A stretch of 64,000 nucleotides of DNA from Albugo candida (taxonomy: Eukaryota): NCBI GenBank assembly GCA_040437565.1, contig JBDOQK010000057.1, positions 62,001 to 126,000 of the forward strand, in the 5' to 3' direction. Shown here in pieces: positions 1 through 64,000 of this stretch. The position numbers and the translations under genes were made by a program. The notes under the pieces are model-generated. The model did no database searches and was not told the origin of the DNA. It saw only the letters and a program-made list of their open reading frames with translations. Numbering within the stretch: position 1 is the first letter of the stretch; the number at the start of each line of letters is the position of its first letter.

Positions 1-434
1 TCAAATGGGGATGCTCAAGCGCGCGACAGCGTTATCGTTACGATCACGTTCGTTATTGGTCATGGTTGGTATACTTTAAATAGGTAAGTCACAAGTATCA
101 CACGTTTGAGGAGGTATTTTTAGTAGGCGCTATCTTATCTACAGCAGACGTGACATAGCCTAAAGAAGCTGGACGTCGAACTAAATTATTAGCTTTATCC
201 GATTAAAAACATGTACACTAATCACACAAATTCTTCCTCATGCGTCTAATCTAGTTATATTGCTCTATATAAGCGCATTGAGGTCTTCTTTCTTGACTCA
301 TAGCTTCAACTTACTTCTACAATTCAGATCATATGTATAATTCTCGATCAGCTGGTTGATATCACTTCATCTCACTGAATCCTAGCTATGCTGGTCGGTC
401 AAAGCACTTCCTATCGTCTAGAATACATTCGACA
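1..434 (+). mobile_element. Possible 3' end of a Copia-type retrotransposon (RNase H tail, polypurine tract, candidate LTR ~115-434)
   Basis: Frame 1 reads SNGMLKRATALSLRSRSLLVMVGIL*, loosely like the Copia RNase H end (ADGMTKAL...R..LG). It is followed by TTGAGGAGG (PPT-like, 106-114), an AT-rich tract with TATATAAG at ~266, and a ...CGACA end at 434. No partner LTR is in the window. Confidence 0.3.
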
Positions 435-1729
435 AAACATCGGAACATACGCGCCACCTTCGTACCACCTCCATGTATCGAGTTATACGATGGCGACCAA
501 TGCGATTATTTCGATGTAATGCTAGTAGAATGAGGACTCCAGACGGCTTTCTCTTCAGACACGCGCTACACAATGAGCACCATGAATGAAAGTTTCCCAA
601 AATGCTGACATCTCAACTGGTATATAACGCTTCACGCACCCCAAAATCGAGATTCGATTCAATATACAACTCCTCTCAGCTCACAGCTAATCGGATAAAT
701 GACCTTCAACCTTCAGACAGCAGTCATTTGCCGCTTTAAGGCCTCCCTACTGACCTTAAGACCAGAGCATCCTCGGAACCGTAAACATGCCACGTACAGT
801 TTACTCAATTTCAAATCGTGTGACAATTTATCGCTCGTTTGCGCTCGAGGTAGTCTTTGACACGCATCAAAAGCCAACGGGAGAATAGCGCTCCATTTCG
901 GTCGTTTTTACTGCGCCAATTACATAACAAAGGATGTGGTGCATTTGCGGGTCCAGTGTCATTCGCCATATAATCGTAATCAACTAGAGTATCAACGTCA
1001 TCGAGTCGCTCAGTAAGTCACAATTACGATCTCGGAAGTGAGACTGCAATGCTTTTGGCCACATTTATCTCAAAAAAGTTGCCGTCCGAATAGGTAGAAC
1101 ATGACTACCAATTGGCTCGAATATATGAGGTCTCATGTAACTATGATCTGGAAAGCAGCGACAAGCTCTATAGAAATTGTTATCAATGCAGCACTGAAAA
1201 AATCCACTACTTAATTCAAGCTTCTTCAGGAAATTTTTCCAGGCGGTGTCATATTCGCGTGGTAAGTCAGTATACCTACCGGCAGATTTATGATCGTTTG
1301 CGTATGAAAGTACAAAATCGATCTGAACCAGCACCATTTATCATATCTCCCCAGCCCTCGACGGGTTGAATAAAAGCGGATTCATCACAAAATAGCAAGA
1401 AACAAGTTCTATCTCTTCCGCTTCCGACATTGATAGTTTTAAGAAAGATGGTGGCAACTCATGCGCCAAATTCATTTTTTCTTTCTCGTACCGCCGCCTG
1501 TTTGGATGTGGGATGGACCCCACGCAGTACGACGACATCATTTACGACATTGGAATCAGAGCCGGAGGCTTCATTTCCGACACATATTTCTCCACCACAT
1601 TGAGACGAATGGATCAAAGAATCGAGCAGTGATTACATGCAGCGGCAATGCGGCTTTGTGGTCACTTTGAATCGACGTTCTTAGTGATTTGTGTGTTTGA
1701 ATATCTCCTTTTACGAGCACACTCAATTT

Positions 1730-4530
1730 TCATGACACAAGCCTTTCTCGTCTGTACGGAATACAAGTGTTAGAGATCGCATGACGTCGAATCAGTGACA
1801 TCTATCAATCGATAGGGAACGCGTTTGCGATCACAACGACACTGAAAAAGAAATACGCACTTATTCTTTTGCGATGGGAGCATCCGTCAAAATATATATC
1901 ATTTCGTGCCGTCGCTGTTTCACATTTACTGCAGCTGCAAGTCGATTGAATGTCAATCTTGGCTGAAATCTTAGAGCTACGAGCTTATCGTCAAGACCAG
2001 TACGCAATGGTTTTATTCTGATGAATCAAAAGCGCATCGATGTGCTCTTCGTATGGAAAAAAGTCAGGAAATCGTATTGGATGTTGTGGGTTCCATCTCA
2101 TCGGATGAGGCGTACGCAGTGGCTTCGGAATCACTCGCTGAGCGTTTGAAGGCAATTGACGGAGAAAGAAAATTCATTAACAATCACTGTCATTAGGATA
2201 GTTTCAAACGCGGTCGGATTCAATGACTACAAATCGTGTGCGTTTGATCTCATACACATTACCGCTTCTTTTCCTTGTCGATCAATCTCCTCTTTTCGCA
2301 CTTGCGCGAGCGTTTGGTAGCGTCTGGAATCAGTCATCCGTTCATCTGTGAATTTATTTTTGCAAACATTACAAAGCACATCTGCAAACGTCTTACATGC
2401 ACGCAACCAATTGTCCGATAATCATTTGATTCTTTGGATGAAATTTCTGCCGCCTTACCACGTGCAAGCGCGGATATCCGAGGAGTAGCACTCGACGCGC
2501 TTCCAGCCTCACTATAGTCGACAATTATGCCATCGGAAGCAGAATGGACGATCCTCGAGTCGTTTTTATCGCATAACTCTCACGGAATTTCTCTTTTCGA
2601 TCGAATGAATGCATTGATCGGATTGAAATCGATCTTACTCCGTGCCCGCAAGGCTGTGAGGCTAATCCAAAAGAGTTCTCACATGGATTAGAGGCAAATA
2701 GCAGCTGCATCATCTTTTCAAAGCTGGTTCCGTCGGTATATCATCGAGTCCATTGCGGTCGGATCCGTCCAACAGTAACAATTTTGCGATTGCAAATGCT
2801 TTTATTTTGCTTCGAAATGCTTCAATCGACCTCTCCGTAATTGAATCACTCATGTCATCTCATAGAACACTCAATCTATTACATCTCCTGTCGAGCTCCT
2901 GGGATACCATTCGATCGTTATGGTAGAGGATTCTTAAATTATCCCATTCAACTCGGATCGATGGCATGCGGATACTCCAACTGATTTCCAGTACTTTGCA
3001 GTCGAGTGTGATGCAGGCGCTTTGAACAACGTTTTGTATAGAGAGGGATAATATCATCGTCGACCAAGAAAGTGACTCAAACATGAAATGAATTCCAATG
3101 TTTTGCGTATGGGAACATCCGATTTCGTGTTGCGTCCAATTGACTGCTGACAGAATTACTCGCTTGAAGTTTGAATCCATGGAGAAATGTGATGGTGAAT
3201 CAGACATCCGTTCGATTCCTTCACGGCCATCTCCTGGCTCTGCAGTATCATATGGAGATAAGTTTTACACTGAATGCAATTGCGGTACCGAAATCGAAGG
3301 AAAACGTTTCGATTGCGTTCAACATTCGATTGAATATTTAAGAGTCGTTAGCAATTCAGAGAACGACAGCCAAAAAGATATTGTTTGCGTTGTTGGTCAA
3401 ATTACGGCTACTATCGCGTTCCTCAATGAGGAGGTAATTGTAGGCATTTGATTTTGGTGGAGGAAGAAGTCGGATTACAGGAGGGTTTGGTAGGTGAAAG
3501 CGATCTAGTGGTTCGTGAGGGTACTATGTTGCTTCGTGTGCTATGGAAAGATTCCCACTTTCCCATACCTTGGCACCGTATGGGGTTACAAAGACGTGAG
3601 GTTTTCGCATACCTTACTAATGCAAACTCTGCTCAGACCGAAACACCAGGGAGTCATTGCGAGGGTATTTGTGAGTTTTGAAGGTATTTTGTCGTCGCCT
3701 CTTACTTGTTTAAACGAGTCGGATGAGCATATCGCAAAATTGTAATCTCAATGTATCGATTTCCTACGCGTAGAGGCGCTCAAAAAAGAAGTAAAGTTGT
3801 TTTCGCGTGTGGTCTAATAGCTAATGCAAGTCGCATCCCTTCACGCAGCATCGAATCGCTCAACACGATTCAAACTTCATGCTCTCAATTACTGAAATTA
3901 ATATGTCAAAATGCTGTCCTCGCTGATGATACACGCGCTTACATAGTGTCAATCTTTCAGGAGCTTATCGAAGGGTTTCGGTGTGGCGATTTGGGCGCTT
4001 TGTGCTTCTTCAATGATGCTATACACAGCAAGCTATTGGCGATAAGCTAATTGCCGATGGTGCACGAGATGAACGAATACTGTGTAGCACACTATTTTTT
4101 AGGGTGCCCTGAATTTCGGCAGTTTTTATACCAGCGCTTGATGGTGTTGATAGAGCAAAATCTTCAAAAATTTACTCTATTCGCATGGTGTTTTGAGTCG
4201 GCTGAAAGCAAAGCAAGACAACGAAACGCGTGGTACACACCATACCGACTATAATGTGGTTGCACAAGTTTGCAATGATTTGTGCCACATGAAGTTAGAT
4301 GCGGAAGTCTGAAAAAGAAGTCGACTGCTATTCTCCAAATGGCTGCGCGTGCGTTAGCCGCAATTGTATGAGAGAATTGTATGAATGGTATTATATGCCA
4401 ATAGCCGCTGCTGCTCGGAAATTGAAACTCATCCAATGCCAAAGAAATGCCAGCTCTACGCGCGCGACACAACGAACATTTGCAGGGTAACAATATGATC
4501 CATGGTATACTGCTACTGATGGCGCATTTG
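1730..4530 (+). pseudogene. Decayed large protein-coding gene, family not recognised
   Basis: Successive + strand protein-like segments are broken by stops and frameshifts. For example, ORFs 3751-4050 and 4051-4254 are in frame and separated by a single TAA. Confidence 0.4.
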
Positions 4531-4899
4531 TTTCCTTGTACGAGTACTCAATCGGCTGAATGTACTGAGGAGAGTAAGAGAGAGGAGAGCAACTATGGGA
4601 ACACTGCTGGGGTCTGTGATTTTGTATTGTAAGGATTCAATTTTGTGTATCAGTATTGTGGCTCAGGAATAAGGTAGTGGATCGGGTATTTTGGCACATT
4701 GGGACGATGATTGTACCAAAGACGATATAGCGTCTTAGATACGCGGCAAGTATTTACGATCAGCTGTATTATCTATGTACTAATGTGCCACGACAAAAGT
4801 CTCTTGTCGTACGGACGGAGCCCACCACTCGTTCAACTTTATTTCCTGACGCATTCGAATCCACACCCGTTTTGAGGAACTCATTTACAAAGACATGGA

Positions 4900-5500
4900 A
4901 AACCGCTATGCGTTAGGTACAAATCCTTATCAGTCGACACCTACCAGAAGACTTTTTAAAGCAGCTATTTGACGCTTTCGTATCGCTTTGAGAGTATGAA
5001 ACACAATAACGTCAAGTTCGACTTTTGAAAATTGGTTATAAATGCTGTACACTCAAGGTGGATGGAAAGTTGGATACGCAAAGTCGAATTTTAATTCTTC
5101 GAATGGTATTCCAAGTATATAATGTCATGAAACCAGTATAAATGTGGAAATCCGCTGTACTTCTTTTCGGTACTAGCGGTATGGTGTAGAGTACAGCAGG
5201 CTCAAACGACCTCGCCACTTTCACTTTCTTTGGGGCAGCGGAATCCATTTTAATAACCAAAGACCACCCGAACACGAATGTTACGCAATTTAATTCGCCA
5301 CAGATACCTACTTACCCTGCAACTTCAGTGGCGCGCATCAGAACAACAAACATCTCCGCTTCACGAGCCCATCAGACTTTAGTGGATTCCAGGCTCGTTG
5401 TTTCCAACAGGCGATGCTTATGCAGCAACAGTCGGTGTTACTTATTCAAATCCAATATCTGGAGCAGATGAAAGCATATTAACAAGTCTTTTCTGCTATG
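4900..5500 (+). pseudogene. Decayed RRM-containing gene, possibly RNPC3 (U11/U12-65K)-like
   Basis: ILISRHLPED (~4923) resembles TLLVRHLP. LFGT..GVEYSR (~5165-5200, frameshifted) resembles the RRM end. AATVGVTYSNP...DESILTSL (~5420-5490) resembles the RNPC3 post-RRM1 block. The match is weak and frameshifted. Confidence 0.3.
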
Positions 5501-5949
5501 GGAATTCCTCAGGAGCTTCAAATATACTAATGGTATCACGAGACATATCGACGACGCATTCATCTCCACAAACTCATACTACTGCACACACTTCTTGCCC
5601 CCCTGCAGTAGTCATCCGTCCGCATTTACATCCCAAGTACAATTTCAGCCTAAATGAACAATAGATTTGAGCTAGTGTTGGGAGAAAATACATGTGGCAG
5701 AGAAAAGATCAAATGCTTGCACGAGCGCTTTGTCGTTCTTTGTTCTCGCCATCTAAGCTGTTAGAGAAAGCGTTTCTTCTTGGCACCGAATTGCCCGCCG
5801 GAAGCGCTTGTGTGCGTACTACAAACTCAGAAATCAGATACAAAATCGGATCTCAGGACACTTACGTAATGGGAAGATGAAATGTCTCGGAAATTCGCGC
5901 TAAATCAAGTTTTGTGATGCATTGGTATCTAAACTAATAAGATATGCTA

Positions 5950-6410
5950 TCGCTATAAACATACAGAGCATATGTCATAATGGAGTGAATACTGTGTAGT
6001 ATGTAGGGCTGCGAAGCAAATCCTGATGAAAAGAAGTAGCATTTTAAACATTGCAGGGGAGCGTATGAAAGAGGCACACTTATAGGGTAAGGTACTCTCT
6101 CAGAATATGGAGTATAGTGTTATAAATATATGAAGGTATCTGCTATAATGGAGTAAAAAAAAAGAGTAGTAGCATTATGGCCATTGAGGGGAAGGAAGAA
6201 TTCATATATGAAACGAGGTACGCTATCAGAATATGGAGTCCAGTGTTATAAACATATAAAGGTATATGCTATAATGGAGTGAATATTAAGTGCACTACGT
6301 AGAGCTGAGACTGATTTTAAACAAATTGTATGAAAATTTGTACCATTATAAACATTGAGGGGAAGCGCATTAAGGAGGCATTCGTATATAAAGTAAGGTA
6401 TGGTTTCTGA
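5950..6410. repeat. Degenerate tandem repeat, ~170-bp unit, ~3 copies (middle copy carries a ~40-bp deletion)
   Basis: ATAATGGAGT recurs at 5977, 6145 and 6271. CATTG(C)AGGGG recurs at 6049, 6182 and 6353. TCAGAATATGGAGT..AGTGTTATAAA occurs twice. Confidence 0.8.
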
Positions 6411-6514
6411 CCAAAAAGACTTAAATTATAGAACATTGGAGAGAATCGTGCATTGTCAGTAAAGCTTGGCGCAGTACGCCACTGTTTCAGATCATTCGAT
6501 TCATTTTTAACGCC

Positions 6515-9400
6515 ATGCAAAACGAGCAATCAATGGAGTACTTCGGACGAGCAATCCATGGAGTACTTCGGACGAGCATTTTTTACGATCGAATGGCTGC
6601 TTCAAATCGCTTACAAAAGCAAATATGCGTACAAACAAATAGACGAACACAACGTTTCGAAACGTGCTGCGCGAAAATGATCGAATCTCTGGCTATTTTA
6701 CTCCTTTCAAACCCTTCCAAAGCGTTTGAGCGAATTTTTAGCATTCTCTCCAAACCTCAAACGACCGAATCGATGGTAACTTGGGAGAAAACTCGCGTAT
6801 CAAACTTTGCGTCGACTTCGAAGAGAGACATTCGCGTCGAACAGCTTTTTTTCCAGCGTCAGTCCGCCCAAATAACAGAGCTGATTGCCTTCTACGACTC
6901 CCAAAAAGTAGAATTGATATCTAAAGTCCTCGAGGTCTTTAATGAGATCACGATCGTCCTTATGAAGCGAGGAATAGCGCCATCGAATCCAGCCTTCCAA
7001 CATATATCTACTCGAATGCTGCACGTTTCTTGAGGGGGAAGCACGGAACTTATTGGAACATGGAGAAAAAACGGCGTCTTTGTTTCTTCACGCTGGGATC
7101 TCAGTTGTTTTATTGCAATGGATACATCTCTGTGCTCCAGTTTGCATCGTTAATTCATTTCATCGATTTCATCGCATTTCTGCACGAGAAACTCGCAGGA
7201 TACACGAAAAGTTGCAGTCCAAACCTCACTCACTTCTCGCAGCCACATACTCGATCCTTTGCCAGTGTGAGTCTTCAACTGCTGGAGAAAACGCCGTGTA
7301 AATTAGAGTCGGAGGTTCGTCTGTCAGTCGTATGGATCGCCACGATAAGCGTCTGGAAACAATAATGGCACAGTGTCTCCGGTGTTTGTGTGACGTGCAA
7401 TTACTCCCAAATTTGGACGATCATCACACGAAACGTGAGCTCACTGAATTGGATCTCAAGGATTTCTTTCGTGTCTCACAATTTGCCTTACGAATACTAT
7501 TGATATACCCTCCAATACCGACGTCGCAAAACCGTGAGAATACCAAGTTTTTGAACGATGCGCGACGCCCATCGACGGCGAATTCTCTACCTTTGAACGA
7601 CCACACGCTCGTGTCTGTATGTAATAACGCTCATGCGTCTACTCTCTGCCTCGAGCGTTCTGTAAGAGAAGCTGTGTGGACGTACTTGGAGTTGGATGGT
7701 TTGGAGCGTTAGTATCGCCCACCGACGCGTTTGGAAGTCAGCGATTAATACACTCGATGCGATTCGCTCGGAAGCGGTCGATGAGATGAAGAGCAAAAGA
7801 GTATGGTTCTTAAACCATTTATGGTATGTCATGAGCGAAAATGATACGATTCCACGCCGAACTTGCGGGTCGGCGACCGATTTACGCGATTTATACACAT
7901 TAGAAGTCCAAATGACGCGCCGGTTTTCATACAATCTGACAAATATGGGGCATATCCATCCCAAAAAAAGAGCTTCATGGTTTAGATTTCCCGATTGGCT
8001 CGAGATTTATACCTCGCTGTGATGGACACAATGCTGATCGTTCTCGGACGCCATACGGCACTAAACGTCCTACAAACGCTTTGGCAACGAACAGTGACGG
8101 AAAAAGATGTCATATCGATTGCAAATTTACATAAACGTGTGATTTAATTTCATATTCGCAACCGTTCGATAGATGGAACCGCACCGAAACAGAAAAATTG
8201 CAGTCACACGATCACACGTTCTCTTTAGAGAAACTTATTGAACGATGTTGCCTCCTGTTAGCAGAACTCGCATGCTGAAGTTGTGCACTGGCGGCAGCAT
8301 TAGGCGATACCATCAAACCAGTAAACGCTTTACTCGACGTCGAACCTCGTCATACAACTTTGGAAATGACCATTGAGTGTTTCGAGGGAGCAGCTTCACT
8401 TCTGTACGGCTTGGTGCTTAAAACAGCCCTGGACGCACCTTTGATCTTTGAGAATGTTCCCCATCATGAAAATGGCAATGTAGTATCGATTTCACGCAAA
8501 CGCAGAGCATATTGAGTTATTGGATCAACGCAGATGGAGCTTGGGTCCTCGGAAAAAAGAGCATATGGCTTTAGGCTCCTGCATGCACTCTACGCAATTC
8601 AGTCGTTCCGACTCCAATTGCTGCTTTCGTATCCGAACGACCTGAAGCAATAACACGGCGTGTTGACGCATTCATACTCGTCGGAATTCCCCAAAAATTA
8701 ACTCGTGGAATCCATCAAATAGCCTTAGTTATCTGAACTCTAAGATTTCACGCTCGAAATGATTGTGAGTCAACCGCTTGAGTTGTATTCTGCTGAAATG
8801 ATCCGTAGGATTCGAGCGTTTGCGTTACTCAATTTTTTGGACGCGTTAGAATACGTCTGTACGAAAGATCGATATTTTCATTCGGGTCAGTACACAATGG
8901 CGAAAACATATCATTACGCACTTTTATCCTCCGGTTTTCTTATGATGAAATGCTTCGGACGCATTGACACCAATACGTCGGGGAAGAGCGTATCGGCGGA
9001 GATATATTTGCAGTACTCTTTCACACGATAGAAAATCGATTGAAAAGACCTTGCAAAGCGGTTCTAGATCCGGTTGCTTCTCAGGTACAGCTGCTGGGTC
9101 TAATGTTGCTGTGTGCTTTACATAATCCATCGCACCGATCGAAGAGTTTGACGGCCTTAATTAGCGCCAAGCAAAGTACGACGGGTATCGACTTCGGTAT
9201 TCGGCCTTTTACCTCTATCTTCTATAGAAGCACGACGCGTACGGAAGACTGAATGAAATGACAATGTGGGCGTCTGCATGTAAGGAACAGCACGATGTGG
9301 TCAGATTCATGCTGGAAAACGTCCTCCACGCTCGGGATGATTTTTTGGAGAAGCGATTTGAACGAGATTCATGCTATATCGATCGAAATAAGGCGCTTAG
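6515..9400 (+). pseudogene. Decayed large helical protein gene, family not recognised
   Basis: A chain of overlapping + strand ORF fragments (6515-7033, 7030-7365, 7332-7712, 7696-8022, 8759-9031, 9040-9252) has protein-like composition and is joined by frameshifts and stops. Confidence 0.45.
6522..6578. repeat. 25-bp tandem duplication causing a frameshift
   Basis: ACGAGCAATC(A/C)ATGGAGTACTTCGG occurs twice, followed by ACGAGCA. Confidence 0.9.
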
Positions 9401-9519
9401 TATAGTAAAGCTTGGCACCATATTTTAGTTCAAGTTTTATTGTAATATGGCAAAGTATCGCAAGCAAGGTAATTCTATACACGAAGATCGTCATCATCTT
9501 TCGACCTGAACTCCCGGTA

Positions 9520-11340
9520 GGAATTGTCTTTAATTACGTCGCTTTTGAATTTCCTTGAACTCGATTTGGCGTATCATCATCCGCATTGTGACATCTATGC
9601 GGCAGCATCCGAAACTAAAGTTTATGGTTTGAAGCTCCGCCAAAGTTGATTTTGTCATCTTTCTCAGAAGCAAGTTTTGGAGCAAGTGTGATTGAAATGA
9701 ATCCCGTACGTCAATTTGGCTGGAGGCAGATGTGAAGATGGTGCGCTTGAGTGTCGCAGAGTTTTTTTCACAACCATCAAGAAAAAATGCACAAATCAAT
9801 ACTGTTTATAGAACGTGGAGAAAACATCAATCTGGCGATATCATGGTCGCACGCGAACAAAAGCATGTCGTAGCATTTTTTTTTTCAAGTTGAGAGTTGC
9901 CCCGCAGTGGTTCTCGTCTTTGGACTACATAATGGAGAGATCAGAATAGTCAAGTCAGGTAACATTCTACGATCAACTTCAATCGAACGAGGTGTTGGAC
10001 ATATGTTCGGTGCATTCACTGATTCTATCCGATTTGATTTGATCGTACCTGATGGAAGAGAGAAACATTCTCATATCCAACGTGCTCCATCTGTAAAGAC
10101 TAGAGCGATTCATAAAGCCGTGTTTCATACTAGAAGATGGATCAGGAACCAATTTGAAAGAAAGAGATGTCCTCTCACGAATATGTACTGGACGCAAAAG
10201 CCATATTGGAAGATAGTAAGAACAGCTGTACTCGACAAAGTGAATCGTCAAAAGTTTTCTCGTCAAACAACAGAATGATCTCAGCAGAAATTGTGCAGCC
10301 TTTTAATGACTGTAATGGCGATTTCGACAATATATAGGTAATGACTGAGAGTATCATACCGAATCCAAAAAATCTCTTGAGGCTATGAAGCAATCCCCTT
10401 TCGATTCTCACGTGCTCTCATCTCGAAATTGACACGACTAGAGAGATACGCTGACAGTTGTCCCGCAGTCAAAAAGCTGGATTTAGGAAAATGAAATGGA
10501 TGGTCTGAAAAAATGATACAGTGCATCTCATATCATCTACGAGTTCATATTGCATCAAAACTGGCGTAAATTGTTGTGGGAATCGAAACCTAGAATACGA
10601 AATAGATGCTACAGCTGCTAGCCATTGCATTTAAGACTGGAAATCTCAACGTCTCCTCCGTTGATTACGACAATAAAAATAACAATACTGGAATTATGCT
10701 AAATTTCAAAAGCTGTCGCGTTGGTCCCGACGGAAGGAGCAACTAATCGCGAGGGAAGAGATTCGATTCGAAATAAAAGAGTAGAGTATCCATACAAGCA
10801 GAGATCGGAAAAATTAACGGACCTATCACAGCCATTGCTTTGGAATGGGCGATAAAGATTCATATAAAGAAGCGGAGTTGTTCTTCAAACGAAAAAAACC
10901 CTTTTTTTAACATGAACAACTGCTGGCTCCGTACCGATTCGACATTCTCACCCAACTACCGCATGTCCTCATCTGTGGAGGGGGGAAGAAAGTTATGATG
11001 AACTTGCTCGGCTGACAGCACACGATTCCAAACTGGCACAGATCGTTGGAAATTATGAAAGAGGGTGACAATGCTGACAGCGATAACGATAACGTAAATA
11101 TCGACAACAATGACAATAGAATACATCTTTTCCATTGGCTGCTGCGAACTCAGTAATTTAGGGTAAACTAGTGCAAGAAAACTTGAGAGGTTGGGTGGAA
11201 GGAGCATTCCCATAAAATGCGAATGGAGTGACTGAAATGCGTCGACAATCAGAAAAAATGAGAAGCGAAACATCCACACGGAAACTGTATGGAGTCGGCG
11301 AACGAGGATCTCGATAGGCTAAAAAGGGCAGATTCAATAA
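9520..11340 (+). pseudogene. Decayed WD40/beta-propeller-like gene
   Basis: Blade-like fragments VLVFGLHNGEIRIV (~9910), LLAIAFKTGNLNVSSV (~10615) and ITAIALEW (~10825), with many stops. Confidence 0.3.
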
Positions 11341-11349
11341 CAAAGGATC

Positions 11350-13600
11350 AAGATCAACATGCTAAGTCCTGGTTCTACAGTTGCTTTACGAATTAAGTTA
11401 GGACTATATATTTCATCACCCCCAGTATCACGCAAGAATGGTATTCTCGGCGGCTCGAGCATCTGACCACGATATGGTATTTGTTCTACTTCATCCAATA
11501 ATGGAAATCTCAAGTAATATGTCATACTGAAAGCATCGGCTCGCTACTTAGTCCACCATGAAATCAGTCACGTTACAACCTAACCCGAGAGAATCCTGAG
11601 CCCCTGAAGACGTATGTCTTGCCAGATGGATACCAAGTCAAGTCTATTATCCCAATATAACAAAAGTACACGAATGATGGCCACAGACACACTACACACT
11701 CGTCTTTTTCCTACTTCTTCGGCTGATTATTCTTATACTCTAATGCGCAGATTCCGGGCCAATAAAGACTGGGGGGAAATTGAATGGTCGATTTGTGGAG
11801 CTTGAAGTAGATATCTAGATTGGTGCAAAAAGATGGATTCACGCACTCGAGAAGGTGTTCGTCTTGTGGAACAAGTCATGCTTCATCAAGAGATATTAAA
11901 ACGGTGCCACCGATATCGCACCAATGCAAGTATCCATGCCACAAACGCTCAGAGCCGATGAGAGGGTTACTTTCTTGTTCAATAAATACTGATTACGCAA
12001 AATCAGAAGATAGGTGCTGGCTTGCTGGTGTGGAGGGACTGAATACATGCAAGAGTGTCCCTACTATCATACGGGTAGCTTCATCCGTGCACGGACAGAT
12101 AAAAAACATGATGAATTCTGTCATTTTTCTGCTACAGTCAGCGCCATTTTGTGTTTTTCCGACACATAATCTACACATACTCTATCATCCACAATATGTT
12201 ACTTGCTCGTCTGTTCTCTTGCTACCGCTGCTGCGATTACCATATCATGTCTCTCGATAAAGCCGTTAAGTGGAGTCGAAAAGTATCATTCTTAAGAGTA
12301 TCTCAGCTCAACTAAGGTTCCTCAAAAGCAGTACAGCGACTTCTTATGACTCACACACGGTATTCGATAAGATCTAGCTTCTGCAAACATGAAGGTTATA
12401 CAGGAAATTGTATGATGTCGCTGATCTCTGATGCTGTTTAGATCACGCAAAAACCATATTATTTGTGGTCACTATGGAGAAACCCTCGGAATATGGCCCT
12501 GATGCAATATTGGCGACTAATTTTTTTCGTAATGCGCAAAGTATCATGCATCTTGAATGTCGAATTCTAAAGCTGCTACCACTTCGGCAAATTACGACTT
12601 TCACAACCACAATTGCTACTCATTCAACGCTTATAATCGGACAGATGATTCATGGAAGCATTCCCGGTGCCCGTAACCTGTACATGCTTTTCTAATTTCT
12701 TTAAAACGGTTTCAACAATGAGTCAGCGTTTCAAAAAACTATACGACTATGAACGAGTTGATGTATCGTAACATGGAGGATGCAGCAAAAATAAGCAAAA
12801 AAAAGGCATCTTTATCTTTATCCAGTCTGCATCGCGTATAGTCAATCCGACAATGCGTACAAAAACCGAATATGCAAGCAGTCTCGACACGCAGAGACAA
12901 GCAGAGTTCTAACAGAATCAAAAGCTATCACTGAGTTTTTCCAATTGACGAAACGTCTCAGCATGGCGTTCTGTAAAAATGAATAACCGGCTGATCAAGT
13001 TGAGATACAATAGAACATGAATCAAGAAGGCAAGCGATACTGCAACGTTCTCGAAAAAAGATTATTAGTAGCGAAGGGAGACATCACATCGAGTGACATA
13101 AACGTTTACAAGAGACATTTTGTGGTGGCCCATACAGAAATGGGAAAATCCCTGGCTTGAAAGATAAAAATGGTCTAAATGACTGGGTGATTGGGTTACT
13201 CATCCATAAGAATTTGGGTCTTATCGTCGCCCGATGAGGTGAGTCTACAAACAAGGCTCTTGATATTGACATTAGGAATCTTTCGTAGCGATGCCCTGGC
13301 TGCTATTTGTGCAATTGCGATCTCAGTAATACGTACCATAGACGTCATTCTGTTGCACCAAATGAAACAATGTATGAATTGTATCATAGAATCACTCAAG
13401 TACATATTTTCCAAGCAATAATGGATTGCATGTGCGAAACTTGGGCGAGTCACTTTTCTGGTGGTGCTGGACGAAGGAGTCACCAGGGGATTGATATCAT
13501 CTCGGCCTGTAAGCTGGCATATATAATGGAAGCGTGAGCTTCAGCAACGTCACTACAGGATGAACGCATCTAAACGGTAAGCGATTATTTCCGCGGATAT
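11350..13600 (+). pseudogene. Decayed gene with repeated CxxC-hydrophobic motifs (CCG/CHXC effector-like)
   Basis: GLNTC..(frameshift)LLSYG at ~12040, NCMMSLI at ~12405, GLNDWVIGLL at ~13175, and an intact QCMNCII at ~13370. Confidence 0.3.
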
Positions 13601-13734
13601 CTTAGAATTTTCTGATCCTATTCCGTCCAAAAAATGATCCACTTCTTTGAGAAAAAACAGACAGAATTCACATGCACGTCAGTTATAAGATGTTTTGTCA
13701 GCATCGGCCGTACATACTCATATATTTATTATAC

Positions 13735-14510
13735 CTGGCATCAGAACACAAGCATGAAGCCTCTTATAGGCTTGAGCGAACGTCTACGTCTCATCGTTGA
13801 GTTATCAAAGTTACAATCAAATCCGGCTGAATTGATTTCTTCACGTTTGAGAGTGACTGCATGTCCATCCAAATGCTCAAAAATTCTTTCATATCGACGA
13901 AGCGATGGTCCTGATGTAATGCTGAGATTTATAAACAGATCGCTGTCGTCAAGTGGCACGATATCTGGGTTGATTGCTACTTGAAACTGCTAATTCCCTA
14001 CTTCCTGGCCTAGTACTCTTTCCCATAACATGGAAAGAAACTCCTGGTACAATCTTGGTATGAAATTGAAAAAGATCGGTCATGGCTACTATACGACCAC
14101 AGCAAGTCGGACAGGGCTCATCCATAGCACACCCCTACCATCACATTTGTGACAAGTCAATTAGATTTGCTGGACGATTTCTCACCTTACTTGAAATTGA
14201 CTGATTATAAATCTTTGCACATTTGCAAGATGTATATTGATGTACGTCTTCTTCGTGGGTACTTCTGTTCCGCAATAATGGTTTTAAAGTGTCTCACGAC
14301 GATCGGATATTTTTAATGTATTGACAATGTGAATCTCTTTGAGTGAAACGCGGAGAGGAATACCCTGTGTCAGGACCACGCGAACGCTCATCGCTGCTTT
14401 TCGGTCGTCCTCCGCCGATATTGGAAGAAGATATCTGATAGATCTTAAGCCACTTGCTTCTCCTCCCTACGAAGCACTTTTCTCACCTTTTTGTCTCAGC
14501 TTCTCACATA
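13735..14510 (-). pseudogene. Type I DnaJ/Hsp40 co-chaperone remnant (G/F region, zinc fingers, C-terminal domain; J domain not seen)
   Basis: The minus strand gives DIFFQY-GGGRPKSSDERSRGPD-IPLRVSL, QQI*LTCHKCDGRG, PCPTCCGR and DLFINLSIT...RIFEHLDGHAVTLKRE in canonical DnaJ order, with frameshifts and stops. Confidence 0.8.
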
Positions 14511-14847
14511 AGAGCGCTATATTTAACGCAATGTAGCAGCCGATTCTATAAAATTTTGACAGTGAAAAAAACGTTTGAATGCCACAAAGAGTGCCAGGCG
14601 TTTGATGATGTGTATTTGCTTCTGCCGAGTCTCTTATTCACGCAATAGATGCTCCATTTTCAAACGTATCTCATTTGCAGCGATCGGGCGGTAAAATTAT
14701 TGTATGTTGCTATGAGGAAAGAAATACCTCTGGCAATTGAATATATCTGTGGCTTTGATAGAAAAACGTACCGCTTCGATAATGCCGCAATATGTTTCTT
14801 ACAAGCGCTCGGCAATTTCATTCAACGTCATGCTGCTGAAGCAAATA

Positions 14848-15096
14848 TTGATGTTATGAATGTATGCAATGATATGCAACACTGCAGGGGATATAAGTCG
14901 TAGTATTTATGAATGCTCGTAATCAAGAAGTAGTCATCACAAGAACTAGGCTAAGTATGCAAACATAAGTTGAATGGAGTGTTGGGAGGGTTATTACCTA
15001 CCTAAAGCTTGATATTAGATTACAAGACGAAAAAAGTTTTGATGTTATGAATGTATGCAATGATATTCGACTATGCAGGTAATATAAGTTGTAGTA
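14848..15096. repeat. Direct repeat pair, ~58 bp, 191 bp apart
   Basis: TTGATGTTATGAATGTATGCAATGATAT is identical at 14848 and 15039, and similarity extends a further ~30 bp. Confidence 0.85.
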
Positions 15097-15289
15097 CTCA
15101 CCTAAGGAATGACTGGAAAATAACGAGTCGATTCGCACAAACTCAAATACTTGCAGATGACGAGTATATAATTCACCTATTGCGGAGGTCTGACATTCAT
15201 TCAAAGCATTGAATGTCATACCTCAACAACATAATAAAAGAGAGAGATAGAAGGTAGCTAATATCAGTAAGAAATGTTGTGAAAAGGTT

Positions 15290-18080
15290 AGACATGCTAT
15301 CTTTCATCATGAGGTCTGCATTCGACCGTCTTTATGATACTGTCGAAAACGCTGATTTTTTATCCACGAACTTTTGTTGATCCACTACAATACATACTAC
15401 CGCAGCTGCGTAAATATGCTGTAGGAGGTGGTATTTCGCAAATAGTGCCGTTTAGGAGTAGTCCTTTTGAAGATGTGCCCATTACAGCATGCAGCAGAAC
15501 ATAGTGAAGGGAACCTCGTCGCTCAAAATACTTGTATATAGCCGCGTATAATCATACCAAACTCGAAAAACTTGTAGTAATACAATATCTTTCAAGCAAT
15601 GCATTAGTTCCAAAATGTCATGTGATGGTATTCCAAGAGCATTTGGATGTGTCAAATTTTGATGATGTGCATGCCATGATCACCATCTTCTTCACAATCT
15701 ATATCATCGGCATGTACAACCTCACTAATTTGATATATCCATATCTAAAAAAACTTTGCAGAGAGTAAGCAGCGTTCGTGCGTTGAAAACTGCTTGCTAG
15801 ACGAATTTTATCTTAGCGGAGCGTTGGCCATCTCGAGAAATTTTGGATACCAAAAATTAGAAAAAAAACACATACTAATGTGAATACCATACGCCAGCTC
15901 AATCCACTTCCAGACTCATATGCTATATAGCTGCTTGTAGGGCTTCAAGACTTTTCAATGAGAATGAAAATATAGTGGACATCTCAATGGCACGCTTACT
16001 CATGTCTATATTTTCTGTTCCGGATGAGGGACTCAAAAATCACGAATACGATGAAACAAACGCCGAGATCATGCAATATATATAAGCTTTGGCGACAATG
16101 GTAGATAGAGAATTGAAAGTATATATTCTGTCATGCAGCGACTTTATCGGAATATTGTCTACAACTCACTGAAGAGCACGCTGGGACACTAGTGGACGAA
16201 TACACAATCATTGTGTGCGCGATATTGGGAAAACATCAAATGACGAGTATGCAAACGTGAAAGAAATGCAAGACACGCTGTTCAAAGTGAATCAAGAGCA
16301 TTGTTGAGGCATAACTATTCACGTGGATGAAGCAAGTGGAGGCTTTATTGCTCCATTCCTTGATTTCAAGTTGAGGTGGAACTTTTCGTATTCAGATACG
16401 GAAAATGAATAAATGTCAGTGAGCACGAACCTGGGATTTTATACGCAGGTATCGGTGGGCTCTGTGGCGTGAGAAATATATAGGGAGGTGATCAATCCTC
16501 ATTTAACTCATTTTTTTCGAGAGCTGCTGGGAATGTGATCGTGCAATATTACAATATCTTGGGTTTCGGAGTTTTTGGGTTCGTCTCTTATGCGTTCTTG
16601 TATGGATACATCTGCGAATCTACGAAGTGCATTGTTGCTAATGGTCACTTTCGCATCCTTCACAAGCAGCACTTGCCACTAGTTGCATTCGTTCTGGTTA
16701 CATTGTGAGCTAAAGAGATGCTTGATATTCGAGACAATATACATATGATGAAGCCGTGGCTGGATTGTGCTCGCGTATAAGTGTTAGAAAGGCGCAAAAG
16801 GATTGATACTTTTGTGTGTTTGTGGTCAGGCAAAATCTCGCATTCCATATGGCAAACATGCTTGTGGCATACATCCTCCATGCACTCGAAAGACTGGAAA
16901 ACTAACATGTTCTTGTTTCTACAGATATGGAATCATCTGTTGGCTCTTCGACCCAATTTCGAGATTTAGCATATTCGAACCGAACCAATTTGGCTGATCA
17001 GATTTTTAAAGCTCGTACCGGTGGCATTTCGTGAATTGAATAAATACTTTGATGTACTAATGTGATCGAAATCCAAGTTGTCGTGAGTAACCGTGAACGG
17101 CTAAATAAAGACCTGTAACAAATTTCCAGTATCAAAGCGTTCGAAATTGATTACTTGTGTGCTATATCCTCGCAATAATATTCGATCGAAGATCCGAACG
17201 ATTTCACTTGGAGTACCGATCGTTTTAGTGAAGAAACCAGAATTTCCTTCTGGGATACCAGCCATAGCAGAGTCTTGTACTGTAGCATACTAAGTCAAAA
17301 CGGGTCACCTTCTATATGGCGTGGAAACACGAGTTAGCGGTGGTTGCCGATGAAAACTGACTTGTCACATTTTGACGTACCGAGTGAACTTATTTCAGAG
17401 TGATGGAAGATGTGCGTCTCGTAGAAAACATCAATCCAAGGATGAAAATTGCGCATTTTTCGAAAGTTCAACGGATCAACTTACTAGATTATGGGAACTT
17501 TTGTAGTGTGTTTTATAGGAACTGAGATAGAATACGGAAGAAGCTAAGGTTCAACAATCTATAAACCTCGACACCTTTGATAAAACTAAAAGGGTCAATT
17601 TGTTTAGGAAACGATGACAAGTCGCAATTGAATAGGAAATTACGCTCAGCACAGCCAAATGAATCACATCTGGAGGATTCTCAAGACAATGACGATGCGA
17701 AGGACAGCAATTGCGGTAATGGATATATTCAAAACGTAATAAGAGGTCACATGAATGCCGTCAACTCGGAAGGATACACCTAAATCGGCGAAGTAAGAAC
17801 ACGAGCGACAATGTGAATGCACCGGGAGCCTAACGGATCTGGATTCCGAGAGCGTGGATTCCAAAGAAAGAATTCGGTCTGATGACGCTCAGCTGTCATG
17901 ATATAATTGAGGAGAGCAAACAAACCATACAAGCATTAGACATTGAAGGATATTCGATCGCCCAAAAATGTCGGAGTACTCGATGAAAGCTATCTGATTG
18001 AGTTTTACGTGAACGATGCCGAAGAAGACTGATGAAGGGGGTGAAGAATAGAGCGAGAGAGATAGTGACAATATTCATTT
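15290..18080 (+). pseudogene. Decayed CxxC-motif gene, paralog A (acidic low-complexity tail)
   Basis: Motifs YRSCVN (~15400) and ESCWEC (~16520). Segment 16090-17540 is colinear with 24090-25520 (shared GCACGCTGGG.CACTAGTGGACGA, TGGAGGCTTTATT.CTCCAT, ATGAATAAATGTC, CATATGGCAAACATG). Confidence 0.45.
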
Positions 18081-18204
18081 GTCGTACCACCTCTACGTCT
18101 ATTGTGCATAACGAGAAAAAGCATGTTTATGACAGAACACTATCTTAATTTATACATCAATTTCATATCTTATATTTTCCTTCCTTGGTTAATGATGTAA
18201 CAAT

Positions 18205-18252
18205 CTGTACTTCAATTTGTTTTATATCACCTGCCTTCTTACATACGAAACA
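18205..18252 (-). mobile_element. Eroded CCHC zinc knuckle, possible retrotransposon gag remnant
   Basis: The minus strand reads CFVCKKAGDIKQ. One substitution (GAT/CAT) restores the His. The last Cys is not intact. Confidence 0.3.
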
Positions 18253-18896
18253 TTATTTTCCTTCTTTGTTGGATATAATTCCAAATATTTATTTCACCTG
18301 TCCGTTTTCTGATATGATAGGTAGGTTGATATTTATACTAATCATTATACGCTTCTCTAGATTGCTTTATGAATCAGTTGGTTAATGCTCAATCAGTTAA
18401 CTACTAGAGCTTATATTCCCCTAATCCTGCATATAACTGCTTAAGCTCATAACGTTTACATCATCATTATCTATTTAAATACCATATCTTGCTTGCTTTG
18501 TACGATTACCTCCGGAATAGATGTTTCATCAATGTTGTATAAGCTGCGATATCACTAACACTACACCGTTGTTCTGTAAAACTCACTTGAGTACCATATT
18601 ATTGTCGCTAATATTGTCTCGACCCAGATTGGTACCATTTTTGTATGAAGTTTTGGCAGTGGAGTTTGTATACCAATCTGTAAAATTCAACAACAACTTG
18701 GTCGATCAAGACAACTGGCGATGTATCGACCCATTTACTCTCGTCATTACTAATCATGAGAAATGGAGAAAATGGATTCGACAGGGCTCAGCGAACGTCT
18801 TTATGGCAGGCATAAACAAATACAGCGATCCAGTGAATATGTGGCAATCAAATGAGCTTCCAAAGGTTTAATGAACCATCATTGTGATTACTTTCT

Positions 18897-19075
18897 TGCA
18901 GCCAACCAGCGTTCGTCGCTTTATTTGCAGCCAATAAAAACCTTAATCGACTTTTTTGACCAATGAAGAGGCCTCAGTAGCCAACAAAAGCCAATCAGCG
19001 TCCAGCTCGTCCTTTGCAGCCAATCAACAGCTTTAATAGACTTTTTAGGCCAATGAAGAGGCCCGTGGAGCCGTT
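18897..19075 (+). promoter_or_regulatory. Array of six CCAAT/CCAAC boxes phased at 29-31 bp, built from a duplicated ~90-bp unit
   Basis: CCAAC at 18902; CCAAT at 18931, 18960, 18991, 19020 and 19050. Contexts TTTGCAGCCAAT and CCAATGAAGAGGCC each occur twice. Confidence 0.6.
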
Positions 19076-19869
19076 AAGCCGCTTTTGCAACGATCTGTAT
19101 GAATTCACCATCACCTTTACGAGTCATTTGCAAGCTTGGACTGTGGCAAATTTAAGTTTGGAGTACCCGTCCTACACAAGTCTCAGTATGCACGTAACCC
19201 CATTACCAATCTCGAAGAGCCTCACCTAGTGTGTATCTTATTGCGTTTGTCCCGTGTATGGCTGGCGAACATCGTGTGAATAAAATGGAATTGAAAATAG
19301 ACTCAGAAGCTTCGTACCAACCAGTGAGAGGATCTCCGTTCAAGTTACTACGGATACTTATACCAATCAAGCGATCAGTGTGGAAAAAGAGGCAAAACGT
19401 TTTGCTGTCAAGGATATCTGAGCCGAATCATCTATTTATCCTATTCTAAATGGTTAACAAAAAGGCCACAAAGTGTCCGATCGAAACTCTTAAGACGAAA
19501 AGCCACCGTTATGCTCGATGGTCCTGTCAACTTTAGTGAAGAATACGGGCTGCCGAATTAACGAAAACGTTCTGTTTGCTTCGCTACAGAATAAGACCCT
19601 CATTTTCAAAGACATAATTAGCAAGCCAGCGCACAGGCTTTTCATAGCTTCTACTAGAGGATATTTACCGAGCCAGTTCATGAATGGCTACTCAAGCCAA
19701 AATGTATGTTGCTTCCGCGCATCAGGGAGACCATTTCATGTGTCCATCTACTTTTCGCTGTAGTATTTCGCCATCAGCTCATTTTGCGAGTGTTTTTATT
19801 CGCCATGCGTATATATGTGTTTGTAGTGTTGTATATCCTAATTACATTAGTGACACACTATAAAAGTTT

Positions 19870-21400
19870 TGATACCATTTTTCTCCAATCAAGTAATCAC
19901 AAAATCACACATGTTTCATATGCAGTCACATAGTAACATGCATGAATTGAATCAGACAACCAAAGAGAACTGCAATCCTCTCCGTAAGCACACCGCCAAG
20001 ATCGACAAAGTGATTCTGGTATCGGGCAGTAAACGAGATCGCTCTTCATACGAGCAATTAGAAGCAAACGCCTCTCTTCCAATCACATCCAAGCAGATGA
20101 AACTAGAAACCCTCCAAATCAGTAACGAACTCTTACGCAATGAGAACGCTCAGCTCACAAGGTCAACAAGGCACCTTGAAAGGGTATAAATACAATCACA
20201 CTCCCAAATCCAATCTCAACAAAAGTGCTTTTGTCATCTCGAACAATATGTCACACGAATGTACTGTTATCGGAAAAAGAACTCATCCGGACTCAGAATC
20301 AGTACACCGATCAGTTCCAACCGCTTCAACTTCAAGTCGAGAAATTCTCCATTTCCACGGAAACAACTTCTTTCCAGCAACTCGCATCGAAGAGCGTGGT
20401 ATTGCAGCAAGCGCTTATCGCCTGCACCCAAACAAGAATCGAAAAACAGTACAAAGGCGAAACACACTCTTTGGTGGAGAATCTGACCCTTGCAGTGGAG
20501 CGGAATTGCGTCGTGGAACATCAGCATCGTCTCCAAGAAGAAGGCGATGGAATCCATCATAATCTCTGGGAGACGCAAAAGAACTGCGAAGATTTCTTGA
20601 TGCAGCAAGCAATTAACTGGCAAGAGGTGTCGTATCTCCATGAAACCGAAAAGATAGCTTTGAACGAGCAAATCCGTACGCTAAATAGCCAAATCCATGC
20701 AATGGAAATGGAACGTTTTCAAGCGATAAGCAAGTTGGAATACAAATTAAAAGCCACAAATGAAACGATGCTCTTCAACCATACGCAATAGACACAATCG
20801 AATAAACGAGTAAAGGCATTGACGCAATCTCTCAATTAAATGAATGCAACGAACCCCAAGATGGATCTCGCACAAAGCCATAACGCGTTACTGGAGAAGG
20901 AAGAACAGCTAAAACCGCGTCGGCGGCAGTCGGTAACCTACATCTCGAAAATGAATCGTTGAAAAGAAATCTGGAAGATACCATAACACAAAAGGTATCC
21001 CATCACACGCAATTGACGTTACTCTCCAAGCAACAAGTCGAAATCGCGCGTAGGGAAGCTGCTTATCTAGTTTCCAAGCAATGAGATCGCAAGTCTTATC
21101 ACCGAAAAGTCGTATTGGAAAAGTTAATCGGTCAATATGCCCACATGGCCGAGTCGAAAATCGTATGGAGTGGTCAAAAAAAGCATTGTGCTTTGTATCT
21201 CTGATGAAACATTTCAACTCGCATCATTTCCAAACTTTAATGAGTCCATCACGAGCACTGGATACGAACATGGGACCGTTGAGATTAATCAAAGTAAGAT
21301 CCAAAATGCGATCTGTATCTGCGGTAGTTCGAGGAATGAGACCACGTCGTTCCATAGCGACAGCATTTACGATTTCATTGGGTTGTGGACATGAAAAGTA
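19870..21400 (+). pseudogene. Decayed long coiled-coil protein gene
   Basis: Heptad-like Q/E/L/K-rich fragments (19869-20189, 20225-20791) continue past in-frame stops to ~21400. Confidence 0.55.
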
Positions 21401-21499
21401 GGAAGAGTCTTGACGGATTGTAATCAATGGCGGATTTGATTTTCTCCAAGCCATTTGCGCCTTTGTGACAGATTTAATTGTATTTCATTCGTGCAAGTG

Positions 21500-22079
21500 C
21501 CCCATACCATAGAATGAGTCGGAGATTTCACAAAAAAGTTAAGCTGTTTGTATCATGTTGGAAGAGAAGATTAAAAATAGTTCCAATACCATCTGTGAAT
21601 TTTTGGAGGGACAGGGCTACTCGACAGTTTTAAAGAGTTTGTTAAACTCTGAGTAAACAAGTATTGAGCCAACCCCACACCATAAAATGAGTCAGAGATT
21701 TCAGAAAGGAGGGTAGGCTCGTTGTATAGGGTTGGAAGAGTAGGTTGAAATAGTTGCAATACCATTTGTGGTTTTCTGGAGGGACAGGGCTCCTCGACAG
21801 TTTTAAAGAGTTTGTGAATCTCTGAGGAAATAAGCATTGAGCGTACCCGATCGCATACAATGAGTCAGAAAGTTCAGAAAGAAGGTTAAGCTCGTTGGAT
21901 AGGGTTTGAGGAGTAGAGTAAAACAGTTTTGACACAATCTGTGACTTTTTGGAGGGACAGGGCTCCTCGACAGTTTTAAAGAGTTTGTTAAACTCTGAGT
22001 AAACAAGTATTGAGCCTACCCCACACCATAAAATGAGTCAGAGATTTCAGAAAGGAGGGTAGGCTCGCTGTATAGGGTT
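21500..22079. repeat. 173-bp satellite with alternating A/B monomers, truncated by a gap
   Basis: GGAGGGACAGGGCT occurs at 21605, 21778 and 21951 (exact 173-bp period). The copies at 21605 and 21951 differ at 3 of 129 nt, while the 21778 copy is much more diverged. Confidence 0.95.
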
Positions 22080-22179
22080 NNNNNNNNNNNNNNNNNNNNN
22101 NNNNNNNNNNNNNNNNNNNNNNNNNNNNNNNNNNNNNNNNNNNNNNNNNNNNNNNNNNNNNNNNNNNNNNNNNNNNNNN
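22080..22179. other. Assembly gap (100 N)
   Basis: Run of exactly 100 N. Confidence 1.
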
Positions 22180-22386
22180 TTCTAGATGATGAATCACTCC
22201 GAATTGTGAATATATTGCGACATATTTTCACATATAAGTATCACATAAACCCCAAAATGATACTATTAGCTGTGTGAGACTTTGCAATTCACACAGCTAA
22301 TAGTATCATTTTGGGGTTTATGTGATACTTATATGTGAAAATATGTCGCAATATATTCACAATTCGGAGTGATTCATCATCTAGAA
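22180..22386. repeat. Perfect inverted repeat, 98-bp arms, 11-nt spacer
   Basis: 22180-22277 is the exact reverse complement of 22289-22386. The spacer is GACTTTGCAAT. Confidence 0.95.
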
Positions 22387-22806
22387 TATCCTTTCGATGA
22401 CGCCGCCCGCATCAACTAGGACGATTATGTCGTGGAGTTCGAAAAAATGAGAAGAGTTTTGTTATTTGGAAAGGTCCCTAGTTCGCTATCCTCCTTCTAA
22501 GCCATTATCCTAGCACGATTGCTCCCGCAACCAGTCATAAAACGTTGTAGGATCACGTGTACTTGAGCAAGGTATAGAACATGCAATTCGAATAATAAGG
22601 GTGTCCGTCTATCCGTTAGGAACATGTTTCTTAAATGTTCATTTTGATAGAATCTATCGATTACGTGGGTGACGCGAATAGTTTGGCTTGCTTCCTGTAA
22701 TCTGTTGATATTTTTTTCGACAGGGCCCCACCGGTGCCGAGCATGAGCCTATTTATAATTACATTCCTAATTGACATATTTTCTATTTCCGCAATAATAG
22801 AGCAAA

Positions 22807-25700
22807 ATGTATGCGCCTGTGTTATGTATTTATGTCGATAACTTGCTCGTCTTAATCGTTTTGAGTATCATTTACGTTACAGATACTAAACGTTGCCCGA
22901 ATCAGAGCTTCCCTACGACACAAAGAACTCCGTTTTCTTATGGTGTGCGTTTTGGTCAAGCTTCTAAACAGATTGAGAAGCATATCATTCTCTTTCTGAC
23001 GCTTTTGTTATTAGTCAAACAAACGGAAATTTATCACGAAATACGTCTGTCGTCCCGTCATACTAATCGGTACATTAGATTCAGCTTGGGGTCACAAGTG
23101 CATCTTCTTTTAGGGAAAGTCGTACAGTTCAAAATGCCATTAACAAGATGCAGTGAAAAGTTGATTGAAAAGTGACTGATTCACATGTTCGCAATCCAAA
23201 GTTCGATTCGGTCCCACCATCAATTCATACGGTACTATTTCCTCCTTCTCAGAGCATATAGCATTTTCAACATCGGTAATGCGAGACAAAAGATACAGTA
23301 CGTCTCTCACGATATATCGAGAAGGACCGATGTTATGTCCCTCATCACGTTATCAAAGCGAAGCGGCTAAAGTGACTACCAAATGGCGTGATATAAACGT
23401 TTAAGCTACTCCGTTTGAAATGCAGTTTTCTTCCAACAAATCCCGCAGAGATTTTCCATACAAGAACATGATCATCTCCCTTTCATCTAATTGATTCACA
23501 TCTTCATTGTATGGCCATCGCTTAATCCAGAAGAGCTTTCTATTACAGAATTTTCTTAGAACACGGTTCCCTCCTAAGTTGCTCATCCGAAACTCTAAGA
23601 CGAATCTACAGTAGATTAGAAAGAAAGAAAAATGTACAGCAGTTTTTCTCACTACTTTTCTTCCCGGTTCGCGACATTCCTGAATCGTGTTGACGTATAT
23701 GGAGCAAGAAGCCGAAGCTCTGGTGGTGAAAGGGCTGCGTCAGAGCTTTATTGATTCGGATGAATAACCACATATAGCTGAGCTCCATATTAGATGCATG
23801 GAGATTCTTGCAAATCTCTATGGTACATTACTTGATAAGATAGCTAGAGGTGCAGGACAGGATGTGTCTGGTTTTTGAAGCTATCAGGTTGGCCGAATTG
23901 ACGTTGAAACGTGAATGGAAAACCCGTCCCATAGCTGCAGGATTGCAATATGAAAAGGCAGGTATGGTGGTGCGATCGAATGTCTCGGTATGATGGGGAA
24001 TGGCTTGCTTTGTGATCTCGGCTGATTCGTATATATTTTCTTTCTTGGCACAAAATGTGCAAGTATTTCGAAATGAGGCTCGTGAAGGTGTGTTTTGATG
24101 ACACCGACAGATAGAGAATAAATTATCAAACGTATTTTGATCATGCAGCGGATGCACCGTTGAATTGTCTTTTAGTCGCTGCAAAGCACGCTGGGGCACT
24201 AGTGGACGATCACACAATCGGTGCATCACGAAAAAAGGATGTCCATCTGAAGCAAGAGCGAAACGTGAAATTTATTCACGACTACCTGGTCATGGTGAAT
24301 CAGAAGGATGGTTGAAGAGTACCAATATGCATGGGTGCAAAATATGGAGGCTTTATTACTCCATACTTGATCCTGAGCTTAAGTTGGACTTTTCGGTTTC
24401 CAAAAAGCGCATGAATAAATGTCGGTAAACATGAATTTGGGACTTTATACCGTGTGGCGTGAGCCAGAAGGGTTCCTGCGGACTTCGTCGTTCACGATGA
24501 TAGTTTGGGCACTCCATTGACCACAAATATTCTCCATCTGTGCTTGAAATGTGATCCCACGATATAAAAATATCATGCGTTTCGGATATTATGGCAATCG
24601 CATTATGCGGTCTCCATTGGATACTGCTACTAAGTGAGCTTATTGCTAGCGGTCACTTTTGCATCCTTGCCAAGCGGTGCATCCCAAAGTTGAGCCGTAA
24701 CAGGATTGTGCCCGCGTAAAAGACGCGCACAAGTATCGACATTATGCGTTCTGTGGTGAAACACTTTGCAATCATATGGCAAACATGATGATGGCAGAAA
24801 TCCTGGACGCAATCTAGCAACTTGATGATCTTTTTTCTGCAGCTATGAAGTCATCCAAGGGCGCTTCGAACCGATTTCTAAATTGAATTCTTTGATGGAG
24901 TAATGTGATCAATGAACACTCAGATCAGAGTTACCATGAATTCTGTGAAGAGTATACTGAAGGGCTGTTATTTATTCCAATAAACAAAAAATTGGATTCC
25001 TTGTATGCTCTTCTCTTGCATTGCTCACTTGGCGATCCTAGCGAACTAGCTCGGATTACTAGGGTATAGCTAATATGAAGAGTCGATCAAATGTGGGGAT
25101 TCAGCATCCTAATGATACGAGGTCAAACACCATTATGGGATAGCAACCATTTTCATGTAGAGACCAGAACGTTTGTTTGAATATCAGCGTGGCGGATCCT
25201 TCTATTGCGGTATACTCAATTCAAACGGGGAAATGTATTTCGAAGGATTCACTTATCGAGAAGAAAATGTGCCGATCGGCTCACGATCATCTTGCATATG
25301 TCCTGGAAACACAAGTGAGCTGTGGTACTAAGATGAAACCTACTCAGCACAAGTTTTGACGCATTTCACAGAGACGGAAGTTGTGTGTTTCGTTAGCAAG
25401 ACTTCTCCATTGATAAAAAATTGCTTATCTTTAGAAAGCTCACCCTAAATAACTCATGAGATTATGAGAGCTTCTGTGACTGTTTAATCGCAAATGGGAC
25501 ACATTATCGAATATGGAAAATTCAGAAATCTATGATAATCAGAGGCATCACAGGACGTGGAACAATAGAGTAACAACAAATGTATGGGATTTTTGGTGAT
25601 ATAAAACGGAATCTCTACCTTATCTTCTGGAAGACATAATGTATAACGTCACTTGTCGATACGCGTATATTATCAATTCTACAATTCACCCTTCCTGGTA
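22807..25700 (+). pseudogene. Decayed CxxC-motif gene, paralog B, possibly secreted
   Basis: Hydrophobic N-terminus at 22807 (MYAPVLCIYVDNLLVLIVLSIIY). Motifs LCLKC (~24540), YESFCDCLIANG (~25465) and CMGFLVI*NG (~25581). Colinear with 16090-17540. Whether the 22807 start belongs to the same gene is unproven. Confidence 0.45.
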
Positions 25701-28700
25701 GCTAAAGCGTTGCATATCATTGGACTTTTATTGTAAATCAAGTGGACGAAGTAGAGACGGTATGAAAACTCGAATGTAATCGATAAGAATAATGCGGCTA
25801 AAAACATGTAATTCATTTTCTCCGGAAGCTGATCATCACAAAAGAGTCAATTGAAGGTACCCTAAACAATTAAAAATGTCCAGTGGAGCTGTCGTGCAAG
25901 CATAACTTGCTTGACCAGCGAATAGGCAACTTACAGCCGAATATTGTGATAGATAGAGTTGATACGAGAGGCATGTAAGTCACTCGGCATGACTTAATCA
26001 ATACGGCAAAAGCTTCACAAAAGATATTGAACCATATAAACCTAGCTGATAGAAATGTGTGTTTCACAAGCTACCGCATTATAGAAAGCCTTTATACCCT
26101 GATATGCATCATCCTAAGACCAGTTTGGCTAACGCGTATCAATAAGACTCCTTAGACTCACTATAAAAAGGCGAAAACAAAATGCTTATTGATTCTCAGA
26201 CGCTATCGAAGACCTGTATCTTTTCATGACGTGAAGCAGACGAACTTCATTTTGACGAGATTCTTGATGTCAAGCAGTAATGTGATGGTTCGCCAATGAC
26301 TTGGACGTAGACGTAGATAAAGAACGCACTTTGCAATGACTAATTCTCTACGCCAGATTTCAAGTAAATATATACTGCACACAGAGAGTATCAAGTGATT
26401 TTTGAGCTAGTTGGGAATGAGTAAAAGAAGAGAAAGGGAGACATGTATCAAATAACTTGGGAAAGCGCCACATAAGAAATTCCTCAAATATGTATGTGAC
26501 AGGAATACTTTGTCCCTCAGTAGTCAGCATAGACTGAATATTGTTCAGAATCACAGCGTTGAAGCTTCATTTAGCACTAAACCAATTAGACTTCCGATCG
26601 GCGTTGCAAGTATCATATCTACACATCCCTATACTATAAGTTAGAATTGGTCCCGTAGTGATTAGTGATCAATATCAGACAACTTTCTGATATGGTACTT
26701 CATTTCTGGCACCGTTTTTATCACTATGCATCAAGCAAAATTTTGTAAAAAGAACATAATACGGCAGGTTCTTACGTGCTCAATATTTTACGCACCTTAC
26801 TTCGGTCTTCAACGTTGTATTCTGTCTAGGATGAATCGAGGAAGTCTGGTACTAATGATCGCTATTACTTACTTTGATATCTCTATCCTCAGATAGGGGT
26901 CAGCAAGGTGCCTCCAATGTACTTCATATGAAGAAAAAACTACCGAACGGACGGAAGAACAAACGTCAAATTTCCCCAGGATGTGCAACATGACCGTGAC
27001 AAAAATCATAGTATCGACTCATCTCAATTTTTTTTATCCCCAAAAAGGATTCATCTGACTCCAATATTTATCAAAACTCATTAATTTATCTTTGTTTTGA
27101 TTTACTGCTGCATTTATAGGCATCGCGGTGGGTGACGATATGTTGATGGCGATAATCATGACGCAAGCAGAAGATTTTTTGGGTTGTACAATATTGATTT
27201 ATATCATTTATGTAATTAAGCGAACGATGGACATTAGTTTTGACCAATATTCTTTTGCGTAGATGTCAACTAAAGCAAGGAGAAAAACAAGAGGTATCAG
27301 AAGTCTTGGTTTTTCTACATTCTCTTACCAGTCTTTCATGACTTACTCCAACAAATATGGCAGGAGATACGACACATTTATTTATTTGCTATACCACAGA
27401 ATTTGACTACACGTGATATTCGTTTTGTGAGGCACGTACATACGGTTCTTCTTAGAAAACATATCGTCTGACTAATCTCATTTATCCACACCAAATTTAC
27501 TGTTCTTGCGGCAAAAGATCTGCAAAAGAGATTTCAAATACATGATAAAACAACCAGAGTACTTTAATGTGAACAATTTGCGGTTGATGTGGCTGAAACA
27601 ACCAAAAGTGTTATCAACTAGCACAAAACTTTGAAGTCGTGAACTTGACATCCCATCGAGCATTCGAAACAGATAAATCGATTGAACATTATGATTAGAC
27701 TTGGGGGACGACCACTGCTAAAAACCGTCGTAATTTGTTCCATCATCTGAAGCGCACTGAAATGTAAAATTGATGATGTCCTGATAAAATTACGGCGATC
27801 CATCTGTTTTCAAATTATCATCTCTATTTGTTTTATGAATGTGTCATACTACAAGCTAGACGACGCAACGTTTTGGTTGAACAATGCAAATGACGCTTTG
27901 TTGAAACAAGCCACTCGATGAGCAAACAAAGATTTGTGTTTCCTAACAACAACCATTTGATGACATATCATTATTTTACTGCAAGAATAACTCATCAGGT
28001 TCAAATATCCGCGAATAGGCCCAATCGACTTTGACATATGAGCTATTCTAGCACTGTGTAGTAAGAATCACACTTGTTCTCACAGAAATCTGATCCTAAT
28101 TTTAAACCGATAAATGTGATTAAGACGGAGAAGCAAAATTCAGTATTGATCGATCGTTGTGCAGATTTCTCTGACGAATGAAAAGAAAAATAAGTAAGCG
28201 TCTTTTAATTACAACTTCCAAGCTAGCACTCTCAGCGTAAATTCGTCTCTACTGTGAAGTACATTTCAAGCATATTGCTAGTACAAATTTACGACACGTC
28301 AGCAAGACTATGTCTCATGGTACTCCTTCAAATAGTGCGCAATGACATAACTTTTTTCGATTCAATGCAAAGGGATTCTAGCAGTAGTGTCGGATGTTTC
28401 AACCTATTTTCTGATTGCAACATTTCGAAGGGTTGCTTTTCTGACAACTCATTCTCGTTTTGAAGCGCTTCCATCGGACTCCATCTTTTCTCGGCGATCC
28501 TTACTTGCTACGCGTGCAGTTTACGTCTTTTCTTTGCTTTTATCAGTGTACATGATAGCTTGTGGAATTGTGTCTCTATCACCTACCTCATTCATATTGG
28601 TGCATTGATATGGCTTTTCCTGACTGATCTCTGTTGTAAATTACTTCCAAATTGGGGTGACGTTTTACATAAATTGCAAAATGTGCACTTACTTAATCCA

Positions 28701-29055
28701 TTTTCAAATCCCTCCCAGAAAATAGATAATGTCCTCTGCTACTTACATTTGGAATTGAAGAAACAGCAAGAAATACCGGTACGAACAGTTAGACAAACTG
28801 CTGACTTCGTAACCCCGTATTCCTATCTTCATTATTTTTCTATAAAACAGATGACCGTTGAGCTGCAGTCTTACTTACCAAAGGAATATTTCAGTCGACA
28901 GAAAGCTTATAAAGGAAATCCCAACACCATGAAAATTCCGACAGCCCGACATCTCGTACAATAAGTACATTAGAAAATCTATGGACTAGAAATTGCTGGT
29001 TTTTGTACATGTACGAATATCAGTACAGAGCCTGCCCCGACCGATCAATAATGTG

Positions 29056-29800
29056 CTAACTGCTTCCAGTGACGTCGTACCCATTCCCACAGCACGTTCT
29101 CTCACTTCGTAGACGCATACGCGGTAAAACCATCCGCGTGAGGTCTAGCTCCCTGCTGTGAGCTTCGTTAACTGTGTGCGCGTGTATCTTCGAGCATATA
29201 TGTTTGTATATGCAGTTGTTGGTCTGATCATGAGTGCCTCCGTCGTTTTTGCTCTTGCTGCGAGCCAAATGAATACCAAAAGATTGCTTTCACACGCGAA
29301 TGTGTTCTTTTTTATAAGTTGATGAATGGAATGAATGAGCTCCGTGTGAGGCTACCTGTATTGCCTTAGACACTCCTTTAATAATGACTTGTGCAAAGTC
29401 AGGAGCTGGATCAACGATCGCGCCAGACTAGGGAAGACCACAATAGCGCTGAATTTTGCCGTTCAGCTCGCCGGATCGATGAAGCGCGCGCATGTGCTTC
29501 AGCACAGCATTGCCGATTTTTGAATGAATCCCGACCCCTCCGAGAAACGCTTGTTGGTAGTAATACATGCTATAGTGTCTAGCAAGTGGCTTCCCAGCTC
29601 TGCCTTCGTGAAAGGCAAGATACATACCGAACTTATCCATTAGAGACATGAAGCGCTGTCCAGAGTCGCCCACTGAATGTATACTTGACATACTCTAGAC
29701 AAGTATTCTCTCAGCCTGGAGAGACCTCGCGGATGCCTTCGAGGCAGTCGCTCTGACTAGCTTAGAGGTTTTTGTCTGCATATCGGCCCAGCTCACCTGA
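29056..29800 (-). mobile_element. Internally deleted remnant of an oomycete repeat protein family, possibly tyrosine-recombinase (CryptonS-like) related
   Basis: RATASKASARSLQAE...GQRFMSLMDKFGMYLAFHEGRAGKPLARH is directly followed by NAVLKHMRALHRSGELN...GAIVDPAP. I recall both blocks from a high-copy Phytophthora repeat protein. No recombinase core is visible here. Confidence 0.5.
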
Positions 29801-32435
29801 AGTCGGACAGCACGCAAACTTGCAAATGATACACCAGTAACTTGGCGTTTATATTGACATACACATATACGACGTTCTCCTCCGACCGGATACGTCATAA
29901 CGGCTCGTGTATCGTACTTCCCTACCCCTACACGTCTTTGTTGGCGAAAAAAATAATTTCATATACTCCGATAGTAAATAAAAAATTCTTAATATGATTC
30001 TATTAGCTCGTCCGCCTTATACAAACACTATGTCAGTTCGAAGAAGTGGCGATATTCATGTATACAGATATCTTACTCATCTCTCCAATTTGACGAGGGG
30101 AAGCATTTTGACTGGCTGTAATTGGTATTTTTGTCGCAGGACGGTATAAGCAACCATCTCCAAGGACGACATCGAAGATGGTACGTGAGAAAGTTATTTA
30201 TGCCTTATCAATCAGCGTACTAAAATCAATAACAGTGTACGCTGGAAAATTCACGACGAGTGGATGAAAGTTTTCTACCAGATTGGGTAGAAGCACGATA
30301 TTTCTCCGCTCGTTTTTGAGAACTGTGTAGCTACTTTACTACACGGCGGACAACTTTGATATGCTGTAAGAAAACTCATCTCTAGATTGTGATTTATCTG
30401 ATACATGACAGAAAAGCGGATGTCAGAAGGGCGACCGAAGACGGGTTCTGCTTCTTGTACCTTCCGTCTGATAATACCACTCCAATTCAATGATAGTCGT
30501 TGATATGTCTCAAAAACTGTGTTATCGGACCTTGCATTTTGACATCACGTTGCCTTCAGGAAAGAAGTCACGAAAGCTTTATTTATTACTGATCAAAGAA
30601 GAAATTCTGCTGACTCAATCGGTTTATAAGCTGGTTTAAGTCGCATTCTCTTTGCTGCATACAATTCAAGTCTAAGCTCCTTATAATTGACGATGCGACA
30701 GGCATTCGAACTCATTTTTAAAAGACCAATTCACGACAACCAATTTGATTATATTTTCGAATTTGCAAATGCCAATCTGTATTATGGTAGGCTTATTCGA
30801 CTACGTATTATACGGCAGCCACTTATCGCTTTTCTAGAGCGGACACATAATGTTTGTGCTATCAAGATGTATTTATGAGCTATCTCTTGCATCAACACGC
30901 CTTTCTGCATTGCATTTAGCAGTCCCTCAAAAGATAAGATAAGAAAAAGCATAATCGAGCTAATCAGACTCAATTACTTTAGTACGAGCATATTCGCGGC
31001 AAGAAAATCTTATCCTCCAATGTAAAGCTTTCTGATAAATGCTTTTACGATGCAATTTTTCAACCAATCCTCTGAATCGTTACCCGTGTTTTTTGTCCTT
31101 TATTCTGACTGTGCTCTTCATCTCTTTTTCTATTTAATGAGCACATCTAGCGTCTCCGTGTACGCAAATAGTTTGAAATCTTCCCCTTATAATGTATAAA
31201 TATCTGCAGACGGTACGTGCATGCACTCTTCAGACTTTTTAAATATTTTTTTGTTTTGGATTGCCTCACTTTTTTCTTTCTTTGAATCATTATGTACTGT
31301 GGTTGTTGGTATGAAGCACTCGAATCAGCTGTGTCGAATTTCTGGGTTTTAAAAAAAATTTCGCTTATCTTTGCAATTTAGGCAGAAGAAAATAAAAATC
31401 CCTGACCGCCGTGTCATGACTGCACATTCTCAGAAGCTCAAGGGATGTGTTGCTTTATGTGCTTTCTGTATAACGAGCTTTTTATTTCTTTTGGTGTACA
31501 CGATCCACTGCATCGTAATATTAAGCAATTTAATGTGCATAAGCGACGCACTGTTGACACGGACATTTTCTGTATACCTCTACCAGACGAATGTACTAAT
31601 CTATATTTCAAAAATCCATTTTTATTTTCAAAGCGAGCTAAGCAACGAAACGAAAACGGGAGCTCCATGTTGACCAACATAGATTCGAATTGAGTATGAG
31701 ACGTTCAATCTTTCATTAAACAACTATAACGACGTGAAACGCTTGCCAAAAGTATAAAAATTGGAGACATAGGTAAAATGGGGGACCTGGGGTCCCGTCT
31801 CGCTAATTGGCGTTTTCAGTGAGAATTTGATATTGCGAAAATAATATTGTAGCAGTTGGCTTTATTACGTGCCTGATATATAACCCGTGCCATAACAAAA
31901 CAAATTTCAAAATCGAAAATAAGATCGTGATAAAGTTCCGGGTGCCTTGATGATAGGATTATTGAAATAGACGACCAGAAACCACAACCTTGATAATTGA
32001 GCAAAACGTTTGTTGAGTTTGATTTGCTGGTTGGTAATTCAAAGTCACCATTACTAGAATTAGAAGACGACCAAAACTTAGAACTTAGGGTCCTACATAA
32101 CCTTAAATGTTGTTTCGATAACACACTGATCAAAAAAGACAAAACAAATTGTTCTGCAGAGCTTAATGATCTAACGTGGATTGACATTCAACTTGAGATA
32201 AGAAATTAGAAGAAGATGTAAGCTATTTGCATAATCTGATTTATAATTTTCAGCTTCCTTGAGATGAGAAAATTTCTATGCTTGTGATTAACAAACTCTA
32301 CTTTTGAACTTTCAAAACGATCCCATCTCATGACCATGGAGAGCATGACTATTTGACGCTTTATTTCTCCTATGCACCCCAGTGACTCTAGCTTTTAGCA
32401 AAGACATTCATAACGAAAAAATTGTGTATCCAGCT

Positions 32436-33225
32436 ACTCACCAAAAAGTGGCACCTTTAAAGAGGTGATACTATCGGAGCATCCATTATCCGACATCAAC
32501 GAATTATTGGATAACAGGCCAGTAACGCAGCAGATCTGTCCCTTCAAGCATACAAATTTTGCCTTTACATAGTGAGCGTCGATAAAACTCGACGTACGTA
32601 ACCTGTAACTGAACACGTCATTCTCGCGCATCCCACATTGAAATATATGATGAATGATTCGAAAATACTAGCAAAATCGATCGTTTTTGCGAAACACAAC
32701 AATCTAAACAGTAGCATGGACGGGATCAGGTAAAGCTGCTTTATTCATTATCGGCGCTACTAAGCACCCACAGACCCAATATTTGATATTTCTTAGTCAT
32801 GATGAGAATGAAAATAAGAAAATGCCTTTTTTTGATATGATGACTTCAATTCAAAAAGTCCACAAAAGCACCTTGGTATCGCAACTAATTAGAACAAGCG
32901 CACTAGCAGTAGACACTATCAAGTAGAGCTTTTCGTGATTTCAGAGGATGTTCGTACTCTACTACCACTATACTTTGATGAAGAGTGCCTTTCAACATAG
33001 GCATTGCAAAAGATCCACATTAAACGTTACGTAAGTTCATCTCGTGATGGATGTGCGCGATGCATTTGGAATTTTGGTCAGCGCACTATGTAAAGGCCAG
33101 ATTTGTATTCTTGAAGAAACAGATCTTCTGAGTTACTGGCCTGTTATCCCGTAATTTGTTGATATCCGACACTGGATGCCACTGATAGTAACACCTCTTT
33201 GTAAGTGTCACTTTCTTGGTGAATT
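32436..33225. repeat. Diverged inverted duplication (arms ~32436-32590 and ~33070-33225)
   Basis: The reverse complement of the left arm aligns with the right arm (CACTATGTAAAGGC, ATTTGTAT.CTTGAAG, ACAGATCT.CTG.GTTACTGGCCTGTTATCC, GATAGTA.CACCTCTTT). Confidence 0.85.
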
Positions 33226-36200
33226 GTCAATATAAGCTTCCTTTAGTTTATGATTTTCTGGCCATTTTCAGCTTACGCAGTCACGATCGTTTCCTAGTTT
33301 TTGATAGTATTTGCGATTTGAGTGGAGAAATTCTTTCTAGATGATGTTTTCTATCGCCAAAGGAAGCATTGACGTTGCATCACATTTTGCCAAATTTTGT
33401 GCGATCCCGGCATGTTTTGGTGGTCTCAATGACTGTAATACTCTCCTCTTCTTTAACCAAGTTGAAAAAGAGCTAATATTTGCAAGAAAGGTTCCTAAAA
33501 TCAATCTCATCTTAAAGGTTTTTGGGTAGGAAGCACCCGCGATTGCTTTATTTTCATCGCGGAAGATCCTTTATGATGGTTAGCTATCCGGGCTAGTATT
33601 TTATAAGACTCAGAACATTTATGGGGAGTTCTGAACGCAAATGCACGTCCAAAAATCAATTGTATGCGGTTCAAGCATTGCAACTAGTTGAACAGTCGTG
33701 TATAAATATTCTTGTAGTAATGTGTTGCGTAAATGATAGTATGTGGGGTTGCTGACTCAAGATTCGTGATTATGCGGTAAAGTAGAAGTTACATTGAATT
33801 GATCGTTTCTATAATTCCAAATATTTGACGCGCTTAATGCAAACATATGAAGACATCATGGAGACTTATCGAGCAGGTATATGGACGGATTCTGCCTAGT
33901 TATCTAGCGGATATTGGGAACGGAGCCGAAAGTTCTGTTTTGCGTGTATATTTGATACCTTCGGGCAATGCGATAAGAAAAAATGCGGTAAAGTAAAGAT
34001 GATGATAAAAGAAACGTTAACCCAGATGATAATGATCTAATCCAATTCAACCATTTTATATGGCTACAATGAGCTGTAGAACTTGCTTCTCTGAGATTAA
34101 ACTTGTCGAACTACATTTCTCTACATCCAAGTGCGAATTTTGTCACAACTGACATTAATTTGTTTGCCGAAAAAAAGGGTGGAGAAAGACAATCGGATTA
34201 GTAGAAATCTTTTGTCGGAACGCAGGTTTGCAAGTAAAATAGATCCTATAATTAGCATATTTGAGTATCCGGACCATTCATCATGTGAATAATTCTCAAT
34301 GAGCAACTTGGTTAACAAAGGCTAAATACCTTCCACATCATACAAAAAATTTGACAAATATTATCCGTACTGATTCTAAAGAATCTATTCCTCCGCTCTT
34401 ATACTTCTACAAATGCCAAGACTCCGGATGGTAGTCCGTAAATCCATAAGATATGAATATGTTCCGTTTGGTGGAATCAGCATCGACCGCAGGGCAAAAC
34501 ATTCCATGAAATCATGAGGAAAACCGTATCATGCTATTATAGATGAATATTAGCCCAAACCGATACTACAACCGTATTCATGTTTCAAGATTTATAGTAA
34601 CTGTGTTCAAATATAAAGACACTTCGTTTTTTTAATGATCTATATATATAGTACACGAGGAATTCTCGGATAATAGACGCTTACATTGATACCAAATCTC
34701 ATGGTTTTCCGTCATTATGTACCAATGTATGGGTCCACGATGATTGTATGAATCTGTAGCTCTGTACAAGTCCTCGTCAAAAACAAACATACATTGAGAA
34801 ATCCAGCGATTCGTAAATAATCAATAGACATGCAAAAAGGGCCACATGCATGATCCGAAGAATCTATAGAATGTTATCCTATCATAGAATATAATTCGGA
34901 GATACTGGAGGCCGTTGAATTATGGTGTGGAATATATATATATATTTATATAAGGAGCGTTTCAATAAGAAACATCGTATCTGCACTCCTCATTTTGTTG
35001 CAACAATTTAGACAGCTCAATTTCACTTTTAACCTTGGAACAAGCAATGTAGATGCTCCTCTAGACTTTCACTACCAAGATATCACCTGCCTAGAGCCCG
35101 AAGTTGTTTTTTTGCACCCAATGAATCGCAGCGGAACTGAAAGTATCATTTTTTGTATCTGACAGCTCTAAGCGATTCTGCTCCGAAAGAGAACCTTCAA
35201 CATCACCGAAGATACAAAAAAAATGTTTTTATTATTTTGGATGTAAAGATCATTGATCAACTTTTCTTTTCTTAGTAATGCTGTCAGCAGATGATACATT
35301 TTTAGAATGCTCAGCCACATCAGCACAATCATGGTGTTTGACTTCACCTAAACTCTCTTCCAGCTGTTGGACACGTTGCTCAGTATCGCAATTGTACTTA
35401 ACTTTTCCTCAACAGCCTTTGAGAGTTGCTTTACCGAATTTTCAAAGCATTGAGTTCGGACTTGATCCTCCTTCTCTAGGACGACTAATTGATTTCTTAT
35501 ACTCCTCCCTTCATTCGCATGTTGCCTCAACTCAGTCAATCCTGCAAAAAAACATTCCAAAACTTTTCGATCAACTAGCATATCCTTTCCACTTCCCTGC
35601 CCTTCCAGTGGAGGATTAGAACTCATGTTTCTGAACAGAGTAAAATTGAAAAGTGATCTCATTGTTATTATTAAGAAAAAACGCAGATTCTATTCCGAAG
35701 ACGACTAAAAACAGCAGTTTCTGTTTTCTACAGAAAGAAAACCCAATCGGATTCCGTTCCATAAAATTTATGGAACGCAACACTTTCTGTTTCGAAACGT
35801 TAGAATCCTTTTCTTAATTCCAGCGAAATATGGAAAAAACGCCTTTGTAACCCAAAATGTCAGAAGCGTTTTTTTGTCTTCCATAAAATATGGAAAGGAT
35901 GGCATTTATTCGAAACGTTGAGACTGATATTTATAGAAAGTTGATAAGTATTTGTCTGTTCCGCGAAGCTCGAGCCGTTATTCCCTTTCCTTATCGGGAA
36001 TTTGTTCAAGTGTTGCGCAAGCTTTCAAGCATTTCTTTTCGCTCCACAGAAAAAAATATTGCGCGTTCAGCACAGAGACCAGAGTGCTCAATTCCCTTTC
36101 CTGCAAATGACCAATAAACTTGAAACGTGGAATTATCAAATTCTATTTGAAGTTTAAAAAAGAATAGCATTTTATAGAACGAGCTAATTTTTCTTTCAGA

Positions 36201-38259
36201 TATCTTTTCAGAAAAGGTGGAAAGGTCTTTTTCTGTCTCAAAACGTTCGAAGCGTTAGTTTTCTATTTTTGCGGAACAAAATGTGCATTTGTTGCGCAAT
36301 CTTTTCAGTGTTTCCTTCCATTCCATAACAAAAAGCAAGTTTGCGTTTGGCTCTCATAGAAGGAAGTGACAGCTTTTATTTTTGTATGTGACAAAGGGAG
36401 GTAGAATTTTCAAGAACCGAATCAAAATCTTGCAACCCATGTAAGATGTTATCACCCGTCTATTGCAATGTTCCAGAACTGCTAAGAAACTTAAATCGCT
36501 CCTCTCTGTAGAATGAAAGAAGAGTCACGTCTGCGTGGATGAAAAAGCGCTGGAGCAAAATTCTGGTTAGTTGTATATAAATTCACTACAGTAGATGGTT
36601 TCAAAGCTCATTTCAATCATTCTGTTCCAGAATTGCGAATATGAAGATCATCAGCATCCATTGAAACCGCATCTATAGGAAGACAAGACAGTAATTTTTC
36701 GGATTTCGTTGATTATCGACTTTTAAACATGTAATGATAAAATGCCCTTTAAACCGTAATATTATAGTCGTAGAAGCACATAGGAGAAAAATGAAATAAA
36801 TTGCATTTAAGTTTCTGTAAACCATTGCGGAAGCGGAATACTGCAACGATTACTGAACAAGTCATCCAAGAACTAGAAGACCCATAAAGGTACAGGGTCA
36901 CATCAGCTTACAATGTATGCTGTAAAACTTAAAGGTCGTCTGCTTCAGCTCAGATATTTTGATTTGATGTCATTTCCTGAGATAAGTGAGGCTCGTCCCA
37001 TATATAGAATTTTCGACAGAATCTAGTGAGGGGACAGATGGTAGCCCATTTCAAGTACAAAAAGTTATCTCAATACAAAAAACCTTCACGTCCCATGATT
37101 TTATCGAAACGGTTAATTTAGCATCATAGTGTTATAGCAACCTGTTGAAGGGTACAATTATCAATTAGAAAGACTGCCTTCACGGGCACTGGACATTTTC
37201 TTGTTTTCTTTCCTGAATCACCTCACGACGATGTTCAAGTAAAAACCGCGTACGCTAGGAAGAATGATTAACGCGCAAAGAGTAAGTAGCGTATGCAGCT
37301 AGAATAGTACAGGCAAGCAAGTTTGATGGTGTCGTGCATCATGTACATGTCTCTAGTAAAGAATTGTTTCCTAATATATTGACCTATATATTCTATTCGG
37401 CTAATCTCAAGTAAGAACCTCTCAATGCTGCGTTGTGTTTCACTAGTGCAGGCAGGGAACAATTTTACAGAAGCGCTTCTAGTTCTGTAGAAGTAACTAT
37501 TTCGTTCCAACAGATACCGACGCAGCAACTTCGTAAGAATCTGAACTCATATCGACCGCAAATCTTCCATGACGGTTTTCTACATATGTTTCTACACCAT
37601 GATCATCTAAAGAAAGTTTTGTGCTGAGCGTGTAAGAATGGCTTTTCAAATGCTTCGACGACGCCATAAATATAAACGCATATTGAGAACGAGTAATACA
37701 AATGAAAACCAACATTTAGTGGGGCATTCGCTGTCAGTTTGCTTTTACCAGTTCAAACATCTGATGAAGATTGATTTAGTTATCATCATCGCCGACGATA
37801 CTTGCATACGATTTTATATACCAAGTCATTTTCATCAGTGTGTAACTCCGAGAAGATCCCATACAGTTCAGGTATATAGAGAGCGATAAGATGAATAAAT
37901 ACGATTGTTACAAAGCGATTAGGTATTACATCATTCTCCTACTGGGAGTTTAATTTAGCTAGCTACAAAAATTACAATAAAAGCAAGATATGCGCGATCG
38001 CTGGACTATGTTATTATCCCGATTTTCTTTCTGATTTCCATCAAGGTATTGTGCAGGATGCATCATAAATTCGGATGTCTTGGGTGCAATTCAAATACAT
38101 TTCTAGATTCTGCGCCGATTAAAAAAAGTGGCATCATTAAGAGCGGCCGAGAAAAAATTAATCGCATCCTTTGCCGAGCGTGCCTCTTCGGTGCATCGTG
38201 AATCAGGAAAAGAAAAGCCAAACGCTATTCCGACTGCTTCGTTCGATGAGATCCTCAGA

Positions 38260-39600
38260 CTTTGAAACCAAGAAAAGCAGACGAAGGACTGTCATCAAAC
38301 GGCCACTGCGATTCCGATTTTAATATAGAAGCACTGTTGTGGTCACTGAGAAACATTTTGCATTTCTTTAATGTGAGCATAATTATTGAACGAAACAAAT
38401 CCAGCCAATTGAACATGATCAAATCACCAAAACGAGCGAATGTTTCATCCCAACATACGGTCCGAACTGTTCGTAAAGCAAGGAGTGCTTTTGTTTAACG
38501 TGACACAGTTCAGATTAGTACAATAAAGGCAAGTTCCGACAACATGGATAGTGACAACAGGATTGAAAAAAAAGAGATTCCTAGTTCGAAGTATGAATGA
38601 CAAAAAGGTGAACAACAAGATTAAGAAAAAGAAGAAATCAACCAAAATGAGTGACTGAAACGAGCATGTGATCTCAGTACCTCAAAGCGCCGTCATTTTA
38701 ATGAAAATATACAAATATATCGGAAAGGCAAACGTGATTTTGAAAGCTCAAATAAAGCAGCAAAAGGATCAATCGACATCATTGGAGTTTAAAATGAGCA
38801 AGTACTCACTCATCTGCTTGAGCTAGACCTTTTTCACGATTTAATTATCGATCATGACTAGAAGGAAGCCGATTGAGAGAAAGAAGTGAGTCTCTCAACT
38901 TCGAAGTCGACGCTCCAAATGAAGTGATATTGGAGGAACTTGCGCAGGTCTAAAGATAGAGCGCTTACTGGCAACACCAGAGGCTCGGAAGATACAAGTA
39001 TCTCGTAAGATCACCAACTACATGGTCGTAGTGTAGCCTCCTCATCTGAAATTTTCAATATCATTGCACAATCAAGAGCGTGTCGTCAATAACTGAAGAG
39101 CTACGCTCACATACCAATGACTGCGAGCAATAACAGGCTCAATTCGAACGAGAGAAGATGTATTAGGAAATAAAAGTCATGCAGATAGTGACATGCAGAA
39201 TAGGAAAAATAGTATCAGCTAATGGAGCAAGTTCCATCAGAAGCGATTAAGTAAGTGCGAGTCAAGCGACTTTAATATAGCTACAACGAGCACTAAAAGA
39301 GTTGCGGCACCAGCAGAGATGCTTTTCAAGGCAAGTCACAGGATGGATCAATGTTAGTGAAACGACAATTATCAGACGTCAGAAAGAAAACTGAAATCTG
39401 AGACCAAGAGGAAGTGAAATGTTCGCTCCAAGGAATCTATTCAAGTCACTAACCTGCAAAAATGATCAAATCGTATCGGAGACGAATGCGTTGAAGAAAA
39501 ACTACTCGCCTTGCAAGACCAACTATACGATTAGTGAGACCGAGTTCTCTTGTCGCCTGATGAGTACAGTAAGTGCAAATCAGAGAGCAACAAGACACGC
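38260..39600 (+). pseudogene. Decayed coiled-coil / low-complexity protein gene
   Basis: Purine-rich K/E/Q-coding fragments on the + strand with many stops and frameshifts. Confidence 0.3.
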
Positions 39601-39990
39601 TTGGGTCGAAGGGAAGATCACTACAACGCATCTGAACCCTTCGAGGAAATTTGTTTGGTTGTTCCGGACGTGTTCGAACAGGAGGGAAAGCCTTCGAAAA
39701 GAAAGATGCGGCGAAACTCAAGCGAGAGCGGCTGAGAAAGATGGTCAGAAGAAGTGTTGAGAATGTGTGAATCAAGTTTCCGGATGATGTTACAACGCAT
39801 CTGAAACCTTAGAGGAAATGCGTTTGGCTGTTCATGAAGTGTTTGAACAGGAGGGGAAGACTTCGACAAGAAAGATTGAAATGAATTAAAGCAATATCAG
39901 CATAGGGAGAGGGGTCAGAAGATGAGGTAAATATGTTTGAATAAAGTTTTCTTCTGATGGTTTTACCACGCATGTGAAACCTTAGAGGTG
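39600..39990. repeat. Degenerate tandem repeat, 169-173-bp unit, ~2.3 copies
   Basis: TAC(A/C)ACGCAT(C/G)TGAA at 39622, 39791 and 39964. GAACAGGAGGG and GGTCAGAAGA each occur twice. Confidence 0.85.
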
Positions 39991-40009
39991 TAGTTTGACA
40001 AAGACGAAA

Positions 40010-40745
40010 AAAGTTTTGCCGTTATAAGCATACGCAATGATATTTGACAACGCAGGTGATATTAGATTTAGTACTCACAAAAGCAAATATTTAGGGAGAA
40101 CTTATTGCTAGAATCACATTCAGTATCAAAGAATGACGTGAATAGAATGATAAGATTGGTGTTATCTACTTAAATGTGGATATTAGATCAAGAGGTTTCG
40201 TCGTTATGAAGGTACGCAAAGATATGTAACAACACCGGTAATATTAGATTTAGTACTCACAGAAGCAAGTGTTTAGAGAGAATTCATTGCTTGAAATTCA
40301 TTTAGCATGAAAGAACAAAGAAAACAAAAAGATAAGATTGTAATCACACATTTAAGCTAGATATTAGACCAAAAAATGAAAGAGGTTTCGTCGCTATAAA
40401 GGTACGCAAGGATTGTTAACAATGCAGTTGATATTAGGTGTAGTATTGACAAAAGTAAGTATTTAAAGAGAACTCATTGCTTGTGATTCATTCAGTATAA
40501 AAGAAAAAAACAAAAGGATAAGATTGTTATCACACACTTGAGCTAAATATTAGATTAGAAAACAAAGAGGTCTCGTCGTTATGAAGGTACCCAAGGATAT
40601 GTAACAATGCAGGTGATATTTAGATGTAGGAGTCAGAAAAGCAAGTGATGAGGAAGAAGTTATTACTAGAACAAGCAATAGTATCAAAGCATGGGGTGAA
40701 TGTAATGATAAGATTGTTATTACTCACTTAAATAGAGATATTACG
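40010..40745. repeat. Tandem repeat, 182-190-bp unit, ~4 copies
   Basis: An ATATT(T)AG anchor occurs at 40059, 40241, 40431 and 40616. GATAAGATTG is in every copy, and AGAGGT.TCGTCG.TAT.AAGGTAC is in three copies. Confidence 0.9.
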
Positions 40746-40859
40746 GAAGGACATGCACTAGAAAATCAACACTATTACTATACTAAAAGCGGACTATTAT
40801 CTCACTACTGACCGAGGGCATAAAATAAATTTATCCAATCATATACAACATTGATTAAA

Positions 40860-41305
40860 AACCAACTTAGTTTTTTCCTTACTTTGAATCTAGTAGAAAC
40901 TAGAAATAATCAGTAATTACCGTAATAAAAAGCAGTGTAATAACTCACTTACTTTGAATCTAGTAGAAAATTAGAAAGAACCAATAATAGTACTATTATA
41001 AAATAACAGTCTGAAAACTGACTCACATTGAATATAATAGAGAATTATGAATAATGAGAAATTTTACCGTAATAAACAGCAGTCTAATAACTCACTTACT
41101 TTAAATCTAGTAGAAAATTGAAAAGAATCAATAATATTACTATAATAAAAAATAGTGTGATAACTGACTTACTCAAAATCTACCCTAATCAGAAATAATA
41201 CCGTAATAAAAAGCAGTGTAATGACTCACTTACTTTAAACCTAGTAGAAAACTAGAAACAATCCGTAATATTACTGTAATAAAAAGCAGTCATAGTCACT
41301 AGTCG
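40860..41305. repeat. AT-rich tandem repeat, ~70-74-bp monomer (~140-bp dimer)
   Basis: CTTACTTT(G/A)AA(T/C)CTAGTAGAAA at 40878, 40948, 41095 and 41229. ACCGTAATAAA.AGCAGT occurs three times. Confidence 0.9.
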
Positions 41306-44300
41306 TTAGTAATTGAATCGTCAGTACTGATTCAATAAACCAGATATCGCGAGCAGATTGCAATCGATCATAATCAATTTGCCTCGGAAAGAAGAAGTCC
41401 GGCAAAGGTATACAAAACAAAAAAGGCCTGAATTCGATAAAAAACATGAACGGTGACGAAGTTGACGCATGCGCTCACGTTTTCCGAAGATGTCATCGTT
41501 TCTGAAGCAGCTTGATTCTTCTTGATTCAGCGGGATGATGGCAGTAGACGAAAGAGCTCACTTTAAGTCCCAATGCTTCTCGAGTTTCAACGCTTGCTAT
41601 GCCACAACTCAACCTGAGTTTTTATCTGCCTGCTGGAATCTATTCAAAGGTCACAGAAATTTCATTATTAAACAAAAATCTTCTTTTGAATTCTATTATT
41701 TCCTATTTTGTAGTATTGGGTATGCAGAGGATACATTCGACAAAATTTGCACATTGAAAAATGAAGCGATGCGATCGAAGAATGCTCTTGGAAACTCACA
41801 ATATATAAATAATATCTTCAATTACGTGAAAGAAAGAATTTAGTTTAGTATATTCTAAATCAAATTCAAAAAATATATATACAATACCTAAAATTACCGA
41901 AATTCATTTATATCATGTTCACGCTGCATATATATACACATCAGAAGTCATGCTTCTAAAATACTAGTGTAAGACTTTTTATAAGAGCCAAGTTTTTTGT
42001 AATCAAAATTTAATATAGCTTCTTTCTCTCACGCAGTCGTGAAAGTAAGTTCAAGATGCAGCTTTGTGCATGCTTTCTTCTTCTTTCGAACAGTAAAAAA
42101 ACGAACGCTCATATTGATTCATTACTTTATCTAAAATCAGTAAACGGCTGATCTACATCACATGATTATCGTCAGGCCACGAGAGAACCTCATATAGTTA
42201 CATCACAAATCAATAGCCACACATTTCAAGCGAACTTATAGCTGCCTATGCTCAAGCGCACGTATGGTATCCTATAATGTTCGGTACGCTTTGAATTAAT
42301 ATGCAATTGGGAAAAACAAATGATTGCAAGATCCCAGCTATGATAAAGCACGTTTGTCCTTCATTCAAATGAGTGACACCCCTCTTCCACAGGATGCTAT
42401 AGACATAGAGAAGGTAGGGCTAGAAAGTCTGATTTATCCGTCCTCTGTATTGTTTCTTAAGAGTGATGAGACATTTAATGTAATCTCAGGGTATATTTCG
42501 AAGGAGCTTCTGCATCATATTATAGTTTTGTGCACTTCACCGAACTAATTGTTCCGATTCTATTTTATACAACTATCGGATAAAAGCTTCAAGTGCACTT
42601 GAGAGATGGTGAACGTTTTCAAACGAACGTTCAGTTCTATAAGACTTCAATTATTAGTAGACTTGCTTCGTTTTGATTTGTCTTGGAGATTTTACCTCAG
42701 AATTTATTTACAACTCTGCGAAGGATAAACGTTGGAATGCTAATCAGATCATTTCCTACAAGTCGAAAATGAATGTCAATGGACTCAAAGAATTGGTAGA
42801 AACATATCAATGAAGGATGTATCTCAATGACAAGCAAGTGTTCGTGAATCGTACCCGTACGATAAGTAGGGCAGAAGTCAAGACGATAAGTTCACCGTCC
42901 ATCACCACAAAAGTGCGTCTGTTTTATTATGAATACCCACTTGCACGTGAAAGACGTATTACCACCCCTGCAAACGGCTGTATATCTGGAGGATGGTGGT
43001 ATGCCGTACGTAATGTAGAATAAAACGATGCCGTGAATCAAACTACCGCAGCTCGCAGAATTTCGGACCTGCGTGACGCAAACCACGATTCGGAAGGAAA
43101 CAGTGAGCATTGGAATGGCTATAGGAAATACACCCGAGTCGCTCTGATTTGTAACTCTTGCTATAAAATGAAATGAGCAGGGAAAATTGAATTGTACTCG
43201 AAGCATAAGCGCCAGTAGCTGCTCTATGCACAACAATAGGCCAATATTTTCAAAACATGCATGTTTTATAAAATACAGAAAGTACCGCAGTAACGCGGCG
43301 CATTTAGTCTTCTCAGCCAGCAAAAACGATCGGGGTAAATTACGAAATATAAGCGCAAATCAGGATGTGAATAACCGTTATGAGAGCTTTCACGAGTGAT
43401 TTTTTTTATTACGGTGGCTGCAGCTGTAAAGGTTTCATCCTCAAATTTGGCTTCACCTTTATACATCAAAGGAATCCACCCCGTACCAGCGCAATGGCTT
43501 TTCTGTGGTCATCGGAGAGGCTTTGTGATGTATTGACTCAACCACACGTCCTTTGTTTGGGAGAGATTCAATATCATGATCTTTCCGAACAGGAAACGTT
43601 TTTTTCTCAAATTACTCAATGCTCATTTATGTTTTATTTTAATAATGTACGAGTATGAGAGTTAGTCGGATATGTCATTGCTTTAGGCTTTGAGTAGAAC
43701 GATAATATTCTTGCTTCTTCTTCGGCAACCGATATAAAGTGTTTAGCGCGCAGTGTCGTATGCAAAATAAGGAGGATCTGGTTCAATGCGCTACCCATTT
43801 TCCGAAACGAAACGAGTAGAGATTATTTATCCAATCTCACGCTCTGATTCACTTGTATGCGACGTAATTCTTCTTACTTATTGACGTAGCGTGTAGCGTC
43901 ACACGAACTATAAATCAGTGATGTTCTCTCTTTTAGTCATTGATTCGCTCATCAGTTTTGTTTTATGAATTGCTGAGAAAATACTACAAACCAAGTTCAT
44001 TCTGAATGCGGCTTTTCGAAAGCAAATTCGACCGCCAAGCGACTAATTTTCATCCTCACCTTGACAAAGTCAATACACAGATACTGCTGTCTCATTTCCA
44101 GAATAAGAGCTTGAATACGACAATCTTCCAGCTTCTTTGAACTAACGACATTGTCGTTGACTTGACTTCATCACGTTATCACCAGATTCCGTTTTGTGCT
44201 GATATATTATACAGCTCATTATATTCTTGCTGCAAATAAAGTCATCATAATATTTCATCATTCAATTACCAACTTTTCATCCCAAACCACGCACCTTTTG

Positions 44301-47300
44301 TATCGGATGAGAAGGCATAAGCAGTTGCACAAATCGTGGAGATACAATGTATAGTAAAGCCGCAGTTAGCCTGCGACTATCGGGAATGTGGAAATATTGA
44401 TATTATTCGGCAGCTGGGTAAATTTACGGAGTCGAGGGTTTAGCGACGACTTTCTTCGCGGCAATTCCAGTCGAGCAGCGATGTCCTTGATCGCTGTAGA
44501 CAGCCTCCTGGATATAACGATAAATCAATGCTTCAACACAGAAGTTGTTCTGATTCGTCTGTTTTGCGTATCATATCAAACGTACATTTTACACTCTCTT
44601 TAACGTTCACAGACTCCATACACCAAAGTGTCTCGATTGATATCTCAAGTAAAAGTCCATGCGTTTAGAAGTTCATTTTCCCCGCAAGTTCCTGTGCACA
44701 TTCGGTCAATTCCTAATATTCTCTATTGATACTGATACGCTTGCAAACCATAGCGTTTTCTTTTATTGGGTTGTAGATAGCGTCCCTGTCGTCTAAATAT
44801 CGACGTGATGTCGCCGTCTGATAATGAAGGGAATACAATTTGCCATTTGTTAATCGATTTGCTTCAGGTTCTTCCCCATGCGGTTACATTTTGCGATTAG
44901 GAGGTCGTTCGGTTGGAACATGATGAGCGCATGTACTAAATTATTTATCATGTCTTATGAAAATGACGTGAGCTCCCATACTGAGCCATGACCCGGACTG
45001 CGCGTTGAAAAAGTTTTGAATCGTTCATTTGCTCTTCTAGAAGCAGACACTTGAGAAACGGCGGCCTTGAGTGCCGCCGTATCGAGTAGCATTCATGGTC
45101 AATACAAGAAATAAACGTATTGTTTCTCGTACATGAGCTCTAGTCGTGTCATCAAGAAGTATCATTTTCGCCAATGAATCCGAGAGTCTGTTTAACGCTT
45201 CAAGCTTTGTCACTGTAACGGAAAGTGTTTTTTCTGATACCCGAAATTGTCTGATGTCATCTCACACTGTCACGGAGAAATCTTGCGAGTTTCGAGCACG
45301 ACCTTCGTGATGAACGTTCAATGTGCCATGATAGATATTCGCTATTTGGATCGTTGACATTAAAGACGCCTTCACGTTTCTCATTGCCGATCATTCGATT
45401 AGACGTTGGGTTCGTGTGAATCAAACGCAAGACGCAGCACTCAATCCCCTAACCAATTTTCAACCTCATTCTATGTGTGAAAGTATGACTGCGTTCTGTC
45501 GTTCGCGTACATGATCGTTATTTCTCAAACCATGAGGATTGTGTACAATCTTGAAAGAGTAGTTCATACGCGTTGCGTAAATCATCATAACATGAGTTTA
45601 ATCAAAAATACAGCGATAAGCGCCTACCTATATCTATAAATAAAACTTCGACATGCTTGAGACTATCACATCGCTGCAAAAGATAGGCTTCTTGTGTCAC
45701 CGAATTACTAGTAAATGATCCAGTCCCGATAAGTCACTGGCTGATATATGCAATGCAAGCGGATGAACTTGATGATATGGAATACGTCACATATACGGTA
45801 TCAAGATATTGTCACGGGAAAAAGAAAAATGCAGTTGGAAGTATATTCCGGCGCCTGGCATCAAATATTATCACAAGGGTAAGTTATCAGTCATACATTA
45901 TCAGTTTCTTAGTTCGATATTGGAGTTAGAAGGCGATAAAATAGAGGAGCTTACCGAGAGGCTCCAATAAATTGTATCTCAGCGACCAAATGTTTTGTTC
46001 TTTTCTACCTTCCAAAACTTGAGAGAAAAACTCCTGTATTACATCAATCAATCGTTAAAGCCGTTTCATTCAGCCTTCCTGGAGGTGGAACGTCGCATTA
46101 GGATTTATTAGATGACTTGCATCTATCTAACAAGATATTCATGATGTGAAAAAGCGAATTTTGCCAGGGAAGAATTCAGTCAGATACTATGGGAACAATC
46201 TATTGTCGATTACGTAACTACGAAGTGGATCTAAAAAATAAGGTTGTGGCGCTTCCGCAGTAGTACGGAAACGCTCCTGTGTATAAATAATAGATTCTAC
46301 TTGATCTCGCAAGATAGGAATTGTTTGATAAATATAACTGCAGTCGTATTCTGTCATCTTGCATCTCTTCTGTGTTGACATACGCTGCTTCAATCTTGTC
46401 AATGAAAAATGATGGAATCTGGCTTCATCATAAATGAGGAGCGTGATTGTTATCAGCTACGTAGTTGAGCTTTTTTTCATTAGAGGATATACGTTTACAA
46501 GTCATCCCCGCTGGATCCCAATCGGACATAGGACTGACGATCATGCTGGCAATTAAATCATCAAGAAAACTCGAGAAATAACTATAATAGTATAGACACA
46601 TAGAATACACCACCCATTATGATAACTCATTTATAGATCATTTTTAGCCAGTTTCTGTTGTCCCCGTTCCGTCATCATTCCCGCAGGTAAAGAATAACAT
46701 GCATTTGATACCTACTGCTCCATACATAGCTTGATACATTAGTGAATATTCATTATGGAATAGGCTTATAATATTCTCTCACTCGCATGTGTTAAACGAA
46801 TGTTTTAATATTGTATCCCTTCCATAGCTAAAAGATGCATGAATAACCACTTGTCATCAGCATCAACGGCATAAACGGTTTGGTGTAAATGGACATGAAA
46901 GTGAATAAGAAAGCAACCTCGTAAAAATGAACGGAAGTTGTCCAACATGATTAAATTCGATCGTGAAAATGAAAGCAATCTTGCACTATATAATTAGCTG
47001 CTGATAGATTACCAGAAGCTACTGCCCGACCATACAGCGCTTCGGAAAATCTGTACCACGTGCTTACAAAGATATTCGCCAACATTAACGCACTTTGAAT
47101 GTTTGGTTATAGGTCACAATTTAACGTTACATAATAATTTTGTGGAGTGTGTCTTCACCAGTTGCTGATACTGTCGAGTTCACTGCAAGACCATTTTTTG
47201 ACGCAGGATTTTTAGCTATAGCAACTGGTGTGTATTCTTGAAACATGATATTTCCTCATATGTGATAACCCAGCAATAATACCAATAAAAGTTTTTGGGG

Positions 47301-49849
47301 TTTCTTACTATATATCAACGCATCTAGAATGTCCTATAAAGGTCACCGATCAATATAACGGTTCCTTTACCACATACTTAATCTATTCCAGGGACCCACA
47401 TCAGATTACCACTTTTCGGAGAGAAGGTTTGATGGACAAAGACCGTACGGCTCGTGAGAAAAAGCAGTGTACTGGGTGATCATCTGGATGAATAAGGATT
47501 TTTTTGGGCACTACAACTTCTTGCGTTTAGAAAATGCTGCGATTGAATGACACGAACTGCTACATTATACAGAATTATGTAAGACGCTTTCACTGTGTGT
47601 ATGAGCGAATGCACCAGCTTGACTTCTTATTGGAGTATTTCGACCATATGGCTTTTTATCGGCAGAGAGTATGTAAATATGGTCCCGGCATCATCGTCAG
47701 AAGGTGGGAGCACTAATTGCAAGAGAAGAAGGTTGGAAATTGTATTTGATTCTCCTTGAACCTTTGAGAAGGATGGAAGTGTGATGGACCAAAAAGATAA
47801 CGCCTATAACATGCGGCTTGTTATTCGTAGTGATCGTTAAAAAACAACAGAAAAAAAGTAGAAAATCGCACAAATCCGATTCGATCTTGATAAATCAATT
47901 ATGGCGAGCACCATTGCAAGAAAAAGAGAAACAGAAGTCATCCATTCAGTCCAACAACTTTGAACATACATGTACCTCATTGGAAACGTTAGATGGCCAT
48001 AAATATTATACGTACTGGAGACTTCCACCAGATATCGTAACGGAATAAATGACAACGAGCGGAAAGAATCAAGCTTGAACTCTTTCTTCAATGGATCCAC
48101 TGGGTCAAGCCGTCCTTTCAGTACATTTGGTCTATAAGTATGTCCCATTCCTCGTCCTCCACGGGCTTTATGGACTCGCAGTCCGAGCTGCGTAATACGC
48201 CACCCACCGACGCTCAAATCCTTGCAATCGTCTCACCTGATCCAAACGGACTGGGAAGAGATCTTTTTTTAGACGCGTAAATCGTTGGAAAAGCTGTGAA
48301 CCAATGGATTGGAGTGACATTCGTCTGGAGCTGACTCAGCAATTTTCACATGCAAGGTCTGCAGGATTTCAAGTCGAAAAAGTGATTTTGGGATTGAATC
48401 TTTTCGGTCTTACAGAGACGTACAGCTCTCGTTATTGTGTTCTAGATACGTTGGGACATTCGTACGAGCAAGATCGTGTCGTGTAGCACTCAACATTGCT
48501 TTTTCGTTGGTGCAGCAAAGAAGCAAGGCATCTGACGCTGTAATACTTTCGCAAAGTGAGAATATTAAAGCTAGTAATTGGTTTATAAGCTTTGTCATAG
48601 AAGGTTTTCTTCGCAATCAAATGAATTATATTAGCGGAATGGGCGCTGCTGCTACTAAGCACGTCGGTCGAGACGCGGTAAATACGCTTGTTAGGGAACC
48701 TTTTAAGACGACCGTAGCCAAGTAGAACCCGTCACGTATCCTTTTGAGGTGCAAAAAGCATGGAAGGTTCAAAGAAGTGAGATGAGAGGTAAGAAACAGC
48801 CTCAAAGCGTGTTGGAAAACAATTTGATGAAAATGCATAGAGACATCTTACAGCAGATATAACGAATTGACTTCACTTAAAAGTAGAAGACCTTGAGGTC
48901 GGTGGTCTGAATGTAGCGGTAACCATCGATAAAGTATGTCTTGTAGAAAATGATGCCGATTTTCGAAAGACTGCTGACAAACATCGTACCAGTGAACACG
49001 CAGCAGACGACTGGATACAGATGCCAAAAGATCGAACCGCCGCTTTATCGTCGCATACAACGCCAGAACATACTCCGGGACGACTGATATTCGAAGAACT
49101 ACGAGTATTGCTAAAGTTGCATCACGAAAATAAAGCTACATGGACCGCGCCACGTCGGTCCACCGAAAGTGATTCCTTCGTCGTCGAACGAGGCGTACCT
49201 GCATGGCGTATGGTTCCTTCGATAATTAGTGCCATTCGACAAATATATTCAGAAACAACTACGGCCAATTGTGTAATTCAACATTTGATCGACTTTTTCA
49301 CGATTTTTGAAGAGAAATGACAATGCAATCGACAATAGTTCCGGGCTTACGAGCTTCTATAGCACCCGAAGTAGTCGCGAAAACCGACAAATCTATCACT
49401 CTTCATGCGAGCAAACCCGCAGATACCGATGAAAATCTAAACGTTTAAGTGGTACGTCGAAAACGTTGCATTTTTGCTTTATGAACTAGCATTCTTGTAC
49501 AATTACAGGGATATAGTGATCACAAACACGTCTATTACTTATGGACTGCGTCACAACTCTTCAATTCGATGATTTACGTCGCCAAAGGTCTACTGTCCAA
49601 TACGGTACAAAATCCAATGGTTGAGAAATGGCAACACAAGCACCCACTTCTTTGATAGACGTATGCTTTCAGGACACGTTCGGTGGACACGAAGAAGGAT
49701 CTATGCAGCGAATGGTCTCCATTGATCCCGTATGTTCGCACTTCACTGTATTGAGTGTTCTTTCATCCCTTGGTACTCGCATACCACCTCGTTTCCTTAT
49801 AGGAGAAGGAAGATGTCAAACGCTCCGGAACTTCTTTTGAACATGGCAG

Positions 49850-50660
49850 ATTTCAAGACAATAGCTCAATGCACAATTCAAATGATTTTTGAATTTGGAG
49901 CGCTTCGGATGAAAAAGAAAAAAAAATGATGCTACAGACTCAAATCACCAAATTGACAAGCATGTAGGTGCAAGGTGCATTGTCTAATTAAACATTCCAA
50001 AGTTGGGATTATATCAGTATGATTGGTCCTTCACGTCAAAAGACGGATGAAGGGATAAGAGGGAAAGTGAAAAGTCATGAAGACATGCTGTCAAGACGTC
50101 GAATTATGGACAGCAGGATGCAGAATCTTTATTCAGAATTGAAAGATCAAGCTTGCGCGCTTGCAGCTCTGAAAGGCAACGATGTCAAGACGAAAAGATC
50201 TTTCCAGATATTTTGGATGAGCAAGAACATTTACAGAAGATCAAGAATGCTGAAATTACGAATGATATGAAAAATGCCGAAGAAATGAAGCAATTTCGGG
50301 AGACACTAAATCAAATATTAGACTATGAAGCGTCTTTGAAGGGAAATAAATTGAATATCATGGAAAAAGAAGACGAAGTGGGATGATTGATGGCAGACTG
50401 CAACCTTATAGTCCAAGAACAAGCTGAAGTTGCTCACGCAAAACGAATGAAGCCCGAGGATGCTCTTATTGAAGCTAAAGATTCTTTGGAACAACAACTG
50501 GATATTGATTGATACGTACTTATCGCAAGAGGTCACTCGCTGGCGTGAAGAAAATTTCCATTTAAGAATCAAATCGATGAGACAGATTTAAAAATCGTTT
50601 TGGTGGCACATGAAGAAAAGAACTGGCAACTGCGCCGCTCTTTAGGACGTGCATAAAGAT
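49850..50660 (+). pseudogene. Decayed coiled-coil protein gene
   Basis: E/K/Q-rich fragments 50019-50270 and 50153-50386 continue beyond in-frame stops. Confidence 0.35.
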
Positions 50661-52042
50661 GAATATAAATGCGTGCGAACTTGCGTAATCCGCAGTGGAA
50701 ATCGGTATAGAAATATTGTTCAAGGCAGCAATATTTCTGTGTTGTCGTAAAAGGAAAGAAGCTATACGGCTCTTCTCCAAGGCTTAGAGTGGAGACCTTC
50801 GCGTTCTAAGTATTTCGTTCGGCGTGGAATGTCGCGATTAGAGCCGTCGCCGGTCATTGTGCTCGCCTCACGAAGAAATATGTCACGGAAGTAGTCCAGA
50901 ATAGCTGAAGAATGGCTGTCATTCTTTCGAGGTGATCGATGCAAAGGTTGCCGGTATCGGAAAGTGTGAAAGAACTTCTGCTGTTCGTTCACTTTCTTGT
51001 TTGCAAAAAAAAAGAGCTATATCGGCTACAAGAGCACAAAAAAATTACCAGACGTAAATTCAAGGTCAATACTGCTACTTGTATTGTTTGTGTCTTCCTA
51101 GTTTGTTGTTAGATCCGAAGAATATTTGGTTTACCTTTTTTCTTTCTTTTTTCTGCTATAACGGTTTTACTTTTCAAAATAGATACCCAGCCCCCACACA
51201 TCTTCTTCCGTCGAGCTTTCATAGAGAATAGTACAACGGTTACACTTTACAACTACAGATTGATGCGCTTGTACTGATATCATTACCTTTTTGAACATGA
51301 TCAATAATTCGAAAGGATGAAAGCATGGCTTGTCGGGTCCAATTGCAGTGCAGTCCCCTTCATAGCAAACATTCTTGTTCAGTGTAAGGGGAATATCCGC
51401 ATTTTTGCCGATTTTTTTCGAAGAGAGATGGCGGAATTTTCATGGCTTTATCACCAAACTGGAATAGCACGACCTATTCAGCTTTTAATTTTGAAAAAAT
51501 ATGATTTCTGCTGGACGAATTGGATATCCTGATGCATATCCCCCTTCAGTGCCAAGACAATCTTCAGTTTTGTCTGTATCAAAGTGAAGCGTAGGGATCT
51601 CATAAGATGGAGATCAGTTCAGTACGTACGACCCACAAAAATTATCGATGTAGAAATTGAGGGAAATACTAATGTACTTCGGGAATTGAAGGTGGGTACG
51701 ATACTGAGGACGTTTCCTGAAGCTTTTAACGTATTGGAGACAAGAAGAAGCAGGACCTTTTGGATTTCTTGCACTGTCTTTTGCCAAAGAGAAGATTGAA
51801 GCTGATCTTGTCGTTGTGAATAACGATGAATCAATTGGATATGCAGTAATTCCCTGAACTCATATTCCGCGAATAGTCGGCGCAGTACCTTTCGTAAGCA
51901 AAAATGTATCGAATCTCTATTCATCTTGAATATAATCATTGACGATCGCTTGTATTGTTTATCTTTTTGACTGCATCTATTTATAAAGTCTACCAAGCCG
52001 AACAATTGACATGGACATTACTTACCGATTCGCGCACGCAAC

Positions 52043-52944
52043 ATGAGTACGTGGATGCTATAGCGTGTGAGCCTACACACGAATGTACTGGAGCTTTAAT
52101 ACTCGGCCAAGTAATCAACCTCGCAAATGGAGCTTTTCTAAGAGGACACGGAACGTATTTTGATAATTCAAAACTGATTGAGAGAGTTGGTGGTGCCGTA
52201 GAAAGAGTCAATCAACTCATATCCGTTAAGTCGATCGCAACACGGTACTTTGGAGAAGTCAGAGACATTATGGTCGTTCGTGCTGTATAAGCGGGGAATA
52301 AACACTGGTGGATCGATGTGAATTGCCAACATCACACATTGCTACTTTCCAGTACTGTATATCTTCCGGGTCGAGCGTAGCGGAGAAGAACATAAGAAGG
52401 TCAACTACAGATGCGAAAAAATTTCAAGAAATGATCTCATTAATACTGAAATTAGGGAAATGCGAAATGAAAAACAATAACTTTCCACACTAGTGCCGTG
52501 AGTTATGGAGCCCAGACAATAGGCAATTCGTTTGCCTATCGCCCTCATTGGTTAAACGGATGAAGCAGCATACGATCACACTTTGTGAGGATGTAAATCA
52601 CGACTGTATCACTAAAGCCAACGGATACAAGTGGATTACACGCAGTACGCAAGAAGGGACCGGGTTTATTGCCAAGATAAGCAGAAATCAGCGTCGGAAG
52701 TTATGGAAACAAATCTGAACTCTGGGCGAAGAAAAGGAAAGAAACTGCGCAAAAGCCTATGAACGTTCACGATAGAAGAAAGTTTTTTATGTACACCGAG
52801 CAATCCACCAGCTCGGAAAAAAGTAAAGATATATATCTCCAGAAAAGATTCTGGTGGCCTACCACCAATAGGGTACCATTTAGAAACAACGGCTGGCGAA
52901 CAGGATCACTGATGTCGGTATGTCACGTATCGTATACCCATTGA
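52043..52944 (+). pseudogene. RRP4: Exosome complex component RRP4 (EXOSC2) pseudogene
   Basis: GQVI...FLRGHGTY...GAVERVNQLISVKSIATRYFGEVRDI, in-frame TAA at 52288, then KHWWIDVN...LSSTVYLPG...RRRT, FHTSAVSYG, SPSLVKRMKQH and ANGYKWIT. Multiple stops and frameshifts. Confidence 0.9.
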
Positions 52945-53070
52945 GACGCGTGTATGATATATTAATTGACATTGCGCAATAAGCTGCTAGATGGAAGGTC
53001 ACGAATTTGCTATTAGAGATTTATATCTTACATTGATTCCTATACCAAGCGATAAAATTCTCCTGATACA

Positions 53071-55350
53071 TTGGAGTATACATATCTACCTAGTATGGCT
53101 ACAGCACTGACACGTGTCATCTATTGTTGCTGCTATCACGACAGAGAACAATGCAGCTATGCGTGGATACAAAATGATTCGAATTTCCAGATGCTCCAAT
53201 TAGATCTCAACGTCCACGTGTTATACATCGTTGATTTCGGAATTGAGTCCGAGTCCGAAAATAGTGATGGTATCGAACAATATGTACAACGAAAACACAG
53301 CTCTTATGTCTCTTCGGCGAAGGACTTGTATGGTGCTGCAATCTTTGACGTGCTTGATTTGTGCTCTGCAACGACTGAAACTATGAAGACTTTCGTCTCG
53401 TGGAAAATACCGCAATTTCCATCTTTTGTCATGTTCTTTGAACCTCCCGAGAAAAACCCGTACACGGGCGACGTGTAAAGAAGAATGGAAGTTTTGTACG
53501 GCGATAGAGCATTATCCAGTGGATTTAAAGACCTAAAAATGCGCATCAAGGCATCCATTCCAGCGATCAATCTATATCAACGATATAACTACGCACCAAG
53601 ACCCGATAAAAAGCCTGGAGAAGATGTTCATCAAAGCGAAATATAAAATGAACGTTGTCATCTTGGCTGACAAATTTAACAAATCACAAAAATGTCTTAC
53701 GAGTGTGTCAGTGTGTTTGCACCATGAAGGAGTAAACTCTGTTAACATATACGCGAAAGAGTCAATGAGGTTGAGAGTGGAAATGGACAAGTACGACTTT
53801 CACACTTTGTCTCGGAAATTGTGGTGGCTCTGACGTCATTCAAGGATCAAGTAGAAATTGTTCAGACGTATTAACCGACAAAACGAACTCGTACAATGAT
53901 GTTAACAGCTTTTCAAATCCATTTTTCCGAAAATATGCGGCCAAAAACGAGCTCGCGAGTACGTGGTCAGATCGAGAGGCTCAACACGACGACTTTTGAG
54001 GAGTACGTTATCGATTTAACAGTACTCTGGGTCATTTACTTTAGTTCGCAGTCAGAGATCGATACGCTTTATGCATAATCAAATGAGTGGGTGGGTAAAG
54101 ACTCAGAAAAAACTGACTCGGAAGTATGTTATCATATCTCTTGATGCAATTCATCATGATGACGACAATCAGTCTCTTTGTGAGATTTATGGATGGCTGG
54201 GATCTACCGTGTATTCCTTGTTGTTCTCGAAGCCGAATCCGATCTTCTGTATCCCGTTCTGTCCCGAAAATAATGAAAAGACTTGCATTTCTTATCAGCT
54301 ACAAGAATCTTTGTAAGCAGTAGAGGCTTCTATCGAAAGTATTCTTCACGTGGTCGACGTGCTATATTCAGCAATGGAGATCAGTCGCTTTTTCAGCAAG
54401 CTAAATTTAAAATGCTTTGCCAGTCTGGTTTCTTACTGAAAATGAAGAAGTTTTCACCATCACACGCGTTGTATCAGTAGCGTTTCCTGGTCAAAACCTT
54501 TTTATTCGCAGCAGCTGTTGGAATCGACAAAAGAAGGCAAGGCACAGAACGAAATCCCACCAAAGGAAAAGACATCTCTTGTGTGCTTTGTTGCTGACAA
54601 GACGACCGAGCCAGAGTCAGAAAGGAAGATTTTTGATCGGATCCGACAAAAAGCAAGCATTGATCTACAATTACTTCAAACCTATCCGATATCTGCTCCA
54701 AGTGCTTCATAACTTTCCTGGATACAAGAGTCAATCAGTCAAAGCTTGGGAATAGATCTCAGTGGTGTCTCATCCTCCGACATAGTTCCTCATGTGACCA
54801 AAGGAAACCAACAAAATCTGTGGCTCAGCTTAAAGCTCTGTGTAATCGGTTTCTTGGTCAACCACGTGGACACATTAGCAACTCAGAATCGACGCTGAGC
54901 AAGTACATGGACACGTATATAAAAGGATCCATCTTCGGTGAGCAGCAGATAGAGCCAAGTGTGTTTATGTGGTCGAACGGTAAATGTCAGAAAGACTTTG
55001 CTGAAGTTTTTAATGCCGAAATGTACCAAATGCCCACAATTGCGGTTTATTATCTGTCAAAATAGCGATTTGCGGCAATGATTGGCGTGTCTGAAGCTGT
55101 AAACCTCCAGGACTTTCTCAGAAGAGTTATCACAGGGAACGTCCACAATCCGCGCTGTTTGGGACCTGAGCGACGAATGCAGTTTTGATGAAAATGTATT
55201 ATGACCCTCTCTGGTGATATCAACTATTGAACTTCCACGATTTATTGGACATCGCTGTGAATTGGCACAAATCGATTTGTATTGTTTTCTGAACACACGC
55301 AGATACATATCAGTATATCAGATTCGACTTCAGAGAAGGACTTATCAGTG
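53071..55350 (+). pseudogene. Multi-thioredoxin-fold (PDIA6/P5-like) protein pseudogene
   Basis: KIPQFPSFVMF (~53405), IERLNTTTFEEYVIDLTVLWVIYF (~53970), and C-terminal FMWSNGKCQKDFAEVF...MPTIAVY..K*RFAAMIG...LQDFLRRVITG matching the PDIA6 b-domain pattern. No CGHC motif is seen. Confidence 0.55.
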
Positions 55351-57229
55351 TGATTGAAATCGAGCTTATTCGTTAGTATTGAATATAGTTGATCGTATGA
55401 ATTGAGTGCACACCTCACAAAGACATATTTTATGAATGCAAAATAATAGATCCTTCTTGAGGTCCAAAAGATTCATAGTGTCAATGTGGATACGATAATT
55501 ATCATAATATAAATCGTTCTTGTTCCAGCAAGTTCTTACTAAATGAGAAGAATTATGATAGAATTTCATGTCATGTGGTTCGTTGGTACGAAACTGTTTG
55601 ACTCATAAAGAGATTCTCCGACAGGATTTATCTTGTCTCTTTCACTCATGATCACAGAATGCATAAAAATCGGCTCGCAAGAATTCGTATAATTGATCGC
55701 TTCTGCTCCTTTCGAGAAATACAAAAAACATCGCGTAATTTGATATCACGATGACGCACAACGAAACAGCCATTAGCTGTACCTGGTTTGCTGGCGAGGT
55801 GTTCTATCCAAATTTAAACATTTTTGTGGTAGACGATATTCCATTTCTATGTCATGATTGCATTCTACGGCATTCAATAATAATTAATTTGATGTCATGT
55901 CAGCTCTGGGATCAGGCATTCGAACACAAAACCGGGTGATCTTAGGAGAAAAATCCATCATTCGCCACTTAGGGTGAGACAAACATTGATCAAATCGATA
56001 GTATTGTGGATCTACCGTGTGCTTGAGTCTAACTTATTCGGGTGCTAAAGAGCACGCGACTACTGCAAGTTGATATGCAGAGCATCATGTGATTGTCATT
56101 ATGGTTGACATTATCTAGATCAAACTTTCTTCAAATTTCAGCCAATGCGGCGCTTCGACGAGTATCGTCAAGCTGACAATTATCACGACGCCGATATATC
56201 GTAATAGACTTGGAAGCCAATGTGCGCTTAAAGGTATAAATCTCAGACAAAAAAATGTTCCCAGAAACTCTACTATTCGAACTTCGGAAGTGTCGTACGT
56301 GACCAAACGTTTTCTAGCCCTGATTAGAGAATGCTCACGGTGTGAAAGCCGTTAGAAAGATGCTGAACATTCTCATTTCAAGAAAAGCAATATCTGGATT
56401 ACGCGATCTCAAAGGGTTTTGTCTTGCTCCCACTTGTGCTGCAAGTAGCCTGATGTTGGCAAGGTCCTTTCCTCGTCATTACAGGAAGTTAAACCAGCAC
56501 ATGGACGGAAACGGACATCTCGTTGAAGAGACGAGGTTCATCCCGCGGGTGACGGAGAGGGTTTTTTTTAGCCTGTTTACGCGGAATACGCGTCTGGGTT
56601 GGGCTGAATAAACCAGACGCGTCATCCGCAAACGGTGGTAGAAGATGATGGGCAGATGCGACAGGTCCAAGACCACGTAGCTCGTCTGGGACAAGTAATG
56701 GTTCAGCAGAGCCTGGATCAACGCATACATGAAGAGCTTTCCAACGAACTGAAAGCCGTAAAAACTGTGCGGATAATCTAGAAGTCCTCCTGGATGATGA
56801 TGATGAGGATTTTGAGGACGTATTTATCCCTGCACAGCCGCGACAGTCTGGGATGGAGCGATCTCAGTGTTGAATAACATAGCCTTTTTAATGAGAAATA
56901 TAAATATCAGATGAAGCTTAAAATATCCTTTTTCTGAATTAAACAGAAGCGCTTCTGTCTCTTTTTGCTTTTTGGCTCAGTTAACAAGAATCAAGTTAGA
57001 CGATCAATCAGGATCCAGAGATAAGAAATTACGGAATAATAAACTTTCGCATTGAATAATGTGTTTCACGAAAAATAAATCTTGTATGAGTAACCTTTAA
57101 ACGCTCGACATACATTACTCACATAAACCTTTAAATTCAAATCAAAGTATAGTCCATATCGTAAAAATCACAATTTAATAGCGAGTGTTAAATAATGACA
57201 GTGTGATAATTGAATAAAGCATTACTTGG

Positions 57230-58405
57230 ATGATCACGTAACCACCTTTACATGAAAAGATCAGAGAACTGGCTTTTCTACGCCAAAAATATTATTACAT
57301 CTGAATGCATTTGGGACACGCCACACTACATATTGTACTGAGTTTTCTTGTGCTCGCTAATTGTCAAGTGCGCATTCTATGATCATTGATTGTCTACTTT
57401 TACACCGTAATTATTAAATCGCAACGAATAAATGCGTTTTCCTTCATAAATACGATGGGATACAGCGGAGCATTTTGTAATCCATTGTCAGGCATATTTT
57501 CACGTCAAATGGTGATGGAGGATGATCATACCTTTCAAACGATTTCTGGCGGCAACTTGCGAATTGTTTTGCAAAACTGATGCATTCAAGTACGCGTTTT
57601 GTTATATTAATAGTGTGGATGCTTCTCAGAGAGATTCCTCAAATTATCTTTCAGTTTTCTCGAACAGTCTGTCATATCTAATGGAATGATTCAGAATTGT
57701 ACCGAGAGGTGGCGGACACGGACAACATCAAATGGAGCTGAGAATCACTAGCAACAAATGAATAAAAATTACCAAAACAGTTTCATTGCTGAAGGTGTGT
57801 GTTTAGTGCATGACGAAAAAAAAATCAAATAAGCATCAACATTTTTCTCATCTTTCAAGGTTGGAGGCGCTGTGTTTTATTGCAACCCAATCGAAACTCA
57901 AGGTGTTGATACTGAAGTGTTAGATAATGGATTATGCAAAGTTCGGGTCAACTCACATTATATTGGAAGAAATGCAAGATAGTGAGAATTTGTTGACGTT
58001 CGGCCTATACTCTCGACGTAGGTGCATCCACGATCTGTTCATAAATTAATTAAAAAGGAGAGAGCGTAAAAAAGCTGTTTGTAGGACGTTAGAAATAATG
58101 TCACTTCTGGTTTTCACAGCCTCCTTTCGACTTGTAAAGTCCAACACCCACTGCTTCTTTTGTGTAGCTTATTCATATTTCAGTATTATGGACGAGAAAT
58201 TTCGGATTCCTCATCGCATTCTGGTTTCGAAACTTGTGCAGTGTATTGCGAAGATTTGCGAAGAGATGACAATCCTTCCTCTCTTGGAATATTTGAATGA
58301 AAAAGACAGAAGCAGACTCAATTTCAATATGTGGGCTAAAGAAAAAATAAATTTGAATCGATGCGTACGAGTACTTCCGCACGAAAGCGTCACTAATGCT
58401 TTTCT
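57230..58405 (+). pseudogene. NSUN2: RNA m5C methyltransferase NSUN2/TRM4-like pseudogene, 5' part
   Basis: In order: TG..LRQ...HIVL..CA (~57270-57355), VDASQ (~57615), NGMIQNCTERWRTRTTSNGAENH (~57680), KVGGAVFYCNPIE (~57857; the STCSL motif is reduced to C) and INLNRCVRVLPHESVTNAF (58347-58403). Confidence 0.8.
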
Positions 58406-58528
58406 TGTTCAAAAGGCGCGACTGGTGAGTTGAAGGGTTGCGAATGGTGATGTTGCACAAAGATCATGAGGTCAAAATGGATTAGGTTTCTCATTTACTT
58501 GATACTGAGCTAGTGCTGGAAACTAACA
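58406..58528 (+). repeat. 5' LTR (123 bp)
   Basis: TGTTC...CTAACA; 104/123 identical to the 3' LTR with no indels (counted by hand). Confidence 0.95.
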
Positions 58529-58542
58529 GGTTTCGAGCCCAA
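58529..58542 (+). promoter_or_regulatory. Primer-binding site, eroded GGTTATGGGCCCA type (initiator tRNA-Met fragment)
   Basis: GGTTTCGAGCCCA lies immediately after the 5' LTR and matches the copia-type PBS at 10 of 13 positions. Confidence 0.65.
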
Positions 58543-58599
58543 GCCCCCCACAAGACCCTCTAGCAGCTTCGCCAGGTGCTCTCGACCGACATGCGGTCG

Positions 58600-61500
58600 A
58601 TGAGAAGACAGGCGACAGCGTGGACATCTCTCAATCGAGAGAACGCGGGAACTCCGAGCATAGTGCAGATTGTATGGATAGACTTGGAGAACTCATTGGG
58701 AATATGATGCGGGACTTGACACGGAACGCGTGGAGCGGTCCCAACTGTCCCCTGGTAGACCCTGCTACTCGTATAGGTAGTGGTTCGAGTGTCTTCAGTC
58801 AATTCTTGACTGCTGAACGGAATCGGACAAGAGCGGACTCACGCACTGCAGCGATGGATGTGCGAGGACGTTTGGTATGGAGCAGCACCAACAACAATAT
58901 TTTCCGACGGTCCAGCTCACGGTGCAAGCTTAAGCCCTACCGAGGCAGAACATCTACCCGACACAAGAATTTGGGTGAAGATGCCGACCGTCAAGAGTAT
59001 GAAGCTTCCTATAGAGCGCTTCACTGGAAAAGAAGAATACAAAGGACTTGAAGAAGGTTTTAAGAACTGGGGTTTTCAAATCCTGGATGGGCGGGGCTCG
59101 GCCCACAGCTTGAGGGGAGGTGAATGGCCTGTAGAATGCAACACGAGGACACTTAATTGGTACCTCGATGGAATTAATAGGAAGCTTTTGACAAGATGAA
59201 AGGTGTCTGGGCATCAGAAGTGCCTGCAGTTGAACACTTGATGAAGAAGATGCTACAGGTGTACGACAGAGAAATCACTGTTGAGCAACCCACACTATTC
59301 ATTCCGGCTCGTAAGCCAAACGATAGGTCTTGGATGGAGCAGTAACAATACCTGGTTGCCGTAGAAGGCTCGGCCAGCACCCCGGATCAATTTTTGCTCC
59401 AGTGCATATGTGAAGGAGCAAGGTGGGAGGTGAAACGAGCCACGCAAACGCGACTCGACCGTCGCCGAGCTGACTATCGCAAGAAGGCACGGGAGATGTC
59501 AGACTTCTCCAGTACGTTTGAGCTCGTTATAGGAGCATATGTCGTGAGTGGAATGCGACAACCCACTAGCAGCCGAAGTAATTCCCGCGGTGCTAATGAT
59601 GCGGAAGAGGCATTACGATTTAGCGATGGGAGACAATGCTAGGGTGGCAACCAGATCGGGCATACCAAGTGAGAGTGCAAAAACAAATTGAGTGGTAAGT
59701 AGGCGTCATTTGCATTGAGTATAGGCACCACCATACATGGTGGGGAGCAGACCTGGATTCTCGACAGTGGCAATAGAAGGCATCTGGTGCTGGATGTTAG
59801 CATGCTGATCAACTCAGTTGATTTCTTTGACGAGTTTAATGCCGCTGATGATCAAGCTATCAAGACCACGAAAATGGGTCTCGTTGGGAGCCTTCGTGGA
59901 CAGTGTCATGAACTTGATTTCGTTAATCGACGTCTTCTATGCAAAGGACCTCCCAAAAACCTGCTTTCATTTTGTAACTCGAACAAAAAGGGATTGCGCT
60001 GAGCACGCAGGCGAGCATCGCTATTTAAAGGATACTAGTGATGAGCCACGAGTGTTTGAGGTCGAAAAGGAGAATAATGTGCTAGTCTTGTGCCCACAGA
60101 GTGGAGAGGCTGTACCGAACAGTAACGAAACAGTGTTTGCGGACCTACATGCTTCCGATACCAATGGTGACGCTAGTATAACCGTGAAGTGAAAGATTGT
60201 GGATTTGCACAAGCGACTCGGTCATCTTATGTATGACACGGCTGATAGGATTGAAGACAATGAGAACTCGGGAGTTGAACTGATTGATAGGATCCGACCA
60301 AGCTACATTACATGCACTCAAGGCAAACAAACTAAGCATGCACAATCCAAGAAGGATAGTGGGGCGCATTTCCCGATTGATCTAATTGAAGGGGGCACCT
60401 GCAGTGACCTAAAGGGTCCCATGACTCAACGGACCGATGAGTTAACCGGTATCTGATCAACTTTGTTGACCATTCGTCTAAATACTGCAGACTATTTGTT
60501 GCCTGAAAGAAGGATGTAGCCGCGAAATATTTATAAGCTTTTCTGGGGGTTTTCGAGCGCACGTTTGATTGCAAGGTGCACATCCATAGAATTGACAGCG
60601 GTGGTGAATATCGTAAAGTCGACCTGTTTTGCAAGGCGACTGGAGTGACCAGACAAGTGAGCGAAGCCGGCAATGAAGCATCCGATGTAAAGGTAGAACG
60701 CATGCACAAGACTGTTCTCAATATGGCGCGATGCATGATATTTGCCAGTGGCTTGCCGTTGCGATTCTGGTTTGATGAAGTGCCAAACGCAACTTATATT
60801 TTAAATCGCAGCCCAAGTAGCGCAAATTGCAAGCGGGCTCCTCCAATTTAAGTCCTGACCGGCAAGAAGCCCAGTATTGCTGATGTTGTGTTTTTTGGAA
60901 GCTCGTGTACGGCATATCGCTAGCCAGGAAAGAAATCGTGGAAACCGCGCGCCGAGGTCGAAACAATCGTGGGGAAGCATGACGAGACCAAAGGGCTCAA
61001 AGTATATCTACCCCGCGAGCGATTGGTCATAACGACACAGCATATAAAAATGTGGAAACCATGGGCATTGACAGAAACTTTCAATTGCAGAAGCAGCTAC
61101 ACATGGAAGGATCCTGATTTACGCCAAGCTGTACAAGAAAAGCGGAATACTGGGAAGCGAAAGGAGTGCATCGGCACTAACAAGAAATCGTTTAAGCACG
61201 GGTTACGCGGTAAAGGAAACATTGTCAAGAATAAAACTCCGTTTGGGAAGGCCGATGCCCACCCGGAGTAGTCGAATGCAGCACGCATGACCACTTGGCA
61301 AATGGGCGTCAAACATGTACCGGTTGGAATGGTGTACTTGCTCGAACATTCGAAAACATACAAGGAAGCGGTATGCTCTGAAGATGCTTCGCAATGGAGC
61401 GAATCGATGGATCCGAAATTGAATCTCTCAAGTCAAATAGAGCGTAAGAAGTAAAACTTCGAAGTCCTGGTCAGAAGCTGCTACATTCTAAATGGGTCTT

Positions 61501-62885
61501 TAGGACTAAAAGGCACTCAGGTTGGACGTTGAAACGATTCAAGGCGAGATTTGGGGCCTGCGGAAACGAGCAGTCATATGGTGTGAATTACAGAGCCGTG
61601 ATGAAATTAATGACAGCAAAAGTGGTGCTGGCATTGGCGCGAGTATGAGAGGTGCCTACTCGGCATGGAGATGTTTCTAACGCATATGTCAAAGGAGATA
61701 CAGAAGAAGGCATCGAGAGCGCACTTCACGTGCCGCGGGGGATGGAGTTAGCAGAGGACGAGTCCAAGAGATTGGGCACAACTGATAAGAGCGTGGTAGC
61801 GCTGAAGCTTCGGAAAAGCCTTTACGGGTTGGAGCAGGCTGGACGATTGTAGGCAAGGTTGCTACATGATACAATTAAGAAGCTTGGATTCGTATAGTGC
61901 TACACTGACAGTTGCATATACTTAAAAAGTGATGCAACAACGATCACGCTTATGGGTGTCTACGTAGACGATTTTTTGGTAACTGCTTAAAGGGTCTGCG
62001 ACGTAAACCAATTATTCAGTGACATAAATGTACTCGAGGTAAGGGATCTCAGTGAAGTGACAATTTGTTTTGACATTGGTGTGACTTATAGCCAAGGACC
62101 CGGGGTATCTGCTGGAGCAAACGTAGTACATTCGCGAAGTGCTTGCTGGACTATGTCAGGGGCAAGCTTATCCTGCACGTAAATCTATTGGTGAAGAACA
62201 AGACGGAGAAAACGAGGGCAATTTGCTACCAGTTGACGGTGACGGTACATCAAGATGAACGACGGTGAAGATGTTTCGGTCGGTCATTGGAAGCCTACTG
62301 TGGTTATCTAGATGCACGAGACCATTCATTGCATTCGCTGTGCCAGCCGGGGAGCGCATGCACCGAGAGATCGCGATTGATGGTGGGTAAATAGAATCGC
62401 TCGTTATTTGGAGTGAACCGTCGACCTGAAGTTTGAATTGAACGGAACACTTGAAGCCACAATTCACAAGAAGTCGTCTGGAAGGCTACAGCGACGCCGA
62501 TTACGCGGCAGACCACGCGTATATACAATCGGTTGGTGGAGGAGTTATATTTTATCCACAATGGAGGCCGATTTTGTAGCTGCATCGCAGGTGGTGAGTA
62601 ATCAGCTAGGACAACGAATTGCTTGCTGAAATTGCTGTGCTCGTTTCTTAGCTGATACTGATGCATGTTGAGTATCAACCTGCGATAAAGCAAATACAAG
62701 CGGAAGAAAAAGCAGGAAGAGCAAAACACATCGCAATACGTCTCAAGTTCATCATGATTACAGCAAGAAAAAGATAATCAAGGTGGTGTATTGCGAGTTA
62801 GGCTTCATGTGAGTTGACCTCCTCACCGAAAAATTTGCTGCGCCAAGGTTTTCAGAGCTGTGCGAGATGATCTCGCTGGATTAAG
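58600..62885 (+). pseudogene. Copia gag-pol polyprotein, disrupted
   Basis: FTGKEEYKGLEEGFKNWG (gag), an eroded CCHC at ~59635, WILDSG at ~59755, LHKRLGH at ~60205, CSDLKGPM / RIDSGGEY / ERMHKTVLNMARCM (integrase), SKWVF / LRKSLYGLEQAGR / GVYVDD (RT) and RAKHIAIR (RNase H). Confidence 0.93.
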
Positions 62886-62902
62886 GTCATTTCGGGATAG
62901 AG

Positions 62903-63025
62903 TGTAAAAAAGACGCAACTGGTGAGATGAAGGGTTGCGACTGATGAGGTCGCGCAAAGATCATAAGGTCGGAATATATTAAGTTTCTCATTTACTTGAT
63001 ACTGAACTAGTGCTAGTAACTAACA
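62903..63025 (+). repeat. 3' LTR (123 bp)
   Basis: TGTAA...CTAACA, preceded by purine-rich GGGATAGAG (PPT remnant). Confidence 0.95.
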
Positions 63026-63030
63026 TTTCT

Positions 63031-63530
63031 TTTTCGTGGCGTTTAGTAGATGCAAAGCCGAACACATTTATCCTGTCACTGGAGCTCGAGTCGCTCAGAC
63101 AGCCGTCACTCTTCAATGTTCTGATTGACAGAAAAATACTTCTCTTAGCAAGCATTTTGCACCATCCAATCGTTTGAATTCGGAAATAAAGATCGCGTTC
63201 TGTGTACTAAAGTTGCCACCACACTGGAATCAAGATAGCATACTACAATTACGACAGTTCATTCAGGATGAGCAGTGGTCTTTCATATGGTACCAAAACA
63301 AGCAGTCAGAATACAAACCACGAATGATATTTATAAATTAGCGGTTCAACGACCTCGCGTCGAGGCCTTCCATTCAGGTGTGTCAACGAGTCAAGCCCAA
63401 ATAACGGATGCAGGCGCTCAGACGCTCAGACGCTCAGACGCTCACACCAGCTCTCAAAAAGCAAATTCTTATTTTACCAGCTGCTATATTCGAGGAGAAA
63501 AATCTTGTGGAATAATCAGGTTCTAACCCT
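63031..63530 (+). pseudogene. NSUN2: NSUN2/TRM4-like pseudogene, 3' part
   Basis: FVAFSR directly after the target-site duplication completes the RxLPH...FFVA motif begun before the insertion. A weaker C-terminal similarity lies at ~63250-63340. Confidence 0.55.
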
Positions 63531-64000
63531 CAAACTTGAACACGTCGAGAAACTTCAAAATAAACATTTTTGGCCGTCGTTGGTACACCTCGCGATCAAA
63601 ATGAGAATCTTATTTATCCCATCACTTGTGGCAAGCTCAGAATAGGATTTCACTAGCAGCATCACCGGACCTCAATTAAAATCGATCACGTCTTTATTTC
63701 ACTTTGTCGATGCAATATAGCGACTAATAGCAAAACTCTGTTCTAGTTATTTGCACAATTTTGTAGACGATTGTTTTACACTTTTCTTTTCTTTTGCTTG
63801 AGAAATAGCCCAACATTTTGTGCGTTAAGGCTGTGGACGCAAAAAGCAACTTTAGACACTGTTAATAAATATTTTCGGACGAAGATACCAGAGTTCATGA
63901 TATAGACCCTCAAACAACGCCACCACACGGAGATAGCAAAACTACTAGAGCTCACATTTTAAACAGTATGGATCGTTTCTTCAATGGCCAATGTTGGTTG

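Follow-up and report, generated by a model that had tools for sequence, protein, structure and literature searches.

A probable dead duplicate of a multi-gene RRP4 locus within gene-poor DNA of Albugo candida

Introduction

Among oomycetes, gene loss (fractionation) following large-scale duplication has been proposed for Phytophthora, and pericentromeric duplicons and copia-rich centromeres are known types of genomic region. Duplicated (unprocessed) pseudogenes that arise from segmental duplication are catalogued for the human genome, in the part of the survey available here (PMC2978362). In A. candida, the accessible portion of one article attributes CCG effector clusters to sequential segmental duplication, possibly through unequal crossing-over (Furzer et al., 10.1101/2021.03.29.437041); in that partial version, the word 'pseudogene' is absent from the main text. 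Here we describe a 64-kb stretch of A. candida DNA (the window) that likely represents gene-poor, non-functional nuclear DNA of several ages. The window contains a block that shares with the CCG clusters its species and, as far as the accessible portion of that article goes, the proposed process of segmental duplication. The CCG duplicates are described there as retained, expressed effectors under diversifying selection, whereas the block in the window consists of decaying housekeeping genes.

Results

A reading of the window from its sequence alone (the sequence-only reading) had described tightly packed gene remnants on both strands and no intact gene in 64 kb, and it is borne out in part. 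The absence of an intact gene is confirmed. Across the window, the longest stop-to-stop frame is at most 203 amino acids, the longest ORF beginning with ATG is 172 amino acids, and stops are dense in all six frames (11–51 per 500 codons in each 1.5-kb bin). ORFs of at least 100 amino acids number 60, compared to 22.7 ± 4.3 in 100 dinucleotide shuffles. This excess is confined to 1–24 kb and 48–64 kb; the region from 24 to 48 kb exhibits none and resembles random sequence. Dense packing on both strands across the window is not borne out. Only 1 of 295 ORFs scanned contains a Pfam family at or above cut-off, and the families that exceed cut-off when stops are read as X are few (RRP4_S1, MCM_lid, RVT_2 and SH3_retrovirus) in a scan of ~45 of 128 strand-kb (~35%), which a larger collinear block may have escaped.

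Fungal-type RIP leaves a TpA/ApT ratio above ~0.89 and a (CpA+TpG)/(ApC+GpT) ratio below ~1.03. The window's values are 0.72 and 1.25, respectively, and RIP was rejected.

Three remnants lie in the same orientation between 48.3 and 55.2 kb.

48304–49317, + strand: eroded gene debris with two public 'hypothetical protein' models and a UPF0240 (NDUFAF4-like) remnant
52015–52779, + strand: full-length pseudogene of RRP4, an exosome cap subunit (Pfam, PDB, parent alignment, contigs)
53095–55192, + strand: pseudogene of an ER protein with a thioredoxin-like domain, 'PDI-like' (Albugo homologues, frameshift-aware alignment)

The RRP4 remnant matches RRP4_S1 in Pfam (E 9.6e-13), and in PDB all nine of its hits fall on RRP4 (best E 6.1e-25, 91 bits). 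It is collinear with residues 1–264 of the 275-amino acid A. candida RRP4 (P0001), to which it is identical at 157 of 252 positions (62.3%). Three in-frame stops and five frameshifts break the frame eight times, although such counts, here and below, derive from an unbenchmarked in-house frameshift-aware aligner with linear gaps and vary with the penalties chosen. The alignment contains no intron-sized gaps. Homology continues through the stops, the frame changes inside conserved domains, and conserved residues are substituted. Two of the frameshifts sit at A-runs. Functional RRP4/EXOSC2 has N-terminal, S1 and KH domains in an uninterrupted frame; in the remnant, S1 alone is detectable, in one frame. 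These results confirm the dead RRP4 gene of the sequence-only reading.

Directly downstream of RRP4 is the thioredoxin-like remnant (53123–55192 in the match to its parent). A protein search returned three proteins, all from Albugo. The remnant is 65.7–65.9% identical to A. candida P0002 (437/665), with six stops and 14 frameshifts, and 55.2% identical to A. laibachii P0003 (380/688). The A. laibachii homologue terminates in KDEL, an ER-retention signal. In PDIA6 (P5), two thioredoxin domains are catalytic and have CxxC active sites. The window lacks a C[GP]HC motif in all of its frames, and the intact parents reveal nothing besides a Thioredoxin_6 match that falls below cut-off (24.6 and 26 bits vs 27), which leaves PDIA6 unsupported. 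The parent is better described as a thioredoxin-like-domain protein. The PDIA6-like gene proposed earlier stands as a dead gene but not as an established member of the PDIA6 family.

The upstream debris coincides with two public A. candida models. P0007 (CCI11399.1) matches 48304–48462, 48713–48787 and 48886–49317 at 96–97% in two frames. P0008 (KAL0583667.1, from a 229,052-bp contig) matches 48886–49116 at 100% and also maps to 50084–50383; the perfect match places the window in the nuclear genome of A. candida. These models are stitched pseudogene debris. With such models annotated on it, the debris may yet be transcribed or contain a small functional ORF. The UPF0240 remnant (49021–49167) is identical at 36 of 49 positions to the parent-type protein P0009, which itself matches UPF0240 (E 1.5e-7, 32 bits vs a cut-off of 25). 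Parent-type contigs that differ by ~15% align on 48577–49148, and parent-type contigs also align on 48.6–52.1 kb.

Working parents of the remnants are present in the same genome. A search with RRP4 recovered one protein alone, CCI48163.1 of A. candida (P0001; E 2.3e-39). This protein is intact, and each of its ECR1_N, S1 and KH domains scores above cut-off. P0001 peptides were read from contigs of the same runs that contain the window: manual translation of loose contig ends at 52514, 52591 and 52673 yields them. A working RRP4 elsewhere had been predicted from the window alone, and the prediction holds. Of the order RRP4 – PDI-like – NSUN2 that had been proposed for comparison, the first two parents are neighbors; no NSUN2 remnant was found to complete it. 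CCI48163 (RRP4) and CCI48166–8 (thioredoxin-like) have adjacent accessions and consecutive EukProt numbers, and both come from the same 45,131-bp contig. A parent-type contig, 80–90% alike, spans the 3' end of RRP4 and the 5' end of the thioredoxin-like gene in the orientation of the window (joints 52713>53047 and 53105>53129). Parent-type and window-type contigs were recovered from the same runs. Odd gene models, with an exact internal repeat, are annotated at the parental thioredoxin-like locus.

The neighboring parents, the co-occurrence of parent-type contigs and the upstream UPF0240-like remnant indicate that a multi-gene locus was duplicated at the DNA level and that the copy, at 48.3–55.2 kb, is dead to judge from its sequence. 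The copy displays the hallmarks of a duplicated pseudogene, namely a parent in the same genome, disabling lesions and parental order with intergenic DNA over two to three genes. A processed (retro-copied) pseudogene would be a lone copy that lacks introns, has a poly-A tract and shows no collinearity in its flanks; such an origin is ruled against by the adjacent remnants in parental order and their collinear flanks. The comparison of divergence across genes that had been proposed gave similar values for RRP4 (62.3%) and thioredoxin-like (65.7–65.9%) remnants; together with the neighboring parents, this is consistent with a segmental duplication whose genes died as one block.

Kimura branch lengths over 654 shared columns are 0.384 for the window, 0.069 for A. 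candida and 0.303 for A. laibachii. Twelve of 12 listed indels between isolates have lengths that are not multiples of three; the same is true of all eight listed indels between the window and the runs in the thioredoxin-like span. The long window branch and frame-breaking indels suggest relaxed constraint. Duplication probably occurred on the A. candida lineage after its split from A. laibachii, a timing derived from one gene with no outgroup and with equal rates assumed in the two functional lineages.

The remainder of the window contains the following features.

13501–14850, − strand: DnaJ-like stretch, probably what the sequence-only reading took for a type I DnaJ (one CxxCxGxG)
21500–22079, no strand: tandem array of a 173-nt unit (3.4 copies) that ends at a scaffold gap
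40031–41291, no strand: two tandem arrays, of a 182–190-nt and a 73-nt unit, where the window is richest in AT
45040–45261, − strand: MCM5 fragment, the AAA-lid part alone detectable (MCM_lid in Pfam, PDB)
58411–63025, + strand: dead Ty1/copia-like LTR retroelement (terminal repeats, Pfam domains)

The MCM5 fragment matches MCM_lid (E 2.4e-8, 34.8 bits vs a cut-off of 27.4). Nine of nine PDB matches are MCM5 (best E 5.9e-6, 28.5 bits, query residues 418–480 alone), and no MCM core was found in three read-through frames of 43.5–48 kb. A weak WD40 match and a weak helicase OB match were observed in Pfam elsewhere in the window.

Two other housekeeping genes named in the sequence-only reading found no such support. 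Type I DnaJ (DNAJA) proteins contain a J domain with an HPD motif, a four-fold CxxCxGxG zinc finger and a C-terminal substrate-binding domain. The DnaJ-like stretch contains one CxxCxGxG (~14154) and a CxxCxG in the next frame (~14113), and 17 of 100 shuffles reach at least one CxxCxGxG. Pfam returned no family for it at E≤0.05 and PDB no match at E≤1, and it lacks an HPD motif; any resemblance is by eye alone. NSUN2/TRM4 has an RsmB/NOP2-type methyltransferase domain with two catalytic-cysteine motifs. No Pfam family was detected in six frames of 53–58 kb and no database match was returned; PDB searches at E≤10 contain no NSUN chain, and the best scores for the catalytic-cysteine motifs are at most 31/70. 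The proposed NSUN2/TRM4 remnant is not upheld in the frames scanned.

The copia-like element is bounded by 118-nt terminal direct repeats (58411–58528 and 62908–63025) that lie 4,497 nt apart and are 85.6% identical (17/118 differ). Read with stops as X, its domains are split over two frames and comprise rve (60444–60674; E 0.0012, below cut-off), SH3_retrovirus (60858–61052; E 4.5e-8) and RVT_2 (61469–62062; E 1.1e-21). Flanking repeats and an integrase (rve) upstream of RVT_2 on the same strand identify the element as Ty1/copia-type. No target-site duplication is recognizable in its flanks. The GC content falls to 0.316 in 40–42 kb, and a run of 100 N (22080–22179) is followed by a perfect 98-nt inverted repeat.

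Discussion

We consider it probable that the window harbors an unprocessed duplicate of a UPF0240/NDUFAF4-like, RRP4 and thioredoxin-like locus, set in older, independent debris. A three-gene locus would have been copied as a DNA block that now occupies ~48.3–55.2 kb on the + strand. The redundant copy would then have decayed without constraint through substitutions, premature stops and frame-shifting small indels, while the working copies would have retained function. The block duplication may be older than the neighboring copia insertion, and the block is presumably functionless today. The MCM5 lid, the DnaJ-like stretch, the weak WD40 and helicase OB matches and the tandem arrays would represent older debris, added independently.

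The sequence-only reading instead favored the death of the entire stretch as one block, and the window, or the whole 229-kb contig, could be one ancient segment from a large segmental or whole-genome duplication in which every gene is dead. We regard this as unlikely. No long frame occurs anywhere in the window, ORFs exceed the shuffles at both ends, housekeeping-type debris (MCM5 lid, weak WD40, weak helicase OB) is scattered, and parental synteny is demonstrated for one block, all of which such a segment would explain. However, collinearity is demonstrated for three genes only, and 24–48 kb is at random level. Moreover, the remnants are very unequal in recognizability, from 91 bits for RRP4 to 28.5 bits for the MCM5 lid and no match for the DnaJ-like stretch in PDB. 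They appear to differ in age, and the far greater erosion of the other debris speaks against a single event across the 64 kb. An old whole-genome duplication is also unlikely for the confirmed block because that block falls on the A. candida branch, later than the divergence from A. laibachii. Block death is supported for 48.3–55.2 kb, with its parental synteny and similar divergence, and not for a single 64-kb block.

Doubtful as well is the location of the dead block within an amplified or supernumerary region. Such a region could be a duplicon with several copies, a zone of pericentromeric or heterochromatic accumulation, or part of an accessory or a degenerate non-recombining chromosome. 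Contig depth does not measure copy number, but k-mer depth of window-type contigs exceeds that of parent-type contigs in X7 (547–586 vs 118–135), X10 (25–34 vs 4.9–7.3) and X1 (282–365 vs 29–62). This excess (4–5 times in three runs) is not predicted by a single-copy dead duplicate. In an older A. candida assembly, the debris locus lies on a short contig of 8,674 bp; at least two versions of the parent locus exist (90.4% alike); and a copia-like element, the tandem arrays and the scaffold gap all fall within the window. Conversely, the listed sites revealed no second variant among window-type contigs, and the accessible portion of a long-read preprint on a different isolate, Ac2V, describes a coverage distribution in which no large region stands out by high or low depth. 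It is tempting to speculate that the three-gene block belongs to a large multi-copy duplicon conserved across isolates, maybe in a pericentromeric or accessory compartment that repeatedly receives duplicated housekeeping genes and leaves them to decay; this, too, has a low probability.

Errors of the long-read assembly are a highly improbable source of the stops and frameshifts. The gap and perfect inverted repeat suggest a local artefact at 22.1–22.4 kb, and two RRP4 frameshifts fall at A-runs. However, the stretch was found in 20 of 24 listed runs from 10 studies, and 17 of these contain half or more of the window's 31-mers. An X10 contig of 2,588 nt covers 50221–52810 with two other letters and two gaps, and three X1 contigs and one X12 contig match the RRP4 region with no differences. 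Contigs of four runs from four studies (2011–2025) reproduce 50.2–52.8 kb with 0–2 differences, and the RRP4 lesions are identical in all four. Relative to these runs, the window differs by 4–6% in 53.3–55.1 kb and by almost nothing in 50.2–52.8 kb. These independent contigs refute sequencing error for 48–56.7 kb; the window DNA is not an assembly artefact.

Functional genes with unusual decoding (many short introns, reassigned stops, programmed frameshifting or RNA editing) are equally improbable: the absence of long frames is their sole support, whereas homology crosses stops and shifts frame within conserved domains that lack intron-sized gaps and have lost conserved residues, indels between isolates break the frame, an intact conventional RRP4 exists in the same genome, and no subset of stop codons opens clear gene-length frames beyond the chance gain from fewer stops.

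Duplication and decay of the three-gene block would matter in several respects. Annotators of Albugo genomes should be aware that P0007 and P0008 are built on pseudogene debris. The block offers a roughly dated multi-gene duplicate in mid-decay within the compact genome of an obligate biotroph, and as neutral sequence it might serve to calibrate mutation spectra as well as the divergence of isolates from one another. If real, the excess depth would point to an unrecognized multi-copy, gene-dead compartment in A. candida.

In comparison with known systems, the finding is one of ordinary duplication and pseudogenization and introduces no new type of element. As in the human duplicated pseudogenes, to the extent that the available part of their catalogue describes them, the block is a disabled copy of functioning parent genes, duplicated as DNA with gene order and intergenic collinearity preserved and then decaying unconstrained. 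It differs from them in lying in a compact oomycete genome, within a stretch that contains no recognizable intact gene. Its protein identity of ~62–66% also sets it apart from recent segmental duplications, which that part of the source defines by at least 90% identity. The window resembles pericentromeric duplicons and copia-rich centromeres in being gene-poor and in carrying pseudogene fragments, a copia-like element and tandem arrays; unlike copia-rich oomycete centromeres, it contains a single copia copy. Finally, the block recalls Phytophthora fractionation, with its small collinear paralogous blocks of which one copy is lost, but it appears to be specific to A. candida and is caught in mid-decay, not yet deleted.

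Reading frames and composition

The window is nuclear DNA of the white blister rust oomycete A. candida, as its match at 100% to a protein model of that species (P0008) shows, and is best read as a gene-poor stretch in which positions 48.3–55.2 kb constitute an unprocessed, decayed duplicate of a three-gene housekeeping locus. The sequence-only reading held that the 64 kb contain no intact gene, and no long frame was indeed found: the longest stop-to-stop frame spans 203 amino acids and the longest ATG ORF spans 172. The window contains 60 ORFs of at least 100 amino acids, compared with 22.7 ± 4.3 in 100 dinucleotide-preserving shuffles. This excess is confined to 1–24 kb and 48–64 kb and drops to the random level in 24–48 kb, which indicates that one part of the window resembles eroded coding sequence and another part does not. 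Stops per 500 codons range from 11 to 51 across all six frames and all 1.5-kb bins, and stop density does not discriminate when used as a prefilter for coding frames. Reassignment of stop codons was rejected, inasmuch as omission of one or two of them extends frames merely as fewer stops would and yields no convincing opening; unusual decoding is excluded for the confirmed genes. GC content varies between 0.32 and 0.48 in 2-kb bins. There is no depletion of CpG (observed/expected 1.08), nor are the indices of fungal RIP raised (0.72 and 1.25). Scans of the window for tRNAs and for Rfam families found none.

Decayed RRP4 and thioredoxin-like genes

A dead RRP4 gene, as the sequence-only reading had proposed, was confirmed by several searches. 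With stops read as X, the Pfam family RRP4_S1 matched within 51001–54000 (E = 9.6e-13). A search of the PDB with 51943–53100 returned nine matches, all of them RRP4 (best E = 6.1e-25), through three in-frame stops and with a score of 91 bits. The remnant matched one protein from a large protein database, P0001 (CCI48163.1; 275 amino acids; E = 2.3e-39), the intact RRP4 of A. candida, whose ECR1_N, S1, and KH domains each score above cut-off. Residues 1–264 of P0001 match 52006–52785, where intron-sized gaps are absent. Frameshift-aware alignment found identity at 157 of 252 residues (62.3%), along with 3 stops and 5 frameshifts; these figures come from a custom, unbenchmarked aligner that applies linear gap penalties together with penalties for frameshifts and stops. 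Read codon by codon, the stops that seem to cluster past residue 160 prove to come from a +1 excursion bounded by two A-runs.

Directly downstream of the RRP4 remnant lies a second dead gene (53123–55192), which the sequence-only reading had called PDIA6-like. A database search with 53290–55299 matched three proteins, all from Albugo.

Albugo proteins matched by 53290–55299
P0002, A. candida CCI11030.1, 863 amino acids, E = 5.7e-105, from a 15,750-bp contig
P0003, A. laibachii CCA21548.1, 776 amino acids, E = 7.6e-87
P0004, A. candida CCI48167.1, 755 amino acids

The remnant is identical to P0002 at 437 of 665 residues (65.7%), with 6 stops and 14 frameshifts, and to P0003 at 380 of 688 (55.2%). 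The death of this gene is thus upheld, but its assignment to PDIA6 is not: the intact parents match Thioredoxin_6 as their sole Pfam family, and that below cut-off, so the gene encodes a thioredoxin-like-domain protein. The C-terminus of P0003 is KDEL.

Upstream of RRP4, a full HMMER search with 47500–50999 also matched P0009, an 86-residue parent-type protein from a run-derived contig. P0009 matches UPF0240, the NDUFAF4-like family (E = 1.5e-7), and is identical to 49021–49167 at 36 of 49 residues; beyond this stretch the reading of the window diverges from it. Two public A. candida models labeled hypothetical proteins fall on the same region. P0007 (CCI11399.1, from an 8,674-bp contig) matches at 96–97% over three pieces in two frames, and P0008 (KAL0583667.1, ABG067_006424, from a 229,052-bp contig) matches at 100% at 48886–49116 and has a second placement at 50084–50383. 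These models (48304–49317 and 50084–50383) are pseudogene debris spliced across different frames.

Recurrence of the block in independent sequencing runs

The stretch 48001–58000, to which the comparison with read contigs applies (the other 54 kb lie outside it), is present in 20 of the 24 listed runs; at least half of its 31-mers occur in 17 runs, which come from 10 studies dated 2011–2025. Contigs were compared from four runs of four studies (X1, X7, X10, and X12). One X10 contig of 2,588 nucleotides spans 50221–52810 and departs from the window by 2 substituted letters and 2 gaps, while three X1 contigs (50611–51366, 51545–52071, and 52201–52856) and an X12 contig (51968–52771) show zero differences from the window. 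All RRP4 lesions recur in these contigs of independent runs, which excludes sequencing error in that region as the source of damage in the confirmed genes. None of the 12 indels listed between the window and the runs is a multiple of three (8 fall in the thioredoxin-like remnant; the comparison holds 92 further rows that are unlisted), and such frame-breaking indels fit an absence of constraint. No RNA run is listed among those that contain the stretch; X12, a guessed RNA run, covers 48001–58000 in DNA-like fashion. One X12 contig equals the window up to 52417 and then continues, by hand translation, into RRP4-like coding sequence unlike both the window and P0001; X12 may thus include an additional version of RRP4 or DNA of a different Albugo lineage.

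The runs differ from the window unevenly. Across 53.3–55.1 kb the window is 4–6% off all four runs, whereas across 50.2–52.8 kb it differs at 0–2 positions, a mosaic pattern (53300–55100 versus 50200–52800) between isolates or between copies. Deletions of 19 and 11 nucleotides within 53300–55100 are common to all four runs. At 56700–57700, contigs of X1 and X12 provide coverage and those of X7 and X10 provide none; about 1 kb may be present in some isolates and absent from others. The k-mer depth of window-type contigs is 547–586 in X7, 25–34 in X10, and 282–365 in X1; that of parent-type contigs, which are about 80–90% like the window, is 118–135, 4.9–7.3, and 29–62, respectively. Window-type contigs thus have 4–5 times the k-mer depth of parent-type contigs in three runs of three studies, although contig depth does not equal copy number; as a lead, the excess may point towards a multi-copy block.

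Parental locus and age of the duplicate

P0001 and the thioredoxin-like models P0004–P0006 share a single 45,131-bp contig under accessions CCI48163 and CCI48166-8, and in EukProt they are numbered in direct succession (P010686 to P010689). P0005 and P0006 are two models nearly identical to P0004. Contigs just 80–90% like the window number 43 in X7, 39 in X10, 63 in X1, and 21 in X12, and their presence alongside window sequence means that the working locus and the dead copy co-occur in the same runs. One parent-type contig spans the 3′ end of RRP4 and the 5′ end of the thioredoxin-like gene (joints 52713>53047 and 53105>53129), and loose ends at 52514, 52591, and 52673 encode P0001 peptides by hand translation. 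Other parent-type contigs lie on 48577–49148 or form bridges at 50699>51062 and 51788>52105. Together, the shared contig, consecutive numbers, and bridging contig indicate that the working locus and the window agree in gene order and orientation. The synteny with intact copies that the sequence-only reading had put up for checking therefore holds for two genes (45,131-bp contig, bridging contig) and probably for three. A pattern scan of metagenomes with P0001 for the parental locus produced 47 pattern matches, of which 0 were confirmed.

The public models beside the working RRP4 (P0004, P0005, and P0006) lack the first ~95–113 residues and one internal segment, and carry an exact internal repeat of ~380 residues. 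Either a tandem duplication at the parental locus or an artefact of assembly or annotation there may account for this.

Over 654 alignment columns common to the window reading, P0002, and P0003, identity is 65.9% between the window and A. candida, 54.4% between the window and A. laibachii, and 70.6% between the two species. Three-point Kimura branches are 0.384 for the window, 0.069 for A. candida, and 0.303 for A. laibachii. Given equal rates in the two functional lineages, these values suggest that the dead copy branched off within the A. candida lineage once the latter had parted from A. laibachii, and that its rate of change since then would be about 5.6 times that of its parent, both estimates coming from one gene without an outgroup. 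P0002 and P0005 share 90.4% identity and lie at the same distance from the window, so either the parental locus was re-duplicated later or it exists in two diverged versions. The divergence of RRP4 (62.3%) resembles that of the thioredoxin-like gene (65.7–65.9%), as one event predicts.

Other candidate genes and repeated DNA

Pfam scans covered 145 of 164 ORFs of at least 77 amino acids (the other 19 measure 77–78) and the first 150 of 181 ORFs of 60–76 amino acids (the other 31 lie beyond 53.8 kb). Five families appeared below cut-off, and MCM_lid alone reached it. Read-through scans, with stops as X, took in about 45 of 128 strand-kb. They found no family in six frames of 1–4.5 kb and 53–58 kb, on the plus strand of 47.5–51 kb, or on the minus strand of 12.3–15.6, 20.5–22.1, 58–61.5, and 61.5–64 kb.

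Two genes named by the sequence-only reading were not confirmed. For NSUN2/TRM4, six-frame Pfam scans of 53–58 kb were negative, 55402–57801 had no database match, two PDB searches returned no NSUN chain at E ≤ 10, and a motif scan of the whole window found none convincing; a resemblance noted by eye near 56.3–56.9 kb was accordingly withdrawn. For the type I DnaJ, the window contains one CxxCxGxG (~14154, minus strand) with a CxxCxG in an adjacent frame, a count equaled in 17 of 100 shuffles and hence at chance level, and the stretch had no match in read-through Pfam or, at E ≤ 1, in a phmmer search of the PDB.

An MCM5 lid was matched by Pfam (MCM_lid, 34.8 bits) and by the PDB, where 9 of 9 matches were MCM5 (best E = 5.9e-6); the highly conserved MCM core was not found by read-through Pfam in three frames of 43.5–48 kb. 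WD40 and helicase OB gave weak Pfam matches below cut-off (helicase OB, E = 0.0027), and a PDB search with the OB region had no match. If real, the MCM5, DnaJ-like, WD40, and OB remnants are far more eroded than RRP4 (91 bits), which argues for several ages rather than one event.

Mobile, repeated, and gap features of the window
16103–16444 and 24109–24450, dispersed repeat pair, 67.6% alike over ~345 nucleotides, 8 kb apart
21500–22079 and 40031–41291, tandem arrays
22080–22179, scaffold gap of 100 N
58411–63025, dead copia-like element with 118-nucleotide terminal repeats, 85.6% identical

The copia-like element retains rve, SH3_retrovirus, and RVT_2 in two frames, with integrase before RT. 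The dispersed pair may be an old mobile element. A perfect 98-nucleotide inverted repeat (22180–22277 and 22289–22386, with 11 nucleotides between) adjoins the N gap; together (22080–22386) they look like a fold-back or scaffolding artefact, unlike biology.

Discussion

We propose that a three-gene housekeeping locus was copied and that the copy, being redundant, would have decayed. The resulting dead block at 48.3–55.2 kb would now have as its surroundings a dead retroelement, tandem arrays, and debris of greater age. The sequence-only reading had a single block dying in place across all 64 kb. That view stands for 48.3–55.2 kb, where parental synteny and similar divergence support it, but is not borne out for the window as a whole, whose remnants seem unequally eroded.

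Full-text searching of the literature and term look-ups in the main texts of the Ac2V long-read preprint and PMC13585763 yielded no account of such a pseudogene block in Albugo; the word "pseudogene" has 0 occurrences in these two main texts. Duplicated pseudogenes that arise through segmental duplications are a well-known kind (PMC2978362). The dead block of the window is another case of duplicated pseudogenes from segmental duplication.
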